Below are positions 1 to 64,000 of a stretch of 64,000 nt of DNA, piece after piece. Numbering within the stretch: the first letter of the stretch is position 1; each line of letters starts with the position of its first letter. Origin of the DNA: Botryllus schlosseri (taxonomy: Eukaryota). The position numbers and the translations under genes were made by a program. A model generated the notes under the pieces. It saw only the letters and a program-made list of their open reading frames with translations, ran no database searches and was not told the DNA's origin. Where the stretch lies: contig CM119383.1 of assembly GCA_051294905.1 (NCBI GenBank), positions 9,052,001 through 9,116,000 of the forward strand, written 5' to 3'.

Positions 1-14
1 CATGGCATATATTG

Positions 15-164
15 CATTCTCGGTAATGTCCATTCTCGGTGGTGTCCATTCTCGGTAATGTCCATTCTCTGTGGTGTCCATTCTCGGTAATGTCCATTCT
101 CGGTGGTGTCCATTCTCGGTAATGGCATTCTCGGTAATGGTTTTCTCGGTATTGTCCGGACACC
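15..164. repeat. 16-bp minisatellite with alternating A/B units (32-bp higher order), probably the end of a modular non-autonomous element
   Basis: CATTCTCGGTAATGTC and CATTCTCGGTGGTGTC alternate six times, followed by three degenerate units and CGGACACC. Confidence 0.85.
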
Positions 165-210
165 ATAAGATGTACCACTTCCATATTCAATGATTATGTG
201 TTTTATTCAG

Positions 211-489
211 GCAAGGAAAAATGTGTGTGTTCTTGGTCGGAATGGATGAATGCAGGCGGAGTATCAGAGGATGGTAGCGAGGACGAAACCTACACCGTGC
301 TTCGAGGAGAAGGATATAAGTTTTGCAAATCCCCAGTGGATATACAGTGTTACAATCATGAGTTAGAGCGACTTGTGGAGTCTACCAGCAACATTATATG
401 CGACGTAAATTTGGGAGCCAAATGCACTTTTCTCTGTGATGATGTCTCCGTACGAGTTGCATGCTGCTATTGCCCACCAGATACTATAG
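211..489 (+). CDS. Exon encoding a mucin-type WxxW (Mucin2_WxxW-like) domain
   Basis: ttcag|G acceptor and G|gtaagg donor, phase 1-1. Translation [52 protein letters not shown] fits the WxxW domain pattern. Confidence 0.8.
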
Positions 490-3400
490 GTAAGGTCTCA
501 TTTTTGCCATCACGGGTTTGAGATCCAAAGTAGGCCTAATGACATGAACGTTCGCACCCAATCATTTATTGTAACAAGGCCAAGTTTGTATACAATCGTT
601 ACGTGCAATAGAGATCAATAGATATTTTCAAAATTGCAAGAGCAGTTCAAATTGATGGCTGCAGCGAGAATGGCCTCCTAATTGCAATAACTTTTTATTG
701 CACCCGCTTATCATTCCTGTGAGTTATTATAAGCCTTCTAGCAATCATTACTGCCCAGATGATAATTTTAGTAATTTGCAGGTGGCGAAGTATTGATTGC
801 CAGATATTACCTGGTGCTGGGAACTATTGACTCAATTACACATATGTTTGTAATTGTACTGGGTCAGTCCTAGGGATAGGTGTCACACTTTATGATATAG
901 GTAAACCCTATGAAACAGTTCAAATGAATTGTCTCATATTTGTAAGGTTTGATTGGTGCAGTTTATCAATTGCCGATGCAGACAGTGGGGGCACTTTGTG
1001 CCCTTAAGCCTATTGAATAATGCATACACGGCAAATGCTCTCGAAATCTGGTTTATTATGCCCATATCGCAATAGTATTTCTGTTTGAGCCATATCGAAC
1101 ATTCCAGTTCTCTTGATCGGATTTATGAGAGTAATAATAGCGACACTTACCGTCTCAAACATTGTGGTGTTGGGGGCGTAGAAATCGGCGCCTAAGCAGT
1201 TGTCATCGGTCATATCACGTTGCAAAGATCGCACTATTCGCCATCGCACGGTACCTTACGAAAGCCGCAATCATTTTGATTCGTATCAAGTCCCGCCGCG
1301 ATCTAATTATCCAGCTGTCACTATGAAATAGTTTATTCCATGCGTCGTTTATGCTATTTTGTCGCCGCTGTCGGTGGGTAGTAAAGAGGTCACCCAGTTG
1401 CGGAAATGGTCCTCTCCTATTTCGCACAGCAAGACGCCATGTAACAATAAAGCATCGCTGAAATTCTCGAAATATCGTTTTTTGGCTGGTACGGATATGA
1501 TTCCTTTATGCTTTCGATTGTAAACGGAAGAGTATTCTAATATCCTATCGGCGGGTATGTTTCTTCAGCTGGGTTCTTATGGTGACTTTGTGAGATTACA
1601 ATCGCGGCGCGTTGTGATTTCGAGTTAAGGCAGTCGTAATGTTGTAGTACTGGACGGTTGTCGGACGATCAATAGTTTTCCTGAATTTGTAGTCTTAAGC
1701 CGGTGTTTATACGGAGTTTTTGTGTAAGTTTACGCCGCGGTTACGCCATCTCTTGAAAGCGATCGTGATTCACGGACATATTCCTACGGGCGGCTTTGCG
1801 ATGAATGCCCGGAGTATTGTGAGGCGTAAAATCCTGCCTGTAGCATTTAATTTGACCCGCCAACCGTGTCGCACGAAACGCTGCCCGTACGCCAATATCA
1901 ATACGAGCCGTACGCAGAACAAATACATCGGCGAATTATCGCCGCTGGTCTGAAATCAGCTTATAATATATCCGAGATGAAGTTTTGTGTTTACATCCGT
2001 AAGTTCTATCTCGAGTGCTATACGCCCGCCGAGTTGTGGCGCGTAAGAGATCACTTCACGTTTTTGAATAGGCCCGCTCGTAAACTTTGTCGCCGTTTCC
2101 CGATCCACGCCCGTCGGCCAAGTGATTTTCGATGATAACCGTGCGTGCAGTATGCATGGATTATAACACCAGCGCTGCTGTGCCGGGATATTCGATGACG
2201 GATCGTGTCCTAATTTTCAACGTTCGCCTTGTACGTTCGTGTTTGTGGTTGTGGTGACGTAAATAGATGGAGCACACGTTTCAACGTCCTCGCGCTTGCA
2301 ACGATTCATCATAATTTGGCCGAAGTCTGCCGATTAATTTTCGCGCGGATTATGCCCCCGTGTTCTAGTGGTCTGCGTTGGGCTAGTAATTACGGCCTGG
2401 CAAAATCGAATGTTCGAGGATCACTGAACATAGCGCCATAACGGTAATAAAGACTTGATAAGTTCAAACATGTATACTTCTCTTTTGTGGCCACAACCAA
2501 AATGATGTAAGTTTCACGATGTCCTAAATAACTTCGCGCTTTTGAACCATGACTTGCGCATCGCTTTATGGCCGTTGTGAGGTTCGACCAATACTATCGC
2601 TCCGTGAATATTCGTAACATGTTTTTAGAGACTAATTAAATATTTCTCTTGGCTTAAACCCGTATATTTTCGAGTATCGAGTTTATCACGCTCTTCATAT
2701 CAAATATACTTTATTACTTTCTTCCCGTCGTGGGAGGCTTTGAGGTTGGAAGTTGGAACCTCGAACCACGGCATCCAAAACATTTAGCATGAGGCTACGA
2801 AAATTCGTCTGATATTTGATTCATTTTCGTCTGTTATTTGGGAGACATCAACCCGATACGCGGTAGAAAGGCCTTTGGGCATCAAGAGACCTTTGAAATC
2901 ATTAGTCGAAACTCTCGTTAAACATAATGCAGTCACCAACATCATGACGTCGTCTTTGAACACTTGAACAGTTACGTATTCTCGTTGCTGAAATATTACG
3001 GTGCGCCTCCAATCTCCATGTTTTCCTATGGCTGCTCTGAGCTACTCAATACCGTTATCGCCGTGAAGTTATCTGTTTCCTATCGTGTTTCGAACATCGG
3101 AAATTTATCGCGGTCATTAATTTCCGGGCGAGGAAGGCAATTAACCGGTCGGCGATGGAATATTTGCGTTTGCAAGCTCGCAACTCCCCGGAATTTCTCG
3201 ATTTGTCGCGTAAATCGCGTTCGCTCATTTTCGCGAAACGGTGCGATTTGTCGAGCACTCTCTGCGACAGAATCAACGCTGATTAAGAGGTCGAAAGTGA
3301 ATTCGGTATATGAATTTGGCGCCGGCTAAATTCGACACTTGGTAAAATTGAAACTTTGTGAGTTCGGCATTTTTAAAATTCGGCACTTGGCGAGTTTGGG

Positions 3401-6400
3401 TCACCTTCGGATCTGTGATGACCTCCTTATATCACAATTCACGCTATGAAGAGACTCTATGACTTACATAACTTCAATATACAATTGAGTACCGTAATAT
3501 ATTCATATTGAGATATACCCGAATATTTTCGCTTGTCAGGGGTAATCATCAGCTCTCACGCTCGCGTTCAGTGAAACATTCACTTGTAATTCATTATTAC
3601 AATATTGATGCATCGCTCTCGTACATTTATAATGACGAATCGAACACATGCAGTCAATACACAAAAAGTGTCGAGTCCCGAATTCAACATGCCGTAGTCA
3701 CCAAATGCAGTATCTCACATATTCAGTCAAAATGTTCATTTTCGAATTTTTCCATACAACATTGATGTATCATATTCATTATAATAAGAGTTATTACATT
3801 TCTAATGACGAATCTACCAACTGCCGCATTCACTGGCGACCGTTTCAGTACGTCAATTCCGGTTGTTTGCATTGATTTCCATCCGCACGGCCTCGGTCGT
3901 TGACCTGGTGGCTTCGCGACTTTAAATCCCGCCGAGAACAATGCAGTTTAGGCCAGTTTGACCGCCGCATCGAAAGCCAACTTCCGGAATTAGCGAGTCA
4001 CCGCGTCGCTATTTTCCGCGTCGAGTTCCGCTCGGTCTGACCGCGCAACGCGACGAGTTCACGCGAAGTAGCGGGCGACAAGGTTTTCGCCCGTCGTCAG
4101 ACGCCAGTCCATCGTAAACCGCCGTTCACGATCGCGATATTTGTTGCGTGGGAAATGTATGTTAGGCCACCAGTGAATTTGGCACTACAAATGACACGGA
4201 TTCCATTATTTTTGAAGGGATGCATTGAGTTGATAAACTCGAGAATGAATGTTTTACTGAATATGAGCGTAAATTTTGATATACGTCACTTGATGAATTC
4301 AGCAAGTGGTATGTATGTATTAATTAATGTGTTTGGGGCATTGGTTAGGGTCGGATTAGATTAGTATTAGCATTAGTGGCCGCCAATTGTCGAATTCAAC
4401 AGTAAACTTTGACAACGAATCATTCCCGTTTTGCGGTGTTCGACTTATTTTCAAGGAAAAGTCAAGTATCTGTGTGATTCGAGTATGGAGTATCACTTAT
4501 TACGACGCAATAACAGTGATATTTACTTTACTTGTTCCAAGATGTATATCTTTTCTTTGGGCCACACGCCATGCAAAATCAATTTGTATTTCTAGAGCAT
4601 GACTATTTCGTAGCGCTATGTGGTCGATCTTTGCTATACGGAAATGTCGTTCCGTGAATATTCGCAACCTTGTCCTACATGTTTGTCGGCGCTGAGATGC
4701 GGTTGACCGAGGTTTCGAGGCTCCCACGGCGGAACTAAACTTTTTGAACTACATTTCTCGCCGTTAAAGTACCGGTACTATTGGTGTGAAACCGTGTATT
4801 TTCGTTACTCGCAAAAGTATTCACTCTAGTACTCAATAGTTGTTCGCAGCCCTCATTTTAAGCTTGTTTCGTTTTCGTGCGTTCCGCGCGACACGATGCC
4901 GTCCTGTTACGCGGCGTTGCTTTTTCGACAAAGGCCTGTCTGGGAATGAACGCGGCATGAAATATCAGTTGGCTATCGCCGGATAGCTCCGATTTCCGCC
5001 CATATCCAACTCTCCGCATGCGGTACTTGCGGTTGAGTCGTGATTCCTTCACTTTTCACACCCGCGATCAATCCACGGCCTCCACAATAGCGCTTTGTGT
5101 GTCTACGTCAGAACCTCCTTTGTTAAATTTGCGTTGGAAATATCGCGCTTCTGGCCGAGCCGTTAGATTACACCGACGCGTATTACTTATCGACGGGAAA
5201 CGGCGTTAATCGCGAGTCCGATAAATCCCACTGTGGAAGACTCCGCAGATTATGACCGCGGGACGCAGATTATGTGGCACACTGCGACTTGTTGATGGCG
5301 CTGATCAAAGCGGGATTATTCTCATTACGAGTATGGCCGCTGGTTTTTCAGCTACAAGGAATATGATCCTCGGTAACGCCCTATCTTTGCGATTGACAAT
5401 GTGTTGCGCTATGTAGCAGTGTTGTGATCTATTTCCTTGGTCGGCTTTTCAGTGACACGGATAACGTCCTTATAAATGCTTTCAAAACAGTGGGCACATG
5501 GGTTACTAAAATAGGTCCATTCAAGTTGAGAGTCCCTGTATTTTCCAATAATCTTCTTCCATAGGGCAGTGCGGTGCAGGTTTGGGAATAATCTATTTAT
5601 ACATGAAACAATGGAATTGCAGTATCCCATCATCCAATTCTTTCAAAGTTGATCAATTACAATTTGCGATATTTCATTCTTGAGGTATCGTAAGCAGACA
5701 CTAAAGAATAGCTGTGCTTGGTTGGCCAAATCTGTGTCACCTGGATGCAAATTTTGCATGTCTGAATCTAAATTTCTGCTCAACCTCGCGGGGTATACAA
5801 TTTCAATTTATGATAGGGATACGGTATTAGTTAGGTACGGTGCCGTGAATAGAGCGAATTGAACACTCCCCTTCAATTTGTCACCTTTTTTCCACTCTCA
5901 ATGAAATGTAGGTTCTAGTGTGACTTTGTATTGGAAAATTGATTCAAAATAGAGCATGTAGCTTCCTCAGAAGCAAATGAGGCAGAGTGAAACTCCCAGT
6001 ATCATATTAGATTGACAAGTTACGAACATTATTCCGTTAAAGGGCTTGAATATATTGTCACTCATTCAAATTTTCTTTTTTATACTACACATTCACACTT
6101 ACATAGCGCCGATTCAAATAAAACACAATTCGGCCCTGGTATGACGGCTTCAACTACAGCAGTAGCCGACTGACAAATCAGCGCAGAATATATGTCCTAG
6201 AAATTTCCGGACCGAAACACTGGACATTGATGTGTAAATTCCCATTGTCCGCATAGATGCGGGTAACTCGCAAAATGACTCAAATTCCTATAGTTGTTGG
6301 AAGATCCTTGAATGTCTTCCCCCAATTTACTGTTTCATAGCCTGTATCAGATTGACTTGAAATGAGATTTTCCTGAAGATAAATTGTACCTGATATAGCC

Positions 6401-9400
6401 GCAGTTAAGTTTTTCACATTTTCCTACTTACCACAGGTCCTGAATTTCTTATCGCTTCACGGTCCTCCTCCGGTGGATGTTTGTCGGCGCCTCCTTACGG
6501 AAACACGTCAGCCGTCGTGGTCGCTGACGATTGTGATATAAATAACAAGAAACAGCAGTGGGCTTGGGTTTCGAGCAAGTCTATAAAAAACGTGGCGACC
6601 CAGCAGTGCTTGGCCTTCGTCGACAATGGTGTTTCGCTGCAAAACTGTGAAACTGGCTCTCGGACACAAAAATGGAAATACATTGATCGGAACTCGCTCA
6701 TTCAAATATACGACCGCTCAGGGTCTTACCTTCATAAGTCCGGAGGCTCTGTCGCCATGATGTCAAGCCGAGATCAGGACAGCAAATGGATCGCGCGAGT
6801 GGCGGAGGGTGAAACCGGCCTAAAGAATATGCGCTGTGAGTGTGACTGGGTGTCTTGAATTGAATAAAGTCTGCAGATTGATATCATTTGACTCGACCAC
6901 TGTTTTAACTCTATGTGGTAGGCCAACAGACTGTTTAAATGCATAATGCAGTATTTTGAAATCAGATTTTTCATCCAGTAAATTCACAATGGATATCATA
7001 CTATTGCAGGGGTTTTCAGCTTTTTTATGGTAGCGACCCAACTTCCAATTTGAAAATGTTGATCGACCCACTTCTAAAGATGTTGGAAAAAGAGAATCAG
7101 CACCTTTGCCAAGACCAAGTATTTGGTGGGAAGCTGATTAATAAAAACAAAAATCAGCACCTCTGCGACCCCCAGGTTGACAACCACTCTTCTAGCGGAC
7201 TTGTAATGAATTTTTGTTCCGTCAATTCAAAGTCTACTTGCCCTGGTACGCGGCTAATTTTATTTCACTTGCATTTGCAAGCAACATCTGTTCCTTTCCT
7301 GGTGAAATAAAGACGGCACAGGTAGCGTTAATTCAATTAATAGTAGGCTTTATCAACCATAATATTGGGATTTTCAAAGGTTTTCGCTGCTTGATGTGAC
7401 TGCATGAAAGATCATCGTTGCTGTTAGCGTAGTTGATTCTAAAACCGGGGGGGCCATTACGTCAACGTTTTCATTGACCTTCTCTGTTGTTCTCATCGTA
7501 TCTTCTCAAAAGTTCACAGACGTCCATTAAAACGATGACGGTAGTTGCGACCATGTCATATCTCGTCTATTGCATGTCAATTGCCTTGTATTACTTCCTC
7601 TGTGACGGTTATCAATTACTTGTTCAGATCCGAAGTGTGCTTCTCTCACGAAGCCGACTGACGGCAACTATTCATGCACTTTGGGAGATCACGTGTCGTC
7701 TGAATGCACATTTATATGCGATTATGGATATCGCTTACCGGAAGGTGCACCGGCTGCGTCGGAATGTACCGAGGACGGTTTCTTTCCGGAAGAGCCTTCC
7801 AACTGCAAAAGTAAAAATGAATTCATCATTTAATGTATTCGTTTTAATATCGTGTGTCAAGTTATCGCACTCGTGGCAATTTCCAGTTTCTAGATGAATA
7901 GTTTGAAATTTTGCAGTGTTGAGTTAAAGTAGAAGTATAAAATGATGCATAGGTCATAAGTTTCATGGTCAAGTCGTTTCAGATCATGCGATGCTGGCTT
8001 GTGCTCTGCAAATGTCAGCAACGATGTTCGGAAATATTTGTGATTAACAGGAATAGTGCCACAAAGATTATTTTTGATTATTTTCTATCTCAGTGAAATG
8101 GAAGAGCTCTATGATGAGTAGTTGCCATGGTAACAACACCCATCAAGGCCGCTGATTATCTTTGACTAAATTATCTTTCACTTCATCAAATCAGACAAAA
8201 TGATAACTGGGTGCCTAAATCCGGAAATTGGATGAAATAAAATAATGCACTAGTCAAAGATAGTTGCACCAGCAGTAGAAATGCAAGTTAATTGCTATAT
8301 TACTTTGTCCTGGGTTGCTAATATTGTATGTGAAGAGCTTCTTGGAGGTACAGAACTTCAATATACAATTGAATGATATATTGATATTGAAATGAACCCG
8401 AATATTTTCGGCTGACACTCGTCAAGGGTAATCGTCAGAAACTAGTAGAGAATTGGAAAGAACATTGTATATCAACAATCTATTACAAAGTATGACATCA
8501 CAGCCCACCGGCATGAAGTTTTGAAATAATCATAATCGAGGCGAAGAGAGCGCTAAAGCTCTATGTACTATTTTCGGGTGGTACAAGAAGTCCTTCTGTT
8601 GGCACAGACTAAGTAGGCTTATTTTGATAAGAGTCTATTCCAAGGCACCCAAATGAAAGTGAATGAACTAATATGTGAATGAATGAATGTTAGAGTACTG
8701 GTATATGATTGTTTACTTACTTCATGGAATATTTGTAATCATCAGGGATATTCATAGTGTTGCATAACTTTGACTACTGACATGAAGGTGTTTATCATTA
8801 GTAGGCCTACCAGTATGCATTTGTTCTTTCGTCTCATGAACGTTTGATCCAATGAATTCAGTGCTAAGCTCACAAATGGAAGTCTAATGTAAAGAGGTGG
8901 TTTTCCCCTCTCAGTTCTGCTCTGGTGCCTGCTGTTTTGTGAACAAGTTAATATTTGCTAAAGCTATAGGGGTACAGGTACATAAATGCAAGCTGTGGAA
9001 ATTGGTTGTTATACACAGCCAGCGATGGAGTGTCAAAATATACATAGTAATTTCAATGTTTGACTTTTGAAATCACCGTATGTGGAAGTGGCAGAATATC
9101 TTGTGATAATATCAGGACATGCTGTCTAGTATGATGTCATGTGCAAAAAATCAGATCTACTGTAGATAATGTTGCTAGGTCACTACATTCAGGGCTATAT
9201 AACAAGGGAGAGTTAATATCTTTGCAATATTTATCGTCCATCATTATCCATGAAGGCAGGGGATTAATATTATCATCCTTGCTGGGTTACTGGTGAATAT
9301 GATAATCTCCACCTAATCACTTTGTAGGTGTAGTGGGTGTGTTGTACCTCTTTGTCCCTAGTAATAAGGCAGGCTTGGTTAACATTCCACAGATTTTTAG

Positions 9401-12400
9401 AGTTTATACCGCTCTCTGATCGTTTCTACACCATTGTATGCATGGCGACTGAATTCTTTGTGAAAAGAAGTTCAGTATATTGGATACTTTGCTTTTTCTG
9501 GCGAATGCTCAGACATTCTGTACATCAATATTTATTGCCAAACAAACACTAAATTCTTAAAGACGCTGTATCTGATTCATTTGTTTGCTTTTGAAGGAAT
9601 CGAATGTCTGCCGAACGTCGACACTGTCGAACATGGTTCGGTGACATGCTCGAAGAAAAACCACTTGGATTCCGTCTGCACCTTCAGCTGCGGTGAAGGT
9701 TATGCTCATATTGGAAGCCAGGAAATTACTTGCAAGCAGGATGGTCAATGGAACCAGCCGATGCCCATCTGTAAACGTAAGTTCCTTGACTTCCGTGCAA
9801 ATCTTGTCGAAAACTCCGTTTGTCACTGTAAAACATGACTACTTGAGTGCTTGTGAAAAGTAGAATTGCTTTCGTTTTGCCAGAATCAGTTGTTTTTCCT
9901 ACAAAACAGAAAGTCAATAGACAAGTTAAACTAAGTTGCTTATCTCAATGGTACTTTCCTCAGCCTGGTGTTCTAGGATTAGTGAGTCAACCAAAGATTA
10001 ACATCTTTGGAAATCCTGAAGGTGTTTGATGTTGTCTTAATATAGTATTATGTCATAGGGTATTTTATGTGTGTGTGTTTAATATATATGTTACTTACTT
10101 TTGATTTAGTATGTTATACTGACTTTTGGTATGAACTGCATTAAGCTTTGGCTTATTAGTTGTTAAGTACCTAAATATGACACTGTCATTGTTTTACTGT
10201 ATAAAACAATTGAGAGAAATTGTAGATTGGTAGAATGCTAAGCATCCATGCTTCTGAAACATTTGAAGTGAATGGGAGTTGGAAGCATTTGGAATCGTCT
10301 TCATAACTGTATGTTTGAAATTTGAATGAACATGTACAAATATTACATTTACGAAAAAATTCGCAAATCAAGAACTCTGCTTTCCATTCGTTCTTACCTT
10401 TTCGAAGCATCGATGTTTTATCGATGATTTCATATTTTGCACAGCTTTTTTTTACTCAACAAGACAGTATACAATATAATCAAACAACACAACACATTAA
10501 TGAATCCAGTCTACCTTGGTATGAATGGGTTGTAATTTAGAAATACTGTTTTTGTATTGATCACGATCAAATATCAATATTCAAAGTTACCCCACAAGTA
10601 ACGGTAGACCGTAGTACCAGGAGGCCACAAGTCCAGAACTCGGGACTAGAGCATTGTGCACCACATGTTGGCTTCAACATAACACAATTTTTGTTCAAAA
10701 GTCATAGAAACAATTTTTCAAGGATGTGTTAGTAAAGTGGAATAGAGTTTAATCTAGAAATGTTGTCCTTATTATATGAAGTTACTGATGTCAATATGAC
10801 GTACCTAACTTGAAATGTAAAGCAACTGATGTCCTGTAATATGCTCCAGGGCATTCTTAATGAAACATTGTATTCCCATCAAAGTACAAGTAGATGCTTT
10901 CATAGATTACAACAAGTCTGAATAGGTCTACTTCCGATATGTGTCAGATATAATCTACCGCACAATCACAGTGTCCGCTCAATTTGTATGTGTAATTGTT
11001 TGGTCTTGTTGCAATGATTGTAAGATATGCAAGGCCCACAGAAAAGTTGTGGGAATTTATAGCAACAAGGGCATCAAGAAGAGTACCTTTTTATTCAACT
11101 TAGTGGATCTTGTGTCAACAACTTGAATGCATCCGGTTGGGTTGCTCTGTTGTATCGGTGGAGGAATTTGCTTGAAGAGTCTGTACACTGCATGCTTGAG
11201 TGTACTTGTTCAAGAAACGATATACAGCGAGTCAATAAATAATCTTAAAACCGTGAATCACACTCACCTGTTTGAGTTGACCCGTGTAAAAGCGGGAATT
11301 GAAGTCGGTGGTTGCAGAGTAAATGAGCCTGCTGATTTTACTTGTTGTGGTTGGCTAATATTTCCTGCCGTTACTGAACACAGTGAACAGAATGAAAAAT
11401 TCTGCTGTACACATTTTTGTATATTCAACAGTAGGCTACCATCAAATGTTATTCACAATGTGTGTTTTATTGTGTTGGCAGCATTGTAAGCAAGTTTGTT
11501 CGTACCATGAATGTATTCTGTTGATAGCACCTGAATTGGTTTATATTTTTTAACTGTGCCATTAAATGGTGGAAGAGTAATGTATTTTCAACAGTTACTT
11601 TATTCATTTTATCAATATATACTAGTTAAGATATTGGGTAGCTTCTTTTGTGACATTATACTTCAGCTGTTCTTGTGGCTTAGTAAATAGGTGATCGGTT
11701 GAAAGTCTTTCATTTGCGTAAGGGAAATCTGTTGATATCTTTCCTGCATGGTGTTGGAAAATATATCGGAATCAACCACATTGCAGAGATAACAAGCTCC
11801 TATCATAGAGCTATGTGTTATTAATTCTCAAACAGTCTAAAATACGTATATACTTGAATTAGATGTGATATACCCATTGAAACGCATCGCATGTCTACGT
11901 GACTTGACCATGTATCAAAACTACTTTGACATGCTCCAAAGCTATATCCTGGACTTGTTAGTACTGAAAAAGCATGATATATAATTAATTTATGTATAAT
12001 TATTATGAACTCATGATCAAAGATTGTACTGTGCAGCACCCACTGACTACACTCTGAAACTCAAGCACCTGCAAATGTCATGATTATTCAGAAGGGGATC
12101 AGATAATATTTCTATTTTTCTATGGTAATCATAAAATTCTGAGTGACGGGAATGAACAGAATTTAGAGCTGACAATAAGCCATGTTGCTTTCGTTTTATG
12201 CAGAGATCATGGGTGAATTTTGATTCTTGTCACGCACACACACAACATGATATTGTTACCAGTGTTAGGCCTATCCAAGACCTCACTCTGTCCATTGACG
12301 ATTGTTATGATGGAGTCTTCGCTTCTCTGAGATAGATGGCTAGGAATGGACAGAATCGAGTGCCTGGGAATTTCATTCTGGAATTGTTAAATGTATCGAC

Positions 12401-15400
12401 TCGAGACAGTAACCTATTTATGGAATTGTCTCTCATTCATTAAATACCGATAAGGGCCATTGCTGTATTACATTGATGCAGTTGATTGTTTCCGTACATA
12501 TAAATATATAATCTTAATACTGTTGTTATGTGAAACACAACAGTCGGTGGGGGTAGCCTGCATAAAAGACTTGATTCGGCCATTCATGAATTAAATATTT
12601 ATCTGGTATCGTTGTTAATTTGTCACAAACCTTCCGTCGAGACAAACTAATCTAAAGAACTATGGAATCCGATACTGGATTGAGGCGATCATAAGAAACA
12701 ATACCAGCATGTTATTGTAACCTACTTGACAAGGCGTATTCAAGAGCAATGTCCGTGTTTGCCACTCCCGATAGTTACCTCTCAGTAGGTATGTTACAAG
12801 CACTAAATTGCCTACTAGACCCATTGTATGCATGAAATGTAGGTACGCTTTGATGGTTCCCTTATTTTTGTATCACAACTATTGTTTATTTAGTTGCTAA
12901 TAGATTCAGTGTGGTAGTATCCTTTCTTGTCCCGAAATGGAAAATATGCTATTGATAGGTAACTGTGTGAAGTCATTGTTCCTCTAAAATCATTACCACT
13001 AATTAAATTGATTGTGTTTCTGTGATATTCTATTTTAAGAAGCCATGCTCTGTTAGGCCACAACTCAGCAACCCTGTTGCTTCCTTCCCATTACCGCAGA
13101 CCGTTGATAGATTAGGCTGGGCTTTTCACACTATGTCGCAATTACATCACACAATTCTGGTCGATCCAAAGTTTGCTTTGTCTCAATACACCTTCTGACC
13201 GACTCTGTCTTCATTTGTTTTGTAAAGTAAACATTATTATCCAAGCGATCCAGAGTTTACCATGCATGTGGTTGTAACCATTTTCGCGGTTATTGGAGGA
13301 CATAGTAGTTACCGATTTGGTAAATTTGGTTTCTGGTAAATTGCAATTCCATTTTTCGATATCATTAATGCCAGATAGTGTCTTGATACTCAATACGATG
13401 CGTCAATTGTCTGTAGATTTTATGGCAAACACTGATCATAACTAATAATTGCTTGGCGACTAGCACCAAACCCAATCATACACAATTAGCCATTCTTATC
13501 AGTCTTCGCATTCCTTGTTGTTGGCACGGACGTATAGGATAGGAAGATTTATTGACATGAGGCTATCTCAAGACAGGATTCATGCTTGGCGGCATATACA
13601 AAATTTGACTTTACCCGTCAATTTTCAGTTGCTGAATCATCGTTATCTTGTAAAATTTCTTGCTACTAGTTTTAGAGCGATTCTCTTGGTAGCCTAGGGT
13701 AGATAACACACTCTTCAACACATTATCCAGTGATGGAAGCTCCAGTCATAACATGGATTGATTGAATCTCTTCCAGTGAGTTCCACCCACCTTTGATGAT
13801 GCAATTTCGTGCCTACATCTTCAACGTTGCTGAACATTCGTATGTGTTTTCATCTAGCTGTATATCTTCACAAACTATTGTCTATTTGCTTCTTGTTTAA
13901 TGACACGATGTGTAACTTGTGAAACATTAATTCCACACATGCATTCCGGGATCGGTATCCAGAAAATGTCTTCAAATACGGTATTTGAGAGTTGTAAAAT
14001 CTTTCACATCACAGGTCGTTACATAGTTTAACGATAACTGATACAATCTCACTTTGACTTCTGTAGAGGGGCTTCAAAATAGAATATTGTTATATGTGGG
14101 ATGCTACTGTGAGGTAAATCTATCGTTCAAGTAGTTATAAAGAGACGCTTGGGAGTACAGAACTTCATGACACATTTGAATAAAATATTCATTTTATTCC
14201 CGAAGCTTTTCGGCTGACCCTCGTCAGGGGGAATATCGTCAGCAATAATACGAGAATTCGAATAACTATGTTCAGCAACAATATGTATCGCTAATTATGA
14301 CGTCACAGAGATAATATACAAAGTTGGGAAAACGAGAGAACTGCAGCGTTGGCATGGAGATAGATATCATTACTATGAGCAAACCTAGTCTATGCCAACA
14401 GAAAGAATTTGTGTATCATTTGAAAATCGCGCATTAACTTGTTTTGCTTCGCTATCTCCATGCCAACGGCAGGTAGATAGATAGATAGATACTTATAAGT
14501 TACAAAAACTGGGGAAATGTGATCGATTGCTAGATTTTGAGTTGTATTCATTATTGCTTAAGTGCAAAACACATGTATAAAAACCATAATGATTACTAGA
14601 AAGATGCTACAGGCTTATTAATAGGCATTTGGAACCACCAAATCATGTACAAAGATTGTGGTCCAGATACTTTTAAGCCTCTTGCTTCTGTTTTTCTACC
14701 TCTTTGTTGACTAAATAATATTATCTTCTAGTTAGCAGTACCACGTTCACGCTCCATATGTCGCCTCTCTAAACCATAGATTCCTTATCTTAAAGATTTT
14801 CTGTAACCTGCACTCTGCGACTCACTCTGGTATGCCCGACGTCATTTGATACAGGGTTACGTTGCTTGTTTAGGCATTTTAAATGCCAATGCCCGTTCCC
14901 TGAAGATTCGGTCTGTCTGACTAAAGGGCATCATGGATTCATGGTTACTATTGTTTGTGAACATTCGGACTTCCCGTGATACTTTTGAAATATTTTCGAA
15001 ATTACTGCTAAAGGCGCTATAATGTACTTTTCCAACAACGTAGACCAGGAATTTTATTGATGTTTTAAATGTGTATTAACATGGACCGTGAATTGAATTG
15101 TGCACACATCTGTCAGGTTTGGTATCTTATAATGTGTAATCGCGACTTTTGTTCAAATCCCATCGTAAAAGTATATATGTATATTCCAGGTGTACGTTGC
15201 GCGCCAGATTTGAAGAATTCTGGTATTGAAAATGGCTCGGTGAACTGCACGGACGGTGTGTACTATCGATCGAGATGTAGCTACATGTGTCAAGAAGGTT
15301 ATGAAATGATCGGAAGCGAAACTACCACTTGTCAAATCGACGAGACATGGGATCAGGACAAGCCTGTTTGCAACAGTATGTTTGCGTTGGTACTTGGTGT

Positions 15401-18400
15401 AATGCTCAGTTTACCTTGACCTCATGCTTTTTACAGAAATTCGATGTCCGGCCATCACGCCGAGTAGACACAGTCTTATGACATGCTCGAAAGGAAATGA
15501 TTATGCTTCTGTCTGTGAATTTTCATGCTCTGAAGGCTATGATATGATCGGAACCCCGACTGCGACGTGTGCCGAGAGTAAAGTGTGGAGTAGCGATGTG
15601 CCCAAGTGTGAAAGTAAGCTTTCATCGTCAAAGAAAGTGATTTAAATATAGGTTTAGTCGGATAGGCCAGCACTCTGTGTATTAGGTAGATCGGTTAATC
15701 CAATGATAGCTAATTACTTGCAAGTCAATTTTTAAAATGTGAATTTGTGGAACCCGTTGGATTGTGAAACGTGTGCTGTGCATCCTGTATACAGGATCAG
15801 CGAATATATCCATTCAAATACATTACAACTATTTCTATGTAGCTTTCCGCCAATGTTTATTCGCTTATGTCATTTAGACTGTGTGCGAGGGTAGGGTTGA
15901 CATGCATGAACGGGAAAATTTGGTTTGTAATAAATGTGAACATTGTGTGTGACCATCAAATTTTATGAGGTTTGATGTTATGGTTGAGCGATTTATGATA
16001 TTTGATGTCAAGCATATTCATAGCCTCGTGACATTCTCCGGAGTGGTTAATTCCTTTTAATGCAAATCCCTGGAAATATTGCGACATCATCCACTGCCCA
16101 CTGGTTATGAATCATCAAATCCATCTATGAGTTACACCAACGATTTAGTGCCTTGTATAGTGTGTGATGGATTTCTTGAAAGAATTTTCTCCTAACATTC
16201 ATGGCATTGTCAATATATCATTGTTATTTTGTTTAGTACAAGATTTATATTCACCTTTACTTGATGATTATGATTATTCAGTACAGCCTTTCGTTGGTTA
16301 CAATCATTCCCAGAGACTATATCCCAAATAAAGTTCAAGTCATTAAGCTTTGTCTCTTGGGAATGGGGATCCATGATAGTGAAGGTTTTAATCAATGCTG
16401 TTGAGGCCTACAGCCATCCCTGCGGAGCTCGACTACCACCTGTAATTTGTGAATTGTGTCATAATCTGCGAGAAGTTGCTCCCAACGGCTTGCTAGCTTA
16501 CTGACTTTTCCACCTGCCTTGTGATAGACGAGACTTGTAACACGTGTCACGATATGGGAAAGGTATATGCTGCCATAGCTTCGTAAGTGCCACCAGTGAA
16601 GTTGGACTACTGTCTATTGTTGCAGTATGTAGTCTGACCGTAAGGCTTGTAATGCTACGTTTTTTACTCTAAAAGAGCTTCTTCGAGGTACAGTACTTCA
16701 ATATACAATTGAATAGTATATTCATACTGAAATGAACCTGAATATTTTCGGCTGACACTCGTCAGGGGTAATTGTCGGCAACTAGTAGAGAATTGGAAAG
16801 AACATCCTATATCAACGATCGTATCACAAAATATGACGTCACAAGCCAATACCTTTGTTGGAATTCATTTAGTCCTTGACGCAGAAAAATCAACCTCGTA
16901 GGCACCGTTGTGCATAGAGCATTGATGATATGTTAGCGTAACAAACTGAGTTTAGAACTTGACAACATCCGCAACATCTTACTTGATAACGGTTACCCTG
17001 AACACGTCATCAACCGCGGTATAGAGAAGAAATTAACGCAATTCAGCGCAAAAAATCAAACACAACCCACCGAACGAACAACCAAAGCTGTTTATAGCCT
17101 ATCCATCTACCTTCGATTGGTCCTATTTCCACCCGCTTTGAAAAACAATTGCTTTCAACGGTCAGTAAGTGTTATGACACAGTGAAAACTAACTTGATTT
17201 TTAAGACAACGCAACTGCTCCCTTCAACATGTAAAGACGTGCTTGCTGCACTTCAACAAAGCAATTTTTTACTCTACGAGACAAGACCACAGTCTTCATT
17301 CGTGTCAATACGTTTATGTTTTGTTGCACAGATTTTTAATTGCGATCTAAGGGGTTCATTTAATTGCTACCTTAATTGTCACTGGTTGTTTGACGTTGAG
17401 ATCTGTTTTACAATATAAATTATCAAGGGGTATCGACAAATAACTATCATTCTTTTGTGTTGCATCTCTCTCAGTACATATTGTCTACTTAATTTTATAG
17501 TGTGCCTACTGTAAATATCGTCATTCTGGCTTCAAACCCTGAAATTACCGTTTGTAATGCAGGGAAGACGTGCAACTCGCTTGGATTCCCGGAAAATGGA
17601 GGTATGTCGTGCAACGACAGCCACTTCTACGACTCTCGATGTTCCTTTACGTGCGACCGAGGCTACAACTTGGAAGGAGAAAGGTCGCTGAAATGCACCG
17701 GTGAAGGATGGGACTATGGCGCTCCGACCTGCAAACGTACGATCCATATTTTTCCAGGCTTATGGTTGGCACGTGCAGGACGCAAATATAATCTCTCGGG
17801 GTTTTAGTCGAAAGTTTTTAGGGACAAACTTGATAGAGTAAATGCTCAACAAAGTACGGATCGCTAAAACGTGTAAAACATAGTGTTGGTTTGTCAATAA
17901 TTACAAATATGGAAGACTGATTTATTGCCCGGTTCAAAGAAATTATCAAATACCTATGGACTATGGTGTAATTGATGGAAAAGGCTTTTTTGCAATGTTT
18001 TTAAGCATACTTTTCTAGACCTTTACAGCCCGGATTGAGACAGAAACCAATAATCTCAATTCCGTCCTATCTGAATCTCTTCAAATCTTCATAAAGCCAC
18101 ATTTTGACCGTTCAGTGTTCGTATTAATTATCATTACGTTGAGTGGATGACCAATTTTGCCACACCGCAATACAGTTCTAATTAAAGTAAAAAATGTGGC
18201 GTACCGCATTCGGTTGTTATATATACCTTTCGATCTTCGACAAGTCATTATGAGTTCCGTTTGTGCTTAACTCCACGCCTACTGACCCCGAGGCATCAAA
18301 TCGGACTGATGTTTTGTGTTCAAAGCCTCGCGATTTCGCGTTAAAGTATACCTCGTCTTTAGCAAACTATTGCAGTCACAAATTTATGCCCTTCGTGTCG

Positions 18401-21400
18401 ACAGCAGATTTATCGCGTTTTGTCAAGAATATTGTGTTTTGAAAAAATAATGCCGCACTGAGTTTCAACACGTGGGATATTATGACATCTTCCAAGGTCG
18501 TCCTCTGCTTATTTTAAGATAACACAGGCTAAAACCAGAAAGGGGAGTCATGTGAAACACCGGGCCTTATTACTTACCAAGTAAATTCATGGAATGCGGC
18601 GTACTGTATTATCTCCTTAACACAGTGGCCGATACCAAGTCTGGATACATCTGATCCACAGTCTTGTAGTAATGAGTGATGCGATCAATTCCGTAATTGG
18701 TGCTCAATCACTGTGAAATCGCAAGCGCATTTCGTAGACTTCTTAATGAATTTACAACCTCGTAAAATTGTTGTCATAAATGACATACTTACGCAGTCCG
18801 TGCTCTTTTGTCTTTAGAAATCACGTGCAGCAGAATCGGCAGTGTCGTAAACGGCAATCTGAATTGCTCAGATGGAGAGGTGTACGGATCAAAGTGTTCA
18901 TTTTCATGCGCTCGTGGGTATTCGTTGAACGGAGATGAATCGATTCAATGCATAAACACCGGCTGGTCTAAATCCATCCCCACGTGCAAACGTAAGTCAA
19001 TTAAACGAAGATATTTTATGTGTTTCCAAATTTGTACTATGTCTATCTTGTTTTTAAGAAATCACCTGCCCGGCTATTTCAAATCCAAGAAACGGCAATG
19101 TGATTTGCTCTCAAGGCAATGCGTACGGTTCTGCCTGCTATATGATGTGTCAAACGGGCTTTACGGTGTCGAATCGACTTCAGGGCGTCCCAATCATGTG
19201 CCAAATTGACGGCACGTGGTCTGTGGATGTCGATAATTTACACTGTAAAAGTATGTGTCTTCTGCGTGAGAATAATGCTGTGCGTATGGGTTCTCAGGGA
19301 TTATTCGATCGTGATCCCAAACTTGCTCTTGAATTAAGCTGATCGAATCAGTCTGATCCTAGATTAGGTTTGTGAATTCGAATGTTCTTATCTGAAATTT
19401 GAGATCATAGTTCAAACCAGCACCATTGCTATGATATCTGAGTTTTGTCATGCAGAATGTTGGTGTCTATGTGACCGGCACTGATGCTAATTAGTGCAAG
19501 AGCTTACATTGTATATAAACGTATTATATGAGTACGTTTGCATACGAGTATTGTTAACCAGATATGGATTAATGCGGATTCACAGAGAATCTGTAGGTAG
19601 CTATTTGAAAATTTGCTTTACGTCCGTGTCAGCCTGCTATGTATTCCGATTGTGAAAATTATTACTATGACCTCTCGAGCCTGAAGTGGATTGCGTCGGT
19701 AGCGTACATACGTACACTGACCTATCGATTTATACTGACAGAATTTCAATGCCGCCCGATAATAAATGTGAACCATGGATTCATCTCGTGCACGTCGCTA
19801 GATTATGAGTTTAATTCGTCGTGCAACTTCACGTGCAAGAAAGGTTACAACCTTCTTGGCTCGCCGGAGACCGTCTGCACTATGAACGGATGGAACTCAC
19901 AGTCTCCGACTTGCAGTCGTGAGTATAACATCGACCTCTATTAGTGATGCTACATTTTGTTTAGGATTCCCTTAGACACCATTTAGTAGGAGGAGAAAAC
20001 ATGTGTCGGCACTGTCGCAGGCCTGGTTTTCTCCAGTACATAGCATTGATTGTCTGGATTGTGATTCCTCGACTTCGAGTCTGTAGTGTTCAGCAAATTC
20101 ACCCTGAGTCTGGGTTATTCTAGTGCAGTGGTTCCCAAACTTTTTATGTTTGCGATCCAATTTTCAATTTGAAAAGTTTTCATGACCCTCCTAAAAATTT
20201 CCATATACATCTTCCCGGGTAGCACCTACAGCTAGTTTAGCCAATTCTCAAGTGTTTTACACAGTAGAAATAATAAGACAAGCTTTTATCGCAATGTATC
20301 AATGCATCAATGTTGTTGGTTTAAACCAGTGGTTCCCAAAGTAGGCCTCAGCTACAAATTGGGCAATTGTTGAGTGCTTCGTCGCTAGCTGTCGTGCTCC
20401 TATGCATAGGTGGTACCTGGTCCGCTGTGTAAAATAACTTTTGATACGGGAAACACTGGTTTCAACAGGCCTGCGAAACGACAAAAATTTTCACACAAGC
20501 GATACGCTGCCCATGTATGACTAGGGATTAAGCCTATCGGACATTGCCTACCTCATTTATGACCCGCCTATTTCAGGACAAACGTGCTCCCCGCCGCTGG
20601 CAAGGCCTTCGAACGGAAAGATCAAATGCGAAAGCGACGGTCCGCCTGTTTGCACGTTCTCGTGCGACAAAGGCTACGAGCTGAGCGGCGAGTCTGTCAG
20701 CCGGTGTCAACCCAACGAGAGGTGGAGCGTTGAGGAAATTCCAATATGTTCCAGTGAGTTTTGAATTGCATGTGTCGGCGTAGGTGGTCAGTAACGAAGT
20801 AGGCTACTTTTTTTTCTGACTACAACTACTTACCCAAGTGGTTATGACTTTGTAGTACTTCTACTTCTACAACCACAGTTTTCAGTTTTTAGACAAAACT
20901 AGGCCTAGAATACTTAAAAACCGCTACTTCTACTGACGAACATATTTCAACGTGTACTTGAGTACCTACAATGACTACCAATTAGGTCTGTCGGACAATA
21001 TACCTAACTCGGTTTTGTGGCTTGGTACAAAATATGCACGACAAGCTCATTACCTTACTGAGGTGATGTAACTGTGTTGGTCAAAACACTATGAGCTAGT
21101 TTTCCGGGCCATGGCAGAGTTGAGCAACACCTCTGTGTTGAAATCGCCAAACAAATAGTATTCAACAGAACAACGTTGGCTGCATCAGTCTTGCAGTGAA
21201 TCGCCATCATGATATTGATAGACACCGTACTCGTATGGTATTGGTCCTTGTGACGTTCAATACAGTTTTTTAATCGAAAAGCCAAGATCACTGATAATCG
21301 GGACATCTATTCTTATGCTACTTTTCACGTAGTAAGATCTCTCTGATATCAGCATGGAGGGCATTTCCAGTCTCTTAAGAATTTCGGGAACATATTAGAG

Positions 21401-24400
21401 ACGTCATAGAGCCCCTAGAGCAGGGGTCACCAACCTTTTTGCAACCAAGGGCTACTTTTGGGTACTGATTGAAGCGACGGGCTACCATTTACTCCCACCG
21501 TTTATCCGTGTCAGACACAATTTCCGCTTTGATATTCATAGCATTGGGCAGGTATCGCATAGCGGTAAGACTTCTAAGAGATTCTTTTAAATAAAAACAT
21601 CTCATTTCAACCAGCTAGCCACTAAGACTTTTTAAGAAATCACGAATTACTTCGCACCGTGTTTATATAAATTATATAACAACTGTAAGCTCAGATTTTA
21701 AAATAAATATCGTCACACGTTATACTGGACATCGTGTTATCTGTTTCTAAACCAGTCAGTGGGAGGCCTGGCATTGCATGCTATCAACTAGTGCGCTGTA
21801 TACTCTTGTATGTAACTTACACTGCAACTCTGAGTGAGTGTTCCGGATGTGCATTAGTGAGGCGTGTTCTGTGTTTGTTATTTGATGAATGTCATGTCCG
21901 CAAAGGCTGATTCACAACGATAAGTTGAACCAAACACGCTTGCAACCTTCATAGCTGCTGCGCATTCACTACTGTACTTTTCCGTGTCAACAAGGCACCA
22001 AAAGTTTGCTGCAGCCTTGTGGGCTTTGAGGTGGAGGTGATTTTGCAGTGGTACAATTTCAATCTCTAACTGTTCAGCATCCAGACATGACAGATTTCAT
22101 TATACCCGACAACAGCATCGATTACAGAAAGTTAGATACATGGTACTATAAATTGCGTTGAGTGTAAAAGAGACAAGCTGTGTCAAAATATGCAATACAC
22201 ATTGGCCATACTGCATCTTCTAGTACGTCACCGCCATTTGCTACCGGATAGTAATGTTGTTTACTACTTTGGCATTGTCCGGGACGTCGAGCTACCATAA
22301 TGAAACCCCCCACCCTTTCAAGAAGACCGTGGATCGCATGCCGTCATATCGCCCGTATGGGCAGTACGCAGTAGTGCTATTCTACCTCTTCGATATCTTG
22401 TTATTCTACTACATCTTGGTATATTACTAATTGTAATTGGGGATATTTGATATCATCATTTTAAGTGTTTATATATATGTATTGTCATTTCTAAGTCACA
22501 TGTTATAGTGTGATTTAAACAACAATAGCTAAATCACTCAATTTATCTATTTAAAAGCTCACTGGTGATAATCTGACGAACATTGGCAAATGCTGCTATT
22601 CGATCTATTTTTAGAACAGGCTCGCGGGCACCACATCTGGACCTCGTGGGCTACCTGGTGCCCGCGGGCACCAGGTTGGTGACCCCTGCCCTAGAGGGTT
22701 TCGCATATATTTTATCAATATTATAACTATGTACCGGTATACATCTGGTGACCAGTATGTGCACAGTTCAGAGCGTAGGATATTAAGATTACTTTGAAAT
22801 TCACTATGATTATAAATATTCATCGGAATAAAGCCCAGGGACACGTATTGGAGTCGTTTTCATGTTAAGTTTCTTCTCTCGGGGGAATTGCAACTGGCGA
22901 AATGCCAAGGGGATAATTATTCCGAGCAATCCCCTCATCTATATTTCACGATGCGATGTTATCTCGTTTCAGTTGTGAGATGCCCGAAGGATCCGGACAT
23001 TCCGCGGCACGGGAATATGTCTTGCACCGGTAAGACGTACGAGTCGCAGTGTCGGTTCAAGTGCGAGATCGGGTACAATTTGGTGGGGAGTGAAACCACG
23101 ACGTGTGCGGAACTGCGGACTTGGGACCAGGAGTCACCCACTTGTCAAAGTATGTCCATGAGTTATTTCGACCAAGCATTCACTTATCAAAGCGTAATGG
23201 TGGAGCATCCGATTTCTTGATCGGTAGGTCCTGGGTTTAATCCCCGGCCGGGTCAGACCAAAGACCTCATTAGTAACACTGGTATCCATGACTTCCCCAC
23301 TTAGCGCTCAGCATTACTGGGATAGCATGGAGGGGTAGTGCAAGACTTAAAAGGCCTTACAAGACTATATCTGTACCTTCCGTATTCAGCGGCATATGCA
23401 TAACATGCACTCGTGGTATATATATATATGCACAGATCGTGGCCTTCAGATCGTGGAACTAGGCCCAGAATACTAGTCTCTTTACAAGTTCAGTACAAGT
23501 CTTTTAGCTACTGGGAAATTGGTACCTTTTCCTTGCTTATTCCAACAATGAAAAGTTTGACTTATTTTCAATGAAAATGATAGCACTGACAAGTGATAAA
23601 TTCAAGGATGCTAGATGCCATGCCTATGATGCCTGTGCCTATGCAATGCATAATAATGAATAACAAAATAAATGCAACAAATAACTAAGAATATTGGTAC
23701 CAGCAATATGCAATGGATTGTGTCGGTCAATATATTTTTCGGTAATAATAACACTGGAGTAATACCACTATTGTCGTGATTAGAATATGACATTTACGAG
23801 ACTATATCTGTACCTTCCGTATTCAGCGGCATATGCATAACATGCACTCGTGGTATATATATATATGCACAGATCGTGGCCTTCAGATCGTGGAACTAGG
23901 CCCAGAATACTAGTCTCTTTACAAGTTCAGTACAAGTCTTTTAGCTACTGGGAAATTGGTACCTTTTCCTTGCTTATTCCAACAATGAAAAGTTTGACTT
24001 ATTTTCAATGAAAATGATAGCACTGACAAGTGATAAATTCAAGGATGCTAGATGCCATGCCTATGATGCCTGTGCCTATGCAATGCATAATAATGAATAA
24101 CAAAATAAATGCAACAAATAACTAAGAATATTGGTACCAGCAATATGCAATGGATTGTGTCGGTCAATATATTTTTCGGTAATAATAACACTGGAGTAAT
24201 ACCACTATTGTCGTGATTAGAATATGACATTTACGAGTAAGAGAAACAAACATAATGATAGTAATCGGTATAACAGTTCCTATGTGTTTGCTCTGTGGCA
24301 GTGGCGTTTGTTTACTTTGGCCGATGGTTCAACTGGTGAGTGCAATTTTTTGAAACAATATTCCACGCTCGTGAGACAGGGCGCTTCGTAGTTATGATAT

Positions 24401-27400
24401 GATATCTACGCTGGTAAAATGTGACGCAAATCTGTCCAAAATGTATTGCCACTTAGCCAGTCAAAGTTTTGAAACTTGAATATAACTGGTAGGTGCTTTG
24501 GTTTCGAACAGTGCCATAGTGGAAGGGGCGGTTAAACAAAATTAGTACCGAGCAGTGAGAAAATATTTAATCTGCAATGGAAATGAAAATGATTTTACAG
24601 TCTGTTTTTATAGCTAATAGTTATATTATTACGAACTAAAGTAAATGTTCATCAATTTTTCACAGAAATATCATGCCCTCCTCTGGAGAAGGTGGAATTC
24701 GGCAAGGTTACTTGTTCGGAGGACTACAATTATAAATCGGAATGTCGGTTCGAATGCGACAGCGGATACAAGTTAATCGGAAATGCAAAGTTGCAATGCC
24801 GTCACAACGCGACGTGGGACGTGTCTCCGCCATATTGTGAAAGTACGTCTAACAGCTTTGTGTCACTTATTGTTTGGATATGACAATGCAGAGTGTTCTA
24901 TTGTGAAAATGATACTGCATTTGTTCCGGAGCTACAGTGTCGGCCCTACATACCGTATATTAAATTTAGATTTGAGATTTTTTTGTCACCCTGTGATTTG
25001 TGACACCAAATTATGAAGTGTCCTAGTTAAAGACCCTGCTCTTTGAGAGATGGCTCCTATGTGAACTTCAAGATTACAGTAATTAACAAAACGGCCCCAC
25101 CAAGTGTCCTAGTTAACGACCTCTTTCGAAGCTAGTTCTTACGCAAACTTCAAGATCACGTTTATTAACAAAACAGTCCCACCACACTCTACACATATAT
25201 CAGTGTAAGGAAAGTAGAGGACGTTATGTATTTTTGTCCTTGATGTTTTTGCGGCATATACACCTTTACTTTCGCAGAAGCAATCTGCTTGAGCTAGCAA
25301 TCTTCATACTTGAACCACAATTCTGTGCCAAAAAGTCGAGGTTCCTTTCTAGATCGTAAACCCTTCGTGATCAATATCAATGAGGTAGTCACTCTCGAAA
25401 AGGCAGGGAGCATCTTTTGTGACTTCTCACATGACTACTAATGGCACTACAAATAGGTGCAATTTTCGTAAATGTAGGCTGTTTATAGGGGGCTTTTTCA
25501 CCCATTTGTTATAACAACATCGCTCATAAAACGTGTGCAGACATATGAAGAAAATTACTTTCCAAGCTGCATAAATCAAAACACCTTTTTTGCTAAAATA
25601 TTGTTACCAAGTAATGGACATCGTCTAAATCAGAGGCCTCAAACACGCGGCCCGCGACGGCATTTTGGAATTTCAGGTATTCGACAATATATTCCAGTGC
25701 CACATAATATCTTTTTTAGATATAAGAACTTGAAGTTCACTCTAAAACTATTATAAAGCACTGAAATCTCAACAAACTACACTATCACATCACTTTTAAA
25801 AGCTGCCATGCGGTAAAAGATCAGCTATTACGTCGCATTTCTAGTTCAATATGATAAAACATGACCCGTTGATGACTCGTGACTGAAAACTGTGATTTGG
25901 TTTTGTGTGATCTTTGATAAAATTACTCGATTTCGCATTGACTGGGTGATTAAATAAAAATGACTCGAGTTGAGTCGAGTCAAACGTTAAAATCAGAGAA
26001 GGACTTGTGACTCGGAATGGTGACTTGACAATCCTACGGATGCAACAATCTATAAAACTGTCATGGGGAATAGTAATATATCAAAAAGTCGTAGCTTGCG
26101 TTGCGTAGGGTATATAATATATAGCTATCTCATCAGGTCAGGAATGCAACCATCGGCGTTATGTGACTCCCGTGACGTATAGTTGGTTACATGCTGGGTG
26201 TTGCCTGATCTCTTTATCCATGTTATTATCGGTGGTGAGGAAGGTAGTAGTACGCTCCAAAGCTGTAACACCATTGAATTCATCGGTGACTGGACAAGTG
26301 GACATTTCTATTCCAGGGGTTCTTAATCAGGGTACTTAGACCCTTTCGGGGTACGGAGCACAACATCATGGCGAACGAGATGCATTGTGGAGTTAAGCCT
26401 AGATGCTGTGGAATATTTTTTTGACCAATTTATCCAACTGGAAAATGGTCTTCGCGCTACGTGCGATTTTACGTGTATGGGCTTTCTAATTTTATCATAG
26501 GTACAATCAGAAATTGTGTTGAAAATGAACAGCTGGGCTACAAGAAATTTTCGTGGAAGCACGAGGGGTGCGATCACTAAGGTTAAGAAACAATGCTATT
26601 ACTATGGCTCAATCATGATTATATTCAAGTTGTTATTGATATGTTCCAATAATAATCGAAGGCAAAATCTGACGCTGATTTAATTTGACTTTGGCAATGA
26701 CATAGTAACAATAGCCTACTTATCACGACTATATCATAACCTGGATTAGGCTACACCGCTCAAATGCTCTGACATCAGATCAATCTTCAGCAGATTTTAA
26801 AATATTCTACATAAAATTGTGGTACGTCAAAGGTCCACTAGCTGCAATATTATAACTCGACAGTTTGACGATGTCATGACTCATGACGCAATCCTCTCGC
26901 ATGGTGTCTATAACTCATTATTTGAACAAATAATGTCCATAAAAACAATTTTATTCAAATATTTGAAAACATGAATTTTTTTTCAGTGTCAAGCGTGAAT
27001 AGTACAATAGTAAATTACCTTTTCATGGTGTTTGTGGAATGCCTGTCCTCAAGCTCCCGTCAAATAAGGCATACTTGGAAATTCTTCGTTGAATATCCAT
27101 TGGTGGTGCGGCCCGCGGCGTCATCAAAACTAAGAAATTGGCCCGCGAGCACATTTGAGTTTGAGACCTCTGGTCTAAATATATAACCAGTCTGTAAGTT
27201 GTCCAAAGTACGCAAAACATACTTGAGTACTGTGAAAAAACGGAAGTACAAGCACAAGCAATTGTGTTGTCCAAGTCGTTAGGTAGGTCACCGGCCTGCA
27301 CCTGCATACTCATCGCTACCGTCTTGCATGTAGCTTGTCAAAGCCCGTGAAAGCATGTCTTATTTATTCGACAGGAATCACTTGCGCTACGAGTTTCTCG

Positions 27401-30400
27401 AATCCCAGCAACGGACGGGTCCAATGCACGGACGAAAATAACTACAAGTCGGTCTGTTCTTTCTCGTGCGAAGACGGATTTTACTTGGAAGGCAGCGAAA
27501 GGTCAAAGTGCACCGAGACGGGTTGGACGAAGGAAAGCGCTCCCATGTGCAAACGTGAGTGCTTTAGCTTCTCTTTTCCATGTTGACCGGTTGTGGTCAA
27601 AGCAGTCTTCGTTGGTACTCACTGTCACCTTGTTTCGAGGTCACGACGCTATGACACGGTACAGAGACGCTCAATCGCTTACATGGTAAACACAGCTGGG
27701 AAACTCCCTCGGTTGATTTGAGAGCAAAAGCTTATCTTGGTTCCGCCAGGAACACTGTGATATTAAATTTTTACTATTATATGGCAACGCGTCTTTTCCA
27801 CTCAGACAGTTATGTCGATAAACATGGCTTTATTAGAATAGGCTTTGTTCCATTAACATAATCAAGTTTGTAAGATATCAATAATAATTTTTCATATTAT
27901 AACGAATGGTTGACTAGCTGTACTAAACTTGAATATTACTTTCAGGACTACATTCATTGCAGTAATTGCCTATTGTCGATTAGCGATTCATAAAATTTTT
28001 GTAAAGAACATATGAAAAATCTCACGGCCACACCTGATCACCAGTTAGAGTACAATTATTAGTGTTCGTATCGTCAGTGACGCTATCGTGAACTGTGGTG
28101 AGCACTGAAAATATGGACCATGGATCTTATATATAAGGACAGTGTAATTAGTTTTATAGTTTATAGCTATAGTCTCAACATTGGCCTTACACGGACCCCT
28201 GAACGTCTGATCGAGGGCTTAATGGATTGTAGCTTGCGAACGTCTCGTTTGCACGTTGAGCTGAATAACACGCCTTGCTTGGCTCATGCGGGTAGCCCAC
28301 CTGCGTACCCTTACTTAAACCGCTTCCGTATTTTGCTTCAGAAATCACGTGCCCGCTGGAAGCAGAAGGAATTCCAAACGGGGCTCGGGCGTGCGACAGA
28401 TCAAATTCTTACAAGTCGATGTGCTCCTATTCCTGCAACAACGGCTACGAGTTGAAGGGCTCTCACATTATAAACTGTACCAATTCGGGCACGTGGAGCA
28501 GCAAGACGCCAAAGTGCACAGGTATTGTACGCATATTCAGCCTTTCTGTTGTGAAATGAGCCGTGTCTCTAATGCCTGTAAAAGGTGTTGAGCGTTTCAA
28601 ATCTTGACATTGAAAGGAGTGTTTATACAGAGGTGGGAACTCAATAATTTCAAACAGTGCACCGCACCTATTCGCATTGTCACCAATCACTTTTTATTGG
28701 CCGCGACGGTACATCTTTCAATTCAAAGGTAGCCTCCTGCGATTGACTACAAAAAGTATGCAACACCGCAACCAAAACTACTTTCTGGAACTGCTTACAC
28801 GAGTGCTTTTGAGTTGTACTCGAGGCATTTTTGTACGTGTTGGAAATTGCTGCTTCAACTTGTACGTCAGTGACTATTTATGGTAGCACTACTTCTACCT
28901 CTGCGTATATATCGTTGGTGTGGTGTTCTTGGCAAAACTTCTAGTGTGAAACATGTCATTTCCGGGGATTATGTTTTAAAATTCCAACCTTGGAGGTATG
29001 CGTAGCTATATAATCACAAAGATTTATCGGAGCGTGGTAAAAACGAAATAATTTTGATGAAAATACCTGTGAATATTACTCGAGCGTGTCTGTCGATTTC
29101 GCGGAGCTGTACTCTTCCAAAGATGCTTTGTGTTTATAACACCATTCAACTAAGCCTGTGTTGTTGATTCGCGTGCGAAAAATCACCAGTAACCTTGTTG
29201 ATTCGGCAATTTCCGGTGTTCAGAAGCAAAGGTGGTCAGCAACATTACTTTTTTATTTTTTGAGATTACCGTAGTGGTTATGTTTCAGACTACTTTCACT
29301 TCTATTGGAAGAGTATTAGAGCACAGCTACTTGCTATTCACAATTTGGATTTTGAAAAGTAAACAGTAGTTTGGTATCAGTTTGCATCATCACTTATGCA
29401 TGAAATTGTCATAAGAACAGGTCAAATAGCCCCTGTATCACGGTAGCTGAATAAATTCATCGAAGATCCCACCTGTATGTAGTGTCGTTAGTGATTTTGT
29501 CTTAGTCGTGAAGATACATCTTGTGATATCAAAATAGCCTCCTGCGATTAGACACTGAAAGTAGGCGGCCCCTCGACCAAATATATTTTCTGAAACTACT
29601 TCCCCTCAAGTATTTTTCAGGCCTTTCATTTTCATGCTTGAGTAGCAACGCTGACTGCTTTGCCGTCTCTGTTCAGAAATCGAGTGTCCCGAGATACCGG
29701 AGATTCAACACGGGCTGGTGAAATGCGACAAGGCCAACCTTTACAATTCGGAATGCGAGTTTCAATGCGACGAAGGCTTTCATAAGAGCAACGAAGTGCG
29801 AACCGTGACTTGCATGTCCAATCAGAGGTGGCGACCTGCCGGGTTTCCCACATGTGGTAAGTGCTATTTTCTTATCAATAAACGGGGGCTAGCGGGGTAT
29901 CGTTCGGGCTGGGCGTAATTGAGTATCCGAGTGATTCGATTCCAAATTGAGTATCGAGTTTTCAGTCGAGTATCACCGATTATGACGTTTTAACAGGATA
30001 TGCTACTTTAAATTTTCGAATCATGTCACTGTATAATCAAAGTAGCCTAATGCTCATTTTACAGATTTCGACAAAATTAACTTAATGCGAAGTTGCCATA
30101 TCTTGGCCGGGGTTAACTTTGAAACAACGTGAAACATAAAAAGGGCCGAAAAAATATGAAAATTTCAGACACACTCAATTTTATATCAATTTGAAAAATG
30201 GATCTCGAAATTTGAACAAATGGACATCAGCTACTTTGATTCCACCGCGACGATATATGCACCTTATATGCAACTGTAAAGTAATTCATGCTATAGTTAC
30301 GTCTCATAAATAATACTGTGATCTTTTGTGATAATGCTTTGTGAGGATGGCTATTTCTCTTCGCACGTGTGTCGTGTGTGTCTTTTTTCTACAAGTTTCT

Positions 30401-33400
30401 GAGGCTGTTTCACCTATGAAAATATTCCTGTCTGTAGGTGTCGCTCAAGAGCCTGTTTTTGGGTGTATTCTGTCAATATGTTGTGGCGGTAAGTTTAGGT
30501 GGAAAAGTAAACTGAGTCACGGCACGTAGAGAAGGAGAATGGACCGAATATTTTGTTAATTTCCCGATGATCTAGCGCTGAAAACAGCGTTATTATCGGT
30601 GTAGGGAGGTTTAAGGATTTGTCCAAGATTTTCGATCAGGCAACGCGATTAGGTATCACAGTCAGGTCTTCGACATTTGGAAAGTTGCCCTGTGCCGATG
30701 GTCAGTCATAGCTGCAGAAGATCGACATGCTCATGTTCCCGGCTGATTGTGAATTCATTTATTCAGGCGAGCCGCGAGGGTAGACAGAGGAAATATCAGT
30801 ACTTTAGTGATGTCACCATTTCAAGGTTATGTCATGTCATCGGAGTACCGGTGTAGTGGTGGATTTTCTCTAATTGACTATTGAGCAGAGGTGGTTGTTG
30901 GTCGTGGTGTTCGTTTGTACTCGAGCAGAATTAGCTTCGTATATTTCTACCTAGGTTTAAGTAAGAGAAGCTAATTCCAAGTGCAGTAATTGAAAACTAA
31001 GTAAGAAAGGCGTAGCTTTGCCTGCAAAACTGAACACTGTTACTTAAAAGTGTCAAAACCTAGTTGTGTACTCCGAGAAAGTACTTCGTTACTGACCAAC
31101 TCTGTGTATGGTTGGTTTTCTCGCAATGTCTAACGAGACGGATACCCCGTGACTTAACAATTTCTATGAAAATCACCGCGGTAAGTGATCAACTCATGTT
31201 AATTGGCCCAAGGTGATCTTCGTGGCGTGATCCATGCCGTGGAATCCAGCGAACACGCGTAGAAACGATAAATCTTTCTGTTATTTGCTGGTTTTCAAGT
31301 GGCGCTAGACTATCGCTGATCGCTTCGATGGGATTATCGTAGGCAAACATGTAGATTGGTGGTTACTTTGCCGGGCAAGTTTTAATTCAGTCGGATATTT
31401 CAGTTTCGGCAGCCCATGCCTCGATTTGTGTTTCGTTCTGTCGTTTTGAAACGATAACTTTGGTATGGTCTGGATTTTGTCTAAGCACGAGGCAGTGAAT
31501 TTACAACAGTGGCTCTTGATCTTAACCACGGGTCCCGCCAATTGTATTTCAATTTTATTCTCAATTGCAAAATGTACGAGATGAATGCTTATCCCTTAAT
31601 TAGAAAAGTCAAACACCAAATTTTATACCGATTTAGAGCGTAATTCAGAATGCTGTTTGACGTGGTGTAGACTGTAGAGTTCCTGGTCAACTTTCGGTAT
31701 ATCATACATCACAATACTTCAAATGTTGTACCGAGGAATATAAAAGCAGCCCATAACTCGTTTAAGATCAGTCATGTGCGGAAAAGCTAAGTCTTTCTTA
31801 ACGAAATTTTAAGGAATTCCACTGTACGATTTATCGGCTTTGACAGTATAATTGAATGTTACAAACAGCGAAGTCGAATTTCTTTCAAAAGAGACCCAAC
31901 AGTCAGAAACTTCAATAGAACCACGCGTTACATGTGTGTTGTCGAAACGACAGTGGCATATTTATAATTGAAATAAAGTTTCAATTCTTTGTTTCGAGTC
32001 GCGTGCTTTTGTCGTATTACATTCTGGGTGGATTCTGATTTTTGAAAGTTGATTTGAAATCTTAGTGGTCCGCAAGCGGGAAAGGTTGAAAACCACTGAT
32101 TCTGTAGTGCATTTTAGGCATTTCTGACGTCACAATATCGCCACGAGCTCGGATGTTCAAAATGTAGAATTTGCTAGGTTCAATACCGCGGAGATCTCAA
32201 GCTGGACGTCTGCAGTGGCGTCCCTTTCCTTCTCAATCGAATCGACCATCTTGTCAACCCATCAGTCGGCACCGTGTGCATTCGCAGTGCCGCTAATTAG
32301 AAACGGCATCCGGGTTTATTTGAGCCTGTTTCTAATTAGCATCTCGCCCGCGTTGAACCGAGAATATCGATCGGCAAATTTGACACCTAGGCGCGTTTTG
32401 TAATTGAGCCGCGGCCGTAATAGAGATTTGCTGCAGTACGACGGGGCGATTTTGCTCCCGACGCAGTACAAGATGGTCCTGCCGTTACGATTATATACAG
32501 AGGCTGTCATATTAGTGGTCGTTAGCGCCCTTATCGTAGAAAGTACAAATTGAAATAGCGATTTCGAAGTTAAGTAAAACGTTAAATATTGTAGGCCTAG
32601 TTTTTGCCATAAAACCGAAGACTGTTAGCGATTTTGAAGTAGATTAGTAAATATTGTAGGCCTAGTTTTGGCCTAAAAACTGAAACTATTGGCGGTTTTA
32701 AAGTTGGTAATAAATAAAATATTGTAAGCCTAGTTTTTGCCTACAAACTGAAAACCGTTAAGTAGAAGTGGACGTATTCTAAAGTTATAACATCTTGAGC
32801 AACTATTGCTTGTAGGTAAAAAACCTGCTTGTGTACTCCGTTACAGACCGCCTCTGGTTTTATGGCGTTTGAAAACCACCGACTTTGTACGTACATGTTG
32901 TTATTCGCGCATGCAAAATTCATATCGCTCTGTTAATGTTTGACGACGGTTTGTTTAGCCGCGACTGAACGTCGTGATTGCGCGTTTTAAGTTACAAGCC
33001 GTAACGACACTTTGGATTAGATAGTTTTTCGGAAAGCGGTCTTTCTCGGGCTTTTTGTCGGGATATACGCCGAGACGCTATGAATATCACGACTCCAGGT
33101 GAGTTTGAGATTGTCTTCTGATTTGTACGTTGTGATATCCTTGTAATGCGATTGCGCAAGTTGGCTTTGGAAATTATGTGTTGGTTTGTAGTCTGCCAGT
33201 GTCACGCGAGTCAAAATAGCTGGATTGCGAGCTAGTTTGGACTCGCAGATTTCGCTTGATCGCATGTGCGAATATCAGTGTCATTCGCCGTGATATACTA
33301 GACTGGTTGAACTGTCGGGGTCATTTTCGATCTCGATAAGCGAATATTACAAGTTCGCAGGCTGGTGTTTTTTCGCTGTGATACGGACGCTAATTTATGT

Positions 33401-36400
33401 GCCTTCAGCTTGACCGCATGATGTCGCATGCTAAAAGTAACATTGTATCTTTCTACTCAAGTACGTCTAGTAGTAGACCTTTTCAAGTACGCAAAAATTT
33501 CGTATTCTAGGCATAAGAATGTAACTGTATACTGAAGTTAGTACCTCTAAGAAGCTCTTCAAGTAGAATTGCACCTACTTCGTTACTGCCCACCTCCGGT
33601 CGCCTGTGACGTCACAGTGAGTCCGTGGGTTGATTTAATGAAATGGTAGTATCCCTTTGAGTGATGTAAACGCTTATGGTTTCAAAAATAAGTCGCGTCC
33701 GGTTTCAGCGGTCAGCTGTTTGCGTCGAATAATTAGGCACCCTTGAACGATGTGTCGATATATCGAGAAATATGACAGTCGCGAAAGAACAGCCCGGTGA
33801 TGATTTTATAAGCGCAGCGGACATCTGCCGTCTATCCGTATTGTATGCGTAGTAATCGATAAAGCTGGCGTCGGAAAATCGTTTTCGCCGAGGCCCGGAA
33901 CAGATTCAGGAATTTCGCAACGGCGTGCGGTCGACTCTCGAAGTTCAACTCGTCTCGTGTGTGTTTGTATTTCCGCGGGGTATGGCTTTCTCGAGCGATA
34001 GAAGTGCTGGCACTGCGCTGCTGTGATTTGTTTTTGTACACTTTTAATATTAGAGTGTACGGCTTGGTCACGGACAGGCGGTGAGTGGCGTTGAAAGGGA
34101 TCGGGTTATTCCTTGTGTTGTTGTGGAGTACCTAGTTAGCGCAATGTGAATTGGTGTCTCTCGATTAATGTCAGTGTAATATCTGGTGGCTGTTAGGCGA
34201 AACTGAGCCTTCATATGCGAGCAGGGTTATTTCGTGTCTGCGTTTATATTGATTTTAGATTCGATCTTGTCAGAACATGGTAGGCTAGTTTGCTGAAGTC
34301 GACCCATTACCCTCGTGTGTAACAGCGTGAAGTATAGTCGTGTTTGCGGCTGTGGTAAACAGCCAGGTGTTGACATAATCGGTAATCGCGCTAGTAACAC
34401 CGTTGGTCGTGAACCATATTTGGTTTATTGAGGGTTTTTTCGAAGGGGATTGGAAGCTATTCCTGCCTAGCTAAATGAGGATTTGATGCGATGTGGATCG
34501 ATTGTTATTTTGATACGAGTGATTTGAAATGGATCAATCTTAACTGCCCGTGGCTTCGTAATTGTTCTTATTAGTCATGATGGTGTAGCGTCACAATCAA
34601 ATCTGCCTTGCGTCGTCAATTTTGATAGGTCTTGTTTAATTTAGTATCATGTACCTAATTTCAATGCCACCGGATTTAAATCTCGAAGATTTTAGTGAGA
34701 TATTGTGGTTTAAACGAAATTTGTAACACTCTATCGGATGTAGTGGATATTTATTTCTCTTTGAGTGATTCAAACCGGCGCAAACACATTTGATGTGTTT
34801 GGAATATATTGGATACTTCTTGATCACGCAGTAATCTTGTAAATCTATATTTGGCGAGCCTGGAGACATTTCCAAATGAGTGACGCGTTCGATATGATGG
34901 AAACCTAAATAGTGTCTTTTGAAATTGCATATCCGCCCCTATCGAGCGAGACGCCAATCCCTCGCGAAGTTATGAAAGTGAAATTTTGTTTTCCCGAAAA
35001 CAACGATCACCGAAGCGATCGGCAGCCTGTGTTCGAACACGAGTATTTTTGATATGCGTTGTCTGTTAAGGCTTCGCGGGGGCATCTTCGTAAGAACTTA
35101 TATCATTGCAGGCTTCAGTTGTTTTAGCTGGTGGAAAGCCGAGGTTTCGAGGAGGTGTTCATTACGCAGCGCTGAGACATCGTCGTTGCTAACGATAACG
35201 CGTGATTTTGCGTCGAGATATGCGCGTTTGTTACGAGATATTGTGAGAAATGGCTGTCGCCTGATATAATCGCGGTGGGATTTTAGAAATGATTGTGTTT
35301 CAAGGCGTTGCTTTGCAGACGCGGTACCGGGTCGCCGTAAGTTGAATATTATAACAGAACAATCCTACATATGTAATCCTCCTGTCGTATCATTGCCGCT
35401 TCCGACAAAGAAATATTTTTCTTATTGCTGGCTCTGTCGATAGCCCCCGAATCCCTCTAACATACCGCACAAATAACGGGCGCCTATAAGTCGGGAATAT
35501 TCGACTGAATCGGCCGGCTGATGAACTTGATGCTATGTTTGTTGTGGCGACCGATCGGGTTGTTTACAAATTGAAATGCTCGTTTCATCAGATGATCGAT
35601 ATCTTTAGAAATGGAGGCGAGGTTAGGACGAAGCATACGCAGCTCGATCGATTAAGTGTTGGTGATATATATCAGAAATGAGTTGATAATTATCGTATTA
35701 GCCGAATGTCAAGGATTGTATGTAATTAAAATTATTTTTTTCTGGATGTGAAATGTCAATCTTATAGTTAGCCTGCTAGAGTCGATGCTGTGAGCTGTGT
35801 AGTTGTTGAAGTGTATTTCCAATGTATCTATTCGTACCATCGCTATAGTCATCGTCATTTTGTTGAAATATTTATCAAATCAATACACCACAAGATTGCA
35901 ATATGGTGAAAAGATAGGAGGGTGTTGAAACGACTTGGAGTGGTCTTTTAGTCAGACACCCACCGTGGCCTACAGTATGTAAATAACAGGCATGCACACT
36001 GGATTTAAGAAAGGATAATGTAAAAGGAAACGACGAAAATGAATGCGGCATGTGTCGTTAGGCGAGGTCGATATGTCAGATTCTGGTCCGGTAATCTTGA
36101 GGGCTGACTAGTATTGCTTCAGTAGAAATTGCTTGTATTTCGATTTGATTGTGGATATGCTCGATGACTTTCGGATAGCCGGCGAGATGCTGTCCCACAC
36201 TACAGGTCCGGCATCCTTGATTTAGCGATGCATTCTTGTATTCCGTCCTGATCATATGGTAGTTGTTCTTCGAGGACGCGCGTGTGTTGTAGCTGTGCTC
36301 TTTTGCTGAAATCCATGCATTTCGTTTAGAACCTGATAATGCCACGGTGCTGTCCACGCTTAAAAGTACCACGACTACAACAACGGTGAAGCCGTCAACC

Positions 36401-39400
36401 GCCGTATCGTCGACGGAGGCGCCGACAACCCCGTTGAAGCCAACTACCACTTCAACGAGTGCACCTACTACTACATCAACCACAGAAGCTACAACAACTC
36501 CAAAATCAGTGGTACAGACCACCGCCGCCAAGCCCATGACCTTCAAACCCCCGTTGGAGTTTTGGTCCACAAAAAAACCTACAGCAACCACAATCATGAC
36601 GACCACAACGGGTATGCATTGAAATCGTTGTCATAGCTTTCCGCTATTGTCAATTCTGCTTTGAATATTTAGCCTTGTTATGTCACCTTTGTGCATATAG
36701 TTCTAGTATAGTGTAGTTCTATGTAGTAGAAATTGGATATTAAACTGAGGTGGTCAGAGTAGACTCATCGTTTTAACTCAAGAAGAAGTAGAATAACATA
36801 AGTTTCCACTTAAGTACAAGTAGAAATAGCCTTTAGCCTTCTTATGTCACCTTTATGCATATAGTTCTAGTAAACTGTAGTTCTATGTAGTAGAAAATGG
36901 ATATTCAACTGAGGTTGTCAAAGTATACTCATCGTTGTTACTCAAGAAGAAGTTGAATAACATAAATTTCCACGCAAGTGCAAGTAGAAATAGCAATTTC
37001 CGAGCAGGCCAAGTAAAAAAGTAAGAATTCTAGGTCTAGTTCTGCCTAAAAAAACTGAAACCTGTTAAGTAGGCTACACGTAAAAGTAGTCTAAAATCAA
37101 AATTTATTTAGTAAGCAGAGCAGTGCAAGTAAGGTAAACCTACTTGGAATACTTCAAAAATCAGAAGTATTTCGTTATCTACCACCTCTAATAATAAACA
37201 AGTGTTGATTAGCCTGCACGTCATCAGAACGAAGTCGGGATTCTGTGTGATCTTATCTATGATTGTAATATTTTTATTTAGGAACTGCCGGGCAAAGGTG
37301 CGTCTCCTCTGTTGCTTGTGATAATTGTCACAAGCGTGTGTCATTTGAACGAAGTGTTGCCCTATTTTATTTGACGGTATCATTTACAGCTAAGCCGAAA
37401 TCTACGGGCGGCTTGACATTCCCGGATGGCAACTCTGGTAAAAACGAGCCCGCTACCGGCGGGATACCGCTTTTTGTGTTTATCGCCATTGGTGTGGGCG
37501 TGGTTATCGTGCTGGTTGCTATCATCGTTTTCGTCGTGTGGAGGAAGAAATCGCGTCAGAAAACGAAGTATCGCAATGGAACGCTTGCACCGTACAAAAT
37601 GTGAGTTTACTAAGACTGTCGACTGGGGAAAATCCAGTATCTGATTGATTCGATTCCAAATTGAGTATTAGACCTCGAGTCGAATATTTTATTACTACTC
37701 ATGGCATCGTCACATCGATAATGATTATGTCAGTTCAAATATGCTCTTACTATGCAACAACAAAGAAAATAATGCCAGTAAGAGTATCTCTAGAGACTCT
37801 TGGAGGTACAGAACTTCTATATACAAATGAATAATGTATTCATATTGAAATATATCTGAATCGGTTAACACTCGTAAGGGTTAATCCTCAGCAACTAGTA
37901 GACAGACAGACATTGTTGCTGACAATTACCCATGAGGAGTGTCAGCCGAATATATTTGAGTTTATTCCAAAATGAATATGTTATTCAATTGTAGATGCCA
38001 TTGGCAAACTTGAAATTATGTTTGATTGAGTTTAACTGGCATTATTTACTTATGACCGAACAAAGTGTACGTGTTTGAACTCTTGAATTCTATCTTTCTG
38101 CCATGTCGCCATGATGAAAAGTATTGGAATACTCTCCACTCAAAGAATAGCACTCTATTCAAAATAGAATGACCCAGGTTCTCGATTTTGTCCAGCCCAA
38201 GCTGTAATGCCGCGACACAAAAATTTACCAATATTATGCGCCATCTTGTGACGCCTGTTGTATTCCGTAGGAGCAGCAGGGCTGACCACACTGAGCTCGG
38301 CCCACTGATACCGAACGGGCACAACACGGGCCCCAAGAAATTCGGCTCCATATCCATGGACCGACTGGAGATGGAATACAATCGGAAGCACGCAGACGAC
38401 GATAAGCTGTTCCGAGAAGAATACCACGTAGGGCGTCTCTTGTTTTGAGACGCAGCGATTGCTTGTGACGCGTGATGCTTTTTTTCGACAGGCTCTGGCT
38501 GACGGTACGGGCAGCAAGGAGGCCGGTTGCAGGGCGAAAAATAAAAACAAGAATCGATACACCAACATTCTTCCATGTAATTATGTTGCTGCGCTTATTG
38601 AATCCTTACTAGGCTGCGTGTGATTATGATAATCTGTCTTTAGTCTTGGGTTTCAAGTTGCAGTAATACAGCTATTGTACGGTCAATTACATTACTATTA
38701 GAATTACATTCCCAAATTTTCAATTAATATAATAATTGCAGAACTTTTTTCAATCCAATTCTAATTACAAATACGTGAATTTTTTGCAGTCGCTTACGAT
38801 AAATTACTTTGCAATATATAGTATCCGAGGTCTTCGGTTTTCGTCCGGCTTTAGATGCACTGCTGTTTTTAAAGTAAGAATGCTATTCAGTGTTCTACAT
38901 GATGCTAGTATACAAGATGTTTGTCATTAGATATCTGTGTTTGTGATCCAATGCGCAGCAGATGGATGTGCGGCACAAGTGCATTGCAAGACTATGGGAT
39001 AATTATTATAGTCCAACCCAAGGTTTGCGGGTGATGTACTTACAATGGAGCTCAGTAGGCAAATCTTCATTTTCCTATGATAAACAAGCTTATTAGATTT
39101 GCCATTGTGAACCCTCCTGAGAGTATACTAAAATTCAGCCTAGATTTACTTGAAATTCCAACTTCCATTATTTCTATACATCGCGTTAACGGAATAAGAA
39201 AAATCCATTATCACTTGAAACTAATATTCAGGAAGTCGCTTTTGGAGATGGATAAATACATCACCAGTGACGTGCAGTAGATGCGAGTAACTCATTGCTT
39301 ATCTTGTGTATATATTCTGCGCTGGTGGTTCTCGTCCTGAAATTGTCCCCTCGCACTGGCCTTCCACTTGTGTACCCCCTTGTCTAACAGAATAAAATTT

Positions 39401-42400
39401 AGTGACGTTGTTTCCACAAAAATAGCAAATGAAACGTATATTCTTCTTGAAATGAACCCCATAAGACAGTATTCGACTTTGACTCTGCAAAAATAGCTCT
39501 AAAATCTTAATAATTTAAACAGCACTACTAATGTCTCGCTTGTATTTTATTTTCAGTCGACCACTCCAGAGTCATTCTGCCGAAAGTGGGAATCGACGCA
39601 GACTCCGATTACATCAACGCTTCCTTCGTCGACGTACGTCTCACGCTCGGTTATCAGTTTTCGTGTCAATATTCAATTCCGTCGCCCGTTCTCAGGGCTA
39701 CAAGCACAAGGGCAAATTTATCGCGGCGCAAGGACCGAAAGAGAACACCATCGACGATTTCTGGAGGATGATCTGGGAGCAGAACGTATCGACCATAGTT
39801 ATGGCCACGAATTTAGAGGAGAGGAAAGAGGTACCACGCATTTGTGTTGGGTTAGAAAAATAGGATTTTCACTGTTTTTCCATTTGTGAAGTCAATAGCT
39901 CCTATGCTGCAAAATAAAGCGGAAGTACTCTGTTACTGACTACTTTTCGGTATCTCAAGGTGACCAATCACCATTGATCTCTGGCTGCCTATTCCAGCTC
40001 AAGTGCGCGAAATACTGGCCGTCGGGCACCAGTGAAAATTACGGAGAACTGATGGTCCATACGCTGGGAGAGAATCACCTGGTCGACTTTACGATAAGGA
40101 AGTTTACGATACAGCGGGTCGCGGTACGTACCTCACTGGCTCTGCCTTGAATGCTTCTTAGCTATTATCCTGCTCCATTTCTTCAGGCAAACGTGGAAGC
40201 CAGTCTTAGCGTGAAGCGTAACGTAACGCAGTACCATTTCACGAGTTGGCCCGACTTTGGGGTGCCAAAGTCGCCATCCGGCATACTGAAGTTCTTGCGA
40301 AAAATCAAACACAGTAGTCCGACTGGGTTTGGTCCGATTGTTGTCCACTGCAGGTAACTGGCGGCTTCGTTTGATTTTTCAAAATATGAAGGGAAAGGAT
40401 AGTAGCTTCCCCTTAAAAACTGTTAAGTAGAAATGAAACTAGTTTAAAGTATAATGTTGCTAGAAGATAAAAACCTACTTCGAAAATGTGTGACATACCT
40501 CTGTGTATTCGCGGAATTAATGCGTACGTTTTTGCTTGCGCAGTGCGGGCGTCGGCCGGACCGGCACTTTCATCTGCATCGACGGCATGATGGACATGAT
40601 ATCGCGAGAGAACAAAATCGACGTGTTCTCGTTTTCCTCGCAAATGCGTCAGCAGAGGCCGGAAATGGTGCAGACCGAGGTGAGGCTCGTGTGCGATAAG
40701 AAAGTTTGCTTGCGCGGATCGTCGCTTCCTAAAATTCAGAGTTTTGGACATTGTTACGCAGCAAATTACTAGAGGTGGTCGAAGCATTCAGCTCTGCCAC
40801 TCAAGTAGAAGTGGAAGTACAGTCCTGAGTCCTGACTTAGACCTAATATCCAATGGCTAGGAACGTAGAATGCCGAGTCCAATATTACTTTAATGTTAGC
40901 GACACATAAAACGAATAAGGAATACTCGTACCAACGACCGCGTTGCAATATAAGGTAACGTGATAATAATTTAGTTTTACCTAAATAACAGGAGGTTTTT
41001 TTTTTGAAAAAATCAAATACTCAAATACAATACGCAAAAATTTTGACTTCTTTTTACCTTGAAAAACTTAATTTCGACCTCATGCATGCAAATTAGGTGT
41101 TTTCGCACATACTGTTAGAATCGTACTACTTATGTTCGTTTCTGGTTGGAACTGTCTCTCCTTACGAAATAGTTTATCCTGAAAAAAACTTTGACTTGAA
41201 AACTGACAAATTTTTACATCGAAAAAACTTTATTTTATCGAAATTTTTACCTATGAAGAATTCCAGCAGTTACGTCACACATTTTGGTAGAAATACTTAA
41301 AATTTGTTGTAGTACAACAAGAGATACGTTCCTACATTCTAGGGTAGAAAGTGTCTATCTTTACTAAGCATCTTGCCAAGCATGGTGAAAGAACGTTCAA
41401 CAACAGCAGTTGTTGGCTTCATTCTGTCAATGTTGTCTACATCACAATTTTTCGTCATGCGCTCCTTGATATAAGAGCCAATGCCACACAGTCTTGCTTC
41501 AGTTAGGATATTGTGGTACGTTCAGCATAACAACATGTCAACCTATTCGTTTCATTTGAGCGTTTATGATTCACAATGAGCTGACAATGGGCTGTCTACA
41601 ATGGTACGCCTATATAGTAGGCTACAAGCTGTAAAATGTCAAATGATAAGTTCACCGACAGTGCAAACATCTACGACACAAACGAAATGCAGGTTGCAAA
41701 AACATTTTGACTTTGCAAACAATTTTGCCAATTTTTTAACCTAACGCTACAATTTTGACATGTCCAAAACAGAATCGCCCTACTGATAACTCCTCCTCCG
41801 ATTAACTTCCTAAAGTATTTGACGCCTAGACCAAATCAAGTTTTCGAAACTGTTTTGAGTACTTTCATTTCCTACCTTTACATGAGTAGCATTGCCGACT
41901 ACTTTGACTGGCTTTGATTCTCGGTGGATTCCACGTAAGCCTAATATGAAAACGCGCTTTAATCTTATTTCTCAAACATCACAGCAACAATACATCTTCA
42001 TATACCAAGCCGTACTCGAGCACCACCTGTACGGCGATACAGAAGTGGAGGCGTCCGAAGTGTCGGCTCACATAGAAGAGCTGATGCAGAGGCTGCCCGG
42101 TAACGTAACGGGCATGGAACACGAATTTAAGGTAAGATTCCACGTCTCTGTGCCTGGGTTTCGGGCAGGTTAATTCTTACATCGCATTTCGTGTCTCTCT
42201 CTCAGAAATTAACGTCAATCCAAATTCAAAAGGAGCACATGCGTGCCGGCAATCATCCCGCGAATATGCGCAAGAATCGAGTTTTGTTAATTTTTCCATG
42301 TGAGTCGGTTTGGATTTTCTCTCGTCGACCCGTTTGCAAATGCTTGCTTCTTGCAGATGATTGGAACAGGGTTATGCTGCCCATGAAGAGGGGGCAAGAA

Positions 42401-45368
42401 AACACAGACTACATCAACGCTTCATATATTGACGTGAGTGTATTTTGTGTTCAATACAATGTAATTTCTATTGTGTCTGAGTAGGAATCGCGAATTTTTA
42501 TATCCTCGATCAGCAACAATGGGTGTGGTTCTCAATTCAGCAAACTGTAATCTAAATATTCGTTCTGCAGCAGACTCCGGCAATTTATTTATCTTTCAAG
42601 TTGTTTTCAATAGAATATGGTGCTCAAAATACGGTAACCTAAGCGTGAGGCACTTGGTTTATCGCTGCAGACTACTTTATATGCAGAGGTGAGCAAAGTA
42701 GCCTGCGTTGCTCCTTGACCAGAAGTAGAAGTTACTCCATAAATTTGTGCTCGGTTACATGTAGAAATAGCGATTTGCAAGACACGTCAAAACCGCTTCA
42801 AGGGGTGGCAGAAAATGAATTGAAAAGTTGGTGCATTTGGTCGAGACGTTTCATACTTGTAGCATATTATCTTAGATGGGTAATCTGGAAATTTTTAGAT
42901 GCGTCTTCAATGCAAAATGACTAACGAGGCTGCAAATAGGTGCGATCTTCAAAAATATATCCACTTATCATGACACAGGGTTATTTCACTGCAAACTTAT
43001 CCCATAACTACTTTCTATTAATCAAAATCCTGAGTGAGACAAAAATAAATGTTTTGCAAGAAGATCTAGTAGACAAAACCTGGGTCTGTACTATTCCGCA
43101 AGAGTAAAAGTACTTCATTGCTGACTAAGTCTGTTTGTATGCGCTCTTCAATTTGACAATGTCTCCAAATTACATCGCTGCAGGGTTACCGACAGAAAGA
43201 CGCCTACATCGCGACGCAAGGTCCTCTGCCGCACACAACGGAAGATTTCTGGCGGATGATCTGGCATTACGAATGCGCGTCTATCGTCATGCTTACCGAG
43301 ACGGTGGAGCGAGGCCAGGTGAAATGCGCGCAGTACTGGCCCAACGAAGGCGTCTCCACGTTCGGGGACATCGACGTCGAACTGGTGACGAGTTACGAGA
43401 ACGAGTATTATACCGAGAGAGATTTTAAAGTCACGAACTTATCTTCAACGGAACGTAAGGAGCTCATTGTGAAACAGGTAAGGGAAGTGTGCGTCGAAGG
43501 CTTACGAAAGCTGATGGTTTGGATGTGTGATTTGTTCAGAGGTCAAAGTCAGAGTTGTAACCAAGTCACAAGTCCATCTAACTTTTTAGTTTTGACTCGA
43601 GTCAAGTCCAAGTCAGTTAGTAGAGGGTCGAGTCCAAGTCATTGTGTTCGCTGTTCAGTTTTGAGTTGAATTCACTTTTTTCCACTCTGCTCGAGTGATA
43701 TAGAATGGCTCGCATTCATAATGTAGTATTTTTCCTCCATTTACACAGTTTCTGGTCTATTCTGCAAACGCCAGTAATGATAGACGAAATACCAATAATG
43801 TGGTACCTTTAATATTCTTCGAAGTTACTATGAAATGTCTGTCTTTGCCGTCCTTGTCTCGAGTCATATGACTTGGTTCGAGTCATGCACAATGACTCGA
43901 GTACAAGTCGATTCTATACAAAAATTGACTCGAGTCAAGTCGAGTCACCGGAAAATCGCGACTCGAGTCTGACTCAAGTTGAGTCATTACAACCCTGGTC
44001 AAAGTAGCCATTGTATGTCCTCTAGTACAAGTGCTAGTGGAAATAGCAATTTCCAAGTAAGTAAAAGGTTCAGAGGAGGCAACATAGTCATCGTCGGCAC
44101 GTAAGTAGAAGTAAAAGTAACCTTGTAAAATTTTACTCAGGTACAAGTAAAAGAATCTTATCTTTAAATGTGCCACGAGTTAGAGAGTTTACCGGCGAAA
44201 TGTAGTCTCCACTGCCCTGCCCTGCATAGATCAAGTCCCAGTCCATGTCCCATTCATTCTGTTGAGGCGATATTTGAATTCTATTCCGCGTTTGCAGTTC
44301 CACTATCACGACTGGCCGGAAGTGGGCGCTCCTGTTTCCGGGTACAGCATGATCGAATTAGTGGACGCCGTCCAGAAACAACAACAAAACTCCGGCAATC
44401 ACCCGATCGTTGTGCACTGCAGGTGAAGTATACAGGATTTTACATCATGTTGATAGACATTACGACTGGTCACCATGGCCGTATCCTCATAACAAGCATC
44501 TGCAACTCAGCTCAACAGCGGTACCATTACTTTGGCTTGAATCGTTTCATTTGGATTCGCTGGCAAAACAAGGCCAAATTTAGATTTTATCTTGTGTCGT
44601 TTTTCCGAACTTTATGACCTATCTGTTTTAACTGTTAATACTGTTTATCTGTGGTCACTCCTCGCGTTACTTCCCAAGTGGGTATCTGATTTCAAGTCAT
44701 TTCGTCGCCTTCCCCTCTTTTCATTGCATCGCAGTCTTGTAGTGTTTGGAAATGATGAAATTCTTAGTAATCTAATACTCCTGTGAATTAAATTGTCATA
44801 ACAGATAGACGAAGCAGCCTCGATATCACTGTAACTGAAATATATTTTTGACAATTGACTAAATCTAGTTTTAACTATGCGAGTACTTTTTAGACGGTTT
44901 ATTTTTTTCTGCATCCACTCGACATGTGTTAGAAATTACGACATTGCAACTACTTCTACTTGAGTACCAACGTTGATTAGAGTGTGGCAGCGTAGATGGC
45001 GATATATACAAAACCGTTCTGTCAAAGTGGCCCTATATATTTTCAAATTTTGCGCATCACCGTATTTTTGGTAATGATGATTTCCGTGATTACAGTGCTG
45101 GCGGTGGCAGGACAGGTGCGTTCTGTGCGCTGTCGACTGCCCTCGAACAAGTCAAAGCCGAAGGCGTCTTGGACATGTTCCAAATCGTGAAGTGCCTGCG
45201 CATGCAACGGCCGCATATGGTGCAAGACTTAGTGAGTGCCACCGGCAGGATTGAGCTGGTCACAAATTTCATGAACTGTCTTCTTTTCAACAGGATCAGT
45301 ACGAATTTTGTTACCGAGCCGTGCAGGAATATATTGATTCCATGAGTGAATATTACAACTTCAAATGA
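211..45368 (+). CDS. PTPRA/PTPRE: Receptor-type tyrosine phosphatase, R4 (PTPalpha/epsilon) cytoplasmic region with a WxxW + ricin-lectin + 14x sushi + Thr-rich ectodomain; 5' end lies outside the window
   Basis: Exons traced by GT-AG sites and frame continuity: 211-489, 6437-6835, 7628-7810, 9597-9776, 15190-15375, 15437-15613, 17563-17736, 18818-18991, 19059-19250, 19742-19918, 20577-20753, 22973-23149, 24666-24842, 27375-27554, 28342-28521, 29677-29856, 36330-36611, 37390-37600, 38271-38427, 38492-38576, 39557-39633, 39696-39830, 39998-40123, 40187-40353, 40544-40679, 41985-42131, 42206-42299, 42357-42433, 43184-43477, 44298-44422, 45096-45231, 45294-45368 (TGA). Total 5516 nt. Joining the ectodomain exons to the PTP exons is inferred from phase compatibility, not from transcripts. 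Confidence 0.8.
3449..3555 (-). mobile_element. Degenerate copy of the same hammerhead-bearing repeat
   Basis: Minus strand reads TACCC-CTGACAAGC-GAA-AATATT-C-GGGTAT (stem II deleted). Shares the acttcaatatacaattga flank. Confidence 0.55.
4168..4397. mobile_element. Possible DINE-1/Helentron-like short element
   Basis: GTGAATTTGGCAC start, degenerate TTAG(G) run near 4345-4375, GTGGCCGCCAATTGTCGAATTC end. A related AAATTCGGCAC array lies at 3298-3410. Confidence 0.35.
6437..6835 (+). CDS. Exon encoding a ricin B-type (beta-trefoil) lectin domain
   Basis: ccacag| acceptor and |gtgagt donor, phase 1-1. Shows GGCLSA..DCD..KQQW, QCLA..LQNC..RTQKW and DSKW, i.e. the three QxW-type repeats. Confidence 0.8.
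7628..7810 (+). CDS. Sushi/CCP exon 1
   Basis: [60 protein letters not shown]; AG/GT flanks, phase 1-1. Not present in the ORF track. Confidence 0.8.
8333..8515 (-). mobile_element. PLE terminal-repeat-like fragment with a mutated hammerhead motif (8395-8430)
   Basis: Minus strand reads TACCC-TTGACGA-GTGTCAGCC-GAA-AATATT-C-GGGTT. The flanks are nearly identical to the 16.7-kb copy. Confidence 0.65.
9597..9776 (+). CDS. Sushi/CCP exon 2
   Basis: [59 protein letters not shown]; phase 1-1. Confidence 0.85.
14146..14320 (-). mobile_element. PLE terminal-repeat-like fragment with an intact minimal type I hammerhead motif (14195-14235)
   Basis: Minus strand reads TATTCCCC-CTGACGA-GGGTCAGCC-GAA-AAGCTT-C-GGGAATA. 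Confidence 0.7.
15190..15375 (+). CDS. Sushi/CCP exon 3
   Basis: [61 protein letters not shown]; phase 1-1. Confidence 0.85.
15437..15613 (+). CDS. Sushi/CCP exon 4
   Basis: [58 protein letters not shown]; follows a 61-nt intron. Confidence 0.85.
16671..16845 (-). mobile_element. PLE terminal-repeat-like fragment with a hammerhead motif (16735-16770), inverted against the adjacent PLE ORF fragment
   Basis: Minus strand reads TACCC-CTGACGA-GTGTCAGCC-GAA-AATATT-C-AGGTT (one stem I mismatch). Confidence 0.7.
16847..17280 (+). mobile_element. Penelope-like element fragment (RT thumb and linker, ending at the start of GIY-YIG)
   Basis: [52 protein letters not shown], then after a frameshift [46 protein letters not shown]. 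These are PLE-typical motifs with stops. Confidence 0.8.
17563..17736 (+). CDS. Sushi/CCP exon 5
   Basis: [57 protein letters not shown]; phase 1-1. Confidence 0.85.
18818..18991 (+). CDS. Sushi/CCP exon 6
   Basis: [57 protein letters not shown]; phase 1-1. Confidence 0.85.
19059..19250 (+). CDS. Sushi/CCP exon 7
   Basis: [63 protein letters not shown]; follows a 67-nt intron. Confidence 0.85.
19742..19918 (+). CDS. Sushi/CCP exon 8
   Basis: [58 protein letters not shown]; phase 1-1. Confidence 0.85.
20577..20753 (+). CDS. Sushi/CCP exon 9
   Basis: [58 protein letters not shown]; phase 1-1. Not present in the ORF track. Confidence 0.85.
21421..22688 (-). mobile_element. Internally deleted hAT (Charlie/Buster-like) element with a transposase dimerisation-domain relic
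   Basis: 16-bp TIR CAGGGGTCACCAACCT; perfect TSD CCCTAGAG (21413-20 and 22689-96). Minus strand reads ..[34 protein letters not shown]. Confidence 0.9.
22973..23149 (+). CDS. Sushi/CCP exon 10
   Basis: [58 protein letters not shown]; phase 1-1. Confidence 0.85.
23191..23330 (+). mobile_element. tRNA-derived SINE, copy 1
   Basis: A-box-like AGCGTAATGG and B-box-like GGGTTTAATCCC, followed by GGGTCAGACCAAAGAC. Homologous to 47536-47625. Confidence 0.6.
23364..24237. repeat. Apparently identical 437-bp tandem duplication
   Basis: 23364-23800 equals 23801-24237 as far as I can compare by eye. The ORF track shows identical 60-aa ORFs 437 bp apart. Confidence 0.95.
24666..24842 (+). CDS. Sushi/CCP exon 11
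   Basis: [58 protein letters not shown]; phase 1-1. Confidence 0.85.
25631..27172. mobile_element. Non-autonomous hAT element
   Basis: TIR CAGAGG(C/T)CTCAAAC, subterminal GCGGCCCGC motifs, perfect TSD GTCTAAAT (25623-30 and 27173-80). Confidence 0.85.
27375..27554 (+). CDS. Sushi/CCP exon 12
   Basis: [59 protein letters not shown]; phase 1-1. Confidence 0.85.
28342..28521 (+). CDS. Sushi/CCP exon 13
   Basis: [59 protein letters not shown]; phase 1-1. This frame is not in the ORF track. Confidence 0.85.
29677..29856 (+). CDS. Sushi/CCP exon 14
   Basis: [59 protein letters not shown]; gtaagt donor, phase 1-1. Confidence 0.85.
30347..30488 (+). CDS. Candidate alternative first (signal-peptide) exon or cassette exon of the PTP gene
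   Basis: ATG at 30347 gives [47 protein letters not shown], ending at a phase-1 G|GTAAGT donor (30489) that is in frame with the Thr-rich exon. A pyrimidine-rich acceptor (tttttctacaag|, 30395/6) and a second ATG (30416) lie inside it. Confidence 0.35.
36120..36310 (-). mobile_element. Degenerate 3' end of a CR1/L2-type LINE ORF2
   Basis: Minus-strand [14 protein letters not shown] resembles the conserved HxYxTR tail, also seen as HSYGTRSKSSSN in the LINE at 58.9 kb. Confidence 0.4.
36330..36611 (+). CDS. Thr/Ser/Pro-rich mucin-like stalk exon
   Basis: [34 protein letters not shown]...TTIMTTTT; tttag| acceptor and |gtatgc donor, phase 1-1. Confidence 0.85.
36668..36994. repeat. Diverged ~164-bp tandem duplication of a MITE segment
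   Basis: TTTAGCCTT(G/C)TTATGTCACCTTT..AAGTAGAAATAGC occurs at 36668 and 36832. Confidence 0.8.
37390..37600 (+). CDS. Transmembrane exon
   Basis: [27 protein letters not shown] followed by the basic stop-transfer [11 protein letters not shown]; ends in phase 2. Confidence 0.9.
37790..37995. mobile_element. Inverted pair of degenerate hammerhead-bearing PLE repeats
   Basis: 37790-37900 matches the family in the usual orientation. 37910-37995 is the reverse copy (TACCC-ATGAGGA-GTGTCAGCC-GAAT-ATAT at 37927-37960). Confidence 0.55.
38271..42131 (+). CDS. PTPRA/PTPRE: Juxtamembrane/wedge region and catalytic PTP domain D1 (8 exons)
   Basis: [23 protein letters not shown] (cf. PTPRA [23 protein letters not shown]), [66 protein letters not shown]. 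All catalytic motifs are intact. Confidence 0.97.
42206..45368 (+). CDS. PTPRA/PTPRE: PTP domain D2 and C-terminal tail (6 exons)
   Basis: [92 protein letters not shown]. Closely matches PTPRA D2 and its tail (EYIDAFSDYANFK). Confidence 0.97.
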
Positions 45369-47175
45369 CGAAACGCGAGAAAAAGAGAATAAGTTCAGTG
45401 TGTGAAACGCGGGCCGCGCGACGACACAAATCCAGCTACGCCGGCGTCGCACAGAGTGGTACTCGTGAAAATATCGTCGCAACCCCGATTTCCAGTGTTC
45501 GTGTTATCGTGCAGAACATGTGTTATTGCGAATCTTGCCCAATCGGGAACTATCCGATTGTGACACGACTATGGTACCGTTATTTGTTATCATGATTGGC
45601 AACTTCTGTTTTCGGCATACTTCAATTTCGAACAATCCAGAAAATCTCGGCCTACGCAATGTACAATAATGTACCAACATCCAAAGTATCGAGAGTCTCT
45701 CTACGTTCACGTTATACTGTGGTAATAGCGAGGGGGTTTGTTTTTCTGCACTTAATCGAAGAGTTGATCCGATTGTGAAGTTCTGCCAAACTATATATGA
45801 TGAGAGGATGGTTGATTTTTACGGCGTATCGCCCTTTTCCTTTGTCGAATTTACAGCGTTTTATTGTGTGCGTTGGGCGCTCGCTTCTTTGCAAGCATTT
45901 TTCTTGGTGTGCGTGTTACTATCCTACTTCATCGCGATCATGTTTATGAATTTGTTTTCGAACACTGCCGTGAAGAAGCTCTTTCTGGGGCGGTCAGCAG
46001 TGTACTTCCACTCAAATTCAAGTACTCGAATATTTTGTCTCTTGTACTAGATGAATGAATGAATTTCTACCAGAGTTCTTCTAATGCTAATGTTATCTGT
46101 GGGTTTATATTGATTTTACCCAGGACTGGGTATTCGCACAAATTTTCATTTGACTCTGACTCCAACAAATTGAAAACTCCTACTTCAAACCCTGTTTTAA
46201 GAGTGAAAGTGACTTTGCAATAACTCCTTGGGTACATGAAGTTGTCCACTTCATAAAGTGGTTTCGGCCACCTTTGCGATCACTACCTCTACTTAGTGAC
46301 ATGAGCGTTTACTCTCACCATCTCTGGTCTCGATTAGGGACGAACTGATTTATATGCACGTCTTGTTTGGATCTGGGTTCTTATATGCCGGAAAACGGAT
46401 GGTATTTGATAGCATATAATAGTGGAGTTTTTAAATATGATTGCGTCTATCCCCTGTTATTTTGTAAAGATGTTAAAGTTTTTATGGAATGGTGCCATTT
46501 TCCTAACCTTGCATACATATTTTTTCTCTTGCTTTTATTTCCTATTTCTCATCACTTCTAATAACTAAGTGTATTGAATGAATTAATACAATTTCTCTTT
46601 CGTAAATTCTGTTCCGCGGTGTGGATGGTAGTAGTCAGAAATGCCAGATTAACAAGTCAAAAACTGCAGGCAGATAAAATACAAGGATATGCTTTAACCC
46701 GCAGCCTCGTCCTACACGCGCGTGTTCGTATCTCCATTACGCAGTGATTCGACCAATCGAGGCCACGGTATTAGTATGGCACTGGGACCAATCGACCCAA
46801 ATGTATTGTTTGTGGTATTTATGGTGATATTCTACTATAATGGTCTTTTTTATGACTCCGTAGCTGCCGACTTGAAGCACCTCCCGCTTCTAGGCTCTTC
46901 TAAGAAGATATGATTAGATAATCTGAACAAGACACACACAGTGCGATGAAATGAACAGGTAGGAAGATGCCGAACGACCAGTTGCGGTCTCTTAAAATGG
47001 CATACACCTCGTCCTAGTGTCCGATGTCACAGATATTTCTTCGGTGTTTGTCCCTATTCGACGGCTCTTTGTTGCCCTTCCCGTTTCTTGTAAGTGCGCT
47101 CTTTCATCGGGTATTTATCTGGGCCTTTTTGTCACCGTAAGAACAGCAACGCGACGGAAGATGAGCCCAGAATAA

Positions 47176-47376
47176 CCTCCGTCGCGGAATCGAACCCCGG
47201 GCGTCAGGCGCTTATCGTCACCACTACACTATCTCCCCCGTAGACACCGCTTCCGCAGATCAGATAGCGAGGAGGAGCTTAGATAAACCTCCAACACTTA
47301 GGAAAGGAGTCGGACTCGAACCCGGACACAATAGTGTTGCAGCTGTGGCTCATACCACTACGGACTAAGCGCTACC
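47176..47376 (-). pseudogene. Two tRNA-like relics (SINE heads or tRNA pseudogenes)
   Basis: Minus strand 47240-47176 has TAGTGTAGTGG..GGGGTTCGATTCC; 47376-47306 has CGTAGTGGTA..GGGTTCGAGTCC. Both have A/B boxes, but the acceptor and anticodon stems do not fold properly. Confidence 0.5.
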
Positions 47377-47535
47377 TCGCCACTAACCCAAATGTGTATT
47401 GCATGGTACAACGAAGGTAGCGTACTAGAAACTAATTGTAAGGCACGAAAAAAATCCGTGATACGAGTAACAATAAAGTCATCCACCGTACCAATTCGCT
47501 AGCTGCTGAGGAATTGCAGCCCAATAAACAATCAT

Positions 47536-47625
47536 ACTCCAATGGTGATGCGTCCGGCCTTTTGATCGGTAGGTCGGGGGTTCAATTCCCGGTCGGGTCA
47601 GACCGAAGACTCGAAAACTGGCATA
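47536..47625 (+). mobile_element. tRNA-derived SINE, copy 2
   Basis: AATGGTGATGCGTCCGG..TTGATCGGTAGGTC..GGTTCAATTCCCGGTCGGGTCAGACCGAAGAC. Confidence 0.6.
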
Positions 47626-47975
47626 CGCGTAGCCTGTATGTATGTTCCATAGAGCCTGGAGCTACTGTACAGTGTACACTACCAGTATTGGCTACCGAGC
47701 ATTTCAAAACTATTGCCTATCCTAATTATAGGCACCTTTCGTGGCTAATGTGTAATATTTCCGAGCCAACAAAAACAATTTTGCCATGATTCGTCCTAGG
47801 TTTCAGTCCAGTTCGGTTAATCAAAAATTTGATCATTTCTAAGGCGAGCATGAATCGAAAATTTATTCTAAGGTATACCCTATACAAGTATACAGTGTTA
47901 ATATTGTTCAGTTGCACGTGAAATAGTTGCACATAGTCGACATAATGAACACCCCAACTTTTACCCATGCGACGT

Positions 47976-48057
47976 GCTGCGATGGCCGAGTGGTTAAGGC
48001 GTTGGACTCGAAATCCAATGGGATATTCCCGCGCAGGTTCGAATCCTGCTCGCAGCG
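47976..48057 (+). tRNA. tRNA-Ser: tRNA-Ser(CGA)
   Basis: 82 nt. Acceptor stem GCTGCGA/TCGCAGC plus discriminator G; D-arm TGGCCGAGTGGTTAAGGC; anticodon stem TTGGA-CT-CGA-AA-TCCAA (CGA at 48009-48011); long variable arm; T-arm GCAGG-TTCGAAT-CCTGC; TTTT terminator at 48065-48068. Confidence 0.97.
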
Positions 48058-48197
48058 TATATTCTTTTAACCTAATTTCGAATATAAAATACTAATAAAC
48101 CAAGAAGTCACGTACGTGTGTACATTAGTACTAGTTAACCAGAACAACGCTCACTCCATGCAGTGTTCCCGTCACGACAGAGCTCTGTAAAGAAAGA

Positions 48198-49165
48198 TTG
48201 TTGGGTCCGTATTCAAAGACACGCCTCGGACTCAAACTAGAGATCGAGATCTCTGCATTCCTGTTCGGCCACGAAAAAAAGGTGGAATATGCCAAGCTGA
48301 TACAAACAAAAGAGATGGGAGGATTGGGCCTGGTAGACATACCGACGCTGACGGATTTCGCATTCATTAAACCGGCGCTACAATACATATGCAGAGAAAA
48401 AGGGATACCAGAAGATGACTGGTCAAGAACACTGGAGAATCAGCTGGCACTAATACTTAAAAGGTATGTCCACGATCCAATTAAGAATAACATACCACAT
48501 GCATTTCAGCCGCTAACACACTGGCGCGAAAGCAACAACGCAATGAAAGATCTCGGGGTAACGTCGAGCAACAAGAAAATCAAGCCAAAAGACCGGTACC
48601 GCATGGTGGTTGCGAGCAACAATGCGAGGGAGGTGGCGTCAATGCAGGGCCTTATAGCTGGAACAACATTAACCATCGATTCCTTACAAACAAACAACGA
48701 GAAACCAATTGGAATATCGCCCACCGAACGTTGCCAACGAACGATAGACTACAGGCGTGAGCTGCAGCAAAAACCAGAGACAGCGAGATGTGTCAGCTAA
48801 GAATTGAAACTCACGAACATTTATTCGTAAATTGCAAAATTGCCAAAACTGTCATGTCTTACATTCTAGAAACGTGGAGCAAAGCAACGGGACAAGAGGA
48901 ACAAGAACCATCCATAAGAACCATCATGAGTATGGACCCAAAGGGAACGCTCCCCGAAGATGCAAACTCCACGTTAATGAAGTTGTTGTCGATCGCAAAA
49001 GAGGCCATCTGGACTGGAAGGAATCTGCGAAAACATGAAAAAAGGAACATCGAGACAGAATGGGTACTCCGATCATGTGTCCTGAGATTGGAAAGAAGAA
49101 GAAGAAGCGACCAAGATCCGCGAGCAGAAGCAATGCTAGACGAAATCATAAAAACGATGAAGTAA
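48198..49165 (+). mobile_element. 5'-truncated, degenerate L1/Tx1-clade LINE ORF2 C-terminus (post-RT region and zf-RVT)
   Basis: ISAFLFGHEKKVEYAKLIQTKEMGGLGLVDI; after a frameshift near 48690, RETNWNIAHRTLPTNDRL..CQLRIETHEHLFVNC..LLSIAKEAIWTGRN. One in-frame stop; no poly(A) tail found. Confidence 0.8.
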
Positions 49166-49431
49166 GCAAAAGATTACGAAAACCTTTATTTTGAGCAGAA
49201 CTTCAACTGCCAGGACAGTAGAGGGAAACTGAAACTGCCGGCGAAGAAGCTATGCGACCAATATCAAATGTTGACTCAAACTCAAGTGTAGTCATCAGCT
49301 GCTCAGGCTAAGACGAACTCCATTCGAGGGGGCGTTTGGTATTCGGTGAAGATTCCGAGCAATGCTCATTGCTCGGTTTTGAGTCTGTATAGCCTACTCA
49401 ATACTAGGGTTACCACACGTCCTCTTTTAAG

Positions 49432-50114
49432 CAGACATGCCACTACTGGGTTTTTCCACCCAGATCTGGGTTTTTCGAGCATCACCTGGGTTTCTGCGTT
49501 TTTGTCCTTGAAATCTGGGTTTTTTCATAATCATGTTCGCCAGGTTAATTTTATGTTCGAAAATCAATTATATTAGATCAGTAAGATCATAATGTTTAAA
49601 AATGCACGCGAGCTTCAGTAGTCGATTGACTGCTTGATGATTGCTGCATTGTCGAGGAATTTTGTTATAGTGACCGCAGAGTCTCGAGAAACGGTTTGGA
49701 AGGCCGTGAGGTGATGAAGCGTTTTCTTACAATTTATATCGATTCAAGACTTGACTGCTAGTATCAATAAATAAAATAAGATCTTGATTGCTTTCACAGC
49801 TTATTTAACGTCCACTTGCCAAGTGAAAATTTTATTTATCACATGAGCTTACGGAGCAACGCGCACCAATTATTTTCCAAGCAATGCGTCAAAAAGAAAA
49901 CAACGCATATTTTTTCATATTTGCATTGTTAACCGAGCAAAATGTATAGTATGAACTGTTATAGTTTCAATATCAAGGGCTAAGACTTGGTTCTATGTAT
50001 ATGACTGTGTTTCCATTTTCTCAGCTTTCGCACAGGAATTTGAGTGAAATATAGGATCTGGGTTTTTTAACGTCCACGTCTGGGTTTTTCCGAGATATCC
50101 CAGTGGCATCTCTG
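49432..50114. mobile_element. hAT-type MITE nested in another MITE
   Basis: TIR CAGA(C/G)ATGCCACT, repeated CTGGGTTTTT motifs, perfect TSD CTTTTAAG (49424-31 and 50115-22). Confidence 0.8.
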
Positions 50115-50420
50115 CTTTTAAGGGGATTTGTCCTATTTTTTGACTTTCTTGAAAGTGTCCTCGGAGGACGCCCAAATTTTGTCCTCTTTTTTAAAGGTAA
50201 AATTCGACTGAGATACAGTAAATCAGCACTGAAGTAACGCTCCAGCGGCTATTTCGGGAGCTGAGCCGGAAAGTTGACCTATCTTAGTCAAACAACGGAG
50301 ATTTCGGCAACAGTGTGAATTTCAGGAGCCGAGTCATAAAAACGACCTTTTTTTAGTCAACCAACCATAAAGTCGGGAAAATTTACCATTTTTTTCCGGA
50401 TTTTACTCAAGTATTGTAAG

Positions 50421-50565
50421 CAGGGCTTTGAAGCCGGAGCCCGGAGCCGGAGCCCTGGAGCCGTGCATTTTTACCGGAGCTGGAGCCGGAGCCGGAACTC
50501 TACATAAAGTTCAGCCGGAGCCGGAGCTGGAGCCAGTTATTTCAGGGGTAGCTCCGGCTCCGACG
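50421..50565. repeat. GGAGCC-rich subterminal array, probably a MITE end
   Basis: CAGGG start followed by about 10 (C/T)GGAGC units and an inverted CTCCGGCTCC. TSD not identified. Confidence 0.5.
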
Positions 50566-51519
50566 TATTTCATAACATGTTATTATATATGCAACAACCA
50601 TATCTGCTGAGTTCAGATAATTCAACAGCAGGCCTTCGTGAAATTAAGAATCTTTTCCTCTTTGGCGCTACCTTTTCCGACTAACCATGTTCCTGGGGAT
50701 TTAACATCAGAGCAGCCACATGTACAATGTTCAATTTTCATACATGAGTGCCGAACCTCGGTATGCTAAATATGCGTGTGAATATTGTGGGTATTCGACA
50801 TAGGCCTACCCGCAATTTCATCATCACCACAACCTTGTTGGCCAATTGTACGGTTCGAAAATAATGATCACTATGTATTACGCGAAATGGGAGATAGGAT
50901 AAAAACGTGATTTTGTTGCACATGTCGATATGACGAGCACGAGCCGAGAAATTCCATCTCATCGTTGCTATCAATCGGGTGAGCAAATACTCGTTCTTTC
51001 GTGATTGTTCTTTAATCGGGCCCCGAAATTGGACAGTGTTATTGTGTATGCAATTATGCATGCGAATTGGAATTCATTACTGCGCATGATCGTCATTCAC
51101 TCCTATGAGGATTTTCGAGCGTAAATAGGGGTGGAAGAAGAGTAGACCAAAACGCCGTTACACTCAGCAAACAATTGTCGCGGTGCGAGCTACTCAATGC
51201 GATGTCAGGACCCCGTGGTATCTTATGTTGGAGACAAAATTACTGATTTGATACGCTATTTCCAATTTGTAATCATCTGTTTCGTAAATTCATTCTTGAT
51301 GTCTGCTTGATACTCTAGTATTCCCGGATTATCGCGCACTGTGACTTGTAAATGTGCAATGTAGATTGTACATGCTGCATAGTGTAATTCGTTATGGGCA
51401 TGGCGCAATGTGCATGACACAGTGTTTAATTCGATTTTTCGATTCGTTTAAAAGGGAGAATATTATATTCCGATATACTTGATCGACACCGGATGGACTG
51501 GTCGCGAGTGCACCATTAC

Positions 51520-52866
51520 TAGGCCGTGTTATTTTTGGCATTTCAGGAGCCAGATGCTAAAACTGCCAAAAATAAAAATTTGAAAATGCCAAAAATAACT
51601 AATTTTTGGCATAAGCCAAAAATAACACGGCCTGCCAATAGTGTATTTCTTTGATGGTGTTGTGTTAACAGGACCGCATTACAAGCGAGAAGAGCGTGTG
51701 TGAAGGGCAGGTTTCTTACTCTATGGGTCCAGCCCACCCATTAGGGGAGAAAGCATGGTGTCCTAAATGGTGTGGGCACAGCGAGATTGAACGACTGACT
51801 GCATTTGGTTTACGTCATACTTTCCATTTGTCCAAAGGCAATTTTACGGCCATTTTTGACCGGCTTGTCGAGCGCTAAATTTGATAAAACGGGTATCAAT
51901 GGAAAGCTGCCGCTGTACTGATTACTAAAATAGAAATTGTATTCTGCTCATGGATCTGGAACCCCCAAATTCAGTCACGATTTTTGCATTGTGATCGAGT
52001 TGAACATTGTGACACAGCAAACAGTCCGGCTATTTCTGAGCTGCAGTCTCGTTTTGCCAGACAGTCTTGTTGCGTTAATGTTCTTAAACAAGCTAACCTT
52101 CCCAGGACTCTTCCATGTGAGTTGGTAATATTAAAGCCATCTGACGTGACAAAAGTCCTCCTAAAATATATCGGTAGACTGATGGAGATGGGATGGTCGC
52201 GCTACAAAATAGAATGTGTTGAGAGACAACAAAGGGAATTCCTGGAAAAGTATCGGGAAGAAAATTCTTTCCGCGATGAGATCGATGGCACTAGCGCAGT
52301 GATCTCTTTTTATGATGCTTAGAAGACGGATCTGCCCTCCGAAATTTTGAAGCTCTGAAAACCTTTTGTGGAGGAATGGCAACATTCTTTCCCTCAACGG
52401 CTACTGTTGAAGCCGATATATCCCAGATTCGTTGCGCGAAAAATTAATTCAGGAAAAACTTTGCTGACCTGAGTTTGGAAGCACTGTTACATTGCAAACA
52501 ATTTAAGTCTATTCAAAAGCTGTAACAATTAGGTGTTGAACGTGTTTGTTCTCATTCTTTTTGCTTATTGGCACCGATTCCGAATGGATACTGCACATTT
52601 TGTGGTTTCGTTTGATATTATTAACCTATGTAATCGCTAGGTTTTTTCTTCTTATTATGGTTTGTTGGTACTGATTATAAGTGGATGCTGCACATTTTTG
52701 GTCTCTATTGATAAACTGACTCAAATAAAGCGTTTTTATGACTAATTCGAGTCTGAAAATATCTACTTAGAGGTCGATGCCAAAACTGCCAAAAATAAAA
52801 ATTTAAAAATGCCAAAAATATGCTATTTTTGGCAGTTTTGGCATATGCCAAAAATAACACGGCCTG
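51520..52866 (+). mobile_element. hAT-like element with a degenerate transposase C-terminus
   Basis: TIR (T/C)AGGCCGTGTTATTTTTGGCAT; perfect TSD ACCATTAC (51512-19 and 52867-74). At ~52326-52505 it reads FEALKTFCGGMATFFPSTATVEADISQIRCAKN*FRKNFADLSLEALLHCKQF. Confidence 0.85.
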
Positions 52867-53957
52867 ACCATTACCGAACGTTAAACCATTGGCCATTTGG
52901 TGCAAATCGAATTTGTATTGATGAGGTCGTGATATCTGCCCATATTGCTCTTACTACAGTTACAGTTGAATAACAATCGCACATTTAAAGATTGAATTGA
53001 GCTGTATCGCACGAGTGCAGCGCCAGTGTTAAAACACCGCATCAGAATTTTAATGCTGTACACAGCAACGGCCTGGATTAAAGTGCGTTCTAGTAGGGAT
53101 GGTGTGAACGTGAGGTTCACGTTCGCGTTCTGTGTGTGAACCTCGCAAATTTGGAGTTTCACGTTCACAAACGAATCTCGGTAGGTTCTGCACTGTGAAC
53201 CTTTTTCATAGATTACAATTTTCCCTTCATTATAACATCTTTGCATGAAATTTATTGCATTTCAACTGCGGTCCACTTTGTGCATGGCGCTGGCAGCATA
53301 AAAAATTAACACTTGACGAGCATGCACCTTGACAATCTCAAAGATTTTATTTGCTTTGTTGCTAAAGATTGCTCGAGATATTTAGCTTTCCGCTTGTGAA
53401 TATGTAGTGACTCTCTGCTGTGGGATGGACCTGAAATCACACATCATCAAGACCGAAATACACTACATGCAGTCAGCGAATTATGCTTATTCAATCAATC
53501 AATCAATGAAATTGATATCGTTGTCTGATGTAAAAAATCTAGCAGGCGTACAGGGTCAATCTTGACTTTATATGTTTATTGTATCATAAAAAACAAATCC
53601 GTTCGATTGGGTTGTTGGTTACTGCTGTATAACTTGTTAATGGGGTAAAATATAGGTAGTAAGTACAGAAACACGTTTTACACTCTGCTCAATATCAACG
53701 TAGCAATACTCAGACGCCGAATACATTGTCCTGTCTGGCCTAGACCGTTGAGGCGTAAGCTTATATTCTCTTGCAAGTCGTCGTCGAAATTGTTGGCAAA
53801 GCGACGGAAGATATTGATTTTAAGGGATTAATATATCATTTGATTACCCCAGTTGATACATTTGGCGACTTTTAAAATGTCAATATGTACTTCAGCAGTG
53901 TGGCATCATGCGGCAAGAGTCGTCGATAGGTATAGCGTACTGTACGTTGATATATGC

Positions 53958-55831
53958 CAGTGGTTCTTAACCTTGCCTCCAGCGCCCCCCAAGGGGCGCT
54001 GGCGATTTTGAAGGGGGCGGAAACGCTCAGGGGGCGATATGGGGGGGCACTGGGCTCAGGGGGGCGCTGGCGAAAAATGGCTTCGCAGTAGATGATGTGG
54101 TAGTAGGACATATCCTTAATGAGTATTCAGAGCGAATTAACACCGAAAACCTCCTTATATATAGCCTATACAAAAGACATATAGGTTTAATTGTCCATAG
54201 GCGCCTAAATGACTGGCACCGAATGTTCCTGTCTTGGCAATCTGAACCTCAGAAGACGAATTCCATCTGGCAGGGAAAAATAATATGCCAGTGAAGAACT
54301 ACCAATTTGAAATCGTGTGCGTCTTTTAGTTAAGTACAATTGGACGACAGGGATATATAGAACTAGATATCCCCGTTGGGCGATATCCCTGTTGGGCGGT
54401 TCTATATTTTTTGATATAGCAGACAGAAGGTCACGAAATAACATCATGCTACGAAGTCATATCAACGGGTCCGCCCGCCCGACTATGTTTAATTATTACT
54501 TACGGGCCCTACAGTTTCCAAGACACCTCACAATGTTCCCTCTACGTTTTGACGAGTCTGCGCACACTCACAAACTCAATCCGCAGACCCTTGGACAACA
54601 GTGCGTAACGACTAAAAAAAGGTCATAACTTCGGATTTGTTGTGCGCAACGTATATTTTCTGTGCGCAGAGACCGTGTCCGCACTGCGCACGTGCGCAAC
54701 TTAGAGGGAACATTGCACCTCACTCAGCTCTACCGGTAAATCTGGTAACGTGAGCAGAGAGGACAAGAAATTGATAGCAATATATATGCAATTCCCGATC
54801 TTATTGACCGATTTTATCATGAATTATCGAAAACTTTCGCGCTTCGCACTGGCTCGCTAAACAGTACAGCTGATTTCGTGGCAAAAGCAAACAACGTGAT
54901 GGGGGGCGGTCGGTTTATCACCCGATGGGAGCCCAAGACTCAAGTTCTTTTTGGCGGGCCTGACGAAGTGTCGTTTCGTTCCTGCCAACAGGTATACGCC
55001 CGAAGATGTATAATTATTATTGAGGGGTCCTACATTTTCAATCACACATCACTCAGCTCTACCGGTAAATCTGTTTACGTGAGCAGAGAGAGGATAAAAA
55101 TTGATATCAATATATATGCAGTTCCCGATCATATTGACATATTCAATCAATAATTATTGAAATTTTTCGCGCTTCGCGCGTCTAGGCGAGAATAGCTGGC
55201 TCAGTAAATGCATAGTTGCACACCCAATGTAGATGACCAGTATCAACAAATAGCGGACAACCGAAGGGGGTTCTGGGGGCGAAGCCCCCCGGAAGTTTGG
55301 TTTATCACCCTACGGGCGGCCAAAGACCTACGTTTTTTGGGGGGCTGACGAAGTGCTGTTACGGCCCTGGTAACGAATTAATTGTACCTACGAGCACGCC
55401 CGAATATGTTTATTATTAATTACGTGCCCTTTATTTTCCAATACAACAGCTCACTCAGCGCTACTGGTAAATATGATTACGTGGGCTGAGAGGATAAAAT
55501 GTTTATAGCGACATATATATGTAATTACCATCTATTCATTCATGCATTATAGAATATTTTGGCACCTAGGGCGACCAGACCTAGGTCACACAAAATTTGC
55601 TGACCATCGAAATCACGCTACGGGGTTCTTGGGGCGAAGCCCTCGGAAGTTTGGTTTATCACGCTATGGGTGCGCAAGGCAATCGTTTTTAGGGGGTTGA
55701 CGAAGTGCTGTTACGGCCCTCCCTCTTACTCATTGTCTTTGTTACATTCCTTACAATATGAGGTTGGGGGGCGATGGAGCACGATAATCTTTGAAAGGGG
55801 GCGCTGGAGGAAAAAAGGTTAAGAACCACTG
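53958..55831. mobile_element. Middle hAT element with diverged internal tandem units of ~330-400 bp
   Basis: TIR CAGTGGTTCTTAACCT; TSD ATATATGC / ATATAGGC (7 of 8). Internal repeats carry CACTCAGC..TAC(C/T)GGTAAAT and GTTTATCAC..TGACGAAGTG. Confidence 0.8.
54531..54715. mobile_element. Innermost 185-bp MITE
   Basis: TIR CAATGTTCCCTCTA, internal TGCGCA motifs, 7-bp direct repeat CACCTCA on both sides. Confidence 0.8.
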
Positions 55832-56589
55832 ATATAGGCTATCACTTCACTGAAATGTAGGGTTGGAATTAGCAATATGACGTCACGTGACGTCATGAGG
55901 TTCACGTTCGCGTTCACACAGAACCTTTCAAAAAGGTTCGTGTTCACACTAACCTGAACCTTTCATAGGTTCACACCATCCCTGGTTCTAGTGCAACTAG
56001 CCAACTATGATGTTGTATTCATTATGACGTCACAGGTCGGCACGGCGGCACCTATGTCTTCGTTGCTGCATCCGATGCTACAGACTCTAGGGGCCGAGGC
56101 CAATTCCTCTCCTTAACAAAGCAGTCCTTAAGTGCGATTCTCTACTCAACTAAGTGCAGATCGATACTCAATCTTAAGTGCGCGTCAATTCTTGTCACTT
56201 AGTTGAGTAACGATTTTCAGACGTCATTTTCGAGAATCGTGTTGCCAGATTTTATTTACTTCGAACCTGATATGCTTGATTGGTTTCGTCATGACAACAG
56301 GAGGCTGTCGTCCGAAAATCGCCACCACAGCGTATGGTGGGCTACACACAGATACAACGAATCAGCAATATCGCTGTGCTTGGGCAGTGTTGACTGTTAG
56401 CATACGTTTCGCTAGCAGCTGTCGGCGAACGTAGTGCAACTCTCAACGAAACTCCTGGTACATGTACCAATCCAAGGACCCTAGGCTCTCACAGTACCTC
56501 ATATTGCAGCAATCTGCAATCTCACTTTTTAACGATACCCTGTTATCAAAACTTTCAGCAAGTAATAGTGTACACCTGTATTTATCAAA

Positions 56590-56976
56590 ATGAACTTCAA
56601 CGAATGTGAAGATCCAATTGAAATTCTGGAAATACTCGAACAGCGAAACCGCCACCACACTCCACAGAATTATTTGAAAGATGTTCACAATCCATTAGAA
56701 ATATATACAGACAAGAAGTTTTACAAGCGCTACCGCTTTTCCAAAGATTCCGCTATCGATATTTTCAGGATTATCAAACATGAACAGTCATTATCTGTCC
56801 GACCCCAATGCCTGCCCCCACTGCTCCAATTCCTTACGGCGTTACGTTTTTTTGCCAAAGGTCACATACAGCAATCGGATGCAGACTTGATGGGTGTGTC
56901 ACGCAGCACAGCAAGGCGCAGCATTCACAGAGTAGCCTACGCCATCGCCACTCAGAAGCCTTCCTTCATCCAGTAT
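56590..56976 (+). pseudogene. PIF/Harbinger (HARBI1-like) transposase, N-terminal 129 aa
   Basis: FYKRYRFSK..LQFLTALRFFAKGHIQQSDADLMGVSRSTARRSIHRVAYAI..SFIQY is a typical Harbinger N-terminal HTH region. It is cut at 56976 by a LINE. Confidence 0.9.
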
Positions 56977-59471
56977 GAAGACTGTGAAAGCCTCTTGGAC
57001 CATATAATAACCAATTTAAGTGACATAGAGCTGTCTCCAGCCATACTATGCCATGATATCTCTGACCATTTTCCTATCTTATGTGAATTTGGTTTAAAAC
57101 CTATTACATCTCGTCCATCTCATGCACTGCAAAGAGACTTGAGTAACCTGAACAACGACAACCTCTTGCAAGATACATATGAAAAATTTGAGCAAGCGGC
57201 TACAACACCATGTGTCAACAGTAACGAATTGAACAAGAAATTCAGTAACTTTATTGAGGAAATCAAGAATGTGTTTGATTCACACGCTCCTATCAAAAGA
57301 CTTTCTCAACGACAGAAAAAAATCAAATTAAAACCATGGCTCACACCTGGCATTCTTCAAGCAATAAAAACTAGAAATTTTTTGTATCAGAAGTTTATTA
57401 GAACAAAAAATGTGCAAGATATGCTACGTCACAAAGAGTATGCCAAAAAGTTGTGCTCAATCAAGAAAAAAGCAAAAGAAGCATATTTCCGAAAATTATT
57501 TTCAAGCTGTCATGGAAATCAAAGAGATACTTGGAAGATCATAAAAGGGCTAATCAATAACAGCAAAACTTCTGCATCCCCATATCTGAAATGTGATGTA
57601 AATGGTAGTACCATCAAAGAACCAAAGAAGGTAGCGAACGAGTTCAACGGCTTCTTCGCATCAATTGGTCCAAAGTTGGCTTCTGCTGTTCCACCATCCG
57701 CAACAAAAGCGCAAGATTACTTGCGAAGAAATACGTCGTCAATGTTCCTGGAGCCATCAACAGCAGATGAAGTGAAACGTACCATACATACTCTTAAATC
57801 TGCTAAAGCAACGGGACATGATCAAGTACCAAATAACCTCCTTAAGATAATTGCAGGTCCACTGAGTGTTCCATTATCATATTACTTCAACAAATCGCTG
57901 GAACTCGGATGCTTTCCGAACTCCCTCAAAATAGGTAAAATAACCCCTGTCTACAAAGGAGGTTCAAGGTTCACGACAAACAACTATAGGCCTATTTCAG
58001 TTCTACCTAGTCTAGCAATTGTATTTGAGAAACTTTTACAAAGTAGGCTCATTGACCTCAAAAAGGCATTTGATACTGTCGACCACTCATTACTAATTGA
58101 TAAGCTAGAATGTTATGGTGTACGCGGTACTGCTCTCGAAATATTTCGTAATTATCTTACTGACCGACAACAATATACAGTCATCGGTCAAGAGAAATCT
58201 GACTATCGTGCTGTCTCCTGCGGTATACCACAGGGGTCAGTTTTGGGGCCAACTTTGTTCCTATTGTATATTAATGATATAACTGCCTGTTCACAATTTG
58301 CCACTACCCTTTTTGCAGATGACACACACTTACTGCTATCCTCATCCAATAGTCAAAATCTGATGATATCATATATAGCTCAGTGATATCAACTGACAGC
58401 CAACTTGAACTTATCAGCAACTGGCTCACATGTAACAAATTGTCCATAAATGCTAGTAAGAGCCAAGTGTTACCCATAGGTAAAGAAAAAAGGAGAACAG
58501 AACTCTCCAATATTAATCACAAATTAATGATGGCTGGTCAAGTGATGTGCTTTTGCAAATCAATGAAATATCTAGGAATATTTATTGACAATGACCTCAG
58601 TTGGAATACCCATACAAGTCATGTTTCGTCGAAGATCTCTCGCAATACTGGTGTCCTGTGGCGACTGAATAGAATTGTTCCTAGGCCTATGCTCAGAAGT
58701 CTTTATTTCTCCATCGTTCACTGCCATTTGCAATATGGTATTATTATGTGGGGATCTGCAACCCAAACTATTTTGAAGGCACTGCAAGTACTGCAGAATA
58801 AAGCCATTCGGGCTATTGCTGGACTGTCCATCTATCATCGCTTATCTCCATATTATAAGAAACTTCGCATTCTTAAAGTTGAGGACATATATATTTTTGA
58901 AGTAGCAAAGTTCATGTATAAGTTTAACAAACAAGAAGTTCCAAATTCACTTGTAAACTACTTTGAATACTGCATGCATATACACAGCTACGGTACTCGA
59001 TCTAAGAGCTCTTCCAACCTATTTATGTCTAATTCCGACAATGCTTTTCCTCCCTTGAAGCGTGCTGGAATTGATGTGTGGAATAAATTACCCCCGCGAC
59101 TGAAAAGTATGAGCTTTCCGTCATTCAAGGCGGAGTTCCTTGACCTACTTCTCAGTAAGTACTAATCACCATCGGATGTATTCCCCATCTGCTATCGCAT
59201 CAAGGCATCCACTGTGTAGTTCGTTGTTGTTTTTCTGTTTTCGTTTTTTTACAAACCACCATATCTAGTAAGCATGATTGTATGTATCTATATACTTGTT
59301 TCTAATCTCCTAGGTTCCGGCTTGACATGAAGATCGTAAGGATCATATCGCCGGCACCCGTCTATACCGTTATAGAGGCAATTACACACTATTATTACTG
59401 TGTATGTGTTTTTCATGCTTACTCATTCTGTTTATTCCGGTTGACGAAGAAATAAATCTCTCTCTCTCTCT
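56977..59471 (+). mobile_element. 5'-truncated CR1/L2-group LINE inserted into the Harbinger transposase
   Basis: End of the AP-endonuclease (SLLDHIITN..ISDHFPI) and RT motifs (KATGHD, NYRPISVL, DLKKAFDTVDH, GIPQGSVLGP, FADD, WLTCNKL, KYLGIFID). The 3' UTR ends AATAAA + (TC)n. An internal RT deletion lies near 58050 and a frameshift near 58372-58391. Confidence 0.9.
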
Positions 59472-60128
59472 TATTCTTATGCTGACGCTCAAAAGATCAA
59501 GGAAGGCTTCTATAAAATTGCTGGTTTTCCTGGAGTAGTGGGGGCAATCGATTGCACTCACATACCTATAATGTCACCAGGAGGTAGCGAGGCCGAAATA
59601 TTCCGGAACAGGAAAGGATACATGTCGATTAATGTACAAGTTATATGTGACAGTGATCGCAAAATCTTGAACATAGTTGCAAGGTGGCCCGGCTCCACTC
59701 ACGACTCGCGCATATTCAACAACAGTGCATGTGCAATCAAGAGTGATTTCGAGGAAGGCGTGATTGACGGGATCCTTCTCGGTGACAACGGCTATGCCTG
59801 CCTCCCATATTTAATGACACCATTAATGAATCCAACATCAACACAGGAAAAGCGATATAATAAGAAGCACATCTCCACGAGATCCCGCGTTGAGCATTGC
59901 TTTAGAGTGCTGAAACGGAGATTTCTGGCGCTGAGCATTCCTTTGCGCACAAGGTTGGACAATAGCCTCACCATAATCATCGCCATCGCTTGTCTGCACA
60001 ATGCAGCGATCACCCGCAATCAGATCCTGGAAGAGGAATTCCAAGAAACTATCAACGAGCCTCATGTTGATGCAGGAGATACAGCTTCAGGGAGGGCGGT
60101 AAGGCAGAGCTTCATCGCGAGATTTTGA
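59472..60128 (+). pseudogene. PIF/Harbinger transposase, C-terminal DDE domain
   Basis: YSYADAQKIKEGFYKIAGFPGVVGAIDCTHIPI..RKGYMSINVQVICD..ARWPGSTHDSRIF..LLGDNGY..RSRVEHCFRVLKRRF. The D-D-E triad is present and the sequence continues directly from FIQY of the N-terminal part. Confidence 0.92.
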
Positions 60129-60977
60129 GCTTTGCCTTGAAAAATTGTGCCACAGTTTAGGACAGCGGCGGGCAACATACGGCCCGCAAGGGGATTTTGT
60201 CCGGTTTGCATTCCAAGCGCGTTACGAAAGCAAGGTCATATGAAGATGCCGAAAACATGATTTTACAGGTCAATTTCACATCAGCAACCGAGTTTTAGGT
60301 TACAATGCAACGCTGCCATCCATGCTCTAGTTCGGAATCTAGATATGGCTCCATTTTGTCCACTAATCTGGTGTTGCTTCCCAGGCTGAATGAAGCACGA
60401 TATCGACATACGACGTCGAACCAACCCTTCCCCGAGTATCAGCTGTATGCTATTGTTGATCCAGACATTGAACGGCCCGTAGCCCATCGCGATGGAACAG
60501 TCCCACAAAACTGGGACTGAAGAATACTGTAATACCCTTTCATTTTAAGCTCTAGCTTTTAAGCTATTACCATTAAGTGGAAAACTGCAGATAAGTTTGG
60601 AACTATTCAGCTAGTGTGACCGAAAGGGGCATTAAAGGCAGCAAATAGCCAAACATTCGCTTGTCATGTGACCAAGAAATGACGCAATCGACTAAGGTTA
60701 CATCACAAGGCTAGAACACCAACCCGATCATAGCAACATTCATTTCACGCGACCTGGTTTCAGTCAACGCGCCATCTAACCGCGTTACGCACTGCCAATG
60801 ATCGAAAAGCGACCTTGACGTCGGCGAACGGAGAGTAGTCGTCCTAGCACCCAGCATATACAATCAAATTCCCAGTGAAATACTGGATGTTGCCTATATC
60901 TCTATCCCCTAAATACCCATAGAATGCTTATTCTGCCACAGGACATCACCATTGAATCTGCTTTCCTGCTTCTATAC

Positions 60978-61928
60978 CAGTGGTTCTCAACCTTTTTGTC
61001 TTCACGGCCCCCATGAAGATTTAGTTCAAATTTAGCTCAATTATCGTGCAATCGTCATAAGTCTTGTGCAAATGATAACTGTAGGCTTAGCGATAAACAG
61101 CAACAAAATGACTTTTCTTGAAAATAAGATCATTTCCACAAATATAGTGGGGCGAATGTAATAATATCGCGTAACGCTTCCTACGACACAATTGGGTATG
61201 ATCGCAACTAATATGGCACCAAAATTGACAAAAAACATTTTCAATGAACATATAACGTCAAGCCTGGTCATTTCTATCTAGCACAGCGGTTCTCATAACT
61301 TTTTAGACACGCCCTCTATGATAGTGAAATATTTCGCGCCCCCCTTATCGTCATATCGCAAATTGCAACCAGAATGTTAGCAATCCCCCATAGACATATT
61401 GACGGCACGGACGGTTGATGAGATAATTCTCAAATATGAAATTCGGACACTACACAGAGCAAAATCGATGAAATATCGGTAAATCGCGCTAATTTCAGTT
61501 TACCGCAGCTTCACGCCCCCCAGTTTGAGAACCACTGATCTAGCAGCTTATCTCAAGTTATTATGGAAAAAGGGTTATGCATATCACATGAGAAAATGGA
61601 TTTTTGTAAACATTTCGAAGCCACCGTGATTGACCTTACTCATCCAGCTTTTCTTTTCCACAATCGCCAACACAACATCTCTAAAGAGCAAAATGTTTGT
61701 ATCAGTAGGCTATCGGCAATTTAGCAATTGAAATGAGTCTGCACAGTAGGATATTTCATCTCAGACGGCCATTCTGTTGATGTGAGCTCTGGAGCTTTGC
61801 AAGTAATGAAGCGAAACTGTACCTCGACAATTTCCGAATTAAAAAAAATAAGAATTAGGTTATCCACTATTTTGAGGCTTCGCGGATACCCTGAAAATGC
61901 TTCGCGGACCCCCGGTCGAGAACCACTG
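60978..61928. mobile_element. hAT MITE containing a nested MITE
   Basis: TIR CAGTGGTTCTC(A/G)ACC; perfect TSD TTCTATAC (60970-77 and 61929-36). Confidence 0.85.
61284..61537. mobile_element. Nested 254-bp hAT MITE
   Basis: TIR CAG(C/T)GGTTCTCA; perfect TSD ATCTAGCA (61276-83 and 61538-45). Confidence 0.85.
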
Positions 61929-62095
61929 TTCTATACAATTCTGCCAACCCACGTACAAACACCAAATCAACCACATCATAAATTCAAATAATCGATGTTG
62001 CTCGAACCCAGTTCTGGACTTACATCAACAGCAGGTATATCGTAATAAACATGTTACCGAAATCAAATTTGACTATATTCAACACATCATTCAAT

Positions 62096-63655
<1,560 letters not shown>

Positions 63656-64000
63656 TCAAAACCGTATTGAATCAAACCACGCGAAGACAGCTAAGTTTGA
63701 GCAGCAGAAGGTGACAGAAGGACGAAAGGAAACGTGTCGCACCTTCAAGTGGTCACCTTTTACCCTTTGCCGGTTGGTTGGCGTCGTCCATCTTAGCTAA
63801 AAAATATCTGACGAATATCGCACCCGTGTGACATGTTAATCACTTTGGTCGTTGGCTGCTTGTCAAGAATAACGACAGAACCATGTAACATATTGCATTC
63901 CACTGCCAATGGATGTATATGTAGCTGCATCTAAGCCGCGCCCTTGCTTTGCGGTGGTGTCTGATTTCAAAGACTACTCCAACAAATCGTTTCGACACCT

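Follow-up and report, generated by a model that had tools for sequence, protein, structure and literature searches.

Our analysis of a 64,000-nt window of the Botryllus schlosseri genome (GenBank assembly GCA_051294905.1, contig CM119383.1, positions 9,052,001 to 9,116,000 of the forward strand; coordinates below count from the first letter of the window) indicates that a single gene encodes a receptor tyrosine phosphatase in which a cytoplasmic part of the R4 type is joined to an ascidian-specific ectodomain built of a mucin-type CysD domain, an R-type lectin, 14 sushi modules and a stalk. We put the probability of this overall reading at roughly 85%. The reading is supported by an intact 33-exon gene model, by collinear proteins of the same architecture in other ascidians, and by phylogenetic placement of the phosphatase domains beside vertebrate PTPRA and PTPRE.

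Gene structure and its continuity in ascidian orthologues

The + strand between positions 138 and 45368 carries a long run of short open frames, which were translated and scanned singly; exon borders were picked for each open frame from candidate AG acceptors and GT donors, keeping the combination that maintained the frame. The resulting gene lies on the + strand with 32 exons within the window (211..45368; Table 1) and AG/GT borders throughout, and its joined coding sequence has zero internal stops and terminates at the TGA at 45366-45368. A signal-peptide exon lies upstream of the window, about 3.1 kb away at about -3142..-3040: it consists of an ATG and a hydrophobic signal peptide ending ...DIPP, in agreement with the N-termini of the ascidian orthologues, and has a phase 1 donor (CTG/GTAAGT). 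The initial annotation had placed the gene at 211-45368; the end of this span stands, whereas position 211 is the acceptor of exon 2 and the first exon lies outside. With exon 1 included, 33 exons spread over ~48.5 kb give a coding sequence of 5,619 nt and a type I membrane protein of 1,872 aa, with the domain order CysD/WxxW, R-type lectin, 14 sushi, Thr/Pro-rich stalk, transmembrane (TM) helix, wedge, PTP D1 and D2. The TM helix begins at residue 1218 of this full product, which bears out the ectodomain of ~1,200 aa that had been claimed.

Every ectodomain exon, whether it encodes the CysD domain, the lectin, one of the 14 sushi modules or the Thr-rich segment, is of phase 1-1, the signature of shuffled modules. 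The junctions 489->6437 and 29856->36330 are therefore frame-compatible, and splice-site and frame analysis found both to be canonical, with the frame kept; the sushi-14 donor at 29856 reads GG/GTAAGT. Exons of this phase would also permit isoforms with fewer repeats.

Table 1. Coding exons of the phosphatase gene within the window (exon 1 lies upstream).
Feature	Position	Strand	Evidence
Exon 2, mucin-type CysD/WxxW, phase 1-1	211..489	+	Pfam PF13330, PDB MUC5B/MUC2 CysD, splice sites
Exon 3, ricin-type (R-type) beta-trefoil lectin, QQW/QKW/SKW motifs	6437..6835	+	Pfam PF00652, PF24562; PDB
Sushi 1 exon	7628..7810	+	Pfam Sushi, splice sites, orthologue repeats
Sushi 2 exon	9597..9776	+	Pfam Sushi, splice sites, orthologue repeats
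Sushi 3 exon	15190..15375	+	Pfam Sushi, splice sites, orthologue repeats
Sushi 4 exon	15437..15613	+	Pfam Sushi, splice sites, orthologue repeats
Sushi 5 exon	17563..17736	+	Pfam Sushi, splice sites, orthologue repeats
Sushi 6 exon	18818..18991	+	Pfam Sushi, splice sites, orthologue repeats
Sushi 7 exon	19059..19250	+	Pfam Sushi, splice sites, orthologue repeats
Sushi 8 exon	19742..19918	+	Pfam Sushi, splice sites, orthologue repeats
Sushi 9 exon, best conserved repeat (~70% identity to stolidobranch orthologues)	20577..20753	+	Pfam Sushi, splice sites
Sushi 10 exon	22973..23149	+	Pfam Sushi, splice sites, orthologue repeats
Sushi 11 exon	24666..24842	+	Pfam Sushi, splice sites, orthologue repeats
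Sushi 12 exon	27375..27554	+	Pfam Sushi, splice sites, orthologue repeats
Sushi 13 exon	28342..28521	+	Pfam Sushi, splice sites, orthologue repeats
Sushi 14 exon, donor 29856 joins 36330	29677..29856	+	Pfam Sushi, splice sites, orthologue repeats
Thr/Pro-rich mucin-like stalk, first part, phase 1-1	36330..36611	+	Splice sites, spliced CDS
Stalk end, TM helix and basic stop-transfer segment	37390..37600	+	Splice sites, spliced CDS
Juxtamembrane exon with 11-residue wedge motif, matches PTPalpha wedge region	38271..38427	+	Alignment
D1 exon with KNRY	38492..38576	+	Motif, splice sites
D1 exon (DYINAS)	39557..39633	+	Motif, splice sites
D1 exon	39696..39830	+	Splice sites, orthologue alignment
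D1 exon	39998..40123	+	Splice sites
D1 exon, WPD loop and start of VHC active site	40187..40353	+	Motif, splice sites
D1 exon, SAGVGRTG and Q loop	40544..40679	+	Motif, splice sites
D1-D2 linker exon	41985..42131	+	Splice sites
D2 exon with KNRV (Tyr -> Val, like PTPalpha D2)	42206..42299	+	Motif, splice sites
D2 exon (DYINAS)	42357..42433	+	Motif, splice sites
Large D2 exon, 98 aa, query of representative search	43184..43477	+	Pfam Y_phosphatase, splice sites
D2 exon, WPE and start of VHC active site	44298..44422	+	Motif, splice sites
D2 exon with SAGGGRTG	45096..45231	+	Motif, splice sites
Last coding exon, tail ...SEYYNFK, stop 45366-45368	45294..45368	+	Splice sites, orthologue tails

The identity of the ectodomain modules rests on Pfam matches of the individual one-exon open frames and on sequence matches to solved structures. 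Mucin2_WxxW matched at 138-518 (E 3.6e-8), and the top PDB matches of this exon are the CysD domains of MUC5B and MUC2. Ricin_B_lectin matched at 6409-6855 (E 2.5e-12, 47.5 bits), as did the CysR_MRC2_N model, and the PDB matches of the lectin exon comprise the abrin B chain, the lectin domain of GalNAc-T2 and DEC-205 (CysR domain). R-type (ricin B) lectins are sugar-binding beta-trefoils of ~125 aa with three QxW-type subdomains; membership of this fold family is assigned here by sequence, from the Pfam and PDB matches and the three tripeptide motifs, and sugar binding is putative. Sushi matched in 14 separate exons with E values from 5e-5 to 1e-12, all above the Pfam gathering score. Such CCP modules are ~60 aa long, contain four Cys and a conserved Trp and are typically encoded by a single phase 1-1 exon, a pattern that the modules of the window fit in their length of ~60 aa and in having one phase 1-1 exon per repeat. 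The stalk between sushi 14 and the TM helix comprises 118 aa (32% Thr, 12% Pro, 10% Ser) and is presumably O-glycosylated. No exon gave a Pfam match to C-type lectin or EGF domains. The inventory first read from this stretch, with WxxW, ricin-type lectin, 14 sushi and Thr-rich exons sharing strand and phase, agrees with both the Pfam and the splicing analyses.

That the lectin and sushi exons belong to the same gene as the phosphatase, as had been proposed, is upheld by five orthologues of identical architecture, one of them on an intronless contig. When 1.84 billion representatives were searched without a profile, with the 98-aa D2 exon as query, the best match was a protein of 1,853 aa (P0001) that is collinear with every exon of the window. 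It derives from one de novo assembled Logan contig (SRR32906199_5464; 5,825 nt), on which the whole open reading frame runs without introns, so that the contig is mRNA-derived and comes from a related species; in this relative, all parts from the CysD domain, lectin and 14 sushi modules through the stalk and TM helix to D1 and D2 follow one another without a break. No spliced leader was evident at the 5' end of the contig. A full-length search with P0001 retrieved four more proteins of the same Pfam content, the remaining matches being sushi-only: Styela clava LOC120339059, Clavelina lepadiformis LOC143458809, a Phallusia mammillata entry automatically named 'Receptor-type tyrosine-protein phosphatase alpha' and an nr/EukProt entry named 'SVEP1-like'. 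An ESM Atlas look-up of P0001 gave only PTPalpha-like and kappa-like clusters (scores 0.75-0.76).

The ectodomain is conserved repeat for repeat. With an HMM built from the 14 repeats of the window, exactly 14 sushi modules were counted in all six ascidian proteins, and each repeat of the window best matches the repeat at the same position for 13-14 of the 14 in the two closest orthologues and for most of them in the distant ones. This constant number and position-wise orthology indicate that the array is old and stable, and not the outcome of recent or concerted expansion. In the ectodomain, the stolidobranch orthologues are about 49-52% identical to the window protein and the others 40-42%, compared with 84% and 75-77%, respectively, for the cytoplasmic part; over D1 and D2 together, the window protein and that of Styela are 85% identical. 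Because the frame is unbroken, the splice phases fit and the exons are strictly collinear with the mRNA-derived contig and four gene models of other ascidians, we infer that a single transcript is produced in B. schlosseri.

The 6.5-kb intron between sushi 14 and the stalk (6,475 nt) nevertheless has features that would suit two transcription units: one would encode a CysD-lectin-sushi protein, secreted or anchored in some other way, that stops at sushi 14, and the other a short, vertebrate-like PTPalpha. It contains an ATG-initiated, signal-peptide-like open frame of 47 codons, and the candidate first exon of the short gene, at 30347-30488, would supply a signal peptide and splice to 36330, its strong phase 1 donor (GCG/GTAAGT) fitting that acceptor. 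An AATAAA lies ~20 nt past the sushi-14 donor, where read-through would add 20 codons before a stop, and alternative promoters are used by vertebrate PTPRE. Against such a division, the intronless contig of the relative and the four database models run from sushi 14 on into the stalk and the phosphatase, and Pfam gave no match for the candidate exon. Among the matches of 338-1,074 aa to the Styela cytoplasmic part there was no short ascidian isoform, which also counts against two units, since a near-identical short isoform would rank first in that search. We consider two separate genes very unlikely; in a weaker form of the proposal, such products would be extra isoforms alongside the full-length one.

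RNA data from B. schlosseri were also searched at the locus. Over 30430-36429, four runs (three subsampled to 6-13%, one a contig set) gave no joints and zero coverage of 30430-30488 and of the stalk exon at 36330-36429. Every raw read matched only 36030-36270, which is an interspersed repeat, as did those contigs that lay close to the stalk exon; used as a protein query for short transcript-derived fragments, this exon found no match. The repeat itself is ~306 nt long, has thousands of candidate copies and ends 24 nt before the 36330 acceptor. For the ricin exon, 0.4-0.88 of its words occur in no fewer than 14 small runs of this organism that are guessed to be RNA and whose contigs total 7-135 Mb each, and four of these contain just 0.05-0.20 of a mostly intronic 10-kb stretch, a pattern that fits transcriptomes expressing the ectodomain if the guess is right. 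The lack of reads for the tested exon in the four runs is also what a decaying or chimeric locus would give, be it a pseudogene or a set of unrelated adjacent exons read jointly. This we regard as the least probable explanation of all, given that the 5,619 nt of coding sequence are free of stops over 33 exons with canonical splice sites throughout, that identity to the stolidobranch orthologues reaches 84% in the cytoplasmic part and ~50% in the ectodomain with catalytic motifs intact, and that the ricin exon occurs in many small, probably transcriptomic, runs.

Placement of the phosphatase region within R4

The single gene thus favoured encodes two full-length tandem PTP domains, as judged by HMM. 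Y_phosphatase matched the large D2 exon with an E value of 1.5e-30, and a motif scan found KNRY, DYINA and WPD twice, in the correct order. In the spliced protein, D1 carries KNRY, WPD and a further 12-residue motif; with all of its catalytic motifs intact (KNRY, WPD, HCSAGxGRTG and the Q loop), it is predicted to be catalytically competent. D2 has KNRV, WPE and an 11-residue motif, with the Cys kept. The wedge can be aligned with ADDNKLFREEF of PTPalpha, and the tail SEYYNFK with SDYANFK. The Tyr-to-Val change in KNRY and the Asp-to-Glu change in WPD of D2, the wedge and the Tyr of YxNFK are established features of PTPalpha, and the ascidian protein shares them. The C-terminal YxNFK tail was considered as an R4 hallmark and rejected: YANF-type tails occur also in LAR-like and kappa-like RPTPs, which makes the motif weak evidence for R4 when taken alone.

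Phylogenetic analysis gave a consistent placement. In a FastTree tree of 247 full-length PTP domains, taken from the 150 best representatives and the ascidian proteins, the ascidian D1s and D2s each formed a clade adjoining PTPepsilon-named proteins and PTPRA/epsilon-like proteins of amphioxus. The main tree (IQ-TREE, LG+G4 with no mixture model, rooted on PTPzeta) was built from concatenated D1 and D2 in 54 rows and 586 columns, with named PTPRA and with LAR-like/PTPdelta, kappa-like, PTPzeta, mosPTP-1 and Hydra 'alpha' representatives added; several of its outgroup clades are labelled through a single named representative, and P0200, a probably mis-assembled model of 965 aa with three PTP domains, was left out. 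Within R4, the topology followed chordate phylogeny, (amphioxus x4, (ascidians x6, (PTPRA x6, PTPRE x3))), with support of 99/99 for ascidians plus PTPRA and PTPRE, 96/95 when amphioxus is added and 99/97 for a wider R4-like clade that takes in echinoderm relatives. D1 and D2 thus group with PTPRA and PTPRE, apart from the R2A, R2B, R5 and CD45-like subtypes.

Similarity rankings point in the same direction. Among the 120 best matches to the cytoplasmic part of the Styela protein, 119 are PTPRA or unnamed PTPalpha-like proteins with 60-61% identity over 99% of the query; the top match is an unnamed entry with three PTP domains that is likely mis-assembled. Of the solved structures in the PDB, PTPalpha D1D2 scored 848 bits and PTPepsilon 768, as against ~549 for PTPsigma/LAR, 437 for CD45 and ~400 for PTPzeta/gamma. 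The 495.5-Mb assembly of B. schlosseri itself holds only one R4 locus, the one described here, with 51-90% identity per exon (mostly >64%), while its other PTP loci reach at most 59%. The tree, the named-match and PDB rankings and the presence of a sole R4-type locus together argue that the cytoplasmic part represents, in tunicates, the single pro-orthologue of the PTPRA/PTPRE pair. The initial annotation's view that D1-D2 matches R4 phosphatases accordingly holds for the motifs, the tree and both rankings. Vertebrate PTPRA and PTPRE have a short (up to ~140 aa), heavily glycosylated, module-free ectodomain, which is the classical definition of R4; with its module-rich ectodomain of ~1,200 aa, the ascidian protein is a member of R4 by descent and not by architectural definition.

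Origin of the ectodomain

The lectin-sushi ectodomain could be either a lineage-specific product of exon shuffling or an ancestral R4 architecture that vertebrates trimmed, both of which the initial annotation had offered. Sushi, WxxW and ricin modules are absent from the other 149 of the best 150 D2 relatives, and the full-length search with P0001 found the combination of sushi and PTP domains in ascidians only. As annotated in their records, the amphioxus members of the R4 clade have ectodomains of fibrinogen-C, Ig and FN3, of fibrinogen-C, EGF and FN3, or of Ig, EGF and FN3, or else a short one, and a sea-cucumber R4 relative has Calx-beta, HYR, EGF, Ig and FN3. Because the amphioxus and echinoderm ectodomains are quite different from that of ascidians, lineage-specific exon shuffling is favoured, with the CysD-lectin-sushi set appearing ascidian-specific among the taxa sampled. 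Most likely, this set entered the gene in the form of phase-1 exons, downstream of the exon for the signal peptide and ahead of the stalk.

Some observations would suit an ancestral R4 (or olfactorean) lectin-sushi ectodomain reduced to a stalk in vertebrates. The ascidian stalk, with its 118 aa, 32% Thr and 12% Pro, is comparable to the entire ectodomain of vertebrate PTPalpha in both length and composition, the two share a small patch of similarity immediately ahead of the TM helix (TF-PDGNSG versus TFPPSGNSD), and most invertebrate deuterostome relatives in R4 have large ectodomains, so that 'large' may be the ancestral condition. The modules themselves speak against it: all three are absent from the remaining 149 best D2 relatives, and what amphioxus and echinoderm forms share is Ig and FN3, both missing in ascidians. 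We therefore think descent from an ancestral lectin-sushi receptor improbable and retain lineage-specific shuffling. The similarity in length, composition and pre-TM sequence suggests, short of proof, that the vertebrate PTPalpha ectodomain corresponds to the stalk alone. Given that Ig and FN3 occur in amphioxus and echinoderms alike, the older state may have been a modular Ig/FN3 ectodomain, which tunicates would have replaced and vertebrates would have lost.

Proposed function and comparison with known systems

Among the major activators of Src-family kinases are the R4 phosphatases (PTPalpha/epsilon), which dephosphorylate the C-terminal inhibitory tyrosine of these kinases; in vertebrates, PTPalpha activates these kinases and is restrained by wedge-mediated dimerisation. 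The short, sugar-coated ectodomains of R4 members are not known to have a clear ligand through which these phosphatases could be controlled from outside the cell. For the ascidian protein, we propose that the CysD domain and R-type lectin at the tip would present a binding site for a glycan or matrix ligand far from the membrane, with the 14-sushi array serving as a long extended spacer, as CCP modules do in selectins and complement receptors. Ligand engagement or clustering could then tune D1 activity through wedge or dimer control, and the output of D1 would be directed at Src-family kinases, as is known for PTPalpha. Domain content and the example of vertebrate PTPalpha would point to a selectin-like glycan or adhesion receptor that might regulate Src and have a role in immunity. 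That the ectodomain has been kept across ascidian orders with each repeat in place implies that selection acts on some extracellular function. It is a bolder and rather doubtful step to suppose that the tip is a genuine module for binding glycan, matrix or cell-surface ligands, through which ascidians wire carbohydrate or adhesion recognition outside the cell directly to Src-family activation via their only R4 phosphatase.

If that step were correct, a tractable chordate would offer the first R4 receptor whose ligand-binding domain can be identified, and the ligand-less short ectodomain of vertebrates would be a remnant left by replacement or loss in a once modular receptor. Taken with the Ig/FN3/FBG ectodomains of the amphioxus and echinoderm relatives, the ascidian architecture shows the R4 cytoplasmic module to be an old cassette onto which different lineages shuffled different sensors, and Ciona, Phallusia or Styela can serve as systems for testing how such a phosphatase is controlled from outside the cell. 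Tunicates are the closest invertebrate relatives of vertebrates. The evolutionary observation is solid and moderately interesting in itself, and it offers a possible handle on the extracellular control of R4. The only published expression found concerns a Ciona gene called Ptpra, which has been reported to show notochord-specific, mosaic embryonic expression, together with YXNX motifs, in a study that does not mention its ectodomain or, in the main text, a gene-model identifier (PMC11728170). If this gene is the orthologue, its notochord pattern points to development over immunity. Full-text searches of the literature turned up no account of an R4 phosphatase with sushi or lectin modules. The ascidian protein is no new class of molecule, and its sequences are already public, the orthologues being present in NCBI/UniRef under automatic names.

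Among known systems, PTPRA and PTPRE are the closest. The ascidian protein shares with them the wedge, an active-type D1, a D2 with KNRV/WPE and intact Cys and the ...YxNFK tail, and it is their sister in the tree; the cytoplasmic part of the Styela orthologue is 60-61% identical to PTPRA, and the window protein is ~53% identical to it with stalk and TM included. It differs in ~1,050 extra N-terminal residues that hold the CysD domain, the R-type lectin and the 14 sushi modules, and in gene number, with one gene here versus the alpha/epsilon pair of vertebrates. The short ectodomain of classical R4 members is matched only by the 118-aa stalk, and the whole ectodomain of vertebrate PTPalpha is comparable to this membrane-proximal Ser/Thr/Pro-rich segment. 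R4 receptors of amphioxus and echinoderms (Branchiostoma 'PTPRA' CAH1242919 and XP_035698254; Apostichopus XP_071851386) belong to the same D1-D2 clade and likewise have large modular ectodomains, but these consist of fibrinogen-C, Ig, EGF and FN3 or of Calx-beta, HYR, EGF, Ig and FN3, without CysD, ricin or sushi modules. Outside the phosphatases, the mannose-receptor family likewise bears an R-type lectin at its tip, consistent with the CysR_MRC2_N and DEC-205 matches, and receptors with CCP arrays of the CR1/CR2 type show a looser likeness in layout. Selectins resemble the ascidian protein as type I membrane proteins with an N-terminal lectin on a CCP array; however, they combine a C-type lectin and EGF with a short tail, whereas the ascidian protein has an R-type lectin, no EGF and a tandem phosphatase, so that the resemblance is an analogy of design and not family membership.

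Candidate alternative isoforms of the phosphatase gene

The 6.5-kb intron between the last of the 14 sushi exons (donor 29856) and the stalk exon, which opens the Thr/Pro-rich stalk (36330..36611), holds sequence signals compatible with two candidate alternative products of the R4-type receptor phosphatase gene. The signal-peptide-like frame within it ends in a strong donor in phase 1; because this phase is compatible with the 36330 acceptor, the frame could, when spliced to that acceptor, give a short, vertebrate-like PTPalpha isoform. Pfam returned no match for the frame, and in four RNA runs aligned to 30430-36429, neither a read nor a contig covered 30430-30488; the downstream stalk exon was equally uncovered. 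Read-through past the sushi-14 donor adds 20 codons before a stop, and since an AATAAA hexamer lies close behind the same donor, a secreted isoform consisting of the ectodomain alone, produced by intronic polyadenylation after sushi 14, is no more than conceivable.

Features within and around the phosphatase gene and elsewhere in the assembly
Feature	Position	Strand	Remarks
Short repeat, ~165 nt	1-165	+	very abundant; dozens of copies, 96-99% identical
AATAAA hexamer	29857-29885	+	~20 nt past sushi-14 donor
Signal-peptide-like open frame	30347-30488	+	47 codons, ATG start; inside 6.5-kb intron
Interspersed repeat, ~306 nt	36000-36306	+	ends 24 nt before stalk-exon acceptor
tRNA-Ser gene, anticodon CGA	47975-48058	+	Rfam, gathering threshold; 2.6 kb past phosphatase stop codon
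Transposon remains	56590-60125	+	two successive ORFs
Reverse-transcriptase-domain ORF	56590-58383	+	first ORF of transposon remains
Harbinger/PIF-type DDE transposase ORF	59538-60125	+	follows reverse-transcriptase ORF
Intronless ORF, 514 aa	62099-63640	-	all three ATP synthase alpha/beta-family domains
Open frame, 875 aa	G000:C10:28329103-28330812	+	spans tandem D1-D2 phosphatase; 36% identical to R4 query

Repeats beside exons

Copies of the repeat preceding the stalk exon, 80-89% identical, occur on many contigs (>3,000 first-look candidates), and the RNA reads matching 36030-36270 stem from such other copies, with loose ends on both sides. The repeat at the window start lies outside exon 2, which begins at 211; its copies often have an inverted partner ~130 nt away, a MITE-like arrangement.

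Downstream features and a tandem phosphatase frame elsewhere in the assembly

The tRNA-Ser gene was the sole Rfam match in the window at the gathering threshold, at which no hammerhead ribozyme was reported at 14195-14235. Farther downstream, the minus-strand ORF possibly represents an ATP synthase beta retrogene. On another contig of the same assembly (G000:C10), the R4 query matched a D1-D2 frame uninterrupted by introns or stops, possibly an RPTP-like gene that lacks introns or arose by retroposition.
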